64,000 nucleotides of DNA from a virus, in the IMG/VR virus record IMGVR_UViG_3300027863_000020, positions 86,818 through 150,817 of that record; one strand, given 5' to 3'. The translations under genes were made by a program, and so were the position numbers. The notes beneath the pieces are model-generated. The model searched no databases. It saw only the letters and a program-made list of their open reading frames with translations, and was not told where the DNA came from. Each line of letters opens with the position of its first letter. The first letter of the stretch is position 1. Positions 1-64,000 of the stretch are shown one piece after another.

Positions 1-18
1 CAATTGTGAAAGTGTCAA

Positions 19-348
19 TTGTTCGGAAGAACCACCGCAACCAGACAAGGTAGGGTAATAGCCATGTCCACTCAATTTGTCGTAATCGACAAACTCGACC
101 ACCCGACCAATGCCTTATCAATCGAAATTGAAGAACGCTCTTGTCGGTTTGACTTGGATGTATGTGTGGTATCGCAAGATCGAACTACATTCAACACCGT
201 ACCAATCACCAAGACAGAACTGCTCGAAATGGCGAAGTCAATCATTCGGGTATGTGTTATCCATGCCGATATGGAAACAGATCGACAAGTTGATGAGCTA
301 CATAGTCTTGTCGATGAAATGCGGTGCATACCACGATCAACGAAATAG
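19..348 (+). CDS. hypothetical protein (start may be ATG at 64)
   Basis: ORF followed directly by a hairpin terminator; converges on the - strand gene block. Confidence 0.6.
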   Translation: MFGRTTATRQGRVIAMSTQFVVIDKLDHPTNALSIEIEERSCRFDLDVCVVSQDRTTFNTVPITKTELLEMAKSIIRVCVIHADMETDRQVDELHSLVDEMRCIPRSTK

Positions 349-369
349 CACACATCCGCATAAAACTAC

Positions 370-396
370 AAACGCACCCGTCTTGGGTGCGTTTTT
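370..396. terminator. intrinsic terminator, probably bidirectional
   Basis: AAACGCACCC-gtctt-GGGTGCGTTTTT between convergent genes. Confidence 0.85.
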
Positions 397-417
397 CGTA
401 GGATTCCTACAAATTGA

Positions 418-936
418 CTATCGGTTCCTCAAGAATTCTGGTCTTGGTAGTTCACCAGTCGGTGCATGGACACCCCTAGAAGTCTGTGTGATCGCATTAT
501 TGTGACCATTGACTACGATGGGCTTGTCCGTCTTTCCGTTGTCCAGAATGAACAGTATGGGCAAATCCCTGAAGTCGGACTGCTTGATGTAGCACAACTT
601 CCTGATTGACGGATTCGGATGCTCAAAATGCTTCATTGCGCCCGTATTGGACGAACAGATTTCATTGAACATCTTGAGGGCATCCGCTGTCTTGTCCCTT
701 TTCAGCAATAGAACGAATCGGTTGTATTCAAACTCATACCCAGAGGCACTAATCATCTTGATTGAGAAAGTGGCCTTGACCCACTTGCTAGGTCTCATCC
801 AGAACAACAATCTGGACGGTTTCCGCAATGTCGCAAATAGCGCACCGCTACGGATTCGCCACTCATATGTGGGGGATGTGTCGGATGCGACCAGTATTGA
901 TCGCAAATCAAGCGGATTTTCAGTTTTAGCCATCAA
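418..936 (-). CDS. hypothetical protein
   Basis: 172-aa ORF; CTAAATA late motif at 972-978 upstream. Confidence 0.65.
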   Translation of the reverse strand: MMAKTENPLDLRSILVASDTSPTYEWRIRSGALFATLRKPSRLLFWMRPSKWVKATFSIKMISASGYEFEYNRFVLLLKRDKTADALKMFNEICSSNTGAMKHFEHPNPSIRKLCYIKQSDFRDLPILFILDNGKTDKPIVVNGHNNAITQTSRGVHAPTGELPRPEFLRNR

Positions 937-970
937 TTCAACCTATCAATCAAGGAAACACCATTCTATC

Positions 971-1702
971 TTATTTAGGGCTACCAGAATCCTTCTTTTT
1001 GATTGGAAACGAGAACTTACCAGTTTTTGCCTTGATCTTGTTGTCGATAGCACCCGCCTTGGGAGTGGCGATAGGGGTCTCTTTTGGCGTTTCCTTGACC
1101 TCTACGGGCTTTGCCACCACGGGGGTAGGCTTTGCCAGTGCTCCGATCTCGATGGTCTTGGAGAGGACGCTAGGGGGGTTCTTTGGGTCGAACGGAATAT
1201 AGGACTTTCCATTGTCCAAGGAATAGAGCAAAGGTCGGGCATGAAGGCGGGATTGAGCCACTTTCGGGGTGAAGATTCGGGAAGGAACATTGGCGATATG
1301 GAGCCAATCGTTGCCCTTGGCACTGGTCTCGAAGATCAATTGACGGGGGCGGTCAATCGGGTTCGGATACTTGGTCAAAAAGTAATTGACGATGTGGAGG
1401 AATATCGAACGGAGACCGGGGATATAAAGATCAACGGCTCCCACTGCACCAGTGTAGGTTTTTCCATTCACGGGTACAGGGAGGCCAAAGAAATGGTCGG
1501 ATGTGACCGAAGGATTGTACCCGTTCCGCTTGAGCCTCAAGAAATCGTCAATGGTACGCAACCCAGAGGTAGGTACGCATTGGCGATTGACGAAATCCTG
1601 TACTTCGTTGCACAACTCCACGGCTTCATCAAGAAGTACGGTCGTTGCTTCATCGGGTACGAATCCCTTGGGGATCAATTGGGAACGGGTAATTGGGGTC
1701 AT
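971..1702 (-). CDS. peptidase M15 (Zn D-Ala-D-Ala/L-Ala-D-Glu type) putative endolysin
   Basis: TSGLR...SDH...AVD...QLIFE...WLHIA matches M15A/M15_3 motifs (SGYR, SxH, AxD, WxHI); Pro/Lys-rich C-terminal tail. Confidence 0.7.
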   Translation of the reverse strand: MTPITRSQLIPKGFVPDEATTVLLDEAVELCNEVQDFVNRQCVPTSGLRTIDDFLRLKRNGYNPSVTSDHFFGLPVPVNGKTYTGAVGAVDLYIPGLRSIFLHIVNYFLTKYPNPIDRPRQLIFETSAKGNDWLHIANVPSRIFTPKVAQSRLHARPLLYSLDNGKSYIPFDPKNPPSVLSKTIEIGALAKPTPVVAKPVEVKETPKETPIATPKAGAIDNKIKAKTGKFSFPIKKKDSGSPK

Positions 1703-1703
1703 C

Positions 1704-2012
1704 TTACTGTCCTTCCATCAAATCACCACCAAGGAAGTGGTCGGTCTGTTCCATGAGAAGATTGCGGGGATTCTTCGATTCTTCGAGGTTCTTCTTTCCT
1801 TCGAGCACCTTCTTCTCATCACCTTCCTTCAAGAGACGGTTGGCAATGCCAGTCGATACCTTGGAAAGAGCTTGCATGAATTCGTTGGAAAGGGGATCAT
1901 CGGAGAAGGCAAGACCCTTGAGCAACTGCACCGCTTTCGCCTGTGAGTCGTTGTCCTTGCCCCAATCGGTATCACCCAATTCCTTGATTACTTCTTTGAC
2001 CTTGATAGCCAT
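1704..2012 (-). CDS. putative head-internal protein with C-terminal LxEQ tag
   Basis: RNLLMEQTDHFLGGDLME motif shared with other late proteins. Confidence 0.6.
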   Translation of the reverse strand: MAIKVKEVIKELGDTDWGKDNDSQAKAVQLLKGLAFSDDPLSNEFMQALSKVSTGIANRLLKEGDEKKVLEGKKNLEESKNPRNLLMEQTDHFLGGDLMEGQ

Positions 2013-2016
2013 TTGA

Positions 2017-2508
2017 TTACCCCTTCAGATTGATGGAGTAGGTCATCTTGGCGATGTCGAGAACACCAGTCACCACGCCCTTACCGACCACTTCAACGAT
2101 CTTGTTCAAAGTTGAAATCTCTTGGGGATCGACTGCGACAACGATGGATTTCTCATCGGATGTCATGCGAACACGGCTTCCCAGAGTGGCGGTGATTGCG
2201 GACATCACATTGGAAAGAACTTCGCTTTCGTTGATTTCTTCCGTGGTCTCTTCGGATTCATCATCCTTCTTGGGGATTTCTTCCGATTCGGTAGAAGAAG
2301 CATTCGCTTCGGGAGCGGATTCGGGAGCGGATTCGATGACCGTACCAACGGGAAGGTCTCCTTCAACACCGTCTGCTTGGATGCTTTCGCCTTCCTGTAC
2401 GGTGTGTGGGGTTTCCAGAGTCTCATTGACGGAAGTGTCCACGGGGGTCACTGTCACGCCAACGGGGACTTCAGGGGTTTCGTCTGTGATGATCGGGTTC
2501 TTTGCCAT
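2017..2508 (-). CDS. acidic hypothetical protein (putative head/core protein)
   Basis: Glu-rich ORF, GAGGA RBS, late motif CTAAATA at 2532-2538. Confidence 0.7.
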   Translation of the reverse strand: MAKNPIITDETPEVPVGVTVTPVDTSVNETLETPHTVQEGESIQADGVEGDLPVGTVIESAPESAPEANASSTESEEIPKKDDESEETTEEINESEVLSNVMSAITATLGSRVRMTSDEKSIVVAVDPQEISTLNKIVEVVGKGVVTGVLDIAKMTYSINLKG

Positions 2509-2534
2509 AGTATCCTCTGTGTGGTTTCTTGTAT

Positions 2535-2717
2535 TTAGTTCATCAAAGTATGAAGGTCTTTGTGGTCGGGAATCAGGCTCTTTGTCTGCTCATCGAACTT
2601 CTTTTGATTCTCAATGAGCATATCGGACACACCATCCCAGAAGTCATCGTCTAGCTTCGAGTAGTCCACCGTTGCATCGGATTCTATCAGGTCGGAAAAA
2701 TCCGATAGACGGCTCAT
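2535..2717 (-). CDS. small acidic hypothetical protein (60 aa, MSRLSDFSDLIES...)
   Basis: ATGA overlap with the upstream gene; start refined from the ORF track. Confidence 0.6.
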   Translation of the reverse strand: MSRLSDFSDLIESDATVDYSKLDDDFWDGVSDMLIENQKKFDEQTKSLIPDHKDLHTLMN

Positions 2718-3055
2718 AATGCTTCCAATTTCTTGATGGCCTTCTGTATTTCTTTGAGACCCTTGGAAGCCTTTTCCTTTGCCTTGGATACCAGAACCTT
2801 GGCTTCGCCCTTGTCCGTCCAACTCCCGATTCCATCAAGGAATGCTTGTGCGCCCTTGAGCGTGTCAATCGCACTAGCGTATTCCTGATTGATGGAGAAG
2901 ATAGCTTCGCCCTTTTCACCAATAGGATCGACTGGATCGGATTCGCCATCCATATCATCGGGTTCGAGAGGTGGAGACCCACCCTCTTCTTCCAAGAGAT
3001 TGTCCACTTCACGGAACAATCTTCCAATGATCCTATTGTGATTGACGAAGTTCAC
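2714..3055 (-). CDS. acidic hypothetical protein
   Basis: 4-nt overlaps with both neighbours; weak tag-like LFREVDNLLEE. Confidence 0.65.
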   Translation of the reverse strand: MNFVNHNRIIGRLFREVDNLLEEEGGSPPLEPDDMDGESDPVDPIGEKGEAIFSINQEYASAIDTLKGAQAFLDGIGSWTDKGEAKVLVSKAKEKASKGLKEIQKAIKKLEAL

Positions 3056-3693
3056 TTGATTACCTCAAAGCAACTTGGAATTGACGGGCGTTCCTTGCTC
3101 CAACCCTTCTCATATTCCGCAACCACCCCGCCATCGGGGAATTCGTCAATGTCCCATCCATTCCACTTGTAGCGAATCTTCTCCTGTTTGGAGAACGCAA
3201 CATCCTTCCAGTAGGCATTGAACATGGATTCGGAAATGGTCTCTTCCGATTCTTCGTTCTTCGGACGGAACTTCGTGGTCATGGTGTATTCGGTCATGCC
3301 ACGGGTGTTGAGGAATACGGTCTTGCGAATGCGAGTGTCAATCTCATCATTGGGCTTCAATATGAAACCCTGTACGATCTTTTCGGTACTGAATTTGGTC
3401 TCTTGTTTCACCAAGTCTGGAACCTTCCTCAATTTGAAGGAAAGTTCGTCTTCGATCTCCACACTTTCTTCAAGGACTTCTCCAAGAAGGTATCCAACCT
3501 GTTCCTCAAGGGTGGATTTCAGGCCAAGCATCTTCTTGAGGATTCCCGTGACATAGGCATAGAAAGAATCACCATCGGATTCCTTGTGGCCTTCATCATT
3601 TGCCAATTTCTTGGCTTTGTCCCATAGGCGTTCTACTTCGGCAATGGGCTTACCGCTTTCTTTGGCGAATGATTTGAGTGCGGGTGTTGGCAT
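3052..3693 (-). CDS. fusion: N-terminal phage helical domain + LEEQ tag + CYTH-like (triphosphate tunnel) domain
   Basis: EDELSF...IVQGFI...TRIRK...YTMTTK...EKIRY...WDIDEF...VAEYE follows the CYTH motif order. Confidence 0.6.
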   Translation of the reverse strand: MPTPALKSFAKESGKPIAEVERLWDKAKKLANDEGHKESDGDSFYAYVTGILKKMLGLKSTLEEQVGYLLGEVLEESVEIEDELSFKLRKVPDLVKQETKFSTEKIVQGFILKPNDEIDTRIRKTVFLNTRGMTEYTMTTKFRPKNEESEETISESMFNAYWKDVAFSKQEKIRYKWNGWDIDEFPDGGVVAEYEKGWSKERPSIPSCFEVIK

Positions 3694-3694
3694 A

Positions 3695-4096
3695 TTATTC
3701 CTTGAATGAGAGGCGTTCTTTGATGAACGATTTGACCTTCTTGACCATCTTTCCTATGGGCTTCCCGTCAAGAACACCAATGCTTGCTTCGCACAATTCG
3801 TACAGAACATCTTGCTTGTCAATCTTGGCATCGTTGGCCTTCGGATTGCTTCTCAATTTCTCCGATTGGCTTTCGTGAATAGCCATTCGTTTCTGAATGG
3901 CCTTCTTGTCATACTTGGAAGACAACCAGACGATGTAGTCGTTGATGTAGCCTTCGTCCATCTTCAAAAAGTCGGATGGTTCCTTGTCGGCAAGGATCTC
4001 TGCCAATGCGTCCAAGTGGTCTTTATCCTCTTGCATGAGGGAACCACCAAGCAAATGATCTGTCTGTTCTTCGAGAATGCTTGCCTTCATAACCAC
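3695..4096 (-). CDS. putative head-internal protein with N-terminal LEEQ tag
   Basis: KASILEEQTDHLLGGSLMQE. Confidence 0.65.
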   Translation of the reverse strand: MVMKASILEEQTDHLLGGSLMQEDKDHLDALAEILADKEPSDFLKMDEGYINDYIVWLSSKYDKKAIQKRMAIHESQSEKLRSNPKANDAKIDKQDVLYELCEASIGVLDGKPIGKMVKKVKSFIKERLSFKE

Positions 4097-4098
4097 TC

Positions 4099-5157
4099 CT
4101 ATTTCTTCAATGACTTGTTCTTTCTGCGTTGAGCCATCGTTGCCCGATATTTGGAGAACATCTTGCGCTCGATATTCGGAATCAGATTGGCTCTGCGTTT
4201 GACCATTGCATCAACATCCACCTTTGCGCTCAAGGAAAGATCGTCATACTTTCCACCCTTGGACTTGGCGAACTTGTTTTTCAAGAATTTGATTGCGGCT
4301 TTGTGGACTCTGCTCTTGACCGTCTTCATGTCGGTACGGAAGAACTTGACCTTCCTACGGGCTTTCATCTTGGAGGCCATGCGCTTCATCCTACGACCCG
4401 CTACGAGCTTCCTACGGATCAATTCACCCTTGTTCAAAGGCTTCTTGAAGACCGCTTCTTCGATGACCGCACAAAGCTCCTTGTCCAACTGGATATTGAA
4501 CTCATCATTCATCTCTTGCATGAGGGTGAACGATGAAAAGTTCTCCATCTCGAACTTCTGGTATTCGGCCTGTTCCTCAAGGGTAGGCTCTTCCTCTTCT
4601 TCGTCCAGACGGGGATCGTCAATTTCGATCTCTTCGTCCAATCCGTTCATTTCATACGGGGTATCATCAATCTCTTCGTCATCGTCTGGATCATAGAACA
4701 GGTCATCATCGAATTCGGTGGAATCCACTGCGTCATCCGCATCATCGGAATCGTCTGCCAGATTGACAAGGATTTCAGCAACCTTGTCGGCAACCTTCTC
4801 GATGAAGTCTTCATTCGACCAACACCATTCCTTGCCTTCGTCCTGTTCTTTGTACAGTTCGGCATCGGGATCGGCTTCGGTCTTTTCCTTCTCTTCGGGC
4901 AACTGGTCTCCCGCCTGTGGACGCTTTGCGGGGCGAACCCATCCACGCCCATAGACCTTGTAATCGCCCAAGGAATTGGAATCAATGGCACTGGAACCAG
5001 ATTGAGCGGGTTCCCCTTCTTCCTTGAGAACCTTCTTGCCTTCTTCCATGATACCCAACCGTGTGCTCTCTTGAATACCCAAGGCACGATTGATGATGGA
5101 AGCAACCTTGGGATGCGGTTGTGCGTTCTGCATGAAAATTGAGGTAGGGGATTTCAT
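4099..5157 (-). CDS. putative prohead core protein (acidic middle, very basic C-terminus)
   Basis: D/E-rich centre followed by an Arg/Lys-rich helical tail, as seen in T4-like core proteins; PTLEEQAEY motif. Confidence 0.55.
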   Translation of the reverse strand: MKSPTSIFMQNAQPHPKVASIINRALGIQESTRLGIMEEGKKVLKEEGEPAQSGSSAIDSNSLGDYKVYGRGWVRPAKRPQAGDQLPEEKEKTEADPDAELYKEQDEGKEWCWSNEDFIEKVADKVAEILVNLADDSDDADDAVDSTEFDDDLFYDPDDDEEIDDTPYEMNGLDEEIEIDDPRLDEEEEEPTLEEQAEYQKFEMENFSSFTLMQEMNDEFNIQLDKELCAVIEEAVFKKPLNKGELIRRKLVAGRRMKRMASKMKARRKVKFFRTDMKTVKSRVHKAAIKFLKNKFAKSKGGKYDDLSLSAKVDVDAMVKRRANLIPNIERKMFSKYRATMAQRRKNKSLKK

Positions 5158-5165
5158 AGAAGCTC

Positions 5166-5567
5166 CTAGAACTTGATCTTGTGGGAAATGAACCAGTCTG
5201 CGACCTCTGCTTTCTTGACGATGGTGAGTTTTCCATTCGTCAATTGGGAAAGGGTCTGTGTCGGGTCACAATCAATCATATCCCACTCACGGAGTAGCTT
5301 CGCAACAAAGCCAAGCCTATCCTTGTCATCCTGTGAGAGATTATCGTATGCGTTCTTGTAAGTGAGTAGGAACCATTCCTTGAAATGGATAAGGAAGAAT
5401 TTGGTCTTCCCCTCAATTTCGGTATGGTACAGGTACACACTTGGGGCAAGGGCTTTCTGATAGACCTTGTTCACAACTTCGGGTGCGGGGGGACGAACCT
5501 TGACACCGATTCGGTTCAGAGTTTCACGCACCACATTGGGTTTCACTTTCAAAGATATTTCGATCAT
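5166..5567 (-). CDS. regA: translational repressor RegA
   Basis: MIEISL..VRETLNRIGV..FLIHFKE..LSQDD..LLREWDMI..W matches T4 RegA. Confidence 0.9.
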   Translation of the reverse strand: MIEISLKVKPNVVRETLNRIGVKVRPPAPEVVNKVYQKALAPSVYLYHTEIEGKTKFFLIHFKEWFLLTYKNAYDNLSQDDKDRLGFVAKLLREWDMIDCDPTQTLSQLTNGKLTIVKKAEVADWFISHKIKF

Positions 5568-5599
5568 ATAGTTTCCTGTCCTTATACTCTATTTATGCG

Positions 5600-6490
5600 T
5601 CATGCTTTGGATAGGTCTAGGACTGGTGGATTTTTGGATGGTTTGGTTTTTACCAACTTCGTGAACTTCGCAAGACGCTTGAATGCCTCTTCATTGTTCA
5701 CCGTCAATCCGATTTCCTTGGCGGTTTCATTGTTCAAGAAGTCGGTGAAGTTGGTCAGGTCTGATTGACCGAATACTACGATGAGGGGGTATTTGTCGGA
5801 AAGACCAGTGATGGTCAATGATGCTCCCCCTGCGTTGTTGATCCCAATACAGGCTTCGGCCTTGATTTCGGAATTGAACGCAACCACCACCGATTTGCTT
5901 CCTTCAAAAAGGGTTGCGAAATTCGGGAAGGTATCACGGTAATTTTCGGAATAAGTCAGGAATACGCTGTCTGCCTTGATGCGACCGCCTTCTGCGAATG
6001 AAAATGCGGTATCCATGCCAACGAAGTTCTTTACCCGTATTCCCGCCTTGATTGATGTGAGTCTGTGGGAGACAACGGTTCCATTCCAATCAAGGCCATC
6101 TAGCATACACCCGAATAGGGAAATGCGCCCATTGATGCTACCACCGATGAAATGGGCGTTTGCGAACACCATGTCCTTTTCATACTGGTTGTTCTTCAGT
6201 ATCAATCGGGAATAGAGACTGGTGTTTCCCACCGAAGTAGTCGTGCTTTCCATGTTGAGGGCATCGGCATACGAATGGATCGAATGTGATGCGGTCTGCG
6301 ATAACTTCCCGTCCTTAATTTCACCAATGAATGCGCCATTCTTCTTGTAAACATTGGTGACACCATTTCCGCTTACTCCATCAAGCCCTTTCCAGAGTTC
6401 CACCCATTTGGCATCGGGATAGAAATACTTGACAACGGTATTCTTGGTCGTACCTGTCTTTTCGTAGTATCGCTTCAAAACGCTAATCAT
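5600..6490 (-). CDS. hypothetical protein (possibly structural)
   Basis: ATGA-coupled to the gp3-like gene. Confidence 0.65.
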   Translation of the reverse strand: MISVLKRYYEKTGTTKNTVVKYFYPDAKWVELWKGLDGVSGNGVTNVYKKNGAFIGEIKDGKLSQTASHSIHSYADALNMESTTTSVGNTSLYSRLILKNNQYEKDMVFANAHFIGGSINGRISLFGCMLDGLDWNGTVVSHRLTSIKAGIRVKNFVGMDTAFSFAEGGRIKADSVFLTYSENYRDTFPNFATLFEGSKSVVVAFNSEIKAEACIGINNAGGASLTITGLSDKYPLIVVFGQSDLTNFTDFLNNETAKEIGLTVNNEEAFKRLAKFTKLVKTKPSKNPPVLDLSKA

Positions 6491-7080
6491 ATCGCATCCA
6501 CCTCTGTTCGAGCACCTTCCCATTCGCTAGGATGTGCTTTGTCATCGCTCGATTGACCATCATTGACACCGATGTAGTCGAACTCCAAATCTTGTGCGGT
6601 CAATGAAATGGTGAAGTCGAGTTCTTCGGAAGTACCCGATACCATCGTCAAGGAAGAGATTGAAGTAAGACATACATCCAACAATCGGATTCGGAGTCGT
6701 TCCCGCTTCTGCGTATCAAGCAACCAAGCGGTGCAATGCGTGATGAAGTTCATGTACGGAGCGGGAACACCGTTCCGATTCTCCACGCTTCCACGCCTTA
6801 ATTGATACCACCATTTCATAAACCACCAATAGTTCTCGAATCCTTCGGAGACCTTCATGGTGATCGTGAATGGAAACAATCCCTGATTTCGGTTGGGATT
6901 CATGTTCATCATTTCTCTTCCCGCAAAGAACGAACTGATATTGTCCACGGTCATATCGGGAAGAGTGAAGGTTGTGATGTACTGATCGAACAATCGAAGA
7001 TCGACCTTCTCACCTTCTGCACTAGGCATATCACCAATGGCAAAACGCCATTTGTCCGCTTTGGCTACATTCGGTATCAT
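6487..7080 (-). CDS. tail completion/tube terminator, T4 gp3-like
   Basis: FTLPDMT..FTITMKVSEGFENYWWFMKW..LTSISSL; tube-fold gp3 pattern; AGGAG RBS. Confidence 0.65.
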   Translation of the reverse strand: MIPNVAKADKWRFAIGDMPSAEGEKVDLRLFDQYITTFTLPDMTVDNISSFFAGREMMNMNPNRNQGLFPFTITMKVSEGFENYWWFMKWWYQLRRGSVENRNGVPAPYMNFITHCTAWLLDTQKRERLRIRLLDVCLTSISSLTMVSGTSEELDFTISLTAQDLEFDYIGVNDGQSSDDKAHPSEWEGARTEVDAI

Positions 7081-7081
7081 A

Positions 7082-8281
7082 TCACTCCTTGAACATTGAA
7101 ATGTCGGATTCTTCCATAGCCAGTCCACGCTCCATTCCACCACGCATGAGCACCAAATACATGAGGTGCCCAATAGGATGTTCGTGGTGATGGACTATTC
7201 CACCGATGATGTAGTTTCCACCATAGATTCCATCCATAGCAGACTTTTCGCCACGGTTCATAAACTCAAATTCGAGCTTGACCAGTTTCCCCAATTGATA
7301 GTCCTTGTGTGGTTTCACGCACACGATGGCACTTGCGGATGCGAAGTCGAGTTTCTTCTTCTCATTGAAGACTTCGCTTGCCATGATATTGTCATGTCCG
7401 CTAGGGGTCTTTTCGGTCTCGATAATCTTGTTCGATTGACCATTCAATTCTTTACGCATTTGATGGAATTCGGCAAGAGTTCCAACGATCTGCGAATTGA
7501 CGATGGTTTCGTATTTTCCCCAATCATAAGAGAAATCGGTTATCCCATATCCACCTGTCATATTGTGGAGGGATGTGATTGATTTGTAGGTGAATCCAAC
7601 GAAGGGGTAGAACTTGTTTTCTGGTTTCAGATCATTCGGCTCGATGTCTTCGGCATAGGCTTCTGGAAAATGACGGAGGATCATCGGAGCGTCTGCTTCG
7701 ATTGTCTTCAGGCTAGTAACCACCAATTTGCTATCCCGATTGGTGAACGCAAGCATCAAGTCATCATCCGCAACATGGGAGTGTCTGGATAAGTGCTTCA
7801 GGAAATCAAGTGTCGTTCCTGATTGGAGCCAAGTCATCGAATCGTTGGAATTGACGGAAATCTTCGGCTTGAACGACAACTCACCCGCCAACTGTTCAAA
7901 GACCTTGGAGCTTGTTTTGTTCGGAAATGAACGGAACCTATGTGGGTGATTGAGATTGGTACAGGCAAGGATACCAACCAATTGATGATCGGTTGCTTCT
8001 TGCTGTTTGTCCGTGATGTGTGCCTTCAATTTGAAGTATGCTTTCACGGGAAGTTCACGGACTTCGGGAGGGCGACCACCTAGCTCAATTTCAATGATGT
8101 CATCTTCTTGAAGATTGATACCACCAAAGAATTCTTCGGTCGATCTGAAATTGATGGAAATGGTAGGGATGAAATCGAACACCCATTCACGGATGGTTAT
8201 GTCCCTGATATTGACATACAGGATAGGAATACCCGCAATGGATAATCTGCAATGGGGCAATCTGGTATCAAATTCACTCAT
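7082..8281 (-). CDS. baseplate hub protein (gp27/late control D-like)
   Basis: ~400 aa, SMTWLQ..DFLKHL, LGKLV, GNYIIGGIVH; position next to gp53-like gene. Confidence 0.6.
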   Translation of the reverse strand: MSEFDTRLPHCRLSIAGIPILYVNIRDITIREWVFDFIPTISINFRSTEEFFGGINLQEDDIIEIELGGRPPEVRELPVKAYFKLKAHITDKQQEATDHQLVGILACTNLNHPHRFRSFPNKTSSKVFEQLAGELSFKPKISVNSNDSMTWLQSGTTLDFLKHLSRHSHVADDDLMLAFTNRDSKLVVTSLKTIEADAPMILRHFPEAYAEDIEPNDLKPENKFYPFVGFTYKSITSLHNMTGGYGITDFSYDWGKYETIVNSQIVGTLAEFHQMRKELNGQSNKIIETEKTPSGHDNIMASEVFNEKKKLDFASASAIVCVKPHKDYQLGKLVKLEFEFMNRGEKSAMDGIYGGNYIIGGIVHHHEHPIGHLMYLVLMRGGMERGLAMEESDISMFKE

Positions 8282-8598
8282 ACATCAAGTCCTTTTCTGC
8301 GAATCGCCTTGACATACCACCGTTCCATTTCGTTCTTCGGAGGGCATTTCAAGATGATTCCCGCTTTCAAATCATTCCAGACATCGGAGATGGAATTGAA
8401 CTTCATCAATATCCACCAGAAGCGATCATCCCCATACAGGGCATATGCGATAAGGTCGGGTCTTCCAACCTGTACCGATGTGACGGTATGCGGGGTTGTC
8501 TTTCCCTTGTACACGAAATCTTCAAAGCCAGTCTGTAATAGGTCGAGTTCTCCACGCCCATTGACTGCTTCGGTTTTGATTACTTTGGAACGCAACAT
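8278..8598 (-). CDS. baseplate wedge gp53-like (LysM/tail X)
   Basis: GRPDLIAYALYGDDRFWWILMKFNSISD. Confidence 0.85.
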   Translation of the reverse strand: MLRSKVIKTEAVNGRGELDLLQTGFEDFVYKGKTTPHTVTSVQVGRPDLIAYALYGDDRFWWILMKFNSISDVWNDLKAGIILKCPPKNEMERWYVKAIRRKGLDV

Positions 8599-9455
8599 TA
8601 TTCTTCCCCTTCAACGATTGTCACTCTCGATCCCCCGACTGGATACGACTCATAGGTGACGGGTTCGACTGTCTCGAAGGTGATTGTGAATGTGGCATAC
8701 ATAGGACCGGCTGTTGTCATTTCTTTCGAGAATGTCGCACCGAACGACTGGATAAAGACCTTCATTGACGCAACGGGGGATGCTCCCTGTGTTTGGGCAT
8801 ACCGACCGATTCGGATATGGATTGGATCGGGAGCCTTGACCGCATTTCGAGCCAATGCACCCTGCATGGCCTCATCGTCAATCAGACCACCCGCACCCGC
8901 CACGGAAGCAATAGCTGTACCCGCAACCGCCATAACCGCATTCTTCAGGCTGTCCTTGAGGGAACCACCACTGGAAAGACTAGCCAACCCTGCCGCAAGC
9001 CCCGAATTCAGCATTTCCGAATCGGACAATGCCTTGGGAAGAGCGATGGACTTGAGCATTTCCCAACGATCCCACACCACACCAGTACCATCCCAATCCA
9101 CGATGGTCACATTGGCATTCCAATTGAAGTAGCTTGCTTTGTCAAAGACCTTCTTTGCGGACAATCCGAACCCTTTGCCAGAACGGACTCCACCGATGGC
9201 AAACGCATCCGCTGTCTTGGCAAGCCGTGGGGAACCGCCATCGGAACCTTCGGCCTTTCCACCGACCGCCATAGACCCTAGAAGGTCTCCCATCATGGCA
9301 TCCGACCATTCCACGGAGATTTCGGGGGCGAAATCGTCATTGAGGGTTCCGAAGAACACGCCTTCGATGTATAGACCATAGAGGTCTTCGGCAAGCGCAA
9401 TCGCCTGTTCCCTACTGGTAGGGGTAGTGATTTTCGGTACTTTCTTATTAGACAT
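8598..9455 (-). CDS. baseplate tail-tube initiator/cap (gp48/gp54-like)
   Basis: APDPIHIRIG..FSKEMTTAGPMYATFTITFET; position between TMP-like gene and gp53; late motif at 9471-9477. Confidence 0.55.
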   Translation of the reverse strand: MSNKKVPKITTPTSREQAIALAEDLYGLYIEGVFFGTLNDDFAPEISVEWSDAMMGDLLGSMAVGGKAEGSDGGSPRLAKTADAFAIGGVRSGKGFGLSAKKVFDKASYFNWNANVTIVDWDGTGVVWDRWEMLKSIALPKALSDSEMLNSGLAAGLASLSSGGSLKDSLKNAVMAVAGTAIASVAGAGGLIDDEAMQGALARNAVKAPDPIHIRIGRYAQTQGASPVASMKVFIQSFGATFSKEMTTAGPMYATFTITFETVEPVTYESYPVGGSRVTIVEGEE

Positions 9456-9492
9456 GGGACACCTCAAAGGTATTTATGATGTCCCGTAAACG

Positions 9493-9526
9493 AAAAAAGA
9501 CCTACACGGGAGGGCGTGTAGGTCTT
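9493..9526 (-). terminator. intrinsic terminator
   Basis: 12-bp stem AAGACCTACACG/CGTGTAGGTCTT, loop CCCTCC, T6 tract on - strand. Confidence 0.9.
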
Positions 9527-9549
9527 CACATGAGGCGCAATGAGTGAAT
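9493..9549 (-). ncRNA. candidate ~57-nt small RNA
   Basis: Own promoter (9556-9584) and terminator with no ORF between them. Confidence 0.45.
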
Positions 9550-9555
9550 GGGAAG

Positions 9556-9584
9556 AATATACTTCCCAGATTTATGATTGTCAA
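9556..9584 (-). promoter_or_regulatory. sigma70-type promoter TTGACA-17-TATATT with -10 inside an inverted repeat
   Basis: TTGACAATCATAAATCTGGGAAGTATATT; TGGGAAG/CTTCCCA flanks the -10. Confidence 0.7.
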
Positions 9585-9588
9585 TACC

Positions 9589-11889
9589 CTATTTGTACAT
9601 CTTTGGAATTGACGGTTTCATAGGATTCGACTGTTTACCCACCTGTGGTTGCTGTCTGGATTGGGAAGAGGATGAACTGCCACCGCTCTTCCCTATCTTG
9701 TCGGCAATCGCATTGGCGAGGGCGGGAATGAACGATCCCATGAGGAACTTTTCGAGTTCGTCCAATGATTCGGACGGAGCGGACGCATTGGAGGCTCCCC
9801 GAACCTGTTTTCCAGTCGTTGAACCCGTCCCACCATACGCACCAGACCCCGCACCAGTATGGCTTTGTGCGCCCATTGGAGGGGCTTGGTAGCTTCCAGT
9901 GGAACCAGACCCCGCACCAGTACCAACCTTGGGTACGGGGGCTTTGGAGGGGGTAGGAATGGCATTTGCCGTGGATTGGGCAATCGCATCCTGATTCTGC
10001 TTCGCCTTCCTATCCACTTCGGCATTCTGCTTGTTGGTTGCCTTGGCGGTCTCTTGGGCGGGTTTGGTGACATCGACCTTACTTTCCCCCAATTGAGGAA
10101 TCTTCTCGATGTATTCCTTCTTGTACTTGATACGGGCGGTCATCGCCTGTTTCCACATGGCTTGTGCCTGATCCTTCTGATCCTGTGGAATCTTGTCGGC
10201 ATCCCTGTGTTGGGAAAGGATGGTGTGTGTAGCACCCCATTCCGTTTCTTGCATGAAAAGCTGATAGTAGCGATTGACGAACGCCATCATTGACGGAGAT
10301 TTCATTTCCTTCAATCGGTCGGGGGGTACACCATTCCACGCAATCCCCTTGAAGTCCTTGAAATCCTTGTCGGCTTTGTCCAGTGCCTTCTTCTTTTCGG
10401 TCTCCAATGCCCGTTCCAAGTTGCGGGTTCCTTCCCCGAACCAATTGGAAAACAGGTCTCCGATGGTATATTGGGAGGCTAGGTTCTCTCCAAGAAGCCC
10501 ACTTTCGACCAGTGCTGTCCCTGCTATCATTCCTACAACCGCACTGCCTACGACCGCACCCGCTGTTCCAGTAGCCGCACTAGCAACCGCCCGTCCCGCT
10601 GTGAGCGCACCACGGGCAACCGTCCCGCCAATCTTGGAACCGACATTGGCGACTGCCCGTGCTCCACGGGAAAGAGCACCACCAGAGGCTTTAGGGACTT
10701 TGGAAGGTTTCGGCATCTTGGGCTTGGCCTTCGAGACCTTGCCCCGTCCTTTGCCCTTTCCCTTGCCCTTACGACCCTTCTTCTTGTTCTTCTTGTCATC
10801 ACCGTCAAAGTCGAATCCAGAGTCTTCAGACCCGCCAAAACGGGATTCAAAGGACTTCTCAAGCCTATCCGCTAATTTATTGAGATCGGACTTGGCGACA
10901 TCCCGCTTGATGCGCTTCGCTTCCCTAGCTTCGGTCTTCTTTTCCGCTTCCTGATCGGCCTTGGCTTCTTCTGCTTGAGCGTCAATCTGCTTTCTGGATT
11001 TGGCCTTGGCTATGGCTTCGGTCTTCTTTTCCTTGGCCTTTTCGCTCTTCTCTTGGTTCTTTTCCCGCCTTTGTGCCGATTTTTCCGTCACATCGGAGAG
11101 TTTCTTCGACCTTTTCTCTGCCTTTTCATCGGACTTCTTCGCTCTTGAATCGGCTTTCTCATCGGACTTCTTCGCAATTTCCTCTGCTTTCTTGTCCGAT
11201 TTCTTCGCCCTCTCATCCGCTTTCTTTTCGGACTTCGCTACTTCCGTGGGATCGGGCTTGACATACGATGGTTTGGCCTTCGTTGGTTTAGCTCTCTCAC
11301 CCGCAATTTCATCGAATGCAGTACGGACATTCCCGATTGAGTCGAGAATACCTTTCTTGAACTTGTCGAATCCGTCATTCTTGGAGAAATAGCCAGTGGC
11401 CTTCTCCCTGTCGGCAACCAGTTTCTTTTGGGCTTCGGTGTTTGCTTCGAGCACCGCCTTCAATTTGGCGATAGCGTCCTTGTCGCCATCCTCTGTCGCC
11501 TTCTTGAGCATTTCAGTAGCCTTCTTGTGGTCGGCTTTCATCTTGGCTTGCTCTTTCTCAAATTGACGGGTAGCGGATGCGGACTTGGCTCTCCATGACT
11601 TCAGTGCCATCTCGGAGTCACCGATTATTTTCATTGCAGTGGCGACACCACGGACAACCTTGGCGACCTTGCCCGTGTCTTCACCAGACATCTTCTTGGA
11701 GGCGACATCTAGTGCCTTCTTGGACACCCTCTCACCCTTCTCCAATGTCTTGGAAATCTTCTTATTGACGGACAATAGGGCTTCCATAGCCTTTCGGCTC
11801 TTGGTCACTTCCACGCTGTCCTGAATCTCCCGATTCTGTCGCTCTCTTCGAGATACAGGGGTTTCGTCTTGAGGTATTGGTTTAGCCAT
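9589..11889 (-). CDS. tape-measure-like / gp29-like tail protein
   Basis: 766 aa helical Lys/Ala-rich protein with Gly/Ala hydrophobic segment; upstream of tube initiator; late promoter at 11895-11901. Confidence 0.55.
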   Translation of the reverse strand: MAKPIPQDETPVSRRERQNREIQDSVEVTKSRKAMEALLSVNKKISKTLEKGERVSKKALDVASKKMSGEDTGKVAKVVRGVATAMKIIGDSEMALKSWRAKSASATRQFEKEQAKMKADHKKATEMLKKATEDGDKDAIAKLKAVLEANTEAQKKLVADREKATGYFSKNDGFDKFKKGILDSIGNVRTAFDEIAGERAKPTKAKPSYVKPDPTEVAKSEKKADERAKKSDKKAEEIAKKSDEKADSRAKKSDEKAEKRSKKLSDVTEKSAQRREKNQEKSEKAKEKKTEAIAKAKSRKQIDAQAEEAKADQEAEKKTEAREAKRIKRDVAKSDLNKLADRLEKSFESRFGGSEDSGFDFDGDDKKNKKKGRKGKGKGKGRGKVSKAKPKMPKPSKVPKASGGALSRGARAVANVGSKIGGTVARGALTAGRAVASAATGTAGAVVGSAVVGMIAGTALVESGLLGENLASQYTIGDLFSNWFGEGTRNLERALETEKKKALDKADKDFKDFKGIAWNGVPPDRLKEMKSPSMMAFVNRYYQLFMQETEWGATHTILSQHRDADKIPQDQKDQAQAMWKQAMTARIKYKKEYIEKIPQLGESKVDVTKPAQETAKATNKQNAEVDRKAKQNQDAIAQSTANAIPTPSKAPVPKVGTGAGSGSTGSYQAPPMGAQSHTGAGSGAYGGTGSTTGKQVRGASNASAPSESLDELEKFLMGSFIPALANAIADKIGKSGGSSSSSQSRQQPQVGKQSNPMKPSIPKMYK
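11100..11240 (-). repeat. 11-aa periodic repeat (AKKSDEKAxxR) in the TMP-like gene
   Basis: AKSEKKADER AKKSDKKAEEI AKKSDEKADSR AKKSDEKAEKR. Confidence 0.75.
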
Positions 11890-12118
11890 ACTGGTATTTA
11901 GTTATCCACGAATCCCGCCCTTGTATGGACGGGAATGGGTCTTGAAGAAATTGACGATTCTTGACCAGATTGACGGTTTCATGTATGACGGTTCCCACGG
12001 ATAGTTTTGAGCAATGTTCCATTGAGTAGCTTACGCATATCGCTTCGGAAATTGGCCTTCGCTCTATGACAAGACGAACTCATGGGGATAGGAATGTGAA
12101 TGTTCGTTGGCTTGTGTA

Positions 12119-12364
12119 TCACATGATGGGCGTGTCTCCCACCACAATCTCGAACACAATGGAGTTCGCCATCATGGAAACGACCGTGGAAATCGCTTCA
12201 CTGGTCGATGCACCCTTTCGACATTCTTCAACGAAATGCTTTACCATTTTGGTAAAGACTTTCTTTCCTTCTCGATTGACGGATTCCATTCTTTTCTTGG
12301 AATACATACCGATTGGATCGACATTGATCTTCTTCGGGTCGATTGATCGAATGGTGTGATTCAT
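12119..12364 (-). CDS. hypothetical protein
   Basis: ATGA-coupled in early operon. Confidence 0.6.
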   Translation of the reverse strand: MNHTIRSIDPKKINVDPIGMYSKKRMESVNREGKKVFTKMVKHFVEECRKGASTSEAISTVVSMMANSIVFEIVVGDTPIM

Positions 12365-12597
12365 TTTCTACCTCTGATTGAACGAATTGCGAAATAGATG
12401 GATGCGCCCAATGCAGTGAGCCATCCGCAAAGGACGAAGAAGAACAGAACCAAGTGCTCGAACTCCAAAACAGAAATGACCACGAATACCGATAGTATCA
12501 TGGTCATCACCCACATGGGAATGGGTCTATTGTTTTCTCGATTGAGCCGAATCATCCGATTGATTCTAGCCACCTCTTCTTGACTTACCATATCCAT
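12361..12597 (-). CDS. small membrane protein (2 TM)
   Basis: Two hydrophobic segments; AAGGAG RBS; promoter at 12620-12648. Confidence 0.7.
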   Translation of the reverse strand: MDMVSQEEVARINRMIRLNRENNRPIPMWVMTMILSVFVVISVLEFEHLVLFFFVLCGWLTALGASIYFAIRSIRGRK

Positions 12598-12619
12598 AGT
12601 TATCTCCTTTTATATCAAG

Positions 12620-12648
12620 AATATAAACTATGTATCTTGTATAGTCAA
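12620..12648 (-). promoter_or_regulatory. early-type promoter with ACAAGATACA box
   Basis: TTGACT-ATACAAGATACATAGTT-TATATT. Confidence 0.85.
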
Positions 12649-12824
12649 GGGGTATGAATCAGATTTTTTGATTCCTTTTTGTCCTGTTCGGGGATGAGAA
12701 CGAAATGGAGGCGATAATCGACAACCAACATGGCAACGATTAAGAATACCAAGAACCCCATAATGAGTATTTCGACAACCGAAACCTTCATATCACGGAA
12801 TCCGTCTTTAGACCGTCTAGCCAT
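12645..12824 (-). CDS. small single-TM protein
   Basis: AGGAG RBS; hydrophobic segment. Confidence 0.6.
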   Translation of the reverse strand: MARRSKDGFRDMKVSVVEILIMGFLVFLIVAMLVVDYRLHFVLIPEQDKKESKNLIHTP

Positions 12825-13248
12825 TTGAACAGTTCTCCTTGATGTAATTGACAAGAGAATCGTCAATCACTGGTTCTTTTACCGAAGTAGCATTGAACAT
12901 ATAACCAAGCGATTCCCGTGCTTTGTAAAGCACATCTATATGATGTCCCTTGAGAATTTCCAACGCATCCTTGATGTCTTTTGGGTAGCATAGGATTTCG
13001 GAGGTTATGTTGTCGAATCTGGTTGCCGTCTGCGTCACAACCATCACTTTGGATAATTCCTTGTGATGCGTCCTTGGGAGCAACTGAAACCCGCCCGATT
13101 GAGCGACCGCCCACAACTGCTTGATGTCGATGTTCCATCCATTGACTAGGCTATTGGCGGTCAATCGAATGAGTCGAGTCCGCTTGACACGATCACCACG
13201 GGTAGATGGTAAACGAAACACATTCGTATTATCGGCTGTATTCAACAT
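12817..13248 (-). CDS. hypothetical protein
   Basis: GAGGA RBS before MLNTAD; tiles with neighbours. Confidence 0.6.
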   Translation of the reverse strand: MLNTADNTNVFRLPSTRGDRVKRTRLIRLTANSLVNGWNIDIKQLWAVAQSGGFQLLPRTHHKELSKVMVVTQTATRFDNITSEILCYPKDIKDALEILKGHHIDVLYKARESLGYMFNATSVKEPVIDDSLVNYIKENCSNG

Positions 13249-13484
13249 GGCTTCCTCTTCACAGAAAAGCGAACGATTCCAGTGAATACCCCAAGTGCTA
13301 CTTTGAACAGTAGCTTGAAGATTCTCCACCGACCGACCAGACGGATTCGGATGTCCACCTTTTCACAGAATGGTGCAGATGCTCCCTTATGCGGAGTAGA
13401 TTCTACGGTCTTCACCGTATGCTCCATATCATTGAGCATATCCCGCATTGACTGAAAGATTGATTCGGAATTGGTGTCCATCAA
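13242..13484 (-). CDS. hypothetical protein
   Basis: Overlap-coupled ORF. Confidence 0.5.
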   Translation of the reverse strand: MMDTNSESIFQSMRDMLNDMEHTVKTVESTPHKGASAPFCEKVDIRIRLVGRWRIFKLLFKVALGVFTGIVRFSVKRKPC

Positions 13485-13690
13485 TAATCCCCGTCCAATA
13501 CAACGATTGAGTGCGGGTTGCTTTGATCGACCTCAATCATGTCAATCTCTTGGGCATCACCATCCAGTCCAAGCGATACAAGATTCTGATTCAGAATCTC
13601 GGATGCGGTCTTTCGATCTTCTGCAACTACGATTGCACAAGTGCCGATTGGATAATGTCCAGTGAATTCGGAATTGTAAAATACCTTCAT
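13481..13690 (-). CDS. small hypothetical phage protein
   Basis: ATGA-coupled; FTGHYPIG..AIVVAE. Confidence 0.65.
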   Translation of the reverse strand: MKVFYNSEFTGHYPIGTCAIVVAEDRKTASEILNQNLVSLGLDGDAQEIDMIEVDQSNPHSIVVLDGDY

Positions 13691-14178
13691 TCTGGATTCC
13701 CCGCTGATTTTTCATCAACCCGTCTCGAATCTGCTTCCGAATTGAACCGTTCGATCAATTGATCCATCGGGTGTGTAGAAGCAAGCTCTTCGTCAATCGC
13801 TTCGTCAATCGTGGCAAGTTCCCGTGCGAACTTCATTTGAAGTTCGTAACGGATTGCCCGAAGAGCGTCAATCCGCTTCGAGAACAGGGTTCGGCTTCCT
13901 TGGCTCATGGAAATACTGGTTTTACTTTTCACCAAGTCATTGAGGCACTTCACAAAGTCTTTGTCCCGACTGATCCAAGTAGCGGTGTGTGCATGGGGTG
14001 TGGTGAGTCCGATACGAACTTCCGAATTGTGGTAGTTCGGTTCGTAGCCAACCCGCATTTCACACGGCTCCCCATACTTGGGAGGAAGGACATCGGGTAG
14101 CGCATTCAGTTCCATGCGAAGGGCTGTACGAATCCGCAAGTCCTTCACCATTTGCTTCTCTGCTTTGTTCATTGCCAT
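13687..14178 (-). CDS. hypothetical protein
   Basis: Tiles with neighbours. Confidence 0.65.
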   Translation of the reverse strand: MAMNKAEKQMVKDLRIRTALRMELNALPDVLPPKYGEPCEMRVGYEPNYHNSEVRIGLTTPHAHTATWISRDKDFVKCLNDLVKSKTSISMSQGSRTLFSKRIDALRAIRYELQMKFARELATIDEAIDEELASTHPMDQLIERFNSEADSRRVDEKSAGNPE

Positions 14179-14179
14179 A

Positions 14180-14443
14180 TTACTTCTCGCTCACGAATGC
14201 GTATCCACCACGCTTTCCATTGAACCGCTTGGGGTCTGCCTTGGTGGTACGCCCTGCGTGTTCAATGATGACCTTTCCAGTGATAGGGTCTTTCCCGATC
14301 ACTTTTACCTTGCGCTCGAACCGTGGGTCAGCTTCCTTCCAGACGGAACCGATGGTGGGATGATGGGGGTACTTTTCAGCTTTGGCTCTCATAACCATTT
14401 CCTTTGAATGTGATGCTTCTTTTGAAACTTGTTTCTTGCTCAT
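14180..14443 (-). CDS. small basic hypothetical protein
   Basis: GAGG RBS; tiling. Confidence 0.65.
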   Translation of the reverse strand: MSKKQVSKEASHSKEMVMRAKAEKYPHHPTIGSVWKEADPRFERKVKVIGKDPITGKVIIEHAGRTTKADPKRFNGKRGGYAFVSEK

Positions 14444-14458
14444 TGTTGGCCTCGTTCC

Positions 14459-14674
14459 TTACATACTGTTCACTTTATCTCGCAGTGCGATTACTTCATC
14501 CCGACTCATTCTCACATATTTCCCATCCACAAGGGTTTGGGTAATTGTGCGACACACATCACCCCTATGCGAATAGTCCGATAGCGTTCCACATTCATAC
14601 ATTGTCGGGTGATGAACTGGATTTTTTCTTACGGGAGAAGCACAAAATTTACAATCGACATCATATTCATCCAT
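14459..14674 (-). CDS. small Cys-containing hypothetical protein
   Basis: CxxC...C...C; GAGG RBS. Confidence 0.55.
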   Translation of the reverse strand: MDEYDVDCKFCASPVRKNPVHHPTMYECGTLSDYSHRGDVCRTITQTLVDGKYVRMSRDEVIALRDKVNSM

Positions 14675-15350
14675 TGTTGGCCTCAACTTCTGTCTGGACA
14701 CGCTTCACCATCTCGCAGAATGCGCTATGGACTACACGGACATAGTACACCACAGACCGTTGGACAATGATGTCATCGGAAGAGCATTTTCTTGGAAGAT
14801 TGCCGAAGGCATATTGTATATACTCTTCTTCGCCATCTTCCGCAACCTTGAGACATTCCAGATAATAGCGATACAGTTCTTCATCACGGTCGGGGAGTTC
14901 CGCAATGACTTCATCGGCTACATTGGAGTAGTCGAATAGCTCAATCGGAACAAGGTCATCCGCTCCATCACACACTGTCGGAATCTGCCCGTTCTCTTCC
15001 AAGATACGGTACAGGGTTTCAATGATTTCCTGTTTGGTCGATTCGACACAAAACTCATGGGTCTTGTGCTCTCCACCCAAGCGAAGTTTCTCACAGAAGT
15101 ATTGGAGACAAATGCTGTCATCCGTCCTTGGGTCGAAATAACGGGAGGCGATCCAGTTTCCATAATCACCAGAAATCAGGCATAGCCCGTCAATGTTGCG
15201 GAAATGGACGGAGTGCATACGCTGTCCATTGACTGCCAATGACCACTTATTACCAAGTTTGGGGTCATCATTGACAATGAAAGTGAGTTGGTGGTTAGCC
15301 CACGATTTGCCATATTTTTCAAATTCTTTTTCAGTCATAGCGATTACCAT
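14667..15350 (-). CDS. hypothetical protein
   Basis: LISGDYGNWI..QYFCEKL, a pattern seen in phage hypotheticals. Confidence 0.65.
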   Translation of the reverse strand: MVIAMTEKEFEKYGKSWANHQLTFIVNDDPKLGNKWSLAVNGQRMHSVHFRNIDGLCLISGDYGNWIASRYFDPRTDDSICLQYFCEKLRLGGEHKTHEFCVESTKQEIIETLYRILEENGQIPTVCDGADDLVPIELFDYSNVADEVIAELPDRDEELYRYYLECLKVAEDGEEEYIQYAFGNLPRKCSSDDIIVQRSVVYYVRVVHSAFCEMVKRVQTEVEANNG

Positions 15351-15841
15351 TGTGCGGTGGAGCGTAGCACCACTGGTTTATGAATAGCCACATAGAGTTC
15401 GACTTCGGACACAACCATATCCCAAGTCTCATACCGTCCTACTCCATACTGGAAATGGACTCCCCCGAATTCACCCGCCCCATTTGCGGTTCTGTCATCA
15501 ATCAGGATATTCCCCTTGACCAGTTCCTTGTGGTGAGTGAGTGTCAATCGCTTGTACATATTGGGAAGGTACTGCTTGACCCAATTCAGCTTATCGACCC
15601 AAGCCGAAGGATTTTCCCAAGGTGCGGTGGAGCAGATATAGACATCGCATTCTGGAATCGCATAAATCTGATTGACGGCCTCAATCGCTCCATCAATCGG
15701 CTTCATCCTTGCGAAGATGCCTTCCACTTCATCATAGCGACCCGCATAGACCTTCTTCTGGTATTCGGCAAGGGAGTCGATGCCCGACTGGAAATCCACA
15801 ATGGTATTGTCCAAGTCGATTTGAATGATAATCTTGTTCAC
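15344..15841 (-). CDS. 5'(3')-deoxyribonucleotidase (NT5C, HAD family)
   Basis: IDLDNTIVDF, STAPWENPSAW.DK..W, LTHHK.L..GNILIDD. Confidence 0.9.
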   Translation of the reverse strand: MNKIIIQIDLDNTIVDFQSGIDSLAEYQKKVYAGRYDEVEGIFARMKPIDGAIEAVNQIYAIPECDVYICSTAPWENPSAWVDKLNWVKQYLPNMYKRLTLTHHKELVKGNILIDDRTANGAGEFGGVHFQYGVGRYETWDMVVSEVELYVAIHKPVVLRSTAQW

Positions 15842-15875
15842 TTTCAACCTCAATTGATCTTGTCCTTACACATAC

Positions 15876-15904
15876 AATATATTCATTGTATCTTGTAAAG
15901 TCAA
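15876..15904 (-). promoter_or_regulatory. early-type promoter with ACAAGATACA box
   Basis: TTGACT-TTACAAGATACAATGAA-TATATT. Confidence 0.85.
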
Positions 15905-15910
15905 GGTATT

Positions 15911-16306
15911 TTATCTCCAAAGTATGATTTCCCGTGGGTATTTCTCCCACCGTTCTTTCATCTTGGTCATCACCTCTTCGGGGACATTGTGGACTGATCC
16001 GAAACTCGCATTGCAATGGATGACTTCCACGAAATGTCCCGTCAATCTCGCAAAGTCGATATAGGGTTCCATTTCGGCAATGCGGGTGAAGGTATTAGAC
16101 ACAACGACATCGTTCCCCTTTTCCATGACATCGAACGCCAACTTCTTACAGAGTTCGTGGGCTTGAGGAACCCGATCTGCATGGAAGTTGTAGTTTCCGT
16201 CCCAGATATGGAACATATCGGCTTCGACATGGAAGCATTCCTTGGTCTTCGCAAGAGTGGATTTTCCAGAACCGGGAAGTCCACGGATGATTGTCAATTT
16301 AGGCAT
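15911..16306 (-). CDS. AAA_33 P-loop kinase (polynucleotide-kinase-like)
   Basis: IIRGLPGSGKST, EADMF, VVVSNTF, SVHNVP. Confidence 0.9.
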   Translation of the reverse strand: MPKLTIIRGLPGSGKSTLAKTKECFHVEADMFHIWDGNYNFHADRVPQAHELCKKLAFDVMEKGNDVVVSNTFTRIAEMEPYIDFARLTGHFVEVIHCNASFGSVHNVPEEVMTKMKERWEKYPREIILWR

Positions 16307-16547
16307 GGGTTTCTCCTTTTAGTCGTTCTACAAGATTGATGATTTCGTTCTTTCTGGACTCATCCATCCAGACAATATCTTCCATTCGATAACACCCACG
16401 ATGTATCAATACCGCCAATTCCATAGGGGTGTGGATAATTGTTGATGGTGATAGATTTCCTTTGGTTTGCTTTTCTAGCATACCTCGCAACCATCTCATA
16501 TCGGATACCGTTTGCTTGGCTGTTTTGATTCCCCACACAATAGGCAT
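16299..16547 (-). CDS. hypothetical protein
   Basis: Tiling with neighbours. Confidence 0.55.
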   Translation of the reverse strand: MPIVWGIKTAKQTVSDMRWLRGMLEKQTKGNLSPSTIIHTPMELAVLIHRGCYRMEDIVWMDESRKNEIINLVERLKGETHA

Positions 16548-16550
16548 GAT

Positions 16551-16865
16551 TCACCCCATAGGTGTATATTTGGTCGTTGTGATTGGACATTGCTGATTGA
16601 CATGATCCCAGAACTTTCCCGCAACATGGGTCTGGAATCCACACGCACATTCAAAAGTTTGGTCGAATTCTGTCAGGTTGGACGGGATGGCCTGTACCCG
16701 TGGGAGAATACCCTTTCCAGTCGTTCTCGTAGGCAATCCAGTCCGAATTCCAGAGTCGGCTCCATTCTTATTAGCCCACTCCCGAAAGTCCTTATTGACG
16801 GCCTCAATGAAGGATTGACGGGTCTTGGTGAGGGCATCCATGACGAATGTGGTTGGAAGTGTCAT
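16551..16865 (-). CDS. hypothetical protein with possible Zn finger
   Basis: CxC...H...C near the C-terminus; GAGG-like RBS. Confidence 0.5.
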   Translation of the reverse strand: MTLPTTFVMDALTKTRQSFIEAVNKDFREWANKNGADSGIRTGLPTRTTGKGILPRVQAIPSNLTEFDQTFECACGFQTHVAGKFWDHVNQQCPITTTKYTPMG

Positions 16866-17101
16866 GCAATCCCCACTTCGTAGCCGAAATTGCTAGGGGT
16901 GAGCATCATGGTCTTCCAAAGGCGACCCGCTCGTTTGGCAAGGCTATTGAACAAGCACCGCTTTCTCCAAGCATCACGCACGATGATCGAACGGGAACGC
17001 CCGTCCAGTTTATGCGAATCTTTCAGCGCATTGTAGAGACCAGTTCCGATCTTGCATTCAAGTTTTGTAGTCATTTGGTCTCCACTGGTTCTTCTTTGCA
17101 T
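16862..17101 (-). CDS. hypothetical protein
   Basis: Tiling; start uncertain. Confidence 0.45.
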   Translation of the reverse strand: MQRRTSGDQMTTKLECKIGTGLYNALKDSHKLDGRSRSIIVRDAWRKRCLFNSLAKRAGRLWKTMMLTPSNFGYEVGIA

Positions 17102-17301
17102 TCGTACAAAGGACGGATTTCGTAGCTTCGTGCTCCATTATGGATTTGAGCATTATACATAACCTTCGCTTGAACCTTGTTGGTATGAACGCTTCGCACG
17201 GAACCATGTTCAAAATTGACAATGAGAAGGAAAGCGGTCGGGTTCTTCGATGTCGCAACCATCCTAGTCGGGTTAGGATTTGCGGGAAGCCCCCAAATCA
17301 T
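17071..17301 (-). CDS. hypothetical protein
   Basis: ATGA-coupled; GGAG RBS. Confidence 0.55.
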   Translation of the reverse strand: MIWGLPANPNPTRMVATSKNPTAFLLIVNFEHGSVRSVHTNKVQAKVMYNAQIHNGARSYEIRPLYECKEEPVETK

Positions 17302-17444
17302 TTCTTTCTCCCGTAGTTGTCACAGGCAAGCATGGCTTCATCAAGGGTTCGCTTGATCCCAAGATTGAATGCCGATTGAGCCATAGCCAAATAATGTCCT
17401 TGTGCAGTACGGAGAATGTAATGGTTCTTATAGTGGATTTTCAT
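17298..17444 (-). CDS. small hypothetical protein (48 aa)
   Basis: GGAG RBS before MKIHYK. Confidence 0.5.
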   Translation of the reverse strand: MKIHYKNHYILRTAQGHYLAMAQSAFNLGIKRTLDEAMLACDNYGRKK

Positions 17445-17727
17445 TTTGTTCTCCAATGTTTCCAAGTTCTTTATGGGCTTGTTGGTGTTCCCACCATTCC
17501 ACCATATCCCCCATTTGGTCACAGATCATCTTCTCTTGGTGGTCGAAGGATTCCTGAAGTTTTACACGCTTCTTGAGGCACTTCTTACAGGTGACATGAT
17601 CCCAATTTCCAGAACCATCGTAGTTCTCGGAACTCCCCCTAGTACCACACGGGGCGAATTCGGGGGAATCCCATTCGGGGTCATCCTTATGGGCATGGAA
17701 GTATGGGTCGAAATGAGTCTTCGCCAT
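17428..17727 (-). CDS. hypothetical protein with Zn-binding motif
   Basis: H...CG...VTCKKC. Confidence 0.6.
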   Translation of the reverse strand: MAKTHFDPYFHAHKDDPEWDSPEFAPCGTRGSSENYDGSGNWDHVTCKKCLKKRVKLQESFDHQEKMICDQMGDMVEWWEHQQAHKELGNIGEQNENPL

Positions 17728-17728
17728 A

Positions 17729-17929
17729 TTATCCACCCAAGGAAATACAAAGTTCCTCTGCGCTGTCCACATGGAACCGTGGACTATCGTGGATTGGCTT
17801 TCCGTCCTTCAGAACACTCATTCCAAGGAACCGACCATCGGGAGCTTCGTTGCGAATGACTTGGAAGCCAAGACGCTCAAGCCTTTGCTTGATGGTCAAT
17901 TCTTCGACATTGACTTGTGGAATGTTCAT
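17729..17929 (-). CDS. hypothetical protein, first gene of early operon
   Basis: GAGGA RBS; promoter at 17965-17993. Confidence 0.65.
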   Translation of the reverse strand: MNIPQVNVEELTIKQRLERLGFQVIRNEAPDGRFLGMSVLKDGKPIHDSPRFHVDSAEELCISLGG

Positions 17930-17964
17930 AGTATCCTCAATTGATCGTTTAATCTCACATTCCC

Positions 17965-17993
17965 AATATATACTATGTATCTTGTATAATCAA
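17965..17993 (-). promoter_or_regulatory. early-type promoter with ACAAGATACA box
   Basis: TTGATT-ATACAAGATACATAGTA-TATATT. Confidence 0.8.
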
Positions 17994-18379
17994 GTGGTAT
18001 TTATGTCAATTAGGATAATTTCTTCACGATCTGCCAATTTCGGCTCCACATAGGCATCATAATCCCATTTCAGTTCCTTGAACATCATCCTGAAAAGGAA
18101 TTCGCCATTGGGGGTATCTTCGATTATTGGTAATTGGGCAAGGCATTGACGGAACATATTGTCCGTCAATTGATATTCGACTCCATCAATCTGGAAATAC
18201 CCCGCCCTCTTGACGAAGTTTCGCCAAGATGCGTCAATTTCCTTGCATAGACGGACGGGGGATTGTTCGACTGGAAGCCTCTGCGAAAACCACACAAGCA
18301 TTTCCACCAAATAATTTCGAGCAACATCAAATGACGGATTCGCACGAAATTCCGTCAATACCGTGTAGAAAGTTCTCAT
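17990..18379 (-). CDS. hypothetical protein
   Basis: ATGA-coupled ORF. Confidence 0.6.
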   Translation of the reverse strand: MRTFYTVLTEFRANPSFDVARNYLVEMLVWFSQRLPVEQSPVRLCKEIDASWRNFVKRAGYFQIDGVEYQLTDNMFRQCLAQLPIIEDTPNGEFLFRMMFKELKWDYDAYVEPKLADREEIILIDINTT

Positions 18380-18590
18380 TGTCCCTTCAATCTGTTCGCA
18401 AACGACAACATGGTTCCTAGTAGATTCTGTCCCTTTGTTTGTGGCTTGGACTGCTTCTCATCAAGCATCTCAAGCATTATCTGGACATCGGTGAAGAGGC
18501 GGTCTTGGATGTCGGGAATACCCACTTCCTTGGCAATCCGCATCTCCCACGCAATCAATGTCCGATAATCAAACTGTTGGAAAAAAAAAG
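18376..18590 (-). CDS. gp51-like baseplate hub assembly chaperone frame (possibly reached by frameshift)
   Basis: Small helical ORF overlapping the gp26 end, with no well-spaced RBS. Confidence 0.45.
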
Positions 18591-19348
18591 ACCGACTGCA
18601 TATCCAGTTCAACCTTTGAGTCTTTTCCACAATGTTGGCATCGCTTGACCACAACATCGACCAGTCCACAATCATACTTCTTGACCGCTTCGTGGATTTT
18701 CACAACTTCAAGGGGTTCGAGAGAGTCGATCCACTCGAATACCGATAGGGGATCATTCTTCTCAAGGCCATTGACGGTCACGAAAGAAGCGATGTATGCG
18801 TCAAGCTCAATCGACTCTTCTTCTGCATAGAGCTTGGTGATTTTGGTTGCTTCAATGGCACGGAGAGCGGAAGGAAGGGCGACCGTGATTTTCTTTCCAC
18901 CAATATCAAGGACTTCGCCCATAGGGGTCAGACCTTCGGCAAGATTGACGGATTCGATGTCGCTTGGTTCGAGCTTGAACGAAGTATCCTTTCCGCATTC
19001 GGGATTGGTACAGGTGAAAAGCATATCGAACCGTGGATCAAGCATCGTATTGGCACGGAGCCAAAGGAAGATATAGCGCAAGTCCGCATCATAGATGTCG
19101 GGAGTTTTTCCATCGGGGAACTTGATTGCCGATTGAGCAACGGACAAAAGTGCTTCGTCAATCGTGGAATCATTGGCATAGGAAATCTTCTTGATTTCAC
19201 GGTATGTCAATGGGCGACCATACACACCAGTAATCCCAGAAGGCAATCCTTTCACGGGAAACCAGTTTCCGTTCGCTTGCGACTGCACGGGTGTAGGTGG
19301 ATTGATGGTCGATTCTTCTTCTTCAAAGCCTAGATTCTTCGGTTTCAT
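18569..19348 (-). CDS. baseplate hub assembly protein, T4 gp26-like
   Basis: RPLTYREIK, DLRYIFLWLRANT, two Cys-pair motifs (CTNPEC, CQHC), ends ...FFFP. Confidence 0.8.
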   Translation of the reverse strand: MKPKNLGFEEEESTINPPTPVQSQANGNWFPVKGLPSGITGVYGRPLTYREIKKISYANDSTIDEALLSVAQSAIKFPDGKTPDIYDADLRYIFLWLRANTMLDPRFDMLFTCTNPECGKDTSFKLEPSDIESVNLAEGLTPMGEVLDIGGKKITVALPSALRAIEATKITKLYAEEESIELDAYIASFVTVNGLEKNDPLSVFEWIDSLEPLEVVKIHEAVKKYDCGLVDVVVKRCQHCGKDSKVELDMQSVFFFPTV

Positions 19349-19366
19349 TTCAACGCCTCTTTTATA

Positions 19367-19813
19367 TTAGTTAGACACATTCGATTTCATGGCTTCCGTC
19401 ATTTCAGCTTCATCTTTCAAATGACGGATAAGGTTCAAAGCCCGTTCAAGATAGCTGTCTAGCATGATCTTCCCCATCACATCTTTTGCGACAATGGACA
19501 TCGACCGATTGATCCTTCCAATTGACGCATCGGTTCCGTGTGGTTTCCCGCCTACGATATTCTTATGGAACTTCTTGAATTCCACTAGCATCTCGATTGA
19601 GTGTTTTTCATCGACACTCCCCGACTCGCATTCCAAAAAGATTTCAACAATGGTGTTCTTCGCAAAGGCATAGCTATCGTCATAACCTTTCCGCAATTCA
19701 ATATGCTTCTTTGTTCTAATCGCCTTCTTCGCCCCAAGCTCTCTGTTGGTCATCCCAGTCTTCGGTGTCTGGTTGGTTGGCGATTGTTGCATAGAGTTCT
19801 TCCTTGACTTCAT
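19367..19813 (-). CDS. hypothetical protein
   Basis: ORF behind promoter 19821-19849; start 19813 or 19792. Confidence 0.6.
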   Translation of the reverse strand: MKSRKNSMQQSPTNQTPKTGMTNRELGAKKAIRTKKHIELRKGYDDSYAFAKNTIVEIFLECESGSVDEKHSIEMLVEFKKFHKNIVGGKPHGTDASIGRINRSMSIVAKDVMGKIMLDSYLERALNLIRHLKDEAEMTEAMKSNVSN

Positions 19814-20027
19814 TTCCTAAAATATGGGTCTTACGCAGATTATCGTCAATCCATTTGATGTATCGGAAATTTTCATCGAACACATCCCGTACTGTTTGAC
19901 CCTGATATTTTCCAAAAGTGATAATTGATTCAAATTCAAGTGTTTTCTTTTTTGAAACTACTCTTGGCATTGACAGATTTTCCGTATTCTCGATGGAAAC
20001 CATTTCCACCACATCCGTATTTACCAT
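19716..20027 (-). CDS. small protein with exonuclease-X C-terminal-like (FGKY.G) motif
   Basis: ITFGKYQGQTVRDV...YIKWI. Confidence 0.6.
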   Translation of the reverse strand: MVNTDVVEMVSIENTENLSMPRVVSKKKTLEFESIITFGKYQGQTVRDVFDENFRYIKWIDDNLRKTHILGNEVKEELYATIANQPDTEDWDDQQRAWGEEGD

Positions 20028-20046
20028 AGAGACCTCAACAAAATAA

Positions 20047-20081
20047 GAGAGGGTACATTGATTGTTTTCAATGTACCCTCT
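20047..20081 (-). terminator. hairpin terminator after the mini histone-like gene
   Basis: AGAGGGTACATTGA/TCAATGTACCCTCT stem followed by a T-rich run on - strand. Confidence 0.7.
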
Positions 20082-20086
20082 ATGGT

Positions 20087-20194
20087 TCAACCCTTCTTGG
20101 CGGGAGCCTTGACTGCTTTCTTGACTGCCTTTTTCACGGCCTTCTTGACTGCTTTCTTGGCGGGAGCCTTCGTGGTCTTCTTTGCATCGTTCAT
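20087..20194 (-). CDS. 35-aa histone H1-like Lys/Ala peptide (absent from ORF track)
   Basis: MNDAKKTTKAPAKKAVKKAVKKAVKKAVKAPAKKG; AAGGAGG RBS, own promoter and terminator. Confidence 0.8.
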   Translation of the reverse strand: MNDAKKTTKAPAKKAVKKAVKKAVKKAVKAPAKKG

Positions 20195-20232
20195 CGTTGC
20201 CTCCTTGTTATGCGTGATTGAACGGAATTCTA

Positions 20233-20261
20233 AATGTGGTATCTAACTCGAAATTTGTCAA
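20233..20261 (-). promoter_or_regulatory. class-2 promoter TTGACA-17-CACATT
   Basis: TTGACAAATTTCGAGTTAGATACCACATT. Confidence 0.75.
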
Positions 20262-20941
20262 TAACTTGACTTTATTGCCTTGGAGAGAGACCCGTTGCCC
20301 GTGGTGAGAATGAGCCGTCTGGAATGGAAGGTAAGTGCTTTCTCGATTGTTCTGGTAATCGTGTCGGCATCCACCTTCAGCAAGTCGGCTTCGACCCTGT
20401 TCAATCGGACTTCTTCTCCCGTGGTTCGGCTGTACGCCATAACCTTGGAGTCGATTTCGATTGTCAATCGGTATAATTGATGGGTTCCATCATTCCCGAC
20501 ATAGGTGTCCATGTGGAGACTTGGGAACACGATACAGTTTTCCGCTTCTCCGACATCAAGGAACTGGATTATCGCCACTCTGGAAACAAGCGGGAGCGTG
20601 TGCGTGTGGGAGAATATCCATTCCTTTTTGAACCTACGAAGGAAGCTCCACCATAGGAACAGGACTCGGATGTCGGAACACTTGGGGGGATCGTTGTCTT
20701 TCCCGATTGAGAACCCGATTCCAAACTCTTTCACAAGTTCGCCCAATCCACGGGTCTTGCGCCCAACTAGGTCGATTTCGAGCGTCCAGAAGGCAAATAG
20801 AACGGATATGATACTTCCGCTGTACTTGGTCATAAAACCGCCTACATCGGTGCGATAGACGGCAAAACGACCCCATCTTGCGATAAGGTCATTCTCGAAT
20901 CGGTTTCCAGACATATCGCCTGTCAATTTGGTGGAACGCAT
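20258..20941 (-). CDS. hypothetical protein
   Basis: TAATG coupling to the upstream gene. Confidence 0.6.
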   Translation of the reverse strand: MRSTKLTGDMSGNRFENDLIARWGRFAVYRTDVGGFMTKYSGSIISVLFAFWTLEIDLVGRKTRGLGELVKEFGIGFSIGKDNDPPKCSDIRVLFLWWSFLRRFKKEWIFSHTHTLPLVSRVAIIQFLDVGEAENCIVFPSLHMDTYVGNDGTHQLYRLTIEIDSKVMAYSRTTGEEVRLNRVEADLLKVDADTITRTIEKALTFHSRRLILTTGNGSLSKAIKSSY

Positions 20942-21411
20942 TATGAGCGATACCGTGAAATGATCTCCATACCACGGAGAAGATTCGTGTTGTACTCTGC
21001 TTCGATTCCGATGAGACGGAGTTGTTCGTCCAGTGATTCGATCTTGGCTGAATGCGCTTTGTAGGCTTCGCTCTTCTCCAAGATGGATTCAGCGTGTGCC
21101 TTTCGGGATTCGGCATTGGTGTTGATCTTTTTGCCCTTGTCATCGGATGCTTCGACTGCGACCTTCATGGCATTGGCTTCAAGGTCACGCATCATAAGGA
21201 CGGTCTTGCCCTTCTCGATTGACAGTTCACCGTGCTTGATACGAAGGTCACGGATTCCGTTGATGAGGCTCACCAGTTTGGTCTTGAGGGCGGGAATATC
21301 GACCGCATCGGGATTTGGGGTCGGAGGGGGAGGGGGTTGCATCGGAGCACCCATTTGAGGGGCTTGAGCTTTTTGGATTGCGGGAGGGGCGACTTCGACT
21401 TGTTCCTTCAT
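20941..21411 (-). CDS. coiled-coil protein with Pro-rich N-terminus (weakly UvsY-like)
   Basis: Helical composition; AGGA RBS; promoter at 21442-21470. Confidence 0.55.
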   Translation of the reverse strand: MKEQVEVAPPAIQKAQAPQMGAPMQPPPPPTPNPDAVDIPALKTKLVSLINGIRDLRIKHGELSIEKGKTVLMMRDLEANAMKVAVEASDDKGKKINTNAESRKAHAESILEKSEAYKAHSAKIESLDEQLRLIGIEAEYNTNLLRGMEIISRYRS

Positions 21412-21441
21412 GGAGCATCCTTTGGTTAGGGTGGAACCATA

Positions 21442-21470
21442 AATATGGGTTCTATACGGATTTTTGTCAA
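21442..21470 (-). promoter_or_regulatory. class-2 promoter TTGACA-17-CATATT
   Basis: TTGACAAAAATCCGTATAGAACCCATATT. Confidence 0.75.
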
Positions 21471-21543
21471 AAATCAGAAAAAACTTGAAGTATCTTGTAA
21501 AGTATTAGCTATATTGACCACATCACGACACATTGAGGATTTT

Positions 21544-21813
21544 ATGGAATCTTGTAGAATCATAATCGAGAACGCCTATGGGAAGCTAGTCGTTCAATTA
21601 GGAACCAAAGTCTTGGTTCAACTTGGTAAGAAATGGGTGGAAGGGGAGGTCTCGAATTTTCGACTCCATGACACCACGGCATTGATGCCATCATCGCAAA
21701 TTTGGGTAGAGGTCAAGGGGGAGGGAACCTGTATGCGGTATCTTCACCAGATAAAGCCCATGCCTAGCGAACAACTCGATTTACTCACCCACGAAGATTT
21801 GAACACCCTCTAA
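21544..21813 (+). CDS. small hypothetical protein (possible SH3/KOW-like fold)
   Basis: GAGGA RBS; LGTKVLV..WVEGEV. Confidence 0.6.
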   Translation: MESCRIIIENAYGKLVVQLGTKVLVQLGKKWVEGEVSNFRLHDTTALMPSSQIWVEVKGEGTCMRYLHQIKPMPSEQLDLLTHEDLNTL

Positions 21814-21835
21814 TTCACCCACCAACGGAGCATCA

Positions 21836-22447
21836 ATGTCATCACTACCATACGGTCAAACAGTTGAACAGTTGTACAACGACCACAAAGGTCTCATCTA
21901 CAAGTACGCATACAAGCATCTCAAGAAGTGGTCTCGTTTGCGGACTATTTCGGAAGCACTGTCGGACGCATACACGATCTTTATGGAAAGCATCAAGAAT
22001 TTCGACCCTTCTGAATCCGCTCATGGAAATACGAAGTACGGATTCTACATTCACTTGCGGTCTCAATTGGAATGTGGCCTCAAGGGAGTAAGACGGGAGT
22101 ATTACAAGACGGCATCCAGAGAAGTTTCAGAATCCCGTCTCGATCCTCAATTGGCGACAAAGCTCTTCGGAGAAACCCTTATGAACTCCGACTATGGGCG
22201 CACTATCAAAGTTGCCGACTCAATCATGGACATCACGAAGATTCTTTCCGAATGCGAACTGGATGATCGGTACAGTACCGTGCTTCGCCACTATTATGGG
22301 CTAATTACCGAAGAGAAGGAAACGCTACGATCCACCGCTGAATTTGTCGGAATCAGTCACGAAAGAGTGCGACAAATCATCAATCAATCGGAAAAGAAAA
22401 TCCACACCCGCTTTCAATCCGACATCAATCTCTTTCATAATCTGTGA
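21836..22447 (+). CDS. RNA polymerase sigma70-family factor (regions 2 and 4)
   Basis: LIYKYAYK..DAYTIFMESIKNFDPS; LDDRYSTVLRHYYGL..TLRSTAEFVGISHERVRQI. Confidence 0.85.
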   Translation: MSSLPYGQTVEQLYNDHKGLIYKYAYKHLKKWSRLRTISEALSDAYTIFMESIKNFDPSESAHGNTKYGFYIHLRSQLECGLKGVRREYYKTASREVSESRLDPQLATKLFGETLMNSDYGRTIKVADSIMDITKILSECELDDRYSTVLRHYYGLITEEKETLRSTAEFVGISHERVRQIINQSEKKIHTRFQSDINLFHNL

Positions 22448-22475
22448 TTTCGCTTGCTACTAAATACAGTAGCAA

Positions 22476-23132
22476 ATGACGAACGCAGATACCATACTCA
22501 ATACCACCGAAAAAGCGGTGACTGTCGCCAACAATCAGGGGATCGCCAACACGATCACCGTGATTGTTGTTGCCATAATCGCTATCTATTTCATCATACA
22601 AATGATTGGGAGTCGTAAGCAATGGAATAATGACTCTTCTTCATTGAAGACTATCCGTGATGATGTAGCAACGACAAAGAATGCAGTGGTGAAAATCCCA
22701 ACATATCATTGGGAAATAACCTCGATGTTGGATCAGATTCTTCAGAGGTATAGCGATCATTTCTCGGTGGAACAGTGCATTCTCATCGCCAATTCCGTAT
22801 TACAGGGAACGAAGTCTCGATTGGAATTGAAGGCAATCAAGATCATAATTGAGAACGACATTGAGAACAAATGGAATCGCATCGAAATAAAAGTTAGGGA
22901 AATCATCGGTTCGCACTGGCAAACCGATATGTCCCTCTTGGAGTCGTTCATTGTCCGTGATGGTAAACCAATATCCGACTACATCGACCAAGATGATGTA
23001 GAGGAATTGACCAAGTTTCTTCTCATCGCAATCCGTGAAAAATACTCTTTCTCCGATATTGATGAAGGACTGTCCAACATCTATCGGGAGATATTCGCTT
23101 CATTGACTACGAAGCTCAAGAAAGAGATTTAA
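22476..23132 (+). CDS. single N-terminal TM protein, putative holin
   Basis: 218 aa, one TM then soluble domain (T4 T-like topology); late motif inside a hairpin at 22454-22475. Confidence 0.45.
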   Translation: MTNADTILNTTEKAVTVANNQGIANTITVIVVAIIAIYFIIQMIGSRKQWNNDSSSLKTIRDDVATTKNAVVKIPTYHWEITSMLDQILQRYSDHFSVEQCILIANSVLQGTKSRLELKAIKIIIENDIENKWNRIEIKVREIIGSHWQTDMSLLESFIVRDGKPISDYIDQDDVEELTKFLLIAIREKYSFSDIDEGLSNIYREIFASLTTKLKKEI

Positions 23133-23359
23133 GGATCGTATTCGTTCGCAAGAACACCCGCAATCTGGTCTGCTGTCTTTCCGACCGTCCAGTCCGTTGC
23201 CATCTTGCCGATACGGGGTACTGAATACACACGGCTCATCTCACCATGACTCGCATCATTTGGACACACGGGGGCGGTCGTATCATTGACCGATTCGTGT
23301 TCGTGGTTCACCTTTTTGCCACACATATGGCACTCATAGGTCTTGATAATCAACGGCAC
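23129..23359 (-). CDS. FmdB-family zinc-ribbon protein
   Basis: MP...YECHMCG...CP...HGEMSRVYS. Confidence 0.75.
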   Translation of the reverse strand: MPLIIKTYECHMCGKKVNHEHESVNDTTAPVCPNDASHGEMSRVYSVPRIGKMATDWTVGKTADQIAGVLANEYDP

Positions 23360-23382
23360 TTTTCACCTCACTAAATATGGTT

Positions 23383-23682
23383 ATGAACACAAAGATATTG
23401 TTCCCGACCGACCCAATGGCATACACTGGCTACAAGCGTCCATCCAACCTGTTTCCAGACTGTTTCGTACAGAGGAAAAAGTATCGGAGGGATTCTTGGG
23501 ATGAAAACAAATTCGTGTTTCTGAATGGACTCGAAGTTTGTTGGTTCGACTCGAAGATGAAATACACTCCGACCGAACCCGATGTAGAAGCATCGGATTG
23601 GGCTGTTTCCGAAATGACGGATCAGGAATGTAATTCATTGCTCGATACCATGATAACGGTTATGGTCAATGAAGAGGCATGA
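23383..23682 (+). CDS. DUF2829/Tad2-like protein
   Basis: KKYRRDSW...FVFL...YTPTEPDVEASDW resembles K.V.R..W...W.PSQ.D..A.DW. Confidence 0.5.
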   Translation: MNTKILFPTDPMAYTGYKRPSNLFPDCFVQRKKYRRDSWDENKFVFLNGLEVCWFDSKMKYTPTEPDVEASDWAVSEMTDQECNSLLDTMITVMVNEEA

Positions 23683-24148
23683 TCTTCGTTGGGGGATCAA
23701 TGATTGACGAATAAGGGGAAATTGACAACCCCCATTTCTCAATCTGCACATAGATGAAATCACCGATGTATCCCGCCAATTGAGCATAGAATTCTTCGCT
23801 AGTCCGATGGTCATGGGAGCAACCGATATGGTTTCCGACCTTCATGGTAGCGTGATGGATTTCGTGATGGATGACATTGTGGTTCATTCCATTCGGTGAA
23901 AGCATCACAATGACCCGACCACGATCATAGTCATAGAAAGTGACACCATAGTAGCCATGATCCACCCAAGGCCGTTCGATGGCAGGGAACAGTTCACGGA
24001 AGTCTTTAGAATTGACAAGTTTTTCCATGTCAGAAGTACATACCAAATGGAAATCCGCTTCGATCAGGGGAATCTTGGAATTGGCATGAAGCACATAGGG
24101 CTTGATCGCCTTGGGCTTTTTGATTACTTGTTTTTTCCGCATCCGCAT
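23666..24148 (-). CDS. HExxH metallopeptidase-like protein
   Basis: VIHHEIHHATM...EEFYAQLAGYI. Confidence 0.65.
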   Translation of the reverse strand: MRMRKKQVIKKPKAIKPYVLHANSKIPLIEADFHLVCTSDMEKLVNSKDFRELFPAIERPWVDHGYYGVTFYDYDRGRVIVMLSPNGMNHNVIHHEIHHATMKVGNHIGCSHDHRTSEEFYAQLAGYIGDFIYVQIEKWGLSISPYSSIIDPPTKIMPLH

Positions 24149-24492
24149 CCCCCGCCTTTCGGTAATTGACCGTTCTGGATCGACTCTTGCAACTTGGACA
24201 TAGCGGAGCGGATCATAGTAGCCGCCTGTACCCCCGCATTGACCACCTGTACCTTCCATTTCTCTGGAAGGACATTGAGGGCGGGTGCGATCTTTGGTTG
24301 CTCCACCATGAGCCTACGAAGGGCATCCTTGCCCTGATAGACCGTCCCATCGGTTCCGATGTAGCGGAATGTCTTGGCATTGGCCTCAATCGGGCGGTAC
24401 TCAATCGCATCGCCAATGTAGGACTGGATGGCTCCACGAAATGCCTTGCAGAGAGGGCAAGTCGCATCGTAAAAAAGAATTCCTTTGCTCAT
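24124..24492 (-). CDS. DCC1/DUF393-like thiol-disulfide oxidoreductase
   Basis: LFYDATCPLC...G.VYQG.DA. Confidence 0.75.
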   Translation of the reverse strand: MSKGILFYDATCPLCKAFRGAIQSYIGDAIEYRPIEANAKTFRYIGTDGTVYQGKDALRRLMVEQPKIAPALNVLPEKWKVQVVNAGVQAATMIRSAMSKLQESIQNGQLPKGGGCGCGKNK

Positions 24493-24501
24493 TTGTTCAC
24501 C

Positions 24502-24762
24502 TTATATTGCAAATGGGATGATTCCTTGGATTTCCAAATCGAACTTCTTGCAGTAATGCAATGCGCTGTCCCTGTTCGGGAACGAATGCAACCAGAAGTC
24601 GGGAAGGGTTGAAACGACCACGGCATATTCGTCCTTGCCCCGCTCGTTCGTCAATATGATACGGACGGTCTTCTTGGGCAATTCCCGCCATTTGTTCAAT
24701 TTTTCAAGTTCTTGTGGGTGCATAAACGCAAGCCAAGATTGAGGAATTATCAATTCTGGCAT
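24502..24762 (-). CDS. hypothetical protein
   Basis: Tiling; start refined. Confidence 0.55.
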   Translation of the reverse strand: MPELIIPQSWLAFMHPQELEKLNKWRELPKKTVRIILTNERGKDEYAVVVSTLPDFWLHSFPNRDSALHYCKKFDLEIQGIIPFAI

Positions 24763-25214
24763 ATCGGTTCCACTGCACCTTGGGGCATCAATTCGGGAAC
24801 TTCGGTCTTGATACCCGCATTGTACCATTCGGAATAGGACTTCGCACCCATTTCACGGGCATCGGACTCCATGCAGAACCATAGGAACCCCCGTAGGAAG
24901 GCGATACAGACCCGTTCTCCCTTTGGTAAGGGTTCTGGACAATCTAGCTTGGAATTCGCTTCCAGTGCGTCCAGAATGGCCTTGCTAGTGTCCCTGTTCG
25001 GGTACATCTCGACAGTAGCGGTTCCGAAGAAGTATTGGTAATAGATTTGGGTGACTTCCACTGGAACGATGACCCCGCCCACGCACATGGTCTGTGGTGT
25101 GGGGAATTGGGACATTGGATAGACGAATGCCTGTGAGTTTCGGTGATTGACGGGGCGTTTCTCACCGATTCTGGGAATCATGGTATCCGAAAGGAATGGA
25201 AATGATTTTTGCAT
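24750..25214 (-). CDS. hypothetical protein
   Basis: ATG 6 nt after the -10 of promoter 25221-25249. Confidence 0.6.
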   Translation of the reverse strand: MQKSFPFLSDTMIPRIGEKRPVNHRNSQAFVYPMSQFPTPQTMCVGGVIVPVEVTQIYYQYFFGTATVEMYPNRDTSKAILDALEANSKLDCPEPLPKGERVCIAFLRGFLWFCMESDAREMGAKSYSEWYNAGIKTEVPELMPQGAVEPICQN

Positions 25215-25220
25215 ACCGAA

Positions 25221-25249
25221 AATATGGATTCCTACCCGAATGCTGTCAA
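25221..25249 (-). promoter_or_regulatory. class-2 promoter TTGACA-17-CATATT
   Basis: TTGACAGCATTCGGGTAGGAATCCATATT. Confidence 0.75.
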
Positions 25250-26364
25250 TTAGAACTCATCCATTTTCGGATGTCGTTCGCAATATCTTCCCCCGCACTC
25301 CCACGGAAAGGAAGACCAAACCAGTTGTCCAAGGCATCATTGACCTTCCATAGACTAGCGTACCACAAGAAGGAAGAAGCGATCCATCCGAACATTCGCT
25401 TCGCTTGATCGGTTGCTTCTCCCCGTTGGATCATTCTTTGGATCACTCGGAACTCGTTGATGGCATCAATGAACACATCGGTCAATTCTCCACCACGGAA
25501 TCCCGCAATGGTCTTCTCTGGACTCCATTTGGGAGCCATCGTCTTGGACATGGTTTCCTTCAGGAATACGATGTTCGATGGTCTCTGTGTGTATGCGAAA
25601 TGGATTGACCGAATTGGTCGAGAGCAATCATAAATCCATGTTGGAAATATGTTCATCCCCTTGGATTCAAGGTTCTTGGAATATGCGGTCTCCCCTATGT
25701 TCCAAGCACACGCATTGAAGACGACTTCATCGGGGACACAATTAAGGAATACCCTAGACAATCCGAACTTGAATGATTGAAGGGTGTCGTTGATTATGGA
25801 TAGGAATTCGTAGCTGTCATTGACGGCAAAGATGCCTTGATTGACCCAAGGGAATCTTTCCACGATTGACCAGTCAATCTTGGAATTGACGGACAATGAA
25901 TTGAATACTTCATCGGTGTCCGTTGTGTCGGCAATGAAAACATTTTTATGCTTCGGAGGTGGGTAGAATGTCGTTATTCCATTACCCGCTGTGAATTCAC
26001 GCATCGCCAAGATGTCGGAATCGCAATTGTAATGCGCTTTTCCACGCATGAGTTCGGATGATGCAATCTTCATCGCCAAGTGGGTGCTGTGACTCAATTC
26101 GTAGGCACTCTTGGCAATCGGGTATTCATCGAATCCATTGCAATTGACACGGGTTCTCTGTGATACTCCAATCGTCTTCGTGTATTGATCGACCAATTGA
26201 CAAACCATCGAATTGTTCGACAAAACATATATCTCGGAGTTCTGATTGGATTCAATAAAGGAATCAATGGCGACAAGTACATACATCGCCTTTTCCTTCA
26301 CCGTCTGCATGGAAGAATGGGGAGGTATGTACTGCGAGAAGATAGCGGGTAATGTGTTCTTCAT
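25246..26364 (-). CDS. GT-A glycosyltransferase, GT8-like
   Basis: CDSDIL (DxD), VNQGIF, PDEVVFN, IHFAY..RP. Confidence 0.6.
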   Translation of the reverse strand: MKNTLPAIFSQYIPPHSSMQTVKEKAMYVLVAIDSFIESNQNSEIYVLSNNSMVCQLVDQYTKTIGVSQRTRVNCNGFDEYPIAKSAYELSHSTHLAMKIASSELMRGKAHYNCDSDILAMREFTAGNGITTFYPPPKHKNVFIADTTDTDEVFNSLSVNSKIDWSIVERFPWVNQGIFAVNDSYEFLSIINDTLQSFKFGLSRVFLNCVPDEVVFNACAWNIGETAYSKNLESKGMNIFPTWIYDCSRPIRSIHFAYTQRPSNIVFLKETMSKTMAPKWSPEKTIAGFRGGELTDVFIDAINEFRVIQRMIQRGEATDQAKRMFGWIASSFLWYASLWKVNDALDNWFGLPFRGSAGEDIANDIRKWMSSN

Positions 26365-26382
26365 TGATAATCCAAGAGTTAG

Positions 26383-27201
26383 TCAGAACAAACCATTCGA
26401 GAATCGAATTGACTTGGAGTATGCTTTCACATCTTCCTTTATCTGTCTCACCGATTCTGTTCTGATCGTTGCTAGTCTCTTGTATTTATCACTTCGGACA
26501 TATTCAAAAGTGTTCTGGACTGGATGGTAAATGTGATAGATGGTCTGTCCATTCTCCCGCCCACATAGACCCACTGGATACAACCGTCTGCAAGCATAGT
26601 AGAAGACATCATCTTCGTGACCCCATGCGTCATATCGGTTATCGTATCCACCGACTTCTATATAGGTCTTCGGGGTAAGAACAAGCGCACCGCCATAGCA
26701 CCTGTATCCACGCCTTGCCTTTTCCCTGTGATAGTCGATTCTTGTAGAAACCGTACCCAATTTTTCGGTACAGACTATGTAGCTATCGAACTTGTCCAAA
26801 TCCGCAATCTTGGTGAATGGATGCCATACCTTAAATTGACACATTCTGGAATGGATAACTTCGGGCTTCAATAGTTCTGGTTCCACTAGGATGTCACAAT
26901 CCAAGAACAGGACTGGTGTATCCAACGCACCCTTCTTTTTTGTGATATGAAGGATTCCGTCATTCCATGCCCGTGACTTGTTGAACCTACCCGAATAGGT
27001 ATGATTGACAACTTCGATTGGAATTTGATACTTCGTGGTAATCGCATGGAACAGGGTTCGGCTTACGCTGTTCTGTTCCGATACGACAATACGGCACTGG
27101 TGGTTGCTATGCTCCCAACAATGCCGTATGACGGTCTCTATGGATCGTTCCCTGTATTCATCCCCACGGTAAAATGGTATGAGAACGATGTATTCGTTCA
27201 T
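26383..27201 (-). CDS. GT2/GT7C glycosyltransferase
   Basis: FNKSRAWNDG, FLDCDIL, VGGYDNRYDAWGHEDD, IYHIYH. Confidence 0.85.
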   Translation of the reverse strand: MNEYIVLIPFYRGDEYRERSIETVIRHCWEHSNHQCRIVVSEQNSVSRTLFHAITTKYQIPIEVVNHTYSGRFNKSRAWNDGILHITKKKGALDTPVLFLDCDILVEPELLKPEVIHSRMCQFKVWHPFTKIADLDKFDSYIVCTEKLGTVSTRIDYHREKARRGYRCYGGALVLTPKTYIEVGGYDNRYDAWGHEDDVFYYACRRLYPVGLCGRENGQTIYHIYHPVQNTFEYVRSDKYKRLATIRTESVRQIKEDVKAYSKSIRFSNGLF

Positions 27202-28175
27202 TCACGAATGAGAGGGAAGAGGGTGGTGAGGATGTCGGTGTCAATGTTCTCATCGAAGTCATCGAGACGCAACTTGGAGATTTCGAGAGTGGCGATCTGA
27301 TCGGAGAAAGCCCCGACTTCGGTGTCACTGGTCTCAATCTGCTTCTTGGTCTCTTCGCCCAATTGAGCGTATGCTTCATTGATCCGCTTGATCTTCTCTT
27401 CCATTTGCGTGTTCTCTTCACGCAAGATGGCATTGCGGGTTTCCATGAACAGGGCGAACTCTGGAATGCGGGTGTGCTTGTTGCGAAGTTCTGCAAATTC
27501 CTTGGTGATGTCCTTGACGGACTCCATGAAGGATGCGATTCTCCGAACGACTGGTGTTGCGAATACCATGTCCATGACGGGTCTGCGTCCTTTGTCGCCA
27601 TTTCGGAAATGACCACCATCGCCAAGAACCTTCTGGACGATTGAGATGATTTCGCCCTTGGACAAGTCGATCTTTTCCAGTTCGTGCGAATGATAGACAT
27701 TGGCATCTTTCACGATGTTGCGAATGCCAATGAAGGTCACAAGGTTCATCTTCTTGGGGAGCCAAGAAAGGTCGATTGCCTGAAGTTCCAGTTCGATTTC
27801 AGTTCCCAAGGTTTCGTCATAGCCCTTGAGGTCTTCGTTGAACTGCTCGACCGCATCCTTGTGGGCATCGGAGCGGGTGAGGGCAAGGATTTCGTTCTCA
27901 AGCTCGAACTGCTTGTCACCAAAATCCTGCGTTTCGTGCGGAAGTTGGTGCTTGTCACAGAATGCCCGAATGAGTGCATCACGGGCTTCCTCGAACTGCT
28001 TGTATGCGGGGGAGAACATGGCTTCCCGTTGCTCGAAAGTGCGCTTCGCCACTGGAAGGATGCGATCAAGATTGATCTTTCCGATGACGATGAGCTTGGG
28101 GTGCTGTTTTCCCTTCATGCCCTTGAGCGTTTCCGCAAGGGTGAGGAAGTTGGCGATTGTATCCTTTACCTTCAT
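27198..28175 (-). CDS. helical hypothetical protein
   Basis: GGAG RBS before MKVKDT; internally duplicated-looking helical halves. Confidence 0.65.
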   Translation of the reverse strand: MKVKDTIANFLTLAETLKGMKGKQHPKLIVIGKINLDRILPVAKRTFEQREAMFSPAYKQFEEARDALIRAFCDKHQLPHETQDFGDKQFELENEILALTRSDAHKDAVEQFNEDLKGYDETLGTEIELELQAIDLSWLPKKMNLVTFIGIRNIVKDANVYHSHELEKIDLSKGEIISIVQKVLGDGGHFRNGDKGRRPVMDMVFATPVVRRIASFMESVKDITKEFAELRNKHTRIPEFALFMETRNAILREENTQMEEKIKRINEAYAQLGEETKKQIETSDTEVGAFSDQIATLEISKLRLDDFDENIDTDILTTLFPLIRE

Positions 28176-28203
28176 TTCAATTCTCCGTGTGGATAACTTG
28201 TTG

Positions 28204-28231
28204 AAAAAACCCGTGACCCACGGCACGGGTT
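28204..28231 (-). terminator. intrinsic terminator after the tail fibre gene
   Basis: AACCCGTG-N8-CACGGGTTTTTT. Confidence 0.8.
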
Positions 28232-28236
28232 CTGTA

Positions 28237-28265
28237 AATGTGGTCTTATCTCTGGAATTTGTCAA
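28237..28265 (-). promoter_or_regulatory. class-2 promoter TTGACA-17-CACATT
   Basis: TTGACAAATTCCAGAGATAAGACCACATT. Confidence 0.65.
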
Positions 28266-31200
28266 TCATTCAAGCATAATACTGAAATGACCCCTATATG
28301 TCGGAAGATTCCCAGTACCCACACCATCTTGTTCAAACATCTTCTGAATAATCCTCCAAGAAGACGGAAGCAATTTGATGAAATCGGGGAATCCTTCCAA
28401 TTGTGCCAGCGCATACGGAATATGACCAATCTTGATATAGAACGGGCCACCTTTGAATGCCATAGCAGTTCTGCTAGTCACGCTATTAGCACCTATCGCC
28501 AACAACGCAATACCAATAAACCGTTTTCCCATCCATCCATCGTTACCATACTCCAACAATTGAGAGTATTCGACAACCCTATTCCCATCGCTTGGTATGT
28601 TCGTCACCGAAAGCATTGCCATGTTGGTTTCTAGGTATTTCAAGTGTTGTGTGGAATTAACTATGGTGATAGACCCATCCTCACCATGCCCCCAATCAGG
28701 ATCGGGAACCATCACAGAACGATATGCTAAAATATCACCTTCCTTTACCGCACCAGTACGAGCCACGACAACGACTTCCTTGGTCATCAACACACGATCC
28801 CGTGGCGTTTGCATACCATGATCGTACACACCAATCGTATTAGGATCAATCGGAACTTGGCCTTCTTCCAATACTACCTTATACGGATCATTCCTAGTGA
28901 TGTTACCACCACCCCAATTATCCCATTCCGACTCAAAATGTAGGATACCCGTACCCACCTTGAATGCGGGATATTTTCCATCATAATCGGTTGCTCGTGA
29001 TGCGGATAAATTATTCAAAAACCCAAACGCAAATCCGTTTCTCCGTTCCGTATATTCACGGGATGCGTTATCTTCGGATGCGTATTCCCGCATCTTCTGA
29101 TAATTTCCATGCCCCGCACCAAATTCAAATAAGTTGTTGTTGCTCCCTTCATTGAGCATACCGAAAACAAATTGATCGGAACGACTAACCAATAGGTGCA
29201 TACCTTTGGCATGGATATTGTACTGTGGTTTATAAGAATTACCACCACTATCACGAATCATAATGTTGATGTCATATCCGAACAAGTCAGCATACATGAC
29301 ACCAGAAGTACCGACTGATCCATCAAGAAAATCCCTGCCCAAATACAGGTGAGAACCGAACAAACGAGTGAATGCGGTATGTCCAGATCGTCCGTCTGTC
29401 AACGACCCACCATTGAACATATTGAGATTTGCATTCAGATCGGTTCCATACCAAGAATCAAAAACGGATTCGTACCTACCATAACTCTCAACACCAGTCA
29501 ATTGACCAAGGATTCGTTCGTGATCTTTTTGGAAATTGAATCGTTCGTACACGATCGTTGCATTAACATCGGACTTCATGTACTTGGCACTAGGAACCGC
29601 CATTCTGTTTTGATCGAGATAGAGGTGACGATGTTTGTCACCAACAAACGAACTGCCATATGTATTCTGTACCGCAATATCAGAACCGACAAATACGGAT
29701 TCGTATAGATAACCACCACGCAACGAACCACGGCTTACCATCAAACTACCAGAAGCATCTTGAAATTCGCCGCTACCAATAGTTCCTATGCTAAAGGTGG
29801 ATGAATTATGGTTATTCGCACTGAAAATGATATTGTGAAGATATATACCATATGTATTAGTAACATATCCCTTAAAACCACGGCCTCCGAAATTAAGAAG
29901 GTAATCAACATTATCGTTGTCAATGAAGACAAATGCGGTTCCCCGCTGATAAAAATTAAAGCCATAATCATTACAATTATTCGGAACCGGAATTGTTGTA
30001 TTGCTGTCGATATTAGCGATTCGGAATCCAAAGAGACCACCACCGATATTCTTGACTTCCTTCACTTGGTACAATTCACCAACAAAAGACATCGAGCCTT
30101 TTAATTTCTCGACATCTGAAGGATTGTCGGTATCTACCCAATTTGTCAATTTCGTTACATACAAATACAACCGTCTTCCATTCACTGTGCGACTTGATGG
30201 ATTAAACGCCAAAGCAGTCGTTGTAATTGATGGAGATTGTGAGCTGTTCAATACGATATAATCCGCATTGGACGGATCATTTATCATAACAATCGGAGTA
30301 TTGCTAGAAGTCTGTTGAAGATGCGTCACCGTTCCAACATTACCAACCGAATAAGTATGTCCCGAATTACCATCGAATAATTTACCAATTAAGTTCCACT
30401 TTGCATAATACATCCAAGCGGTTCGCCAAATATCGGTCTTTTCATAAGTACCGTCAATTTGACGAATGGTATTCGTTGACGATGAACCGTCCCAGATATT
30501 ACCACCATAGGTACTTTCCAATACAGGATCGGTAGTCCCCGTCACGACATTGGAAGAATTCAACGTGTTCGTAGGACGAAGCATCCTACCATATACACCG
30601 TTCTTCTTAAAATGTTCATACAGAATAATGGAAGAGAATGTGTTGTTACTCATCGCATGATTACGAGATACCGAAAACCCAGACTGTGAATTATTGATAT
30701 AACTGTTCGTTTGTGCCGAAGTAAACCCACCAAGGGCATAATCCAAAGTAGATGTCTCCAACATGGTCAAATGGTTGTACGGTGCAGTACCAACATGACC
30801 ATCGGAACCAAGCAAGATACCCGCTTGTCGGTCATATGCGTTCCCACCGAATCCCATAGACAGATTCTTACCGAAGATGATATGTCTGGAAACGGGAGCC
30901 ATCTTAAGATTGATATGAGAGCCAAAAATCAACACATCGGTAAAGTCCGGGCCGTCTCCTGTCGATCCACTACCAAGACCACGCCCCAAGATTGAATTGT
31001 TGGCTCCTAGCATCCACACATTCATGTTGTTGTGATGTGTTTCCTTCCAATCTGTCAGCGGAGACCCCAATCCACCGATGGAGCTATAATCGGTTGTCGC
31101 CATTCGGAATTGGCGGTTCTGGTTCTTGTACCCGAACAGATAGCTTCCACGCTGATTCGAGTAATTGCAGTCACCGAAATTGATGGAGTTGTAGCCTTCC

Positions 31201-32582
31201 GCATAGTTGTCGGAGCCAAACTGAAAGATACCATACCCAAAACGGGGATATGATCCCGCAGTACCCCAATATGCACCAATGCGGTTCCGCACTCCGAAAT
31301 TGAAGTTGAAGTTTCCGTTGGTCTGCATTCCGAAATTGAGACCAGTAGGATCATCAACAAGTTCACCATCACCCCAATTGATATTGAAGTTACCCTTGTT
31401 GAAGATGTCCTTTCCGATTGACCAAGAACCGAAGGATTCAAAATCGTGACGGATTCCCTTTCCAAGAGAGTTCGTATTGTAGTCGAACGCAAGGCCATTT
31501 TCTCCATTCCAGAGAACCTTGCTTCCCATCAAAAGGCCACCCGCACGATGGTCTGCTTCCCCGTTGGTGAACGGAGCAATGTGGAGAGCCTTGTTATAGT
31601 AATCGGACATGACCACGGAGCGAACCAAGTTGAATTGGTATTCGTGGTACGACTTCACCACTCCCGCATATGGAACAGTTCCTTGGATGATTCCACCAAT
31701 GCTCAACGACTTGGATTCGGGGTCGAGAAGGTCACGGACGATATTGAGAGGGGATACGAAGTCTTCGGAGAAAGTGCTATCATACAGGCCAAGAAGAACC
31801 TTCTGCGAAGCCGAAATGGTATCGGTATTCAGGTAATACCAGAATCCTTCTGTGAAGAACAGGTAATCGTATCGGGAAGGATCGTAGGTCTCACCCGAAA
31901 TGATGACATTGAATCGGATGGTGAAGTTCGGGGAAATGGATTGCCCCGCACCATTGAGAAGACGGTTCTTCACCAATCGGACATTGGAATACACCATACC
32001 GAAGAAGAAGATGTTTCCAGTCTCGATTCCATTGACATCGAGTTCTGCAAGGAACAAGGCCATCTTGTTCCAAGAGAAATTTCCCGCATTTCCCGGGATC
32101 ACGCAATCATACGAACCCGCTGTCACCGCACCGCTCGTAGATGTCACGGAAAGGGGCTTGTAGGGCTTCACCTTCCAACAATCAGGGATTGTGATAGCAG
32201 AAACCAACTTGGTCTGATTGAAGAGTCCTGTGGCGACATTGACATTGTTCGCATCGAGCACATACCCACTACCATAGACATACCGACCAGTGGTAGGATC
32301 GAAGGAACCACGAAGCCAAAGTTTCTGCCCATCGAAGGTATTGACATCCCCACCGACCATCGACTCATACTGTTCCCACCATTCGGTGTGACTCATTCCG
32401 TCTTCAGTGAGGAAATCATTGCGGGTCACATCGTACAGGCTTCCAAGTGTGGGACTCTGGAAGTTGGGATCGTAAATGGGGACGAAGTAGCGAATCTCAT
32501 ACGACAACCCGCTAGGATTGACGGATGCGAGTTTTCCATAATTGGGCGCAAAGACTTTGAACTTCACCTGATTGGTCGGCAT
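28266..32582 (-). CDS. large tail fibre/spike protein (1438 aa)
   Basis: N-terminal baseplate-attachment-like region (GNFSWNKMALF), Gly/Asn beta-roll-like repeats (FG..N), late promoter at 32599-32605. Confidence 0.7.
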   Translation of the reverse strand: MPTNQVKFKVFAPNYGKLASVNPSGLSYEIRYFVPIYDPNFQSPTLGSLYDVTRNDFLTEDGMSHTEWWEQYESMVGGDVNTFDGQKLWLRGSFDPTTGRYVYGSGYVLDANNVNVATGLFNQTKLVSAITIPDCWKVKPYKPLSVTSTSGAVTAGSYDCVIPGNAGNFSWNKMALFLAELDVNGIETGNIFFFGMVYSNVRLVKNRLLNGAGQSISPNFTIRFNVIISGETYDPSRYDYLFFTEGFWYYLNTDTISASQKVLLGLYDSTFSEDFVSPLNIVRDLLDPESKSLSIGGIIQGTVPYAGVVKSYHEYQFNLVRSVVMSDYYNKALHIAPFTNGEADHRAGGLLMGSKVLWNGENGLAFDYNTNSLGKGIRHDFESFGSWSIGKDIFNKGNFNINWGDGELVDDPTGLNFGMQTNGNFNFNFGVRNRIGAYWGTAGSYPRFGYGIFQFGSDNYAEGYNSINFGDCNYSNQRGSYLFGYKNQNRQFRMATTDYSSIGGLGSPLTDWKETHHNNMNVWMLGANNSILGRGLGSGSTGDGPDFTDVLIFGSHINLKMAPVSRHIIFGKNLSMGFGGNAYDRQAGILLGSDGHVGTAPYNHLTMLETSTLDYALGGFTSAQTNSYINNSQSGFSVSRNHAMSNNTFSSIILYEHFKKNGVYGRMLRPTNTLNSSNVVTGTTDPVLESTYGGNIWDGSSSTNTIRQIDGTYEKTDIWRTAWMYYAKWNLIGKLFDGNSGHTYSVGNVGTVTHLQQTSSNTPIVMINDPSNADYIVLNSSQSPSITTTALAFNPSSRTVNGRRLYLYVTKLTNWVDTDNPSDVEKLKGSMSFVGELYQVKEVKNIGGGLFGFRIANIDSNTTIPVPNNCNDYGFNFYQRGTAFVFIDNDNVDYLLNFGGRGFKGYVTNTYGIYLHNIIFSANNHNSSTFSIGTIGSGEFQDASGSLMVSRGSLRGGYLYESVFVGSDIAVQNTYGSSFVGDKHRHLYLDQNRMAVPSAKYMKSDVNATIVYERFNFQKDHERILGQLTGVESYGRYESVFDSWYGTDLNANLNMFNGGSLTDGRSGHTAFTRLFGSHLYLGRDFLDGSVGTSGVMYADLFGYDINIMIRDSGGNSYKPQYNIHAKGMHLLVSRSDQFVFGMLNEGSNNNLFEFGAGHGNYQKMREYASEDNASREYTERRNGFAFGFLNNLSASRATDYDGKYPAFKVGTGILHFESEWDNWGGGNITRNDPYKVVLEEGQVPIDPNTIGVYDHGMQTPRDRVLMTKEVVVVARTGAVKEGDILAYRSVMVPDPDWGHGEDGSITIVNSTQHLKYLETNMAMLSVTNIPSDGNRVVEYSQLLEYGNDGWMGKRFIGIALLAIGANSVTSRTAMAFKGGPFYIKIGHIPYALAQLEGFPDFIKLLPSSWRIIQKMFEQDGVGTGNLPTYRGHFSIMLE

Positions 32583-32607
32583 AGGAACTCCTTTGTCCTA
32601 TTTAGTA

Positions 32608-33111
32608 TTAAAGAGGGACGGCATTCGTGGAGAGCAATAGCTTTTCCCACTTCAGTTTCCGTTCTTCTGTCAAGAATTCATCAATTGGTAATGCGAGAAT
32701 GTTCTTGGAAGCTGTGTGATACATTCCGACCGATAACAGTGGAATGATCGGTGCTATCTTCGCAAGAACGGACTCTTCGGTTGTCGATTGAAATTGAGAG
32801 AAGTCCGTCATAAGGACTTCGGCACGAACTTGTGCTACGATGATCGGAGTATTTAGAATGTTCCAAATGACTTGACCGTCAATTTCATTTCTGAAAATGT
32901 TGTCGATGTCGGATTGAAGCATCCACAAATACGATAGGACGATGTTGTCCTGAAGGCCATTTCCATAGAAGTCATATGCCACCCACCCTTCCGTCTTCTG
33001 AATCTTGGTAATCGCATCGGATACCAACTTCTTATTGGGAGATTGGGCAATATAGATTCGTTCGGAACCCTTCGTGATGTAGAAACACGGACGATTTTTA
33101 TAGGTAAGCAT
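32608..33111 (-). CDS. hypothetical protein, possible fibre assembly chaperone
   Basis: Lies between fibre genes; GGAG RBS. Confidence 0.5.
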   Translation of the reverse strand: MLTYKNRPCFYITKGSERIYIAQSPNKKLVSDAITKIQKTEGWVAYDFYGNGLQDNIVLSYLWMLQSDIDNIFRNEIDGQVIWNILNTPIIVAQVRAEVLMTDFSQFQSTTEESVLAKIAPIIPLLSVGMYHTASKNILALPIDEFLTEERKLKWEKLLLSTNAVPL

Positions 33112-33120
33112 GAGTTCTCC

Positions 33121-34809
33121 TTATGCCCTGAAGCCCATCATCCACGCACGGGAAGATGCGGGGGAGTGTGATTGCATGGTTGGATATATTCCAGTGACAC
33201 CATCGTCATACCGTGCATTGATGCTAGTGTAGCTCAATGCAATAGCAGGGGAACCAGTGGTCAATCCACTATATCCACCAAACGCAATTCCATTGATCTT
33301 ACCCGCAACGGTGAAATAGTAGATGGTGTTCCGTGTAAGTGCGACTGGTGACGGGAACGAAAGAATCTTCACGCCCGTACTATCTGGTCTGCGATATGTT
33401 TCCGCATGAGCGGTGGACAATGTATCCGTTTGGGCAATGAGGTTTCCATTGATGTCACACACTCCGAACCGCATAGTTTCCGAAGATGCCTGTGATTGAG
33501 TCACAAAAGCCGCCATCTTGTCAATCTGGGTATCATACGGGGTAATAACCGCTGTCCAGATTTGGGCGTTACCACCGAAGATATTGACGGCCTGTGAAAT
33601 CAGGGAAAGGATAAAGGTCTGGACACCCGCATATTGACCACCCGCATCATCACCACCCGAAGACGGGGCAATGGTTGGTAGGGTGGACTTCTCGACAAGA
33701 AGAATTCCATCCACACCGCCACGGAACGCCCGACCCACATAGGTCAGGAAGTTCGGGAACACGGGAGCGGTTGTGGTGATGAGACCCGCTGTGGTATCGG
33801 ATAGCCACATTTGGGCATTGTCCGCAATTCCAGTGAGGTCGAGTGGCAATGCACCACCACCCATGATTTCACCAATCCCTTCATGTGGGATGTCATACAT
33901 GGTGATACCAGACACGAACGAAGTGGATGAAGAATTGGCTTGTGCCAACGCAATCGTGGGAAGGCCACTATCATGCCCGTTGGGATAAACCGCACGACCT
34001 TTGGGGATCGTAGCACCGCTCATGTTTTTGACAAGGATTCTCATTTGGCGATTCATCACCAATGGGGAATCTTCCCTGTTTCCTTGCACCACAACACTCT
34101 GGACTGGATCAAGGTAGAAGAGTTTACCCTTGTGGTAAGTAGGCTCTGTTGGCAAAGCTGTGAGGAAATTGGAGCCATTCAGAGAAAGGTACGCACCCGA
34201 CCCGCCTTGGGATGCAAACAATGTCCAATGAGTAGGATCGGCACTTGGATTCGGGGACTCTGGATCGGAGTTATATGCCAAAATGTTGATATAGACATTC
34301 CCATCGAACGACACAAGATTGTTCACCTTGTATGCGACACCAACACCCCAACTTCCAAGGAACTTTAGTCCACCAAATTTGATCTTGAGAATTTCGGGGG
34401 AAGCTGTCCCCGCTGTCTTCTCCAAATCAAGCGTTATCTCTGGATCGCCACCCGTCAATTTGTCATTGAGGAACCCGGGCCACGGAAGTCCGATACCGTT
34501 TACATCGTTTGCGGATGCCATGAGCATACCCGCCCATTCATTCACGATCTCGAAAATCCATTCATGGTCTTCGTGTGAGGGAGACAAAATGGCACGGATA
34601 CCCGTGGTATTATTCACGGGATTCCGCAATCCAGTACACCAGAATTCGTCAATTTCGCTAGGACGATCTACTTCAGTGCTTCGTCTGCGATACAGGATGG
34701 AGTGGCGGTCGGTGCAAAACCCCGCCTGTCCTTCCAACAATTGACCATTCGTAGCCAATTCAGCATATGTACCACAACGGTCAATTATGTTTTTGTATTC
34801 GGTTCCCAT
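33121..34809 (-). CDS. tail fibre/structural protein with CBM5/12-like module
   Basis: W....AYKVNNLVSFDGNVY...P...PTHW; VKN.SGATIPKGRAVY. Confidence 0.65.
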   Translation of the reverse strand: MGTEYKNIIDRCGTYAELATNGQLLEGQAGFCTDRHSILYRRRSTEVDRPSEIDEFWCTGLRNPVNNTTGIRAILSPSHEDHEWIFEIVNEWAGMLMASANDVNGIGLPWPGFLNDKLTGGDPEITLDLEKTAGTASPEILKIKFGGLKFLGSWGVGVAYKVNNLVSFDGNVYINILAYNSDPESPNPSADPTHWTLFASQGGSGAYLSLNGSNFLTALPTEPTYHKGKLFYLDPVQSVVVQGNREDSPLVMNRQMRILVKNMSGATIPKGRAVYPNGHDSGLPTIALAQANSSSTSFVSGITMYDIPHEGIGEIMGGGALPLDLTGIADNAQMWLSDTTAGLITTTAPVFPNFLTYVGRAFRGGVDGILLVEKSTLPTIAPSSGGDDAGGQYAGVQTFILSLISQAVNIFGGNAQIWTAVITPYDTQIDKMAAFVTQSQASSETMRFGVCDINGNLIAQTDTLSTAHAETYRRPDSTGVKILSFPSPVALTRNTIYYFTVAGKINGIAFGGYSGLTTGSPAIALSYTSINARYDDGVTGIYPTMQSHSPASSRAWMMGFRA

Positions 34810-34820
34810 AACAATCTCCT

Positions 34821-37800
34821 TTAGATCAATCCACTAGGGGATTCAATGCTGTCTGGTAATGGAGACGGGAGAATGCCACCCTTCTCGTCAATCGTATCAA
34901 TCCACGGAGAACCCAACACACCTCTTCCTTCGTCAATCGAATCGAGAACGATAGGCTCTGGTGTATCCGTCTGCGAATGGACACCATCACCCCACCAATC
35001 AACCATAGTCGGCAACTGCTTGACATCGTGCTCGACATTGATGACAAGCGATAGATCGTCAAGGACTGTATTGATCGGACGGAGTGCATTTATAGTATTT
35101 AGCACACGCCCAAGAATATCGGAAATACCTTCGGTCTGCGAGTACAGGTCGAATTGGGTCAAGTCCACATCAATGCTGAAATGCGGGGTGAGTCCCATTG
35201 ACTCATCCTTGATCTGTCTGGTCTCAATTACAGTTTTCGCTTCATACAGTCGGTTCTCGTTGCTTTCAGACCATGCCCGTTCGGGTGTCGGTCTCAATAT
35301 GAAGTTCTCATCATAATTGAGGCCGTAGTCGGATGTCCACTTGTAATAGATGTCGGCAAGCGCACCAACGGAGAACATGAGGCCACGGATCGCATCCTTT
35401 GTCGCCTTGATTCGGTTGATCTCTGGAAGGTTCGCAACAAGGAATCGAGCATAACGCAACAAATCATCGGGCGCATTGGCAATGTCCCTAGCACGGAGAA
35501 TTCCACTCACCATATCATAGCCAAGGTTCTTCGCAAGCATATGGAGGTACTGGCTAGGGATGGTATCGGGATCGTGCATATCGAGCAATCCGTCAATCTT
35601 GTCCAGAATACCATGAGCCATAGCATACGGATCGGATGAGGTGGCACCAGTGTACAGGGTGTTCATCTCATCCTGAAACACGCCAACGAAGTTCTCGAAC
35701 GGGCTTTCCTTCAGGTATTCGGGAACATACGCCCTGAAATTGACACCACGCAATCCTTGGTTTCCGTCAATTTGCCCACGGATACAGGAATTGGGATCGG
35801 CTGTCTCCAAAGGAACAAGCAACGAATTCTGTCTGGTCAGGGTAATCGGGATGGATACCCCAATTCCACTGTATTCGATGAAATTGAGAACAAATGGAGT
35901 TGGGATGGAGAACCGAAGCCGTCCATTCCAGATATTGACGGATGGGTTCAATGAGATTTCGATTCGAGACGCTTCATAGGAATAATCCGCTCCATTCTGT
36001 CCACCAGTGAGGAAGAATGTAGTGAATGGATGTATGGTAATCCCATCATCGCCAACGACTTCGACCATCACCTGTCCATTCCACCCATTCGGGGAATCGG
36101 AAATACGGACGGTGTTGTTGAATGGGCTTGCAGGGGGGTGTTCCAAAACTCCCAAGACATCAACGGCACGGACAAGCAGGGTTGCCTTGTCTCCACGCAA
36201 AAGACTCTCTCCCGTGCTGTAATAGCCATTGTCGCCAAGGACTACGAATGGAACATCAAAAGTGATTTCCCGTTGTGAAATAGCGGGATTCACATTGACC
36301 AAGAATACCCCACTCACACCCGTCATGCGGATGATGAACAAACCAACCTTGTTATCGGATGCGTAGTTGTCGAGAGGCATGACCAATTGAACCTTTCCGA
36401 AATCGACACCATTGATGTTCACGATTTCGTATCGGTACTTGTACCAAGGGGTCGCCCAAGTGTATTGAGAATAGGAAGCGTATGTACCGCTTTCCAAACT
36501 CATAAAGCTAACCGTATCTGGTTTTGCTACTGGATCAATCCAGAGAGTTACCATTTGTCCAGTACCATCCCCCCAAGTCGATGGATTGTATTCGATGGTC
36601 GTTCCATTCATAACATGGGGATCAATCTCTCCGAAATTGGGAGCAGACGGGGACGGGTTTCGGTACGAATTGAAATGAGTCAAGATTGAGCCGTCAATCG
36701 AATTGACCACAAAGACCGAAGAGTTGGATGACGGGGACTGATCCAAGAATCCAATCCACATCGTAAGAAGGCTGTTCTCCATCGGAGGGAACATTGACGC
36801 ATAGCTTCCGTTGTACAGGTCAATCGCACCCATAGAAATCTCAATTCGGGTCGGAGTGACCAGATTGATGACTGGATTGCTGAAGTTCGACTTGTACTGT
36901 TCCGAAGAAGCGTTCTTTCTTCCCCATCCAAATGCAACAATGGGGCGGTTATCCAATCCAGTTCCTTGGATGACATATCGGGAAATTCCACGATCATAAT
37001 ACGCATTGGAAATGACGGGAAGTGGCAATGCTAGTTGGGTCTCTACTCCCTCTTCCGCAAGAATGTAGGTAGGCATGGAGGCATCGAGACCAACCACCCA
37101 TTCGTTCGATCCTACTTGTGCCAACCCCGCATAAAATCTGGATTGGATCACCGAAGTATTCGCAAGATTGGCATTGCTAGAATACCCATACCCGATCTGT
37201 CCAGAATATCCACCAAGATTGTTGTTGCCATTGATATATTGACGGGTCGATGTTCCAGTATTGGAAATGACATCGCAAATAATCGCCCGTCTGTTATTGG
37301 CGGGGGCTAGGTCGATATAGACTTGATGAAAATGCTCATCGAATGGAAAGTCACCACCGCCTTGGAATACCCAACGGGCATTCCGCTTCGTCTTATGAGT
37401 GACCCACGAATACTGCGTGTCAATTTCACGCCAACAATTGAACAATACGGAATATGCGCTTGCTCCATCATTGAGTACGGATAGCCCCGTCCAATTCAAT
37501 TTGGCATGGAGCAATGCGTGTTTGGTTCCACCACCATACCACGAAAATGTATCGGTAAATGTCTTCGTGAAATTGGAAATATCGAGACCCAATGGAATAG
37601 TCATAATCGTACCACCACCGCTGATAACGGGGGCGGGTGCTGTGATGGTATGCGCTATTTCACGGGTGGGGATCAAGTTGCTACTTGGAGTCCATCCCAA
37701 CATATAACCATAGCTAACTGTCGGAGTTCCGAAGTAACTATAATACTCAAAGAAGAGTTCAATGTTTGCGATATTTCCAGACCACCTATCAAGGTGTACT

Positions 37801-37877
37801 CCCTCAATGATGAGGTCGGTTCCAGATTGATACGCTTTGTGGATTCGTGGCTTCAAGTCCCAATTTGCATATGCCAT
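34821..37877 (-). CDS. baseplate wedge protein (gp7/P2 gpI-like C-terminus, Ig-like N-terminal extension)
   Basis: YVPEYL..DPDTIPSQYLHMLAKNLG..NLPEINRIKATKDAI..LRPINTV. Confidence 0.7.
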   Translation of the reverse strand: MAYANWDLKPRIHKAYQSGTDLIIEGVHLDRWSGNIANIELFFEYYSYFGTPTVSYGYMLGWTPSSNLIPTREIAHTITAPAPVISGGGTIMTIPLGLDISNFTKTFTDTFSWYGGGTKHALLHAKLNWTGLSVLNDGASAYSVLFNCWREIDTQYSWVTHKTKRNARWVFQGGGDFPFDEHFHQVYIDLAPANNRRAIICDVISNTGTSTRQYINGNNNLGGYSGQIGYGYSSNANLANTSVIQSRFYAGLAQVGSNEWVVGLDASMPTYILAEEGVETQLALPLPVISNAYYDRGISRYVIQGTGLDNRPIVAFGWGRKNASSEQYKSNFSNPVINLVTPTRIEISMGAIDLYNGSYASMFPPMENSLLTMWIGFLDQSPSSNSSVFVVNSIDGSILTHFNSYRNPSPSAPNFGEIDPHVMNGTTIEYNPSTWGDGTGQMVTLWIDPVAKPDTVSFMSLESGTYASYSQYTWATPWYKYRYEIVNINGVDFGKVQLVMPLDNYASDNKVGLFIIRMTGVSGVFLVNVNPAISQREITFDVPFVVLGDNGYYSTGESLLRGDKATLLVRAVDVLGVLEHPPASPFNNTVRISDSPNGWNGQVMVEVVGDDGITIHPFTTFFLTGGQNGADYSYEASRIEISLNPSVNIWNGRLRFSIPTPFVLNFIEYSGIGVSIPITLTRQNSLLVPLETADPNSCIRGQIDGNQGLRGVNFRAYVPEYLKESPFENFVGVFQDEMNTLYTGATSSDPYAMAHGILDKIDGLLDMHDPDTIPSQYLHMLAKNLGYDMVSGILRARDIANAPDDLLRYARFLVANLPEINRIKATKDAIRGLMFSVGALADIYYKWTSDYGLNYDENFILRPTPERAWSESNENRLYEAKTVIETRQIKDESMGLTPHFSIDVDLTQFDLYSQTEGISDILGRVLNTINALRPINTVLDDLSLVINVEHDVKQLPTMVDWWGDGVHSQTDTPEPIVLDSIDEGRGVLGSPWIDTIDEKGGILPSPLPDSIESPSGLI

Positions 37878-37878
37878 A

Positions 37879-38076
37879 TCAATGGACTCCAAAAAGATGT
37901 ACGATTACCCAAAGGCCATCATCGGAATTGACCACTTCGGTTGTTGCGGAATAAAGCCCACAAGACTCATTTCTTCTCAATGACTCTTCCCGACACCTAT
38001 CAATAAAAGAAGCGTCATCCGACAACGCAAGTGCGGTGCATGGATAACGCTCTTCAGTTTCTAGCCTTTTACTCAT
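37879..38076 (-). CDS. small late hypothetical protein
   Basis: CTAAATA 5 nt upstream of ATG. Confidence 0.5.
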   Translation of the reverse strand: MSKRLETEERYPCTALALSDDASFIDRCREESLRRNESCGLYSATTEVVNSDDGLWVIVHLFGVH

Positions 38077-38091
38077 ATCTCTATTTAGGCA

Positions 38092-41000
38092 CTACCCATA
38101 TCGGAACTCCATTTCGGATTTGATCTGGACAATTTCGTTCCGCATCGTGTAATTGACGATGTTTCCGTAGCTGTCCAACATACCCGCACGAATCGCCTGT
38201 GTCAATCCATTGTGGAGCTTGAGCATCAATCCCTTGAACGAATTGGACTTGATGAACTTCTCGACATTCGATTGAGCATCGGTATCTTCCAAATATGCGC
38301 TCGATTGGAGAAGCGTATTAACCTGATCCTTGATGTCATTGATATTGAACGAACTACCATCCGCTCCAAACTCATTGAGGAACAGATTGAGGATTAGACG
38401 GTCGGTTGTGTAGAAGTCGGGCGATACCGTGTCTGCTTTCTTCTTCGCAATCGCACGGAGTTCGATGATGACATTCCGCATGACCGTGTGGTAGAACCAA
38501 CGCTCACTGATTCCACCGATCCTGTGGTGCATCTTCGATTCGGTGACCCATGCTTCATCCGCTTCTCCCTTGATAGGAGCGTTCATCCGCCAAGGGGTTC
38601 CCGTTGCAGTGACCCTCTCGAATTCGGTGATGTCGAGAAGCGCATTATACTTTCCATTGCTCCATTCATCCTTGGTCAAAGGGAATAGCTCACCGCACCG
38701 TGTCCAATCTTGGTACAGGTCATAGTAGTAGCTGTTCGCCCAATCACCCCAAGGAATAGCCTTGATGCTTTCGTGGCAATCCGTCCCTCTGCTGTTCTTG
38801 TATGGGGCGGGGATATGATCCCGCAACCCAAACGGAGTACAGGCTTCGGCAACGGGGTCTGTGGTAGGCACGGTCGTTGTCGGAATAGGGGTAGGACAAG
38901 AACAATACTTGTGATGAATCACATCGAACAACCGCTTCACTTCCTTGGTAATGGCGGTCTGGAACGCTTCCACCAAATACACCTTCGGATCGAATCCAAG
39001 ATCATTATAGACTTCGACCATATTGGTAACGACTTCGGCAATCAGTCCAAGGTTGTTTCCCAAGTTTCCAGTATCGGAGGTGAACGAAATACGAATAGGA
39101 GCCTGTGGATCGTATGGGGCGGTTTCCCATGCGGTTCCAGTCCACTTGATGTATTCCTGTGAACGGAGACCATACGGAGCAACGGAAATGATGCTTCCTA
39201 CTGTCGGGATATGGAACTGATAGTATGCGTATGAAGTCATAGTGCTTCCGTTATATGACTTCTGCCATACTTTCTGCACCAACGCATAAGACGAAGGTGG
39301 TTGATTGTTGGACGGGAAACCAGAAGGAATCGTTCCACGCAATACATACCACGCATAGGGATTCATTCCACCAAGACCGACTTCATCCGCATACCCTTGG
39401 CAATACCAATTGATCTGCGATTGGGTCGGGAACATTTCGGTGATTTCACCAAAGAAGTAATTGACACCACCATCTTGGGAAAGACGGAGTTTCTTGCCAA
39501 TCAGTTCATTGTAGTTAGCAACCGTGTATGTACCGTCTTGGGTAATCTTCCCTTCGGAATCGGGAATTACCGTGAATTGACTCGCATGAACATCGGGGTA
39601 CACACCATTCTGAAGAGCAAAGAATCGGTCATACTCATACGGAATCTGCGACATCATTTCTGGTTCGGTCATCCAGTCATTGATGACCATTCCATTGCTT
39701 GCGACTGGAATGAACTTCAGGTCGGCACGGATCACATCGGGGTTGTTCTTCGCAATGGAATTGATATGGGAAATCAACACGGGGGTATTGAAATTGACAT
39801 TCGCATCAAGGAATTCGTAGATAGCCGTTTCAACATCGGTACGGACTTTCTCAATATCGGCAAAGTCACGCACCCACACCTGTCCACCCAATTTGAACTC
39901 TTGAACAATCGGGGTGATGTACCGTGGCTTGGTTGTCAATTGTCCACGGGCTTCGAGCATAGCCGTCAATTGAGCTACTGGATGACCCTGTGGGAATTGA
40001 TCGACCATCGCAATCTGGTCATCGGTGTACGGGGGATTGGTACGATTGAAGAACTCTTCGTAGAGCTTCCGTTCATATTCCCGCATGAGAATGACGGAAT
40101 CGGCTACAAGGATGTTGAAGTACGCTTGTTCGGAATACTGGTCGTAGTCGAATCCTTCGAGCAAGCCGTTCTCATTGAGAGTCGTTGTCGTTCCATCGGG
40201 AACCGTCCCACGGATCAATTGTTTCGGAACATACCGACCATCGCTAGTCCGTTCGTAGAGATGCCCAAGGACGGAATAATAGACATGGTTCGCATACCGC
40301 CTGTTTGCCCTGTACCCGCTCTGCTGTACTTCTTCCTGTTCACCCCACGCAATCGCATGACGGACACGGAGAGGGCTTGCTAGGGAGGAAAGAAAGGTGG
40401 CATAATCGCCAAGGCCAACCAGACGGTCAAGGGAGTTGTAGATAGCAGGGGCATTGTTCTTGATTGACTCAATACTCTCCATATCCGCACCACCGCCCAC
40501 ATTCGTCCCAAGAAGAACGGTGAGCATTTGGGAGATGTCCAGAAGGTTGGGCATCGTGGCATAGATAGGATTGACGAACTGGATGGCGGTTCCACGGGAA
40601 CCCACCTCATTGGCGGTCGTTCCCTTGGTAGCCAAATACCTGATTCGGATGACATGATCGCCCTTGGGCATCATCGCAACATACCCATCGCCAAACATGA
40701 CCTCGACACCACCGCTCTTTGCTGTTCGGATCACGCACACACGGGGGATATTGTCTTCAACAAGGTCTCCATCCTCGTTGTATCGCTTGTCGTAGGTATC
40801 ACGGTACAGAGTTTCGTGATTTACCAAAGAACGCCTGTCAATCTTGTACAGGGAGCTTTCGTCATACGGGGGATCATCCACATAGGCACTGGAAACCTGT
40901 GTGAACCCACTGGAAGGTGTCCAAAGACCCGTCACCTGATTGTAGGCACGGGGGTCATTGTTGCCGAACCAGTCGGAGAATTCGGGATCATTGATCTCGT

Positions 41001-41640
41001 ACCTTTGGAAAATTTGACCAGAAATGGGATTTTCCGTGAAATTGATCGTCACTTCACGGGATTCGCCCTGAATGGCGATGGGGGTGATCTGGTCGGCTTC
41101 GGGATAGTCTGCCAATTCGGTCGCATCACGGAGAAGAAGCGTCCCATCGGTCTCTTTGGTTGCGAAAATCAAAGTTTTTGACCATAGAGGATCGGTCGGG
41201 CTGTCTTCTGCCTTGAATTTGTAGGTATAGGTCGCATCCAATACGAACGGAATCCCGTTTCTGGTCATTTTGGAGCCGATTGGGAACTGAATCGTCTTGT
41301 CGGTATAGGAAGCAACGGGCAATGCCAAATTGCCCCGCAAAACGAATTGTAGCCCCGCTGTGGCGGGTGTTGGTCGCCTGATCGAATACCCAAGGGATCG
41401 GGACCCCACGATGACACTGGATCGTAGCTTTGCAGTCTCGAAGAATCCCTCTTCCGCTCTTCGCTCGATGTAGTAGATGATGAATTCAGCGGTTGCGCCA
41501 AAGACATCGACTAGGAAGCTAACCAACTTGGAGTCAATCAGCTTTCCGAATCCGCTGTTTCTGAAATGCTCTTCGACCTGTGAAACGATCTTGTCACGAT
41601 CCACATACGCATAGTTGAGCTTGAGAGGTTGCTTTATCAT
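38092..41640 (-). CDS. baseplate wedge protein gp6 (baseplate J-like), enlarged
   Basis: EEGFFETAKLRSSV..LGYSIRRP, VMFGDG, YLATKG..AN, GGADMESIESIK.NAP, RLV...DY. Confidence 0.9.
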   Translation of the reverse strand: MIKQPLKLNYAYVDRDKIVSQVEEHFRNSGFGKLIDSKLVSFLVDVFGATAEFIIYYIERRAEEGFFETAKLRSSVIVGSRSLGYSIRRPTPATAGLQFVLRGNLALPVASYTDKTIQFPIGSKMTRNGIPFVLDATYTYKFKAEDSPTDPLWSKTLIFATKETDGTLLLRDATELADYPEADQITPIAIQGESREVTINFTENPISGQIFQRYEINDPEFSDWFGNNDPRAYNQVTGLWTPSSGFTQVSSAYVDDPPYDESSLYKIDRRSLVNHETLYRDTYDKRYNEDGDLVEDNIPRVCVIRTAKSGGVEVMFGDGYVAMMPKGDHVIRIRYLATKGTTANEVGSRGTAIQFVNPIYATMPNLLDISQMLTVLLGTNVGGGADMESIESIKNNAPAIYNSLDRLVGLGDYATFLSSLASPLRVRHAIAWGEQEEVQQSGYRANRRYANHVYYSVLGHLYERTSDGRYVPKQLIRGTVPDGTTTTLNENGLLEGFDYDQYSEQAYFNILVADSVILMREYERKLYEEFFNRTNPPYTDDQIAMVDQFPQGHPVAQLTAMLEARGQLTTKPRYITPIVQEFKLGGQVWVRDFADIEKVRTDVETAIYEFLDANVNFNTPVLISHINSIAKNNPDVIRADLKFIPVASNGMVINDWMTEPEMMSQIPYEYDRFFALQNGVYPDVHASQFTVIPDSEGKITQDGTYTVANYNELIGKKLRLSQDGGVNYFFGEITEMFPTQSQINWYCQGYADEVGLGGMNPYAWYVLRGTIPSGFPSNNQPPSSYALVQKVWQKSYNGSTMTSYAYYQFHIPTVGSIISVAPYGLRSQEYIKWTGTAWETAPYDPQAPIRISFTSDTGNLGNNLGLIAEVVTNMVEVYNDLGFDPKVYLVEAFQTAITKEVKRLFDVIHHKYCSCPTPIPTTTVPTTDPVAEACTPFGLRDHIPAPYKNSRGTDCHESIKAIPWGDWANSYYYDLYQDWTRCGELFPLTKDEWSNGKYNALLDITEFERVTATGTPWRMNAPIKGEADEAWVTESKMHHRIGGISERWFYHTVMRNVIIELRAIAKKKADTVSPDFYTTDRLILNLFLNEFGADGSSFNINDIKDQVNTLLQSSAYLEDTDAQSNVEKFIKSNSFKGLMLKLHNGLTQAIRAGMLDSYGNIVNYTMRNEIVQIKSEMEFRYG

Positions 41641-41649
41641 AAGTCCACC

Positions 41650-42402
41650 TTATTGGGCCGAAAACTTCTTTCTGTACAAATACTTCTTCTGGTTTTCACG
41701 GACATAGTACGGGATGGTGAGCACCACGCTATGCCTCTTCCTGTCAATCGTCATCGTGGCCTTGGTTCGGTCAATCGCCACACGCTTCTCATATCGGGCG
41801 ATTGATTCGATAACCCTGTCCAGAAGGTTCTCTGCCATAGCCGTGTCGATGTTGTTCCAGAGAATCCGTGGAAGCGGGGAACCATAATTGAGCCTTCTTG
41901 GGCGTTCCCCTTCGTTCGTGAATAGAATGTCTGTGATTGAGATGTCAATTGCGTTTCCATTGAGTGCTTCGCTTTCGCACATACTGTCAATGTCAATAGC
42001 CCACACATCAATACCGTCTGGCTGTTCGGCACACGATACCAAGAAGTTTTCCAATGGGAATGAACGGACACTGGCAATCAGTTCCTTCCATTCTCCACCA
42101 GAGGTTTCCTTGTACCTGAATGCCAATTGACCATATCCATCCATTCCTTCCACGGTACTGGTCGGAATATAGACCAATGCTTTGGGAATTCCACCAATCG
42201 AAGACACCACAAATTCAATCGTGGGTGTCTTATCAAGGACATAGATCGTGTCAATCACATATCCTTCGGCAATGGCATCGGAAACGCTGTCGGCTTCGAT
42301 TGAGCCGATATTGTAATGCGGAATCCCGCCAATGTCCACAACGGGGTACACTGGCTTGGTGAGATTCGTGTAGAAATATCGGTCTCTGAAGGTAATCATC
42401 AT
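41650..42402 (-). CDS. baseplate wedge gp25-like protein with N-terminal extension
   Basis: ILFTNEGERPRRLNYGS.L..ESIARYEKRV. Confidence 0.85.
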   Translation of the reverse strand: MMITFRDRYFYTNLTKPVYPVVDIGGIPHYNIGSIEADSVSDAIAEGYVIDTIYVLDKTPTIEFVVSSIGGIPKALVYIPTSTVEGMDGYGQLAFRYKETSGGEWKELIASVRSFPLENFLVSCAEQPDGIDVWAIDIDSMCESEALNGNAIDISITDILFTNEGERPRRLNYGSPLPRILWNNIDTAMAENLLDRVIESIARYEKRVAIDRTKATMTIDRKRHSVVLTIPYYVRENQKKYLYRKKFSAQ

Positions 42403-42421
42403 TCTTATTTATGGATGAGGT

Positions 42422-43360
42422 TTAGTAAGGAATCGAAGGATTCATTTCGGCAAGCATCCGCTTCAATACCCGTGGCTTGATTGAAGTCTTCACGAATGAG
42501 CACGAATTGAAAGGATCGTCTTTTCCAAGTTGCATAGCGGACTTGATAGCCATTACACGGGCATTGATTTCGTTCTCGACCTGTTTTGTCTTTGGAATGA
42601 ACTTCGCATCACTAGAATATGACGCATCCACATCAATCTCATACCCACGGGAACCACCGGGTTTCAAAAACAACTTCTTCAATACCTTGTCCCGTGCCTC
42701 GAATGATTCCTTATCGAAGTCACACACGGTAAACGCACATTTGGCAAACTTGTCGTATTCGGTAAGGACATCATAGACATATGCGCCCTCAAGAACCTCG
42801 TTGTATCCTTCAATCAAAAAATTAACGCCTTGGATCGCTTCCAACTTCTTCACGATTGGATCGAACTGTTCGTATAGGGTAGCAAGTGCTCCACCAATAA
42901 AAGCCGCAACAATAGCACCCAAGCTCATCTTGCACACATAATTGACGAACAAACCGTAGTCCTTCGTCATGGCGACTTTCTGCTCTTCCGAAATGAATGG
43001 AATCATCGCAGTAATCATCCCACGCATCTTCTCATTGAGGATCAATTCAATGAATGCTTGGCAATTGAATAGGATTTCACACCAACTGGAATCCCCGTCA
43101 TTGGAATCCAATTTGTCTTTGAGGGAGTTAAGGACTTCGCAGAATTGAACAAGCCCGTATTCAATCGGATCAATCAGTTTCCCAATTGCGGGATACGCCT
43201 GTTTTTCCAACAAGGTCATCGCACTCTTGAATGCCTTGGCTCCCAATTCGGGGGCAAGAACCGCCAACTGAATGCTTTTGTCGATCAACTCAAATGCCGT
43301 CTGAAGCATTATACACGCATAATCTTCAGGCGTTTCGGGTATTTTGGTAATGTAGTCCAT
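42422..43360 (-). CDS. late hypothetical protein
   Basis: ATAAATA 5 nt upstream of ATG. Confidence 0.65.
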   Translation of the reverse strand: MDYITKIPETPEDYACIMLQTAFELIDKSIQLAVLAPELGAKAFKSAMTLLEKQAYPAIGKLIDPIEYGLVQFCEVLNSLKDKLDSNDGDSSWCEILFNCQAFIELILNEKMRGMITAMIPFISEEQKVAMTKDYGLFVNYVCKMSLGAIVAAFIGGALATLYEQFDPIVKKLEAIQGVNFLIEGYNEVLEGAYVYDVLTEYDKFAKCAFTVCDFDKESFEARDKVLKKLFLKPGGSRGYEIDVDASYSSDAKFIPKTKQVENEINARVMAIKSAMQLGKDDPFNSCSFVKTSIKPRVLKRMLAEMNPSIPY

Positions 43361-43375
43361 ACCCTTATTTATGGA

Positions 43376-43726
43376 CTATTTGATACGCAAATACCTCTTC
43401 ACGGATCGGGTGGCCTTGTCTAGCCATTCCCTTTTCCAAATGACCTGTGATTGAACCATAGGCTTGAAGAGTTCAATTATCGGAGTAGCACTATCGACCA
43501 ATTCGGCAAGAGTGCTCAATAATTCCGAATCCTCTCTATGCCCAAGAACGACCACATTGAATATGGTATTCTTCTCGATACCGATGAACGACATTCCGAT
43601 GTCGAGAACCACTTTCTCTTCATCGGAATGTTCGACAATTCCAATGTAAACCATTTTATTGACGGTGGAATGGTTGTGAACCACGATCTTCACAACATTC
43701 CCCGTATTCAATCGCCCAAAGTTCAT
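43376..43726 (-). CDS. hypothetical protein
   Basis: ATGA-coupled to NADAR. Confidence 0.6.
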   Translation of the reverse strand: MNFGRLNTGNVVKIVVHNHSTVNKMVYIGIVEHSDEEKVVLDIGMSFIGIEKNTIFNVVVLGHREDSELLSTLAELVDSATPIIELFKPMVQSQVIWKREWLDKATRSVKRYLRIK

Positions 43727-44184
43727 TTACCTTCCTTGATAATCGAATCACGGATCAACATGAGCAATTTTCCAAGGTTGTTCTGTCCTTTGAGCGTGAC
43801 CACATCAACTCCCCAATAATGGTCTCCCCAATTGTTTCCTTCGTAGATGGGTCTTCCCTTCGTGGCTATGAGAAGTTTTCGATACTTCGGATCATTGAAC
43901 TTCTGGATGAGCAATTCCCGCATGATCTGATATTTCTTCACATCCCAATCGGAATCCACGGGTTGCTTCTTTGATGCGCCTTTCACCTCGAATGGATTGT
44001 GAGTTTGGCAATACTCCTTCCATTTAGGATCGGAGTTCTTCGCAGATTGATATGCGTTCTCGACACAAGAATAAGTAGCACCACCATAAACGATTTCCAC
44101 TGGTGCAAAGTTGGAAAGAAATCTGTACGCATTGGTAAATTGACGGATCACTTGCCATACCCCGTTGGACGATTGAGAATACAC
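43723..44184 (-). CDS. NADAR (YbiA-like) N-glycosidase
   Basis: YRFLSNF, VENAYQSAK, W...K..IM.ELLIQKF, EGNNWGDHYWG, GQNNLGKLLM.IR. Confidence 0.92.
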   Translation of the reverse strand: MYSQSSNGVWQVIRQFTNAYRFLSNFAPVEIVYGGATYSCVENAYQSAKNSDPKWKEYCQTHNPFEVKGASKKQPVDSDWDVKKYQIMRELLIQKFNDPKYRKLLIATKGRPIYEGNNWGDHYWGVDVVTLKGQNNLGKLLMLIRDSIIKEGK

Positions 44185-44426
44185 AACCTAGAATCAGTAC
44201 CATCCGTCACCGAATGAGTAAATGCGAATGGGCATTCCATTTCACAATACCGCATCGGTTGTGGCTTTGGTGCGTCCAAGATTGCGGGAACAAACCCGTC
44301 TGGATACCTGTGGCACTTCGGGTTATTCCGAATCAGTGTTTCGATGTTATGATTGACACGCTTGGCAATCGCTTCGGACTTCTTCAGCGCATTGAATTCG
44401 GCTTCGGTGAGGATGTATTGCATCAC
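44148..44426 (-). CDS. Cys-rich hypothetical protein
   Basis: GGAG RBS; C...CxxxCP...C. Confidence 0.55.
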   Translation of the reverse strand: MMQYILTEAEFNALKKSEAIAKRVNHNIETLIRNNPKCHRYPDGFVPAILDAPKPQPMRYCEMECPFAFTHSVTDGTDSRLCILNRPTGYGK

Positions 44427-44653
44427 TTCTCCACTGGATTCTTGTTTGGATCATTGGAAGGGCGTGTCCATTTGGTGTCTGGACATACCTGATTGACACC
44501 TATGCGCTTCATCACACGGTATGCTCCACACACATAGCACCATTCGATCATTCCACCCGCTATGAGCCAAGTTTTATTATGGCGACATGACTTCACAACG
44601 GTAGAAGCGACTGGCATATCTTTCGCCAATCTTCCGTATTTCGGAGCACTCAT
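44423..44653 (-). CDS. small Cys/His hypothetical protein
   Basis: CRH...WCYVCG. Confidence 0.55.
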   Translation of the reverse strand: MSAPKYGRLAKDMPVASTVVKSCRHNKTWLIAGGMIEWCYVCGAYRVMKRIGVNQVCPDTKWTRPSNDPNKNPVEK

Positions 44654-45150
44654 ATTCCAACCTTCGAGAAAAGAGTTTCTAGGTATTGAAGAGTCTTGTT
44701 CCTGATCTTCTCGGAGCGGTCTTTGTCTTCATTGACCCATACCGCATCGGACAAACCAACCTTTGTCAATTTCGGAATAGCATCGCATACTCCGACCGAA
44801 TATCCAACGGCTTGCCAAACAAGTTCACGAACTTCCGCTTTCGTAAAAGTCTTCTCTTCGTTCTTCTTTGGCCTCTTCGTTCTTACCCTGCTTTGGGTCG
44901 TATCGGGGTATGAGAATGCAAGAGCCGTTGGTTCTTCGGTTCCGTCTAATTGACGATCTGGAACCTCGACAAGAGGAACCGTTCCCGTACCGTTGCAATA
45001 GGAACACGGTAATTCCTTCTTATCTGTCCGCAATGGATAAATGGAAGGAACGGTCATCATAACAACACCACGCCCTTTACAGTTATGGCATTGTGCTTTG
45101 ATCGTATTCTTCGGGAATAATTCCATTTGTTCGAGCTTCCGTTTCGTCAT
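44650..45150 (-). CDS. protein with DnaJ-type CxxCxGxG zinc finger
   Basis: CHNCKGRG and CSYCNGTG. Confidence 0.65.
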   Translation of the reverse strand: MTKRKLEQMELFPKNTIKAQCHNCKGRGVVMMTVPSIYPLRTDKKELPCSYCNGTGTVPLVEVPDRQLDGTEEPTALAFSYPDTTQSRVRTKRPKKNEEKTFTKAEVRELVWQAVGYSVGVCDAIPKLTKVGLSDAVWVNEDKDRSEKIRNKTLQYLETLFSKVGI

Positions 45151-45152
45151 GG

Positions 45153-45869
45153 TTATGCCTCGATGATAGGCACATCGAACATGAGAACTTCTGGGTTCTT
45201 TTCCTGTCCATACATCGGGATAACTTCTGCGTACTGCTCATACAAGTCACCAAAAACCGATGGATAGTAGAAGTTGAATTCCCGAAGCATCGCCAACGCC
45301 AAGGAACGGATTTCCCGTTGGGCGTGTTTGTCACAACGGAGCTTGAAGAATGCTCTCCATTGACGGAAATTGAATGTCACCGCAACACGGGTAGATACCG
45401 CATTGGGGAGGATAGCACGGGCATCTTCGGCCTTCTTTCCACCACCGACCATTGCGAAATATCGCTGTACGATGGAATCGAAATGAGCAATCATTTCATC
45501 ATTGTAGCCATCATTGATGAAAATGATCGTGTCCTTCTTGGTGTAATTGACATACCGTTGTGATTCCTGCGAATAGGAACCGATACGGTGACGAACCAAC
45601 TGGTGAGAAGAAGCACGGGAGCAAGTGATACGGACACTGATCTTATCATGCTCAATCACACTTTCGTGACCAGACCGAACCACTCCACGGGTGAATGATT
45701 CATGCGAACCTTCTTTGGTCTTGTCATGGGACAGATAGCAAGTGCGTCCCATTTCCTCGATCAATTTTACTTGGTACATGGCATACACTTGGTATGACAT
45801 GACATCCAACGGAATCACTGGAATGATCTGGAACTGTGGATTGATAAGGGTTGCTTTCAATTCACTCAT
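45153..45869 (-). CDS. thyX: FAD-dependent thymidylate synthase
   Basis: GHESVIEH, SRASSHQLVRHR.GSYSQESQRY, EDARAILPN, LRCDKHAQREIR. Confidence 0.95.
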   Translation of the reverse strand: MSELKATLINPQFQIIPVIPLDVMSYQVYAMYQVKLIEEMGRTCYLSHDKTKEGSHESFTRGVVRSGHESVIEHDKISVRITCSRASSHQLVRHRIGSYSQESQRYVNYTKKDTIIFINDGYNDEMIAHFDSIVQRYFAMVGGGKKAEDARAILPNAVSTRVAVTFNFRQWRAFFKLRCDKHAQREIRSLALAMLREFNFYYPSVFGDLYEQYAEVIPMYGQEKNPEVLMFDVPIIEA

Positions 45870-46215
45870 CGGTGGCCTCTTCTAATAGTGGATTTGGTTT
45901 CTCTACTATTGGCCTTCCACAACTAGGACAATAGTAGTATTCGTGTGCGTTTAATGAGTTGTCTTCAATCAGGACAAATGCCCGACCGCAACTGGTATCG
46001 AAGTATTCGCCATCGAAGTCTTTTGTCCAGTCACATTGACCGACTGCGTTTGGACACGCTTTCTCGATAGCTTCGGCAATTGGAGTAGCAATATCAACAA
46101 CGCCAAATTCTTCGGTATCCCGAACCTCACATTCCTTAATGACATCAATAAGTTTTTCACGGGTCACAACTCGTTCACACATCGGGCATACCGGGCAATT
46201 GCTTGATCTCATCAC
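45862..46215 (-). CDS. hypothetical protein with zinc ribbon
   Basis: TSCG...YCPSCGRPI. Confidence 0.6.
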   Translation of the reverse strand: MMRSSNCPVCPMCERVVTREKLIDVIKECEVRDTEEFGVVDIATPIAEAIEKACPNAVGQCDWTKDFDGEYFDTSCGRAFVLIEDNSLNAHEYYYCPSCGRPIVEKPNPLLEEATDE

Positions 46216-46471
46216 TGGTCAATCGGATGAGATTTTCTGTCTTGTGATGAACGATTGTGGTGGATGTCGGCATCGACATAACACGAACCGATCCACCTTT
46301 CCCCATGTGCTCCCCAACGCAATCAACACGGGTCACGGACAACACCGCATACTTCGGATTGTTGGTCAGGTCTCCAAGGTACAGGGCGAACATGGAACCC
46401 ATCGGGTTATTGAAGAACAGGCTACCGTCCTTCAATTTGACAAGGGTATTTGGCTTTAGCTTCTGCTTCAT
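46175..46471 (-). CDS. hypothetical protein
   Basis: AAGGA RBS before MKQKLK. Confidence 0.55.
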   Translation of the reverse strand: MKQKLKPNTLVKLKDGSLFFNNPMGSMFALYLGDLTNNPKYAVLSVTRVDCVGEHMGKGGSVRVMSMPTSTTIVHHKTENLIRLTSDEIKQLPGMPDV

Positions 46472-46472
46472 A

Positions 46473-46739
46473 TCATTCCTTTGTTGGGTAGATTTCAGAC
46501 CAAGAGATAACCGTACACTTGACTCGATTATGGAGTTTGAATAGGTACTGTTCCCAAAATTCAATTGTCTCGTTCGTGACATCGTTCCCATCGGTCTTGA
46601 ATGTCGCAATATGATAAGAGTCCGTGTGAATCATGCGAATGATATGTTCACGATAAAACACACGGAACACTCTTTGACGAAGTTTTGGAACCTCTATCGG
46701 AGCATAGCCAAATAACCTTAAAATGAAGTTCATATTCAA
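46473..46739 (-). CDS. hypothetical protein
   Basis: Tiling with neighbours. Confidence 0.55.
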   Translation of the reverse strand: MNMNFILRLFGYAPIEVPKLRQRVFRVFYREHIIRMIHTDSYHIATFKTDGNDVTNETIEFWEQYLFKLHNRVKCTVISWSEIYPTKE

Positions 46740-46758
46740 CCTATCGTCAATTTGGGAA

Positions 46759-47166
46759 TCACATCATCCAAGCGGGATCAATTTCGATCTCGATGGATTC
46801 TTCTGGTTCTTCGGTGTGGTATGTCACATCGGGGACATGATTGAAGAATCCGCTATCGTCTTGGTGGACAAAGAAATCCCCCGCATATGTCCTAGCGACA
46901 ACCCGTTTGTTCGCATCGTCTCCCTGTGGAGCATCGGAGTACGGATTGAATCCGATTGGATCGAATGGAAGGGGGAAGCCCTCAAACATACCAGAAATTT
47001 CCTTAATGACCAATCCGACCTTTGGCCTGATCTTATCTTCGAGCTTGTGGATTTCCTCGATAAAGGTCTTTGCCATGATCTGCATTTCTTCTGGCATATG
47101 GACAAAATCGGCATCATAGAAACGGAGCATGGTTGTGTACTCACGCTCATTGAACATATCACGCAT
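46759..47166 (-). CDS. hypothetical protein
   Basis: Start refined to MRDMFNE. Confidence 0.55.
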   Translation of the reverse strand: MRDMFNEREYTTMLRFYDADFVHMPEEMQIMAKTFIEEIHKLEDKIRPKVGLVIKEISGMFEGFPLPFDPIGFNPYSDAPQGDDANKRVVARTYAGDFFVHQDDSGFFNHVPDVTYHTEEPEESIEIEIDPAWMM

Positions 47167-47800
47167 TCTTCCCCCATCCCATCGGGCAAGCATCATAGAA
47201 GTTGTTATACATATACCCATGATCCGTTGCTGTACGCATTTGATGGATTCCATTAACAGAGCACATCGCATCGACAATGCGCTTCTTGAGTTCAATCGGG
47301 CTAATGCTGATCGGTAATGGCTGTGGCATACCAATGATGACCATAGTGGTGCGTTCGCCATCCAAGGAACCATAATGGGCGATATTGAGGATATTGACGA
47401 TCATCTCAATATCACGGACACCAGTGTTCAATTCCGCTTCTTGTTGGATTCCTTCAACGATCTCTTCCTGTGACGGAAGAAACTCGCTCATATCGTCTTT
47501 GTCCACCAACTGTTTGGCAACGACTTCGGAGAATGGGACGGGTACTCGTATGAACGGAACACCGCTATGTTTCGTGACATCAATGAACTCGGAGAATGGG
47601 AGTTCGACCCGCAAAGGTTGTCCGGGCAAGATGATCCGTGTGGCGGTCGTACCACGGGGGAGGGCAACCGACACCTTCATCATATTGACATTGGCACGGA
47701 CTTGAACAAGATCGGACTTATCCAATGGAATTCCCAATTCCGAAAACTGGTGGGTCGTTTCGCTATGGGTCAATACGGGGAGTTCTGCAATGGTAATCAT
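47159..47800 (-). CDS. hypothetical protein
   Basis: AAGGA RBS; promoter at 47825-47853. Confidence 0.65.
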   Translation of the reverse strand: MITIAELPVLTHSETTHQFSELGIPLDKSDLVQVRANVNMMKVSVALPRGTTATRIILPGQPLRVELPFSEFIDVTKHSGVPFIRVPVPFSEVVAKQLVDKDDMSEFLPSQEEIVEGIQQEAELNTGVRDIEMIVNILNIAHYGSLDGERTTMVIIGMPQPLPISISPIELKKRIVDAMCSVNGIHQMRTATDHGYMYNNFYDACPMGWGKNA

Positions 47801-47824
47801 TTAATGTTTCCTTTGTTATCTGTA

Positions 47825-47853
47825 AATATGGGTTCAACTCTATTTTTTGTCAA
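47825..47853 (-). promoter_or_regulatory. class-2 promoter TTGACA-17-CATATT
   Basis: TTGACAAAAAATAGAGTTGAACCCATATT. Confidence 0.75.
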
Positions 47854-47855
47854 AA

Positions 47856-47884
47856 AGAAAACCCCGTATTTTCATACAGGGTCG
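47856..47884 (-). terminator. probable terminator
   Basis: GACCCCTGTATGAAAATACGGGGTTTTCTTTTT on - strand. Confidence 0.6.
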
Positions 47885-47907
47885 TAGAATAGAGAACTCG
47901 GTGTCAA

Positions 47908-48266
47908 TTACCAAATCTGGCTGTCTTCTGCCATGAACTCTTCAAGGAACTCTCCCTTGTTGAGCATCACCTGTCGAGCACGGTCATCCCAAAATTCGTC
48001 AATGTCGAATCCTTTGATGTTCGTGATAGTCAGGTCTTCGGGCAAGCCGACTTCCTTCAACCATCTCCGAATCGGCAAAACGGTCGCATCGTCCTGTACA
48101 CCTTTTTCATTGGCACGGGCGGTAAAGATGCGGACTTCGTTTCCATCACGAATCGCTTTCTTGACATGATTGACCATCTTCTCAATCGGCTTTCCGATAT
48201 GGTCGAGACCTCGCCAATGGCGTAGTGTGCAAGGGTTCCGTCTAGGTCACATCCGATAACACCCAT
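47908..48266 (-). pseudogene. HAD-family phosphatase split by a 1-nt frameshift (or assembly error)
   Basis: IGCDLDGTLAHY in one frame, HWRGLDHIGKPIEKMV..RIFTAR..FWDDRA in the next. Confidence 0.7.
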
Positions 48267-49096
48267 CACACACCGTCCAAGATACCATCAAGGTAATTTG
48301 CCGATTGCTGATTGATGTTCCCCTGTGTGTTCACCATCGGGGTATTGATCTGCGGGAACGGAGCATTGATCCGTGCCATCACATCGGGCGGTATCTGATC
48401 CGCTGTCAATGGTTGGATTGATGGCTGTGGGGGAGCGGGATACATCGGTGGAGGCGCAAATGTCGGGGTCGGGGTCGGAGAAGATTGAACCGATTGCGGT
48501 TCCGATGGTGCGGAGGGCTGTTTTGGTTCGTCCCCAAAATCCAATACGATTTCTTCGGTCGATTCCTGTGGATCGGGTGCGGGGGGAACCATCGCTCCCA
48601 TGTAATTCGGATTCGCTCCCTTCACCACCGTTTCGGGCAACTTGGACGCATCCTCGTTCGCCCCCATCAAGGATGCCTTGGGCGGGGGGAGCGGTTCGCC
48701 CAATGTGCGCTTGGTAGTCTTGTAAGGGGTTTCGGGTTCAACCACACCTTCGATACGAACACCCTTCTTCTGGATAGTGGTCGTTTGAGCCTGTGGAACC
48801 GCCTGTGGTGCGTTCTGGACGGGAATTGGTGCAGGGGCGGGGTTGGACTGCACTTGGGCTACCGTGGATGCCCACGGGTCTTCCTGTGGGGAATTCTGGA
48901 CGGGGATCGGGGTTGGACTGGACAGTTTCGCTTTGAGGGCTTCGTTTTCGGCCTTCAATGTTGCGTTCTCAATCAGGACAGTAGCCAAGGCCGTGATGCC
49001 GGGCCATGCCATAGCTTGCTGTGGATTTGCGAAATACCGATGAAAACCGCCTTTGACGATGGTATCGGTGACTTGTTGTTGGGTCAATTGGCTCAT
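48266..49096 (-). CDS. Pro/Gln-rich low-complexity protein
   Basis: AAGGAG RBS; promoter at 49133-49161. Confidence 0.7.
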   Translation of the reverse strand: MSQLTQQQVTDTIVKGGFHRYFANPQQAMAWPGITALATVLIENATLKAENEALKAKLSSPTPIPVQNSPQEDPWASTVAQVQSNPAPAPIPVQNAPQAVPQAQTTTIQKKGVRIEGVVEPETPYKTTKRTLGEPLPPPKASLMGANEDASKLPETVVKGANPNYMGAMVPPAPDPQESTEEIVLDFGDEPKQPSAPSEPQSVQSSPTPTPTFAPPPMYPAPPQPSIQPLTADQIPPDVMARINAPFPQINTPMVNTQGNINQQSANYLDGILDGV

Positions 49097-49132
49097 TTCA
49101 ACTCCTTTCGTGAACCTGTTTCCTAGACTGAA

Positions 49133-49161
49133 AATATGGATTGATCTGCAAAAAGCGTCAA
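49133..49161 (-). promoter_or_regulatory. class-2 promoter TTGACG-17-CATATT
   Basis: TTGACGCTTTTTGCAGATCAATCCATATT. Confidence 0.7.
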
Positions 49162-49685
49162 TTCTTCGTTCCCGTCACTACCTTGGGGGGTCGCTTGTCC
49201 ACAACCTTGATGGTTTTTGTGACCTTTTCGGGATCGGTCTTCTTGGCTCCATCGGCTTCCGCATCCCTGAAAGCCTCAATCGCCTTGAACACCCTGTCTT
49301 GGAACGCCATCGCAACCCGTCTGATCGCATCGGCATTGTCGAAGCGGAAACGGGTCTGGAACCTAACCCAAGTCTTCCCCTTGTCCTTGGACATGAACTT
49401 GGAGAAAACCGCCTCTGGAACGATGTCAGGGTTGCGAATGATGCGGACATCCAAGTCTTCGGTCTCTGGGAATGACACCAGATTGACGATGGACTGATCC
49501 CCTACATCATACGACTGCATGAGGACATCATAGCCATCGAGCCGATTTCTAGCGTCTGGAAGGACATAGGATGCCTTCTTGAGCGCACTGGATACCCGCT
49601 TCCAATGGGAGGCCAATTCCTCTGCGTATTGGGTAGGGGATTTGGCCTCTTCGAGCAAAGATGTTCGGATGTTCCGTTTCATCAA
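49158..49685 (-). CDS. late hypothetical protein (possible head-internal)
   Basis: N-terminal RTSLLEE; coupled to the 49682-50047 gene. Confidence 0.6.
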   Translation of the reverse strand: MMKRNIRTSLLEEAKSPTQYAEELASHWKRVSSALKKASYVLPDARNRLDGYDVLMQSYDVGDQSIVNLVSFPETEDLDVRIIRNPDIVPEAVFSKFMSKDKGKTWVRFQTRFRFDNADAIRRVAMAFQDRVFKAIEAFRDAEADGAKKTDPEKVTKTIKVVDKRPPKVVTGTKN

Positions 49686-50047
49686 TATCCACCGACACGG
49701 AAACCGAAGGTGATATTGACGGGCTTGCGGTCGCCATCAATTTCAACGGTCGATGTGAACCGATAATCACACGCCTGTACGATCTGGTCTTCACCCGCAT
49801 AAGGGCTTGGCTTGGAACTATCATAGGTTTCCTGAATGGACGCAATACGGAGAACATCCACAATGCTTTCATCGGAAATACCCTTGATATGGGTTTTGAG
49901 CCAAGTCGAAGCCATCCCCTTGATCGAATCGAACAGTTCGGGGGACTTGGACTCTTCGAGCATCCGATAGCCCTTCTGTGGGGTCTTATTGGGGGAGATA
50001 ATGGCATCCCCGCCCAAAAGATCATCAATTTCATCAAGCATGGACAT
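49682..50047 (-). CDS. late hypothetical protein with tag-like N-terminus
   Basis: MSMLDEIDDLLGG; CTAAATA at 50075-50081. Confidence 0.6.
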   Translation of the reverse strand: MSMLDEIDDLLGGDAIISPNKTPQKGYRMLEESKSPELFDSIKGMASTWLKTHIKGISDESIVDVLRIASIQETYDSSKPSPYAGEDQIVQACDYRFTSTVEIDGDRKPVNITFGFRVGGY

Positions 50048-50074
50048 ATAAACCTCTTTTGTTGATTACATCTA

Positions 50075-50092
50075 TATTTAGTTGCATAAATA
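50075..50092. promoter_or_regulatory. back-to-back divergent late promoters
   Basis: CTAAATA (-) at 50075-50081 and ATAAATA (+) at 50086-50092. Confidence 0.7.
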
Positions 50093-50144
50093 AGAGTAGA
50101 AACCCTCAAAACGGGTACGAAACAACCAAAACACGGAGATACAC

Positions 50145-50720
50145 ATGACAAAGAGAAGCGTACTTGAAGAACAGGTTGCGTACCTGTTGGAAGAAGAAAC
50201 CGACATCGAGACCACCGACCACCCCGGTCGTTCTGGTGAAAACCACAAATACAATGCTTCTTTGAAGCGTCTGGAAGAATCCAAGAAGCGTCTGCTCAAA
50301 GCACAGGACGAACTTGGTGATGAAGAGCTTTCCGAAGAAGACGAAGCCATCAAGGGCAAGATCGGCAAGGCCGTTGATGCCATTGATGATGCCATGAAGT
50401 CCATCAAGGAAGAGTCGGATGACTCGGACGAAGATGACGAAAACGGTGACGAAGATGTTGCCGAAGAAGGCAAGGGCAAGAAGAAGCTCCACCAGAACCA
50501 GAAGGGCAAGAAGCTCCACCAGAACGAAGATGGTGACGAAGATGGTGATGGTGAAGACAAGGACAAGAAGGTTACCGAAGAAGGCAAGGGCAAGAAGAAG
50601 CTCCACCAGAACGAAGATGGTGAAGATGATCCCGAATTCGTCAATGAAGAAGACGATGACTCCGATGAAGATGACGAAGGCAAGAATGTCGAAGAAGAAG
50701 GCAAGGGCAAGAAGAAATAA
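50145..50720 (+). CDS. acidic/basic repeat protein with N-terminal LEEQ tag (putative head-internal protein)
   Basis: KRSVLEEQVAYLLEE; repeats of EEGKGKKKLHQNEDG; GGAG RBS; terminator follows. Confidence 0.75.
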   Translation: MTKRSVLEEQVAYLLEEETDIETTDHPGRSGENHKYNASLKRLEESKKRLLKAQDELGDEELSEEDEAIKGKIGKAVDAIDDAMKSIKEESDDSDEDDENGDEDVAEEGKGKKKLHQNQKGKKLHQNEDGDEDGDGEDKDKKVTEEGKGKKKLHQNEDGEDDPEFVNEEDDDSDEDDEGKNVEEEGKGKKK

Positions 50721-50741
50721 CCTTCGTGCCACACGATCCAT

Positions 50742-50770
50742 AAAGAGACCCCTAGCGATAGGGGTCTTTT
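50742..50770. terminator. bidirectional terminator
   Basis: AAAGAGACCCCTA-gcga-TAGGGGTCTTTT. Confidence 0.85.
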
Positions 50771-50922
50771 CATTTTCCGATCCGCTTGTTTCGTATTTGG
50801 ATTTCGAGAGCGTATGATCTGAAGTTCCTGATCGACCGAATCCGCTTCCGTCTGTAACGAACGATCAATACCATAACCACCGAAACGACACACACGATTG
50901 AATATGCGATTAGATTGAGCAT
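50770..50922 (-). CDS. 50-aa membrane peptide (absent from ORF track)
   Basis: MLNLIAYSIVCVVSVVMVLIVRYRRKRIR...; promoter at 50929-50957, terminator after. Confidence 0.6.
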   Translation of the reverse strand: MLNLIAYSIVCVVSVVMVLIVRYRRKRIRSIRNFRSYALEIQIRNKRIGK

Positions 50923-50928
50923 ATTGAA

Positions 50929-50957
50929 AATGTGGTATCTAACTCGAATGTTGTCAA
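50929..50957 (-). promoter_or_regulatory. class-2 promoter TTGACA-17-CACATT
   Basis: TTGACAACATTCGAGTTAGATACCACATT. Confidence 0.7.
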
Positions 50958-50958
50958 T

Positions 50959-51513
50959 CTAATAAAGTCTTCGAGCATCAATTCTCGAATACCAGAAGGT
51001 TGTCAATTTGAACGGCTTTCCACTGATAATATCGGTTCTGGTTCCCAAATCCACCCGCAATGCCTCTTCTTCCTTGAACATAGGAAGAACTGCATTGAGA
51101 TTGATTCGATTTTCCCCGACATAATGGTCTTCTACGATGGTCAAGTCAATCGAATCAAGGAATGGAAGGAACAGATTGAAGGTCTTTAGGCCACCAAGGA
51201 CATACAGGTTCTTGAATGGAGACCGACCGAACTCATCAAGGACATCGGTGACATTGGGGAGATAGAGCACATTGTCCCGTATTCCCTGTGTCACCTTTTC
51301 GGTCATAACGATATTGAAGCATTCTGGATATGTTTTCTTCCCACGGAGAAGGAATGCACCATACCCCATGACAACTACGCTATTCTTCGTCAATTCTAGG
51401 ATATGTTCCGACACACGGGAGAAGTCATACATCGGAATACCGCCTATGGAAAAATACCCATCCTTGTTCGTACAGAGAATGGCATGAATACCTTTACCAA
51501 TACCCCCCATCAT
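50959..51513 (-). CDS. degenerate dihydrofolate reductase-like protein
   Basis: LTKNSVVVMG, NIVMT, YVLGGLKTF..FLP..D.IDLTIV; ATGA-coupled to patatin. Confidence 0.7.
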   Translation of the reverse strand: MMGGIGKGIHAILCTNKDGYFSIGGIPMYDFSRVSEHILELTKNSVVVMGYGAFLLRGKKTYPECFNIVMTEKVTQGIRDNVLYLPNVTDVLDEFGRSPFKNLYVLGGLKTFNLFLPFLDSIDLTIVEDHYVGENRINLNAVLPMFKEEEALRVDLGTRTDIISGKPFKLTTFWYSRIDARRLY

Positions 51514-52343
51514 TTGTTGATCCAGTCCAAGATTTCTGTTTTGTTTGCCAGCCAGTGATTGTACCAAATCATCTCATAGGCATCCATTGAACTGATCGAA
51601 TCAAGGGCGTAGCCAGTGGTCAAATGGGGTTCGACACGGAAATATCGGTTCCCCATCAATCTGGACGCATAGAATCCAGTGACATCTTCGGTGCATTGAA
51701 GCTCGAATTTGATGATTCGGTTAGCCCATTGAAACATATTCAAGTTCTCGGAGATTTCTGAACCATGATAGAAGTCACCATTGGTTCCGATTGACAGAAC
51801 ACGAATCTGGGTAGGATCAACCTTGTTCTTGTCGGCATAACCCGCAACACCGACCAGAGCAGGGTTGTTCCCCCATAGGCCACCATCCGCAAAGCGATTC
51901 GCAACGGGAGGAAAGTAGGTTGGGGCGGCGGTGGATTGAAGTACGGCATCACGCACTAGGATGTCATCGGAGCGGTCATACACCTTGGGTTTTCCAATCT
52001 TGAAATCGGAAGTGGTGATGAATGTAGGGATGATGAGTTGCGACATCTTGGTATCGCCAAGGTACTTCTTGAGAATGGCCTTGAGATTTTCATTGTCGTA
52101 TTTCGGCTTCAGTGGATTGACTCTCCACATGAACGATGGCTTCTTGAAGATACCCGCACCTTCGGTCTTGAAGATGTTGTACACCTGATCCCACGACTTT
52201 CCCATGCCCCGCAAAGCCGCAATGATAGCCCCGACCGATGTACCCGCAACAAAGTCTTCGTTATTGTAATTGAGTTCCTTGAGGAACCGTGCCGATCCGA
52301 TTCCAAGGATTCCACCACCGTCAATCGTGATTCCAGTCCGCAT
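51510..52343 (-). CDS. patatin-like phospholipase (CapV-like architecture)
   Basis: IDGGGILG, AGTSVG, STAAPTYFP, FADGGLWGNNP, VLSIGT. Confidence 0.92.
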   Translation of the reverse strand: MRTGITIDGGGILGIGSARFLKELNYNNEDFVAGTSVGAIIAALRGMGKSWDQVYNIFKTEGAGIFKKPSFMWRVNPLKPKYDNENLKAILKKYLGDTKMSQLIIPTFITTSDFKIGKPKVYDRSDDILVRDAVLQSTAAPTYFPPVANRFADGGLWGNNPALVGVAGYADKNKVDPTQIRVLSIGTNGDFYHGSEISENLNMFQWANRIIKFELQCTEDVTGFYASRLMGNRYFRVEPHLTTGYALDSISSMDAYEMIWYNHWLANKTEILDWINK

Positions 52344-52348
52344 AAAAA

Positions 52349-52380
52349 CTCCTATGGTTTAATTACCCATAGGTATTTAT
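52349..52380 (-). promoter_or_regulatory. late promoter ATAAATA plus RBS-sequestering hairpin
   Basis: ATAAATA-CCTATGG-gtaattaaa-CCATAGG-AG-tttttATG. Confidence 0.7.
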
Positions 52381-52383
52381 GCG

Positions 52384-52878
52384 TCAATTTGTCGGAAGGG
52401 GTGGGCGAACCAGATTTCTCAATGTAGATGTGAAATTGCTAGTGATTTTCTTTCGCCTTCTGTTTGGCTTCGTTGGATTCGCTTTCCGATATTCAAGAAT
52501 GCGGTCAATCTTCTCATTCGTCAATTTCTTCGCTTCGACAACCAACGGAACAATATCGAGAACGATTCCTGTCTCATACCAGAAGTCGAATTGATAAAAG
52601 AAGTCATCCATAGGCTCGTATTCATAATCCCGTGGCTTGTAGTGATGAGCACCGTATAGGCAATAAAGCTCTCCATCAATTCCGAAATTGAACGGACGGA
52701 AATTGACTCTCCCGATTGACACGCCATTGTGTGATACGAAGATGCGACACCACCGACCACCATCCCAAGCAACGCCTTGACGGTTCAACTCGAACTTGTA
52801 TTTCGGGAATGCGGTACGAACCGCATTGACGAACTCGCCAATGTCGATTCCAGTTTTCTCTTTGTCTCTAAAGACCAT
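52384..52878 (-). CDS. hypothetical protein
   Basis: Tiling with neighbours. Confidence 0.6.
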   Translation of the reverse strand: MVFRDKEKTGIDIGEFVNAVRTAFPKYKFELNRQGVAWDGGRWCRIFVSHNGVSIGRVNFRPFNFGIDGELYCLYGAHHYKPRDYEYEPMDDFFYQFDFWYETGIVLDIVPLVVEAKKLTNEKIDRILEYRKANPTKPNRRRKKITSNFTSTLRNLVRPPLPTN

Positions 52879-53119
52879 ATTTCGCCCGTTCCTTCTTGGA
52901 CAACTTGTTCAAGTTCCTACCATTGACAACTCCCTGCAATGAGTGGAGTTTATCGAAATAGTGATACATTTTCGCCCATCGACCACTGTACCGATCACCA
53001 CGCTTGTTCAACCTTTTCATCGCCCTGTCATGCCTCTTCCGCATATTCGGGGATAACTTCTTCGATGGTGGATTGAACAACTGATTGAGGAACGAAATGA
53101 ACATACGGATGTAATTCAT
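52868..53119 (-). CDS. small basic hypothetical protein
   Basis: GAGG RBS; ATGA overlap. Confidence 0.55.
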   Translation of the reverse strand: MNYIRMFISFLNQLFNPPSKKLSPNMRKRHDRAMKRLNKRGDRYSGRWAKMYHYFDKLHSLQGVVNGRNLNKLSKKERAKYGL

Positions 53120-53262
53120 CGCACCCTCACTGGATCATTGACGAACTTGATGTGCTTCAATTTACGAAGAGACGATGCCATTTCCATCGCCTCTTTATGG
53201 CTAGATGCAAACGCACAATTTGGAAGGAAGTCGGCTTGATAATCAACCCGCCATTCTTCCAT
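53116..53262 (-). CDS. 48-aa hypothetical protein (absent from ORF track)
   Basis: MEEWRVDYQADFLPN...; fills the gap and is ATGA-coupled. Confidence 0.45.
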   Translation of the reverse strand: MEEWRVDYQADFLPNCAFASSHKEAMEMASSLRKLKHIKFVNDPVRVR

Positions 53263-53270
53263 TGATTGAT

Positions 53271-54062
53271 TTAATCCATGAGCCACTGGACGGTTCCTTC
53301 TTCATACATTTCAAGCTCTTCGTTGTCATAACGAATGTACCCATCAAATCGCTCTCCCTTATCCGATAGAGCAAACTGTTTGAAGTGGGCAAGGACTGTC
53401 TTGTGGTTATTGGTGAACTGCGGGTCGAATCCCCGTTGGAAGATCAACCAGAAGTGCATACGCTCTTCAGTCCAGAACCAATAATTCTTGATCTTGTTCG
53501 TAGCCAAGAAGTTCATTCGGTCTTCGACTGCCTTGGTATCGGCAACGCCTTCGTAGATGTCCATGTAGCAAAGATCGCACTTCTGATTGACGAACTTTTC
53601 ACGGATGTCACCAACCACGAATTCGATCTTGGAGAATCCTTCCCTGTCACCATAGCATTCGGTGAAGTAATCGACTACCTTCTGCTGATATTCATAGACC
53701 ACGATCTTTTCGATGTGGGTCATGCCCATGATTCGAGCGACATAGTATCCAAGGCCAAGACCACCGACCACGACCGTCTTGATCTTTTTTTCGGAGGCCA
53801 ACTTGATAGGGATGTAATGGGTTTCGGCTTCCATCGGAGTAATCGACATCCACAACTTACCGTCAATTCGGAAGGTGGGGAAGTTCTCGATTGACCCAAA
53901 TGATTTGTAATATGCGCCATCAACCCGACCGAACATTTCAGGAACCATCTTCACAACGATTCCATTCTTCTCATACGGGACTGGATTGAACCGACCGATT
54001 TCCTTCTGGTAATAGTCGGGATCGAATGGGGACTCAACTGCTGTCTTTGCTTTCTTTGCCAT
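53271..54062 (-). CDS. class I SAM-binding protein, spermidine-synthase-like methyltransferase
   Basis: WMSITPME, VVVGGLGLGY, IVVYE, VVGD, DLCYMDI. Confidence 0.75.
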   Translation of the reverse strand: MAKKAKTAVESPFDPDYYQKEIGRFNPVPYEKNGIVVKMVPEMFGRVDGAYYKSFGSIENFPTFRIDGKLWMSITPMEAETHYIPIKLASEKKIKTVVVGGLGLGYYVARIMGMTHIEKIVVYEYQQKVVDYFTECYGDREGFSKIEFVVGDIREKFVNQKCDLCYMDIYEGVADTKAVEDRMNFLATNKIKNYWFWTEERMHFWLIFQRGFDPQFTNNHKTVLAHFKQFALSDKGERFDGYIRYDNEELEMYEEGTVQWLMD

Positions 54063-54091
54063 GTTTTCAACCTATCGTAAATGATGACGGA

Positions 54092-54301
54092 CTATTTTAC
54101 CAAGTGCGAGACATTGTTGATTCTCAAAACCCACTGCCCACGCTTGTTCTTAAATGGAGTCGCTTTAGACATTTCGGAAAGAATGTTCTGGATGTCGTGT
54201 ATCGACACTTCAGATTCCATTGTTTTCGGAAAAATCAGAGCAATATCGACACGACCATTTTCTTCAATTTTCAAGAACTCAACATCTTTCCGCATACCCA
54301 T
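54092..54301 (-). CDS. hypothetical protein, first gene of early operon
   Basis: AAGGAG RBS; promoter at 54327-54355. Confidence 0.6.
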   Translation of the reverse strand: MGMRKDVEFLKIEENGRVDIALIFPKTMESEVSIHDIQNILSEMSKATPFKNKRGQWVLRINNVSHLVK

Positions 54302-54326
54302 CGTGAACTCCTTTGCTTACACTTTG

Positions 54327-54355
54327 AATATACTCAATGTATCTTGTATAGTCAA
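54327..54355 (-). promoter_or_regulatory. early-type promoter with ACAAGATACA box
   Basis: TTGACT-ATACAAGATACATTGAG-TATATT. Confidence 0.85.
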
Positions 54356-55122
54356 TAGTATAAATAAAATTTTCCTTGATTTATCAAGAAAACACCATCG
54401 GAGCAATTGAGGGTGTATCCATTCAGATAGGGGAGCATTCCGTCCAATTCGGTGTCCTTCAATATCAATTTGGTGGAACTGGCTACTATTTCCACATGAT
54501 GCGAGTCTCCCATCACGCCCCGTCCAGTGCAATTGTACCCGAACAGAATGGGGGAATCTTCTGGATGCGGAACGAATGCCAACCGCTTGAACATCCTGTC
54601 AATCAAGTCGGAGTCTTCGCCCGTGTTTTTGTCGCTGAATCCACCCATCGACAAGATGAGTTTGCGACTTGCGAACAGGGTTGGTTCGATGATGAGCCAA
54701 GGACGATCCGCTTTACCACCGACATCCTTTCGGAGAAGGTATGCGGTCTTCTTCTGCTCAAAGACATGGATGTATCGGGAGAATGCGGTGAAGGCTACAT
54801 CCCGACTCTGATTGACGATTGAAAGCTGATATGCCAATCTGTCGGGATGGTGGATGTCATCGTCATCGAATGTGGCAATCCACGGCCTTGTCGCTTCGTG
54901 TACGCCCCTGTTTCGTTTAGACCCTAGCGTCCCCTCATGGGATACTACCTTGGCATTTACGCCCTTGGAAACGGTCAATAACCACTCATTGAACTTGTCC
55001 CCATCGGAGTGGATTATGATGAGTTCCTTCTGCACGATGGTCTGCTTCGAGAACATTGAAATGGCACGGACGATGTAGTCTTCCCGCCCCAATTGAGCAA
55101 GCATGATACAGGAAACGCTCAT
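54352..55122 (-). CDS. GT2 glycosyltransferase
   Basis: VSCIM, QT...ELII, LGSKRNRG, IATFDDDDIHHPDRL..Q, GEDSDL. Confidence 0.88.
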   Translation of the reverse strand: MSVSCIMLAQLGREDYIVRAISMFSKQTIVQKELIIIHSDGDKFNEWLLTVSKGVNAKVVSHEGTLGSKRNRGVHEATRPWIATFDDDDIHHPDRLAYQLSIVNQSRDVAFTAFSRYIHVFEQKKTAYLLRKDVGGKADRPWLIIEPTLFASRKLILSMGGFSDKNTGEDSDLIDRMFKRLAFVPHPEDSPILFGYNCTGRGVMGDSHHVEIVASSTKLILKDTELDGMLPYLNGYTLNCSDGVFLINQGKFYLYY

Positions 55123-55982
55123 CGGTTCTCCACGGATTCAACGATTTCGGTTAGCTTGACGATCAATTCCTTAACCTGTGGAATTGTCAATTGAACATAG
55201 TCGGTGTCTATGTTCTGAATTGTCAATTCAACTTCGGCTCCCGTCTGCTCATAAAAGACAGGATCGTTCACCGTGAGGTAGTCACCAATCTTTGTTTTCA
55301 TACCATACCCGTAAATGTCGTTGAGGTTCCGCTGTACCATGAGAGTACAGGCGCAATCGTAGATAGCCGTGTGTGGGTTGGGACGCTCGAACGGATTGGC
55401 ATTTCCATATCGGAGATACCATTTACCATGCTCCAATGTCCGCATGAGGAAGTCGATGGTTCCTTTCAAGTCGAACTGCTTGACAAGGTTTTGGAGGGAG
55501 CACGAAGTTTTCTCAATCTTGCCTTCTTCCATCAAGAGCTTATAGCCCGTCTTGGTGTCAATGATGTGCTCTGGCTTGATGAAGTCCGTCAATTTCCATC
55601 CCCAATTCATACCCTCAATCATGTTGATGTCGTATTGAGGAAAGCTACCCACCATATAGACTTCAAGGTCTTGCCCGTATCTGTCCTTGGCTAGAAAGAT
55701 CGTTCGCTCGATTGCGTATTTGATGTCATCTTTCCAATCGGCATCGGATTCTCTCTTGTCAAGCTCTTCATGGGTCACACCACCCACGGTCAATGCTTCT
55801 TCGGTGCGTTCCCGACCAACGGGGTTGAATTCCCAATACCCAAGGTATTCGGGACGGACGGAGAAGATAGGGGAATTCGGAACGATGATTTCACCGATGA
55901 ATCCAAGCGAATGAACCCCGTTCTTTTCTGGATCGAATCCAGTGGTTTCGGTATCGAGATGTAGAATTAGGCTATGTGACAT
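55119..55982 (-). CDS. DnaQ/DEDDh 3'-5' exonuclease
   Basis: LDTETTG, YDI, IDT, HTAIYDC. Confidence 0.85.
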   Translation of the reverse strand: MSHSLILHLDTETTGFDPEKNGVHSLGFIGEIIVPNSPIFSVRPEYLGYWEFNPVGRERTEEALTVGGVTHEELDKRESDADWKDDIKYAIERTIFLAKDRYGQDLEVYMVGSFPQYDINMIEGMNWGWKLTDFIKPEHIIDTKTGYKLLMEEGKIEKTSCSLQNLVKQFDLKGTIDFLMRTLEHGKWYLRYGNANPFERPNPHTAIYDCACTLMVQRNLNDIYGYGMKTKIGDYLTVNDPVFYEQTGAEVELTIQNIDTDYVQLTIPQVKELIVKLTEIVESVENR

Positions 55983-55991
55983 GAGTTCCTT

Positions 55992-56270
55992 TTATGGATC
56001 GAGTGCGTACACAACAAACCAATCACCCCTTGGAGTAGGAACGGTTATCATTCCCACAATCAGGTGTTGGCGACAATAGTAATAATGGGTGATATTCGCA
56101 TCTTCTTTATCGGTCGATACGGATATTTCGGACAAGTAATTGTACTCATCGGAAGTCATATCCCAAAAAGATTGCATGGGTGTTATGAAACACTCATGCA
56201 CATCTTCTGGGATATTTTCCGCTATTTTGGGGAATCGCTCTTTAAGCGGATTGGGCATCTTTTTTGGCAT
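55992..56270 (-). CDS. hypothetical protein
   Basis: Start uncertain; overlaps the upstream gene. Confidence 0.45.
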   Translation of the reverse strand: MPKKMPNPLKERFPKIAENIPEDVHECFITPMQSFWDMTSDEYNYLSEISVSTDKEDANITHYYYCRQHLIVGMITVPTPRGDWFVVYALDP

Positions 56271-56571
56271 ATAGCTCTGTCCAGAGGTTCGACTTGCAAA
56301 TGTCCCGACCCATTTCAAACCGCTCAATCGGGATTTCATTTGCAATCGTATTCACTTCAATTTTCCGAATATCGTCTTCAGCCGTGGAAGGGATTGGGAA
56401 GAACCAAACCATCTTGGCTTCCGCATAATTGATCTGTTCGGTACGGTTGGCCTCAATGAACACGATGTCCTTGAATCCTTCCTCTTCCATCACGAATTCA
56501 GCAAGTCGCTTTCCGATTTCCGTATCAAGGGAGAATCCGACCAGATAGATTTTGAACCTTCCAATTGGCAT
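56242..56571 (-). CDS. hypothetical protein
   Basis: AGGGGG RBS. Confidence 0.55.
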   Translation of the reverse strand: MPIGRFKIYLVGFSLDTEIGKRLAEFVMEEEGFKDIVFIEANRTEQINYAEAKMVWFFPIPSTAEDDIRKIEVNTIANEIPIERFEMGRDICKSNLWTELYAKKDAQSA

Positions 56572-56580
56572 AAAGCCCCC

Positions 56581-57453
56581 TTATTTGGTCATCAATGACA
56601 ATCCGTTGATTGTCACCGACCCCTTTCCTTTTGGTGTCCAGAAATAGAACGACAACTTGGCTACTCCACAACTGGATTCGGAGCAGAAGCCAACGCCACA
56701 CAATCCATCCACGCAATACTCAAAAACTATTGCAGATTGAGGGAAATCCGAAGATAGATTGTAAATCCATCCATCGCCATTGCTATCCATGAATGGAGAC
56801 GGTGTTGATCCACCCCTTCTCGAATCAAAATAACCACCAACATTTGATTCATAAACGAATCCATAAAAAGAGGGAAGCAGGGCTTCGACTTTGCTATGGA
56901 TCATTGTGTCGATTATGTTGACCATTTGTCCATCGACATAATCGCTCCTATGAATGAAAGTAGTATCATATCCGATGTTTCTCACCGAATCGGCATACAC
57001 GGACTTCAAGTACATTCCGATGATGTTATGGAAGTCGATGTCCGATGAAATTGAATACTCAATCTGAATCATGGTGTTCCCGCCAAGCCAAGAACCTTCA
57101 TCCTTTGCATCATAGTCGATCCTGATTGACGAATCCGAAATAACCTTCAATGTGGCGGTTGATGTGGGGCTAGGTACTGCTGTCTTTCCATTATCATAGA
57201 TCACCTTTACAACTGGTGCTCCAATGGTGGAGAGAAGAAGAGTGTCGGACAATCCATCCGATACCGAAGCACTGGACTGGATTGACGAACGGAGTTCCGA
57301 AGAACTGGATTGGTCAATCTGGGAACTACTGGATACGGTGATACTGGAACTGAATGAATCGTCAATCGGCTCTTCGTATGCCATAGTGGATACCCCTTGC
57401 TCGTTGCAAGCAAAGAGTATGAAAGCGATTAGGATGATGATTAGCTTTTTCAT
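56581..57453 (-). CDS. lipoprotein with Ser-rich linker
   Basis: MKKLIIILIAFILFA-C lipobox; SSS/SSSS tracts; AGGAG RBS. Confidence 0.8.
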   Translation of the reverse strand: MKKLIIILIAFILFACNEQGVSTMAYEEPIDDSFSSSITVSSSSQIDQSSSSELRSSIQSSASVSDGLSDTLLLSTIGAPVVKVIYDNGKTAVPSPTSTATLKVISDSSIRIDYDAKDEGSWLGGNTMIQIEYSISSDIDFHNIIGMYLKSVYADSVRNIGYDTTFIHRSDYVDGQMVNIIDTMIHSKVEALLPSFYGFVYESNVGGYFDSRRGGSTPSPFMDSNGDGWIYNLSSDFPQSAIVFEYCVDGLCGVGFCSESSCGVAKLSFYFWTPKGKGSVTINGLSLMTK

Positions 57454-57471
57454 GGTTGTCTCCTGTTTTGG

Positions 57472-57849
57472 TTAAAGTCCGATAATGGGATTGAATCCCT
57501 TGAAGTGTTCTTGAATCGTTTTCTTTGCCCACCGATCTGGTTCTGGATTGATTCCAAGCAATTCCAGTTCGGCCTTGATTGTCTTGTAGCGGTGGATACC
57601 TTCTTCGGTGGCATCGCAAGTATTGTCTTCGGATATGGTCACAAGACCAGAGAGGTATTGGTCAATGCGCCCACGAACGAATGCGATTGCATTGTCCGTG
57701 TCTTCATATTCTTGACCGCCCACATCGGCAACCAGAGCACCGATTGGCTCACCGAATTGACGAAAGCATTGGTTCCATAAAACCACGGAACGGAGAATGG
57801 AATAGTCAAGGACATCCATTTTAGCCAAGCGATTGAAGGTCACGATCAT
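57472..57849 (-). CDS. hypothetical protein
   Basis: ATGA-coupled. Confidence 0.6.
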   Translation of the reverse strand: MIVTFNRLAKMDVLDYSILRSVVLWNQCFRQFGEPIGALVADVGGQEYEDTDNAIAFVRGRIDQYLSGLVTISEDNTCDATEEGIHRYKTIKAELELLGINPEPDRWAKKTIQEHFKGFNPIIGL

Positions 57850-58136
57850 TTGGATTCCCCCTTGCTTGTATCGACTTCCCGAATGAGCATCCAATTCATC
57901 CGTGTGCGTGATACGATTCCTTTCTCTGCCAACTCTTCACAAAGTTTATTCCTGTGGGAGAGCATGGTCATAATGGAATCATCCAATGCCTTGAGTTCTT
58001 CCGCTCCATCAAGAACGGTCACTCCAAGAGTCTTCCCAAGATTGGCGAATCCCATCATTACCATCCTTGGGATAGAGAACACGAACTTCGCGATCTGTCC
58101 GACCGTTATGTTCGATATTGTATCAATCTTTCCCAT
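57846..58136 (-). CDS. hypothetical protein
   Basis: Behind promoter 58179-58207. Confidence 0.6.
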   Translation of the reverse strand: MGKIDTISNITVGQIAKFVFSIPRMVMMGFANLGKTLGVTVLDGAEELKALDDSIMTMLSHRNKLCEELAEKGIVSRTRMNWMLIREVDTSKGESK

Positions 58137-58178
58137 TTTTCAACCTATCATATATGCGGGATTATTCCCTACTCTTTC

Positions 58179-58207
58179 AATGTATCTTGTTTAGTACAAA
58201 AAGTCAA
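58179..58207 (-). promoter_or_regulatory. early-type promoter with ACAAGATACA box overlapping the -10
   Basis: TTGACT-TTTTGTACTAAACAAGA-TACATT. Confidence 0.7.
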
Positions 58208-58245
58208 GGGGTTTTGAAAAATAAGTTCAAACCCCCTAAATTGAC

Positions 58246-58809
58246 TCAAAATGTGGATTCCATCGCATCAATCTGGAATTGATCGTAGATTGATTGCAAG
58301 AAGTCCTTTACGGATACAGGTGTATTTGGCGTGTGGTAGCCCTCATAGCCCGTATGATCGGTGATTGATAGGAAGAATGGGGAGTTGTGCAATGGAGAGT
58401 TGGAATGCCCGAAAATGCACTTGTAAAAGGTCTTCTTCATGGCATCAATCATACATTCCCGATAAATCTCTTCTAGGGTCTGTGGCATGGGTTCTCGGAT
58501 AACGACCAACTTGGTCAATACCCACCCATCCTTCTTGTCAAACATTTCGATTGACGCTAGATAGAACTCATCACGCCCGACACAACGCCCGAAGAAGTCG
58601 ATCTTGTATCCATCACGCTTTGAAGCGGGGATCAGTTTGAGGTAATAGTCGGGGTCTTCGTTTAGGTGTGTCAGTGCAATACGCAATGCTTCATTGGGGT
58701 CATCGGTATGCTCATATTCTTCGGTCTGCCCGACCGATACTTGAGCGAGTTTGGAAGCATCTTCATCGCCCAAGAAATAGTCGGCTTGTTCTTCAATGAG
58801 GTTCCGCAT
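58246..58809 (-). CDS. LxEQ-tagged protein with DUF5661-like domain
   Basis: MRNLIEEQADYFLG; G..EEYEHTDD...ALRIAL.HL.EDPDYY.KL. Confidence 0.7.
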   Translation of the reverse strand: MRNLIEEQADYFLGDEDASKLAQVSVGQTEEYEHTDDPNEALRIALTHLNEDPDYYLKLIPASKRDGYKIDFFGRCVGRDEFYLASIEMFDKKDGWVLTKLVVIREPMPQTLEEIYRECMIDAMKKTFYKCIFGHSNSPLHNSPFFLSITDHTGYEGYHTPNTPVSVKDFLQSIYDQFQIDAMESTF

Positions 58810-58810
58810 A

Positions 58811-59074
58811 TTACTCCTTGGTCTGTGACTTCTCTTGGGTCTTCTCAATCGGGGCTTGTTCCTTGAACTTGATACCGAACAAGGACGCAATGTTTCCCTG
58901 CACAATGGCGATTGACAGAGCCATAAGGATAGCAAGGATACCCAATTGAATGATCTTCGATGATCGGATGGTATTGGTGATTGATTGAACGATGGTCACT
59001 TTCGGATCGGAATTTTCCTCAATCGGGGTATCGACCTGTTCGATGTCATCAATTTGTTTGCGTCTTTTCGGCAT
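58811..59074 (-). CDS. small single-TM late protein
   Basis: One hydrophobic helix; follows gp5. Confidence 0.6.
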   Translation of the reverse strand: MPKRRKQIDDIEQVDTPIEENSDPKVTIVQSITNTIRSSKIIQLGILAILMALSIAIVQGNIASLFGIKFKEQAPIEKTQEKSQTKE

Positions 59075-59083
59075 CGCTCTCTC

Positions 59084-59809
59084 CTAAATGTCGTTCGATT
59101 TGACAAAGCAATTCTTGGCAATCTTCCCTTGGTGTGGTGCGCCCGTGAGAAGACAGGTAGGCAACGCACAAAAAGGGCCACCCATAGCAGGGTTGGGTTG
59201 CACTTGGCATCCAGTGTCGTTCTTTACTTCGAGAGTCCCCGCTTCGAGAACCACATTTCCAGAACAGATCAATTTGATGTCGGAAGTCGTTGCGCTATTG
59301 TCAATCTGGATATTTCCAGAATCATCCATGAGGATTCGGAGACCGCTATCATGTCGGAACTCCATTCGAGACCTAGCCCGATTGTATGCGAGATACCCAC
59401 CGTTATCGCTTTCCCAAAACACTAGGGTATCTGGGTAGTCTTCCAATCTGGATTCTGGAAGGTTCTCTTTATGAAGAACTTTGGTGGTGTAATGCGGGGC
59501 ATAGATCAGACCATTCTTCAAGTACACATGGACTAACCCGCCAATGGGAGGAACGATGAACGATCCCATCAACGATCCAATATGCGTCTGGTCTGGAATT
59601 GCCCAAGGAAGATCGTCTGTGGGGATGTCCGTGCCATACACGGAAGGAATGCGGATTTTGCACCGCCCCAACTTTTCGGGATCGTCATTTTCTTCAACGA
59701 TACCTACATAGAGCTTATCATATCCACGGGTCGAGACACTATTGAGGATTGCCCGAAGGCTATCCTCAATGTCCTTTCCCATCACTTGTGCGTATGGTTT
59801 ATTGTCCAT
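59084..59809 (-). CDS. baseplate central spike gp5/gpV-like (OB fold, no lysozyme domain)
   Basis: GIVEENDDPEKLGRCKIRIP..LPWA..VPPIG; C-terminal CALPTCLLTGAPH. Confidence 0.88.
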   Translation of the reverse strand: MDNKPYAQVMGKDIEDSLRAILNSVSTRGYDKLYVGIVEENDDPEKLGRCKIRIPSVYGTDIPTDDLPWAIPDQTHIGSLMGSFIVPPIGGLVHVYLKNGLIYAPHYTTKVLHKENLPESRLEDYPDTLVFWESDNGGYLAYNRARSRMEFRHDSGLRILMDDSGNIQIDNSATTSDIKLICSGNVVLEAGTLEVKNDTGCQVQPNPAMGGPFCALPTCLLTGAPHQGKIAKNCFVKSNDI

Positions 59810-59813
59810 ACCA

Positions 59814-60575
59814 CTATTTAGGTGGTGGTAAATTCCGTGTAAAATTCAATGGAAGATGCAGAGGCCATTCGTCACATTCAATAGACGGATCGACCGTATC
59901 GACATCCTGTGTCAAATGGTCAATGATGAGCTTCGCAGATTCCATGAGGGTTGTCAAATCGTAGTTATTCTCCACGATGTAATCGAACCAATCATCATCA
60001 AGCCCCGCTTCGGAAGCATGACCAATGACACCAGTAGATTGAGCACTGTTTCGGACAACCTTGATGCGGACAACTTCAATGAACTGCCTCTCTTCGATGG
60101 AGAACTGTTCTTCGATTGACGCTTCATTTTCAAAACGAAGGTCGGTACAGATCACAATATTTGTTTGAGTAATGTCGAGTTCACGGACGGCCTTGGCGAA
60201 TCGTTTTGCCCATACATCCGAATCGGTCGCACGGCAAAATTCGGTTCCGATCTTCTGCAAGAACAGACGGGTCAATTCCGTTTTGTTCTCATACCAGTTA
60301 TCAGGATTCGTCTTGAGAGCCATGAGACGGTGGTAGAAGGACATTTCGGATGGATGTACACGGGAAATGACTTCATCAATTCGTTCGTTGATGATATTGA
60401 GAATGGGTTGAATATGGTCACGGCAATCATTCTTCAGCGCATCCGCAAACTTGATGATATTGACTGGTAAACCAGTACGGGTTCTAAATAGTTCCGCTTG
60501 GATCATCGACCCAAGAGTGTCCTTTCCAGACTGCATGACACCGTGGATAAGGATAATCGTCGTTGCCTTTCTCAT
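59814..60575 (-). CDS. deoxynucleoside monophosphate kinase (T4 gp1-like)
   Basis: G.MQSGKDT, FADALK, RLFLQKIGTE.CR, TDLRFENE, HASE. Confidence 0.92.
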   Translation of the reverse strand: MRKATTIILIHGVMQSGKDTLGSMIQAELFRTRTGLPVNIIKFADALKNDCRDHIQPILNIINERIDEVISRVHPSEMSFYHRLMALKTNPDNWYENKTELTRLFLQKIGTEFCRATDSDVWAKRFAKAVRELDITQTNIVICTDLRFENEASIEEQFSIEERQFIEVVRIKVVRNSAQSTGVIGHASEAGLDDDWFDYIVENNYDLTTLMESAKLIIDHLTQDVDTVDPSIECDEWPLHLPLNFTRNLPPPK

Positions 60576-61045
60576 TTCATGTTCCTCAATTTCGTCATTT
60601 CTTTGTAGGTGTTTCGGATACGATCCAACTCATCGGGGGAGAGAAGGGGGAGCATGGAACGGGCATCATTACACCCACATTCCATGATGTCGGAAATGGC
60701 TTCAATGTCTTTGGAGATACCATCGTCCCCTTTCTTGTTCAACCATTTCACATACATCCGCTTCTTGGGGAGCGCATAGAACATGAAACGGTAGTGGTCA
60801 ATATCGGTGAGATTTCGAGTGCAAGTTGCAAGCAAAGCGATTTCGCAAGTGACATGAGACATCGAAATGTAGCGATTGAATACAAACGGAGCATACCCAT
60901 TCAGATTGAGGTTCGCATCAATAGGAACCTTCTTCTCGGTCAAATCTTCGAGAAAGGCAAACGGGGAGCGGGAATTCTTTGGTGTCTTCTCATCGGAGAT
61001 AGCCACTGGTTCATCGGCATCAACGCCTTGTAGGAATTTACTCAT
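60572..61045 (-). CDS. clamp loader small subunit (gp62)
   Basis: SPFAFL..L, YAPFVFNRYIS, HYRFM..LPK..R.Y.KW. Confidence 0.85.
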   Translation of the reverse strand: MSKFLQGVDADEPVAISDEKTPKNSRSPFAFLEDLTEKKVPIDANLNLNGYAPFVFNRYISMSHVTCEIALLATCTRNLTDIDHYRFMFYALPKKRMYVKWLNKKGDDGISKDIEAISDIMECGCNDARSMLPLLSPDELDRIRNTYKEMTKLRNMK

Positions 61046-61051
61046 AATCGA

Positions 61052-61080
61052 AATATGTCCTGTTATCAATTTTCCGTCAA
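61052..61080 (-). promoter_or_regulatory. class-2 promoter TTGACG-17-CATATT
   Basis: TTGACGGAAAATTGATAACAGGACATATT. Confidence 0.7.
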
Positions 61081-61376
61081 TCGGTCAGGATGTCATCGGT
61101 CGGGGCATCATCGTCAAAGATGAGCCGTGGGTCTGGCAACCGCAATTCGGTCGATTCATGCACGGGAACAGGGGAAGAAATTGACAGATCGAACTCAACG
61201 GCTAGGTCTGTCAATTCTTCCATATCGGGGATGACGGTTAGGTGGTCGGTGTCAATCTCATTTCCCACAAGATCGAACATAACCCCCTTACACGCCAAAA
61301 GGGGAGTAGGTGCTTCCACCACAAAAACCTGAATTCTGCTTTCGTAAAGATTGGCAACACCTACTGCATAGCGCAT
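61077..61376 (-). CDS. hypothetical protein
   Basis: Tiling with neighbours. Confidence 0.55.
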   Translation of the reverse strand: MRYAVGVANLYESRIQVFVVEAPTPLLACKGVMFDLVGNEIDTDHLTVIPDMEELTDLAVEFDLSISSPVPVHESTELRLPDPRLIFDDDAPTDDILTD

Positions 61377-61379
61377 AGT

Positions 61380-61574
61380 CTATAACCCTTTGATTTCCTT
61401 TTCCGACTTCTTCTTGTCCTGTACCTGTGAACGGATGGTCTGGGATGTCTTCCTGATTGACTGCATCAATTTCCGAAGACGGGTTCCCGCTGAAGCGTTC
61501 CCCTTGTTGAAGAACGCTTCGCCTTCCTTTTTCGCAGATTGGACAAGCCTTTCGAGTTCGTCCAAATGCTCCAT
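61380..61574 (-). CDS. Hc1-like (histone H1-like) small DNA-binding protein
   Basis: F..KGNASAGTRLRKLMQ.I.K....IR..VQ. Confidence 0.8.
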   Translation of the reverse strand: MEHLDELERLVQSAKKEGEAFFNKGNASAGTRLRKLMQSIRKTSQTIRSQVQDKKKSEKEIKGL

Positions 61575-61575
61575 G

Positions 61576-61947
61576 TTAAGCCTTGGCTCCAAAGGTGGCT
61601 TTCTTGGCCTTGGGAGCAACCTTCTTGACGGGCTTGGTCAGGACTGCGAGTTCCTTTTCCAGAGCCTTCAGAGCGGTCGCCTTGGTCTTCACGGTGGCCT
61701 TGGCATCGGCAATCTTGGTCTTGAGAGCCTTGGCATCATCCTTGGAGAGCTTGACCTTGGAAGGCTTGGAAAGGGCGACAACGGCCTTTTCAGCATCCTT
61801 CAGACCAGTCTTGGCAACCTTGATGGCTTCCTTCTTGGTCTGGATGGCTTGCTTTGCTTCGGCCTTCTGCTTGGCGAGAAGGGCTTTCTCTGCCTTCTTC
61901 TCTTCAGCGGTCTTGAAGCCATTGAGGGGGTTGGTGGACTTGGACAT
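61576..61947 (-). CDS. Lys/Ala-rich histone H1-like protein
   Basis: Strongly K/A-biased; GAGG RBS. Confidence 0.7.
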   Translation of the reverse strand: MSKSTNPLNGFKTAEEKKAEKALLAKQKAEAKQAIQTKKEAIKVAKTGLKDAEKAVVALSKPSKVKLSKDDAKALKTKIADAKATVKTKATALKALEKELAVLTKPVKKVAPKAKKATFGAKA

Positions 61948-61998
61948 GATGTACCTCTTTGTTTTTGGTTGTGGTTGTTCGCCTATTTGACTAGGGAA

Positions 61999-62946
61999 TT
62001 ACTTGTTTTCCATGTGGACGGAAATGAGATTGAGCACACAAGCACTGATAGTAATTTCTTGATCCAGTGAGCGGGTGGCTCGATCCATGTAATCATCCAG
62101 AATGATGATTGCTTGTGCTCTTGCCCCTTCGTTCAATTGAGGTACTAGCTCATCGAACATGGGGCGGTACAGGGTGGTCGGGTCGATTGACATTTCATTC
62201 ATCAAGATACGGAACTGCTTGTAGTTCCCGCCCATGATGCACTCCCACAATGGAGCATAATTGAACTCCACTTTGAGAATGGTCTTGTCAATCTTGCCAT
62301 ACATCGCATGGTATCGCTGAAGGGTCTGGTAAACCCTTCTGGTATCGGGGAACATACGCTCCACGAATTCGCCCACCACTGCGGGGTCATGCTCGACTTC
62401 TTCACGAACAAGAACCCTCGTAAAGAACTTGGTCAATTTCGGAACCATCTCTCCACGGTGTTCTGGATTGGTGAAAGAAAAGTCAAACTGTTCGCAACGG
62501 GAACGGAGGGGTTCGATGACCTTTTGCTCGTAGTTTGCGGTGAGGATGAAACGGCAATTGGACGCATACTTCTCGATGGCGGCACGGAGAGCCTTCTGTA
62601 ATTGAGGGCTTGCACCGTCCACCTCATCCATCAAGACAACCTTCAGACGGTTTCCGATAGCCTTGGTGATGGCAAACCCGTCAATCTGCTCATTGAGGGT
62701 GTCCTTACCAGAATCTTGGGACACATTGATGTAGAGCATTTCCGCATCAATGTCGGAACAGATAGCCTTGGCAATAGTAGTCTTTCCAGAACCGGGCTTC
62801 CTCGAATAAAGGAACAGGTTGGGAAGAGTTCGTTCGCCACGGACAATCTGCCCGAAGAACGAAGCGTATGCCGAAGGCAAGATCATCCTTTCGACTGAAG
62901 GACAACGATACTTCTCAAACCAAATGGCATCACGAATTTCTTGCAC
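61999..62946 (-). CDS. clamp loader large subunit (gp44, RFC-like AAA+)
   Basis: WFEKYR, PGSGKTT, MDEVDG, QKALR, CRFILTANY, PLRSRC. Confidence 0.95.
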   Translation of the reverse strand: MQEIRDAIWFEKYRCPSVERMILPSAYASFFGQIVRGERTLPNLFLYSRKPGSGKTTIAKAICSDIDAEMLYINVSQDSGKDTLNEQIDGFAITKAIGNRLKVVLMDEVDGASPQLQKALRAAIEKYASNCRFILTANYEQKVIEPLRSRCEQFDFSFTNPEHRGEMVPKLTKFFTRVLVREEVEHDPAVVGEFVERMFPDTRRVYQTLQRYHAMYGKIDKTILKVEFNYAPLWECIMGGNYKQFRILMNEMSIDPTTLYRPMFDELVPQLNEGARAQAIIILDDYMDRATRSLDQEITISACVLNLISVHMENK

Positions 62947-62960
62947 GGCACACTCCTTGG

Positions 62961-63704
62961 TTAAACGCCTTCGTCAATTGCGGTCGCACGGATAGACAGA
63001 TTGATACCTTCGGTCTTGAGGAAGAACGAAAGCAGACCTTGGGAAGAGACTTCCACCTTGTAGTCACCAGAGGGGAGCTTGGAAATGATGGAGGCGGGGA
63101 ACATCTGGGACAAGTCAGTGCGTTCGCCATTGTCGCCTTCGACATGACCTTCACCAGTTTCGGCCTTGTTCGGATCGACCTTGAAGGAATAGTCGTTTCC
63201 AGACTTGGAATTGAGCATGGTGATGAGAACCGCATCTTCATCGGCAACGGACTTGATGATGATACGATCAGCAGAGATCAGACCCGCCTTGGAGCGAATG
63301 TTGGCACGGAGCTTGTCGGTCATGGTGAACACGAATTCGGGTTCCGTGGGGTCGATTGCCTTGAAAGTACCCTTGATGTATTGACGGTCATGGGTCTTGT
63401 AGGTGAATGCGTCCTTGGAATCGACATCCACGATCTTGAGGCGATCATCGCCATGCTGTTCGATACTGGTGTGCTCGAATGCGCTGAAGAGGTCATGGAA
63501 TTCGGGGAATGCGAAGAAACCCATGTACGCACCATTGAACCCGAATGTTTCAGCGGGGGCAATGAGTTCGTAGAAGATGTCCTTGGTCGCATTCATGTGG
63601 CGAACCACATTCATGTTGCTAACCTCATCACGAACGATCAACACGCTTGGATTGACCGATGTGAGAGATTTCAGAAGTTCAATGTATTCTTTGCTAATCT
63701 GCAT
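62961..63704 (-). CDS. DNA sliding clamp (gp45)
   Basis: MQISK..IELLKSL.SVNPS, LPSGDYKVEVS; directly upstream of gp44. Confidence 0.85.
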   Translation of the reverse strand: MQISKEYIELLKSLTSVNPSVLIVRDEVSNMNVVRHMNATKDIFYELIAPAETFGFNGAYMGFFAFPEFHDLFSAFEHTSIEQHGDDRLKIVDVDSKDAFTYKTHDRQYIKGTFKAIDPTEPEFVFTMTDKLRANIRSKAGLISADRIIIKSVADEDAVLITMLNSKSGNDYSFKVDPNKAETGEGHVEGDNGERTDLSQMFPASIISKLPSGDYKVEVSSQGLLSFFLKTEGINLSIRATAIDEGV

Positions 63705-63731
63705 AGCGTTCCTTTTGTTTGGGTGACTTTC

Positions 63732-64000
63732 TTACTTTGCAAGGCGTTTGTAGATGGTCTCTTCGGTAGCAACCATGAACCGAATACCGATCTTGTGAAA
63801 TTGATGTCGGGCGGCTTTCCATTTGGCTTCGTTGGTGAGCCATGTTGCTTGAGCAACGGCAAACCGATTGACGGCATCCCGTGTCTTTCTCTTTGGGGGG
63901 ACGGGAGGGGAACACTCTTCCAATGGCTTGACCTCGACAACCCATCGACCGATATTACCCGCACGGTCAATGACTTCCACATAAAGGTCTGGGAAGTAGC
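63732..64000 (-). CDS. head completion nuclease gp4 (TnsA-like), 5'-truncated by the window
   Basis: YFPDLYV..VVEVKP..NEAKWKAA..F.VATE. Confidence 0.85.
   Translation of the reverse strand, partial: YFPDLYVEVIDRAGNIGRWVVEVKPLEECSPPVPPKRKTRDAVNRFAVAQATWLTNEAKWKAARHQFHKIGIRFMVATEETIYKRLAK

Follow-up and report, generated by a model that had tools for sequence, protein, structure and literature searches.

The question raised by this locus is why several otherwise unrelated proteins of one phage carry the same short peptide, and what that peptide does for them. The locus lies in a stretch of 64,000 nucleotides (the window) from the 151-kb genome of an uncultured, deeply divergent T4-like phage. 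Coordinates are positions in the window unless they are marked as genome positions, which count the whole record. The initial annotation took the phage for a T4-like one with a gp21-type protease, and the head gene set bears this out. It comprises a gp21-type prohead protease (Peptidase_S77, genome 37904-38317; PF03420, E 1e-15), a gp23 capsid protein (PF07068, E 6e-59) and, between the two, an L-x-E-rich gp22 scaffold of 300 aa. The gp23 protein is only about 27% identical to that of any cultured phage, and a search of IMG/VR for close relatives, with RegA and gp23 as anchors, returned same-sample contigs only. The answer put forward here, with a probability of roughly 0.65, is that the peptide is this lineage's capsid-targeting and processing module, corresponding in function to the capsid-targeting sequence (CTS) of T4.

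The tag opens with a basic residue, followed by N or S, a hydrophobic pair, E or M, and E, and continues as Q-x-x-[YH]-[LF]-L-[GE]. Its conserved length is 13-21 residues, and a few residues past most tags there is a second hydrophobic-x-E-E/[SG] site, with the cut placed before S or G. Six proteins, here called carriers A to F, contain it. Their bodies are unrelated and include a Zeta_toxin/AAA_33 protein, a CYTH-like fold, a DUF5661 protein and three proteins without a family. Five strong copies had been recognised earlier, and all are located in open frames with coordinates that agree; the sixth, in carrier F, lies outside the window, is new, and fits the strict pattern of the initial annotation. 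In six-frame space, 6 core matches are observed against 0.0096 expected by chance, and 5 strict matches against 8e-6, while no shuffle out of 200 yielded two or more core matches. When profiles are built with one tag left out, the omitted tag ranks sixth in every case (E 1e-3 to 2e-8), and the best non-carrier has an E-value of at least 0.1. Three weaker copies that had been claimed in the proteins at 4099-5157, 49682-50047 and 2714-3055 were discarded: scored with two profiles, one of them widened to 19 tags from relatives, they reach about 5 bits or less, which is the noise level. The tag copies differ at synonymous sites, as had been reported, and the DNA upstream of them is unrelated as well. 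Consequently, the tag is conserved at the level of the peptide, and a DNA-level repeat or a mobile promoter-leader cassette is ruled out. AlphaFold models the tag as a low-confidence helix only (pLDDT below 50).

Three of the carriers share one operon on the minus strand. Carrier A (1704..2012; 102 aa) has a C-terminal tag at 1728-1766, followed by L-M-E/G-Q, with the candidate cut before G, and by the stop codon. Its relative P0011 continues beyond the tag with an additional domain of about 100 aa, and in the sibling contig L011, which is 96% identical, a deletion that keeps the frame has reduced the gene to a 22-codon open frame that is almost only tag. Carrier B (3052..3693; 213 aa) begins with an N-domain of 57 aa, which is followed by the internal tag (3481-3519), the sequence V-L-E-E/S and a C-domain. 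The C-domain (residues 76-213) is CYTH-like, with an Atlas TM score of 0.84 to CYTH clusters; no homologues of it were found in cultured phages. Relatives P0021 and P0023 are without the N-domain and have the tag N-terminal on the CYTH-like domain, and contig L005, which belongs to another phage, encodes a homologue of the N-domain followed by a CTS-like peptide of its own. Carrier C (3695..4096; 131-133 aa) has an N-terminal tag at 4046-4084, followed by L-M-Q-E, the tetrapeptide that also stands at the predicted gp23 maturation site. In the sibling form P0003 a 41-codon in-frame deletion has left the tag in place. The earlier statement that several carriers are rich in L/I/V-x-E sites holds clearly only for carrier C, whose L/I-x-E density of 52.6 per 1000 residues equals that of the scaffold (genome mean 11.4). 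The same operon encodes an acidic 352-aa protein (4099..5157, minus strand) with the half-tag T-L-E-E-Q-A-E-Y.

The remaining carriers are encoded elsewhere. Carrier D (50145..50720, plus strand) is a highly charged, repetitive protein of 191 aa with an N-terminal tag at 50154-50192. Carrier E (58246..58809, minus strand; 187 aa) is a DUF5661 protein with an N-terminal tag at 58768-58806 and no clear L-x-E site past it. Its relative P0019 is 42% identical overall, yet 13 of 16 tag positions match; searches of cultured phages gave no homologues. Carrier F (genome 18988-19743, minus strand) is a Zeta_toxin/AAA_33 P-loop kinase, in which a 21-residue N-terminal tag directly precedes the kinase domain and ends in L-L-E-E/S, with the cut before S. 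Both cargo assignments made initially, the CYTH-like fold in carrier B and DUF5661 in carrier E, stand.

The position of the tag is not fixed: C, D, E and F have it at the N-terminus, A has it at the C-terminus, and in B it is internal. This had been noted before, and the relatives extend it, since the tag occurs at N-terminal, internal or C-terminal positions even within single protein families and outlasts the two independent in-frame deletions in A and C. Relatives in the kinase, DUF5661 and CYTH-like families retain it at overall identities of 42-63%. Two long relatives of the kinase, P0013 and P0015, are polyprotein-like and contain [LIM]-L-E-E linkers.

One connection with the head comes from the first half of the tag. 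For the pattern [LIVM][LIVM][EQM]EQ, the carriers contain 5 occurrences, gp21, gp22 and gp23 together contain 6, and the remaining 46,125 residues contain 0 (Fisher p 1.2e-10, for a pattern chosen post hoc). The 4-mer of the initial annotation, [LI][EM]EQ, gives 6 occurrences in the carriers, 3 in gp21-23 and 2 elsewhere (p 1e-4), one of the latter two being that in the 4099-5157 protein. In gp23 the half-tag corresponds to residues 61-65, A-F-L-M-Q-E/Q, at the propeptide junction that is the predicted maturation site, and its place matches those of S-F-L-T-E65/A in T4, A-F-L-S-E/A in Melnitz and A-F-L-G-E/I in HTVC008M. Every tag contains L-E-E/Q, a candidate cut before Q, and the candidate second sites past the tag are L-L-E-E/S in F, V-L-E-E/S in B, L-M-E/G in A and L-M-Q-E in C. 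The description of the tag as just an amphipathic docking helix was therefore overstated, as its first half is a protease-type site common to gp21, gp22 and gp23. The other half, Q-x-x-[YH]-[LF]-L-G, is absent from all gp21, gp22 and gp23 sites and conserved across relatives. The full tag is missing from the self-assembling head proteins, which score under 10 bits with two profiles, and this fits an address for passengers rather than a mere cut site. Mimicry of gp22 was rejected in two forms. The tag and the gp22 N-terminus are alike by eye, but gp22 is unranked among N-termini, the best non-carrier N-terminus being that of gp21. In the comparison with the gp22 C-terminal tail, the true tags do not score; the protein at 49682-50047 reaches 34 with its N-terminus, which is not significant beside the maximum of 30 +/- 2.6 for shuffled queries.

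The carriers are also placed in a late-promoter context. Exact CATAAATA sites stand ahead of the portal, gp21-operon and gp22 genes, and the same exact site is found ahead of carrier F, ahead of carrier D (50085..50092, plus strand) and at 5590..5597 (minus strand), ahead of regA and then C, B and A. Carrier D thus has its own late promoter, as well as a GGAGA ribosome-binding site. Two genes upstream of carrier E, the site at 59815..59822 (minus strand) is CCTAAATA, a one-mismatch variant that probably acts as a late promoter; behind it lies a gp5-like hub gene (59084-59809, minus strand; PF04717). The earlier placement of the carriers downstream of late motifs is thereby confirmed, for five of the six behind exact sites and for E behind the variant. 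The first gene of the A-B-C operon, regA (5166-5567, minus strand; PF01818), is not a structural gene, and this was counted against the capsid-loading reading, as were the variant promoter of carrier E and its want of a clear L-x-E site past the tag.

Information on the fate of one candidate passenger family is available from other phages. The family of carrier F provides 48 distinct kinase leaders in IMG/VR; the 41 short ones among them mostly follow the type M-K-T-F-x-E-L-x-E/G, close to the T4 CTS, MKTYQEFIAE (PMC8442874). In 47 of the 48, fused forms included, [LIVMF]-x-[EQD]-[GAS] directly precedes the kinase domain. The place held elsewhere by T4-CTS-like decapeptides is taken in this phage by the 21-residue tag. 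In phage Atu_ph07, the kinase-containing protein (778 aa, 87.07 kDa) matches gp53 of the virion proteome (87.08 kDa, 31 peptides), the match being made by molecular weight and genome position, not by accession; gp53 is most abundant in a gel band holding proteins of about 21 kDa (PMC6102473, Table S5). This match suggests that in one cultured T4-like phage the kinase family is taken into the virion and processed. Fold searches with the kinase returned generic P-loop kinases only, and a PDB profile search gave no solved structure. Clear M-K-T-F-type leaders are absent from the present genome, and enrichment of M-K-[TS]-[FY] at gene starts is absent in HTVC008M and Melnitz and appears only in the L005 contig.

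Searches for the tag outside this group were negative. At E < 1e-3, a profile search of 1.84 billion representative proteins returned nothing beyond proteins of this phage and their close relatives, and a DNA pattern scan of IMG/VR gave same-sample fragments and chance matches only. A scan of one metagenome with the tag profile found nothing, and a DNA pattern scan of one metagenome produced 41 matches, all unrelated, such as FtsH and response regulators.

Because its first half otherwise occurs only in head-protease substrates, the tag most likely represents the form that the T4 tag has in this lineage. In late infection, it would keep six passengers within the scaffolding core of gp22 and gp21 as the gp23 shell closes around that core: the P-loop kinase, the CYTH-like enzyme, the DUF5661 protein and three proteins that are small and charged. 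The gp21-type protease would then cut after Glu residues within and just past the tag, and these cuts would break the docking element and free the passengers in the head, where they may be retained and from which they may be ejected with the DNA. Because the candidate cut sites bracket the tag, it could work N-terminally, between domains or C-terminally. The link to the head drawn in the initial annotation is retained insofar as several independent lines connect the tag with prohead maturation; docking, packaging and injection are put more cautiously here. A bolder extension, which is tentative and has the odds against it, describes the tag as a self-contained, excisable address cassette that is usable wherever it is inserted, with recombination between tags fusing or splitting passenger genes. 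Carrier B, with its N-domain and tag-led CYTH enzyme, the difference between A and P0011, and the tag-only mini-frame of L011 could be products of such events. In a deep T4-like branch, this cassette and a protease of shifted preference (a hydrophobic pair, x, E/Q) would have co-evolved, giving a code orthogonal to that of T4.

Several other explanations have to be weighed against targeting. The motif could serve processing only, as two prohead-protease sites in extended form; it might for instance be a propeptide that keeps enzymes inactive until maturation, and head entry, if any, would be set by other parts of the proteins. The resemblance of the first half to the short site of gp21, gp22 and gp23, the second h-x-E-E/[SG] site of most tags and the scaffold-like L/I-x-E richness of carrier C are all in line with this. 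However, the Q-x-x-[YH]-[LF]-L-G half should be dispensable for cutting, since the gp21, gp22 and gp23 sites do without it, and it is nevertheless conserved in relatives. The six unrelated bodies have no other common element able to target them, and the sibling strain retains an open frame that is nearly tag-only; processing alone is consequently unlikely.

Less probable still is a short linear motif that docks to a partner outside the head, such as a sliding clamp, RNA polymerase, a chaperone or a host protease adaptor. Binding to such hubs typically uses position-independent short motifs, and the core decamer is also present in unrelated cellular proteins (FtsH, response regulators), but sharing of the first half with head-core proteins only, late promoters on the carriers, CTS-like, L-x-E-terminated leaders at the equivalent place in orthologues and the Atu_ph07 homologue in the virion all point to the head. 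A sliding-clamp-type motif was tried and rejected, with nothing similar at the DNA polymerase C-terminus. The idea of a functionless relic, left by common descent or by a duplicated DNA cassette with promoter and gene start, would account for the adjacency of A, B and C in one operon and for fusions and deletions at or near tags. It is close to refuted by the synonymous codon differences, the unrelated upstream DNA, the retention of tags in relatives with 42-63% identical bodies and their persistence through two independent in-frame deletions.

If the targeting reading is preferred, the closest known system is the CTS of T4. In both, a T4-type phage has one short peptide on passenger proteins (here candidates) that are otherwise unrelated, and a Glu-specific hydrophobic-x-E site is built in (here predicted). 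The promoter sequences suggest late expression of the carriers, as of the T4 genes. In both cases the peptide is similar to sites at which core proteins of the phage itself are processed; in T4, the gp22 N-terminus ...Q-L-I-A-E/A resembles the CTS ...E-F-I-A-E/A. Furthermore, the orthologues of one carrier, the kinase, bear T4-like CTS peptides at the equivalent position. The differences are considerable, as the tag has no significant similarity to MKTYQEFIAE beyond a generic hydrophobic/acidic pattern, its conserved part is 13-21 residues long against 10 in T4, and its predicted cuts lie mid-tag and after the tag, with Q or S instead of A or G at P1'. It is also found internally and C-terminally as well as N-terminally, its cargo includes enzymes (the P-loop kinase and the CYTH-like protein) instead of small basic proteins, and it is known from sequence alone. 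[quoted passage not shown]

In giant phages, a protease related to gp21 (phiKZ gp175, SPN3US gp245) cleaves many of the proteins inside the head after Glu, and several redundant cut sites occur in their propeptides (PMC5694885, PMC7411985, PMC10052503). The polyprotein-like kinase relatives with [LIM]-L-E-E linkers are reminiscent of this, whereas the giant-phage sites are of the S/A/G-x-E type, no single portable address peptide is defined there, and the present phage is a 151-kb T4-like one, not phiKZ-like. Encapsulin cargo-loading peptides are comparable by analogy only: they are short and portable, stand at either end of unrelated enzymes and direct them into an HK97-fold shell. In contrast to what is proposed for the tag, they bind the shell protein directly, with neither protease removal nor a scaffold, and they have no sequence relation to it.

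The concept of head entry by a short tag has been known since the 1990s, and the advance is therefore incremental. A second, orthogonal tag could serve protein packaging in engineered T4-type capsids, and such tags would allow the packaged proteome to be read from phage sequence alone. If the reading is correct, the T4 rule that a short tag plus a protease site means head entry extends to a distant uncultured branch, with a quite different tag sequence, free position and enzyme cargo as additions. The P-loop kinase family would be a widespread, unrecognised candidate head passenger in marine T4-like phages. A P-loop (poly)nucleotide-type kinase and a CYTH-like triphosphate-tunnel enzyme would be plausible first-minute factors of counter-defence or takeover, delivered together with the DNA.

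A short peptide tag, annotated as [RK]-[NS]-x-[LI]-[EM]-E-Q-x-x-[HY]-[LF]-L-[GE], is common to six otherwise unrelated proteins of this phage. The five strong copies of the initial annotation were borne out at their positions, in A (1704-2012, minus strand), B (3052-3693, minus), C (3695-4096, minus), D (50145-50720, plus) and E (58246-58809, minus). A sixth, missed there, was recovered with the strict pattern at genome positions 18988-19743 (minus), where a P-loop kinase of the Zeta_toxin/AAA_33 type, F, carries it as its N-terminus. The core pattern is observed six times against 0.0096 expected and the strict pattern five times against 8e-6; shuffling (n=200) gave at most one core match per shuffle. 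In leave-one-out profiles, the omitted tag ranks directly behind the remaining five (E 1e-3 to 2e-8), and the top non-carrier ORF has an E value of at least 0.1. Because the copies differ at synonymous codon sites and the DNA upstream is unrelated, conservation lies at the level of the peptide and not of the DNA, in agreement with the selection on the peptide proposed earlier. Three further "weaker copies" (4099-5157, 49682-50047 and 2714-3055) remain at noise level, also when scored with a profile that draws on 19 tags from relatives. The N-terminus at 49682-50047 (minus), M-S-M-L-D-E-I-D-D-L-L-G-G, was also compared with the C-terminal tail of the scaffold gp22, F-D-A-I-D-D-L-L-P (genome 39440-39466); a score of 34, where the null maximum is 30 ± 2.6, is not significant.

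The 150,817-bp IMG/VR virus record, of which the window is the final 64 kb, is rated "complete" by CheckV. It encodes a T4-type prohead protease (gp21, Peptidase_S77; genome 37769-38458), a 300-aa scaffold with very high L/I-x-E content (gp22; genome 38567-39469), the gp23 capsid protein (genome 39512-41065) and a portal; RegA, a gp5-like hub and a dNMP kinase all lie inside the window. Since gp23 shares only ~27% identity with the nearest cultured phages (cyanophages), and an IMG/VR search for close kin returned same-sample fragments only, sequence places the phage on a deep, uncultured T4-like branch.

The carriers are linked to head maturation through the opening half of their tag. The first four fixed positions of the annotated pattern, [LI][EM]EQ, occur six times in the carriers, three times in gp21 and gp22, and twice in the other 46,125 residues (Fisher p 1e-4), one of these two sites lying in a 352-aa neighbour of C. 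A slight widening set after data inspection, [LIVM][LIVM][EQM]EQ, matches five times in the carriers, once in gp21, four times in gp22, once in gp23 and nowhere in the rest of the genome (p 1.2e-10, for a pattern picked post hoc). The gp23 match, at residues 61-65, reads A-F-L-M-Q-E/Q (slash, junction), and its counterparts at the same place are S-F-L-T-E65/A in T4, with a shared A/S-F-L anchor, A-F-L-S-E/A in Melnitz and A-F-L-G-E/I in HTVC008M. In T4, gp23 matures by cleavage after Glu65, and gp21 cuts after L/I-x-E (PMC9026906). Sharing of the half-site with gp21, gp22 and the gp23 junction position makes it very probable that the tag's first half serves this phage's protease as a cut site. 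The complete tag, including the invariant Q and the aromatic-hydrophobic-L-G half, was not found in gp21, gp22 or gp23 (<10 bits by profile), as would be expected of an address for passengers that self-assembling proteins do not need. T4 has the same relation of tag to core site: its capsid-targeting sequence (CTS; PMC8442874) ends ...E-F-I-A-E/A, and its scaffold starts M-L-K-E-Q-L-I-A-E/A. The sole N-terminus in the genome resembling a classical T4 CTS, M-R-T-F-Y-T-V-L-T-E/F, belongs to a 129-aa ORF at 17990-18379 (minus), upstream of which a late promoter was looked for and none was found.

The octamer CATAAATA, located 4-41 nt upstream of the portal, gp21-operon, gp22 and other structural genes, was taken as the late-promoter mark. 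Exact sites lie at 5590-5597 (minus), upstream of regA and tightly packed genes including C, B and A; at 50085-50092 (plus), upstream of D; and at genome 19800 (minus), upstream of F. For E, which shows translational coupling to a membrane protein of 87 aa, the variant CCTAAATA lies two genes upstream, in front of the gp5-like hub gene. The claim that carriers follow late motifs thus stands with exact sites for A-D and F, and for E with the variant only. The regA gene (5166-5567, minus; PF01818, a translational-repressor homologue), 23 nt downstream of its exact promoter, heads the operon with tagged genes and is an unusual companion for head passengers. D is a single plus-strand gene amid minus-strand genes, with its own late promoter; its E-E-G-K-G-K-K-K-L-H-Q-N type repeats are separated by acidic runs, and this low complexity produces spurious ORFs in several frames. 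At 56581-57453 (minus), among late genes, a 290-aa protein with a serine-rich linker bears the L-F-A-C lipobox of a lipoprotein-type signal.

Relatives were retrieved with the tag profile from a collection of 5.8 billion proteins, and together with the carriers they confirm N-terminal, internal and C-terminal placement. Tag variants are N-terminal on the kinases P0007, P0008, P0009, P0014, P0016 and P0017, at both ends of P0013 (N-terminus and extreme C-terminus), and internal in P0015; many [LIM]-L-E-E linkers join the domains of the latter two. P0011, a relative of A, has an additional domain beyond the tag. The cargo of E is a DUF5661 protein, as annotated, and its relative P0019 retains the tag (13/16 positions, against 42% identity overall). 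The C-domain of B is CYTH-like by fold (TM 0.84), also as annotated. Since its homologues P0021 and P0023 bear an N-terminal tag and lack the 57-aa N-domain, B is a fusion whose joint is the tag. Another phage (contigs L005 and L006, a single lineage) encodes a homologue of that N-domain, 43% identical and followed by L-K-S-F-K-Q-F-I-N-M-L-E/D, a sequence similar to the leaders (M-K-T-F-K-...) that four neighbouring genes have; the same domain thus bears each phage's own kind of tag. In a 96%-identical same-sample sibling (L011, L004; IMGVR_UViG_3300027914_000071), the A/C operon carries two in-frame deletions, relative to window 1765-2001 and ~3835-3953, that leave A as a 22-codon ORF that is nearly the tag alone and C 41 codons shorter, with both tags retained; a single population thus shows high plasticity in its small tagged genes.

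Two other contigs deserve mention. At 505-3041 of L005 (IMGVR_UViG_3300025647_000382), from an AT-rich phage, a row of small unrelated genes with CTS-like starts (M-K-T-F-K..., M-K-T-Y-E-E..., M-K-T-F-K-Q..., M-L-R-F-K-T-F...) looks like a T-even-style internal-protein locus; M-K-[TS]-[FY] occurs six times in 19 kb versus none in the control. In L098 (2836-3138; IMGVR_UViG_3300032046_002734), from a non-T4-like phage, a 100-aa DUF5661 protein lies between the portal gene and the gene of a head-morphogenesis-like protein (889 aa, H-E-F-G-H motif), a neighbourhood hinting that DUF5661 is head-associated more widely.

The kinase family of F extends to >525 loci in T4-like viral contigs. Among 75 surveyed ORFs with 48 distinct leaders, 41 leaders are short, mostly M-K-T-F-x-E-L-x-E/G and close to the T4 CTS, and 47 have [LIVMF]-x-[EQD]-[GAS] directly before the kinase domain, including forms with domains fused upstream. 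The leader is M-K-T-F-A-E-L-Q-E/G in the cultured phage Melnitz; in F, the 21-residue tag stands exactly at the leader position and ends L-L-E-E/S, and contig L017 has an intermediate form. In Atu_ph07, the kinase lies within a 778-aa, 87.07-kDa protein that corresponds by mass and genome position to gp53, which the published virion proteome lists at 87.08 kDa with 45.5% coverage from 31 unique peptides and which belongs to the virion-protein cluster CDS 31-76; gp53 peaks in gel band 9, where the other proteins are ~21-kDa (PMC6102473 Table S5). This match and band 9 abundance show that the virion of one cultured T4-like phage contains a member of the family, cut to about kinase-domain size. 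The kinase domain of F resembles polynucleotide and NMP kinases in a fold search, and AlphaFold gives its tag, at low confidence (pLDDT <50), a helical form at residues 3-13, attached by a flexible linker. A JGI contig of 57.8 kb encodes P0009, a relative 93% identical to F, in which the P-loop of the tagged kinase (G-G-P-G/C...) is split by an insert of ~350 aa with Hint/homing-endonuclease domains (PF05204, PF05203), an intein in a putative head-passenger gene.

The favoured reading, with a probability of about 0.65, is that, while the head assembles, the tag keeps passengers in the scaffolding core. The protease would then cut within and after it, destroying the docking element and freeing the passengers; the tag peptide would exit with scaffold fragments, and the passengers would remain with the DNA. 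Site sharing and positional homology point to the cleavage steps, and docking, retention and ejection may be expected by analogy with T4 (PMC9026906, PMC3012670, PMC8442874). It is unlikely that the tag serves processing only, and less likely still that it docks to an unrelated hub; a functionless relic is hardly credible.

T-even internal proteins are a diverse set with only the conserved CTS in common (PMC3012670), it has been suggested that T4-like phages in general load varied proteins by way of the CTS, and T4 Alt and gp21 have C-terminal propeptides (PMC9026906). No paper on DUF5661, nor any on CTS-like leaders in marine T4-like phages, turned up in the library searched. The tag is therefore most likely this lineage's form of the T4 CTS and not the new capsid-targeting system proposed earlier: the CTS idea is already known, but the tag of this phage differs from the T4 CTS in its sequence, its length, a predicted mid-tag cut site, truly internal positions and enzymatic cargo.

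Follow-up and report, generated by a model that had tools for sequence, protein, structure and literature searches.

A single virus record of 150,817 bp (CheckV completeness 100%, GC 47%) contains, in its right-hand 64 kb, a gene for a patatin-like phospholipase whose ribosome-binding site and start codon lie within a predicted RNA hairpin. This 64-kb stretch is the window that we analysed, and the locus raises the questions of when such an enzyme is made during infection and what it does for the phage. The gene content of the phage is T4-like, with baseplate wedge proteins, a portal, a tail sheath and a thymidylate synthase. Its proteins are strongly diverged, and consequently no GenBank phage was matched either by blastn with the patatin region or by tblastn with the gp6-like baseplate protein. 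The best overall explanation, to which we give a little under an even chance, is an RNA-gated late phospholipase that helps lysis, with the start site, timing, enzyme activity and lysis role all predicted. The features on which the analysis rests are collected in Table 1.

Table 1. Features at and around the patatin gene, in window coordinates
Feature	Position	Strand	Basis or remark
Putative early sigma-70-type promoter, TTGACT-17-TATATT with TACAAGATAC spacer box	54327..54355	-	Conserved spacer box of this phage
Upstream ORF (P0003), 164 aa, no family	52384..52878	-	Stop codon 52386-52384, 1 nt before outer helix
Full two-helix element, 45 nt	52339..52383	-	RNAfold
Late-promoter-like motif GCATAAATA	52374..52382	-	Full match; 30 nt upstream of patatin ATG
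Inner helix, 7 bp: CCUAUGG (52373-52367), 9-nt loop, CCAUAGG (52357-52351)	52351..52373	-	Sequence, RNAfold
Shine-Dalgarno AGGAG, followed by TTTTT	52349..52353	-	Read directly; 5 nt before ATG at 52343
Patatin-like phospholipase CDS (P0001), 277 aa	51510..52343	-	Pfam PF01734, motifs, fold
DHFR-like gene, 184 aa	50959..51513	-	Pfam DHFR_1 at 4.5e-9
50-aa protein, N-terminal membrane helix, very basic C-terminus	50770..50922	-	Sequence
Probable terminator hairpin GACCCCTA-TCGC-TAGGGGTC, then UCUUUAU	50747..50766	-	Read directly

A two-helix hairpin over the patatin start codon

The first-pass annotation had described a CCUAUGG/CCAUAGG stem that covers the AGG of the AGGAG Shine-Dalgarno (SD) sequence. 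This stem is present at 52373-52351 and covers the AGG as described, although a second, outer helix had been missed. Folding with RNAfold placed this 8-bp outer helix, in which CGCAUAAA (52383-52376) pairs with UUUAUGCG (52346-52339), as a stack outside the inner one. The outer helix joins the promoter word to the AUG-containing UUUAUGCG and buries the start codon. Folded alone, the inner helix has a free energy of -9.3 kcal/mol, and the 45-nt two-helix element reaches -18.1 kcal/mol. The structure of the patatin hairpin is beyond chance: a 56-nt fragment around it gave z = -5.8 against dinucleotide shuffles, and when the motif, the SD and the ATG were held fixed, 1 of 3000 shuffles folded as well as the element itself.

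Accessibility was computed for a 211-nt read-through context and for an RNA starting at 52368. The probability that the SD AGG is unpaired was 0.00-0.03 in the read-through RNA versus 0.77-0.84 in the late RNA, and the corresponding values for the AUG were about 0.00-0.01 versus 0.4-0.8. As the 5' arm is built from the late-promoter word, the late RNA is predicted to be unable to form the hairpin. When the same script was applied to T4 gene e as a control, the published inhibitory hairpin was recovered with an AUG unpaired probability of 0.03; the layout of this control comprises an upstream stop codon, a late promoter serving as the 5' arm, and a 3' arm that contains the SD and AUG. The T4 e-style logic that had been claimed for the patatin gene is supported in silico, the 5' arm being predicted to be absent from the late RNA and the T4 e control behaving alike. 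On this modelling, the hairpin probably gates patatin translation; the earlier label "late-only" is too firm for a timing that is predicted.

Comparison with T4 gene e revealed the same order of elements, namely a stop codon, (T/C)ATAAATA-CC..., a loop, ...AGGAG, a U-rich spacer and the AUG. As shown for T4 and predicted here, early read-through RNA covers the SD and AUG with a helix whose 5' arm is supplied by the late promoter, and the predicted accessibility switch is alike. The two devices differ in the promoter word (GCATAAATA here versus TATAAATA in T4), in the number of promoters (one here, two in T4 e), in the two stacked helices found here, and in the gated gene, which encodes a phospholipase here and a muramidase in T4. 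McPheeters et al. are said to have described the translational gating of T4 gene e in 1986. The experimental basis of the gating of e, soc, 49 and I-TevI is covered by the Uzan and Miller review (PMC3014915).

Gating of this kind presupposes an early transcript that reaches the patatin gene. The putative promoter at 54355-54327 heads an operon that runs into the patatin gene, with tightly packed genes following it, and a terminator scan between 54327 and 52343, which excludes loops longer than 8 nt, flagged none. Judged from this arrangement, early read-through into the patatin gene is plausible.

The late-promoter word and hairpins at other late sites

Analysis of the whole genome indicated that CATAAATA occurs 22 times versus 6.4 expected, while TAAATA overall is under-represented (52 observed versus 102 expected); TATAAATA occurs only twice. 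The CATAAATA sites lie mostly just 5' of virion genes. In sense orientation and no more than 52 nt (mostly 3-45 nt) ahead of an ORF start, we found 37 sites with CATAAATA or CTAAATA, and the genes behind them include those for the portal (with the GATAAATA variant), the tail sheath, a baseplate protein, the tail fibre and the amidase. By its distribution, the motif appears to behave like a T4-type late promoter and is this phage's late-promoter-like word. With the T4 late-promoter geometry used to place the start site (PMC3014915), late transcription of the patatin gene is predicted to start near 52368, about 6 nt past the motif and within the inner 5' arm. A tblastn search of the genome with T4 gp55 gave no significant match, and the only sigma-like gene in the genome (21836-22447) carries sigma-70 region 4.

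Promoter-straddling hairpins with z below -2.2 were present at about 10 of the 37 late-motif sites, and structure was stronger at the late sites than in 193 control start regions (Mann-Whitney p = 0.005). The arm sequences differ at every hairpin site while the architecture is the same, which favours structure over a shared protein-binding site. Among the genes with such hairpins are the Amidase_2 endolysin candidate (genome 61176-62201), a 218-aa single-TM holin-like gene (window 22476-23132) and large late-region ORFs without assigned function. About ten sites of this device, seen in silico, compare with the four known in T4, which are experimental. If they act as predicted, e-type RNA gating would be available to roughly one in four late promoters of a phage, well beyond the four T4 cases. 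The earlier proposal that such gating implies toxicity is too strong, because T4 soc and gene 49 are gated as well (PMC3014915) and because so many sites carry the device here. A 6-bp ATAGGA/TCCTAT stem noted earlier at the tail fibre gene does exist, but it does not exceed chance (z = -0.66) and was rejected as a significant structure.

The hairpins at other sites also bear on an alternative that we regard as unlikely, namely that the patatin hairpin does not switch translation on and off and is instead a weak intrinsic terminator, a 3' stabiliser of the upstream early message or a coupling device melted by ribosomes as they complete the upstream ORF. The patatin would then be made together with the early operon or be controlled by transcription alone. 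A ribosome terminating at the upstream stop codon, 1 nt before the outer helix, would open that helix; however, the nudE stop lies 4 nt before the hairpin of T4 e, and e is nevertheless repressed about 100-fold on early RNA (PMC3014915). An AG and a run of five U come after the inner stem, as in a possible weak terminator, but these U residues are themselves base-paired in the outer helix, and the terminator scan, with its loop limit as given above, did not flag the site. Several of the promoter-straddling hairpins belong to the late region, for which early read-through is no issue, whereas the 3' arm contains the AUG at 9-10 of the ten strongest sites, an arrangement for which a terminator has no reason.

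A probably active patatin related to CapV

The patatin matches Pfam PF01734 with an E value of 1.3e-24 and 87.9 bits (cut-off 27.7), and it scores 89.4 bits in a six-frame search of the genome with the same profile. The catalytic motifs consist of the oxyanion glycines G9-G10-G11, the nucleophile S36 within G34-T-S36-V-G38, and D153-G-G155. An earlier reading of the enzyme as catalytically intact (GGG, GTSVG, DGG) agrees with this, all three motifs being present and the GGG, GxSxG and DGG columns being invariant in an alignment of 25 patatin homologues (36-97% identity). These 25 are all metagenomic, and the four with a source name are each called "hypothetical protein"; the MRTG start is common to the homologues. 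The AlphaFold (AF2) model has a pLDDT of 92.7 and adopts a confident patatin alpha/beta fold, for which the best PDB structural matches are CBASS CapV (TM 0.84), CapE and potato patatin. Foldseek gave a probability of 1.00 against CapV, potato patatin, CapE, iPLA2-beta and PlpD, and the family profile matched CapV chains at 5e-41. There is no signal peptide, and the catalytic domain starts at residue 5. The patatin is very probably an active lipase, and its motifs and fold predict a stand-alone phospholipase A of the patatin type that is competent in catalysis and related to CapV. A catalytically dead sponge was rejected on the grounds of the invariant catalytic dyad. The GC and GC3 of the gene are typical for the genome, and a recent horizontal acquisition was rejected on that basis.

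The closest homologues (P0004-P0010) share 64-97% identity with the patatin, and the relatives of at least 50% identity come from metagenome sources only (Logan, ENA, JGI). Neither the IMG/VR searches (with P0001, P0007, P0015 and the family profile) nor a JGI metagenome scan returned a relative above 40% identity, and a GTDB genome scan returned none above about 38%. The only phages matched by the patatin were Wolbachia WO phages and a pair of huge uncultured ones, with identities of 26-33%.

Because CapV and CapE are the nearest solved or named relatives, and because many patatins on viral contigs adjoin CD-NTases, we considered a role in defence or conflict, in which an orphan CapV-like enzyme, triggered by a nucleotide or a protein, would act in superinfection exclusion, killing of a rival's host, or interference with host CBASS. 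This phage patatin resembles CapV (AbCapV 8zr9; 9kh6/9kh7) and CapE as its best match in sequence and structure, with the patatin fold and the Ser-Asp dyad. CapV is cytoplasmic, lacks a signal peptide and attacks membrane phospholipid (PMC12480259), properties that are predicted from sequence for the phage enzyme. In AbCapV, 3'3'-cGAMP is bound by F147, K149, D159, E207, R279 and E328/T331/K332, and the first four of these are required for activity (PMC12480259). In a phmmer alignment to 8zr9 (about 24% identity), F147, K149, D159 and E207 are replaced by V121, D123, S125 and G168. The phage sequence stops before the C-terminal cGAMP-contact segment of AbCapV, being 56-87 aa shorter at the C-terminus than the solved CapVs, so the "CapV-like size" assigned to it earlier is a loose description (277 aa versus 333-364 aa).

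The immediate neighbours of the patatin gene are the upstream ORF without a family and the DHFR-like gene, with no cyclase among them. A search of the 100%-complete genome with the SMODS profile (PF18144) gave no match; neither did PF21654 (DncV-like), a result that is uninformative because its control search matched nowhere. A cGAMP-gated CapV was rejected on the replaced contact residues and the absence of both the C-terminal segment and a cyclase. As judged from its sequence, the patatin is not a CapV, and control by a cyclic dinucleotide through the AbCapV mechanism is unlikely. It further differs from CapV in being phage-encoded and predicted to be late-gated, and in belonging to a separate family that, at an identity of 50% or more, is known from metagenomes only. 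The missing cyclase and cGAMP contacts, together with the conserved catalytic residues, which argue against a mere sponge, and with the sources of its relatives given above, make a defence or conflict effector quite improbable. The phage patatin is an instance of a CapV-like effector fold that is encoded by a phage and devoid of the nucleotide-binding contacts of CapV.

A possible role in lysis

Current models of phage lysis in double-membrane hosts call for a holin and an endolysin plus spanins or a disruptin. Mycobacteriophage LysB is a lipolytic third lysis enzyme with a cutinase-like fold that acts on mycolyl-arabinogalactan and is encoded inside the lysis cassette, and to our knowledge a lipase step in phage lysis is established only for this enzyme. 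The role proposed for the patatin resembles that of LysB, a phage lipid esterase acting on an outer lipid layer beside an endolysin and a holin. The differences are that LysB has an unrelated, cutinase-like fold, a mycolyl-arabinogalactan substrate and a location within the lysis cassette. In this genome, some 77 kb separate the patatin gene from that of the amidase, and its surroundings are glycosyltransferase, DHFR-like and uncharacterised genes.

To relate the patatin to lysis genes elsewhere, we compared the five distinct loci nearest to it (36-40% identity). In one locus (L002), a GH24 endolysin gene overlaps the 3' end of the patatin gene, and in another (L064) the patatin directly follows an endolysin with GH108 and PG_binding_3 domains; the endolysins in these two of the five loci are non-homologous. 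Immediately upstream of the patatin, L004 encodes a coiled-coil protein whose N-terminus forms a membrane helix, and L001 encodes a small lipoprotein. The remaining, Mu-like locus (L009) has no lysis gene beside the patatin. Among 94 neighbours of viral-contig patatins there were 11 CBASS cyclases versus 1 lysozyme; wider viral patatins thus neighbour mostly CBASS cyclases, which would make the lysis link specific to this patatin subfamily. None of nine neighbouring proteins recurred across the 143 related loci.

In searches of the whole genome with endolysin profiles, Amidase_2 was the sole match, whereas the phrog_7, GH24, SLT and Peptidase_M15_4 profiles had no match. The phrog_315 profile had none either, but this is uninformative because its control search matched nowhere. 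The first-pass annotation had noted no clear spanin pair in the window, and a heuristic lipobox and TM scan of the whole genome agrees, finding one lone lipoprotein, no i-spanin partner and no spanin pair, although a scan of this kind does not prove absence. Given the candidate Amidase_2 endolysin and the holin-like gene, the patatin would be an accessory to these proteins and not their replacement. The idea of a "lysis or entry module" gains some support in its first half, from two relatives that adjoin non-homologous endolysins, whereas no support was found for entry. On these comparisons, a late lysis-assisting phospholipase is a tentative assignment that we place short of probable.

The favoured explanation, an RNA-gated phospholipase that helps lysis, would operate as follows. 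The patatin gene would lie about 2 kb within an early operon, and RNA from the early promoter would form the 15-bp two-helix hairpin in which the late-promoter word and its flank pair with the SD and AUG. With the SD and AUG paired in early RNA, ribosomes would be blocked from starting. Late transcription would begin about 6 nt past GCATAAATA, inside the 5' arm, giving an RNA unable to form the hairpin from which patatin could be translated. As it has no signal peptide, the enzyme would accumulate late in the cytoplasm. From there it may attack the phospholipid of host membranes, directly from inside or once holin lesions have opened the envelope to it, and it would help to finish lysis in a phage without a detectable spanin pair. 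A bolder extension, which we consider doubtful, is that the patatin family represents a new class of lysis proteins for hosts with an outer lipid barrier, in which a soluble phospholipase locked by an e-type RNA structure either destroys envelope phospholipid late in infection in place of spanins or triggers the holin through collapse of the inner membrane. In that case, the promoter-straddling hairpins at the patatin, amidase and holin-like genes would mark a co-timed lysis regulon. The 277-aa protein is a compact, synthesisable candidate with a timing lock of the T4 lysozyme type, and phospholipase-assisted lysis is testable with it in E. coli.

The genes around the patatin have also to be weighed against an auxiliary role in lipid metabolism, in which late release of fatty acids or remodelling of the host membrane would serve the phage without contributing to lysis. 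A family 2 glycosyltransferase gene and the DHFR-like gene lie near the patatin, and the thymidylate synthase gene lies 6 kb away. The DHFR-like gene is the closest of these partners: its start codon overlaps the patatin stop codon (ATGA), which can be read in the sequence, its own SD is only weak, and the patatin is translationally coupled to it. A DHFR-like homologue (P0125, 51% identity) and a patatin (P0007, 67%) both list the same 2259-bp contig, which suggests that the pair is conserved. The DHFR-like protein matches PDB 3ix9 at 1e-9 with Val at the catalytic-acid position, where the alignment is gapped, and this partner may be catalytically degenerate, which weakens a metabolic reading. 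The two independent endolysin adjacencies among the relatives, and an e-type control device like those at the amidase and holin-like genes, also speak against it, and we hold this alternative to be improbable, slightly more so than the defence role. Packaging of the patatin in the virion to open a lipid barrier of the host envelope at entry is the least probable alternative: late expression would suit a virion protein and T4-like phages bear envelope-degrading enzymes on the baseplate hub, but the patatin has no structural domain, signal or targeting sequence, its catalytic domain starting almost at the N-terminus, its gene lies outside the structural module, and no patatin lies beside tail or baseplate genes among the loci examined.

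The closest phage precedent for the lysis reading is Wolbachia phage WO, for which a patatin-based lytic cassette has been proposed (PMC9203015). WO likewise carries a phage-borne patatin with a proposed lysis role (PMC9203015), and in both cases a nearby gene encodes a small protein that has a single membrane helix at its N-terminus and ends in a charged C-terminus. The identity between the patatins is only 26-29%, however, and no ankyrin partner was seen here. WO, a temperate phage, has no endolysin, and peptidoglycan is not detectable in its host; the present phage, by contrast, encodes a candidate amidase. A further difference is that the 50-aa membrane protein of this phage has a promoter of its own (TTGACA-17-CACATT), located 6 nt before its ATG.

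Downstream of this small gene, an ORF at 50078-50773 on the minus strand was rejected as a gene, being a low-complexity antisense reading of the plus-strand gene at 50145-50720. The strong hairpin at 50766-50747 is likely, from its sequence, to be the end of the minus-strand transcription unit.

Predicted hairpins spanning probable late promoters

Across the whole genome, computed folding predicted hairpins that span the late promoter at approximately 10 of the 37 late-motif sites (GCATAAATA or CTAAATA just upstream of an ORF), with the AUG located in the 3' arm and with arms whose sequences differ in every case. In T4, the hairpin device is known in four cases, whereas the sites predicted here point to a far wider use. 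Outside the window, we observed a perfect 13-bp inverted repeat, TTGCATAAATATG...CATATTTATGCAA, through which GCATAAATA is present on both strands; judged from this sequence, the arrangement looks like two divergent late promoters with one common hairpin.

Coordinates of the features (G000, whole record; L001 and L004, related-phage loci; L148, whole-genome piece)
Feature	Coordinates	Strand
Example late-site hairpins	G000 70692, 61163, 68756, 41627, 5705, 21711; window 43373, 22459	
Inverted repeat	G000 28884-28913	
Amidase_2 gene	G000 61176-62201 = L148:1176-2201 (outside window)	
81-aa lipoprotein gene	G000 15071-15316 (outside window)	-
DHFR-like gene	window 50959-51513	
Promoter and 50-aa protein gene	window 50770-50957	
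Terminator	window 50766-50747	
Antisense ORF (rejected)	window 50078-50773	-
Gene opposite antisense ORF	window 50145-50720 (GCATAAATA at 50085)	+
Coiled-coil protein gene	L004:3354-3890	
Small lipoprotein gene	L001:3776-3985	

Peptidoglycan hydrolase and lone lipoprotein

The sole peptidoglycan hydrolase detected in the genome is a 341-aa Amidase_2 protein, which could be an endolysin or a virion-associated hydrolase. Its gene carries a CTAAATA motif 5 nt from the ATG and a hairpin, GCATAC/GTATGC, at its start. An 81-aa protein has a textbook lipoprotein signal (LFVSC). No transmembrane partner was found beside its gene, so that the protein does not stand out as a spanin; it may act as an exclusion lipoprotein that blocks a receptor.

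Neighborhood of the patatin gene

The patatin gene and the downstream DHFR-like gene are translationally coupled, and the pair seems to be kept in a relative, at 51% identity for the DHFR-like protein and 67% for the patatin, as judged solely by contigs of equal length. The DHFR-like protein may, from its sequence, be catalytically degenerate. Further downstream, TTGACA-17-CACATT lies exactly 6 nt 5' of the ATG of a 50-aa protein, a leaderless geometry; this protein has a single N-terminal membrane helix and a strongly basic tail, and its gene is followed by a strong terminator. The long serine-rich, low-complexity ORF beyond was rejected as an antisense artefact, the real gene lying opposite with its own late motif.

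In the related loci, the gene directly 5' of patatin encodes a putative i-spanin-like or holin-like protein with a transmembrane segment, a proline linker, and a coiled coil in L004; in L001 its product is a small lipoprotein whose lipobox reads LAAC. The homologues P0011-P0015 (313-323 aa) form one family branch with a conserved N-terminal extension of approximately 33 aa, which the present patatin lacks. In the DHFR-like protein, Val aligns with the catalytic acid position.
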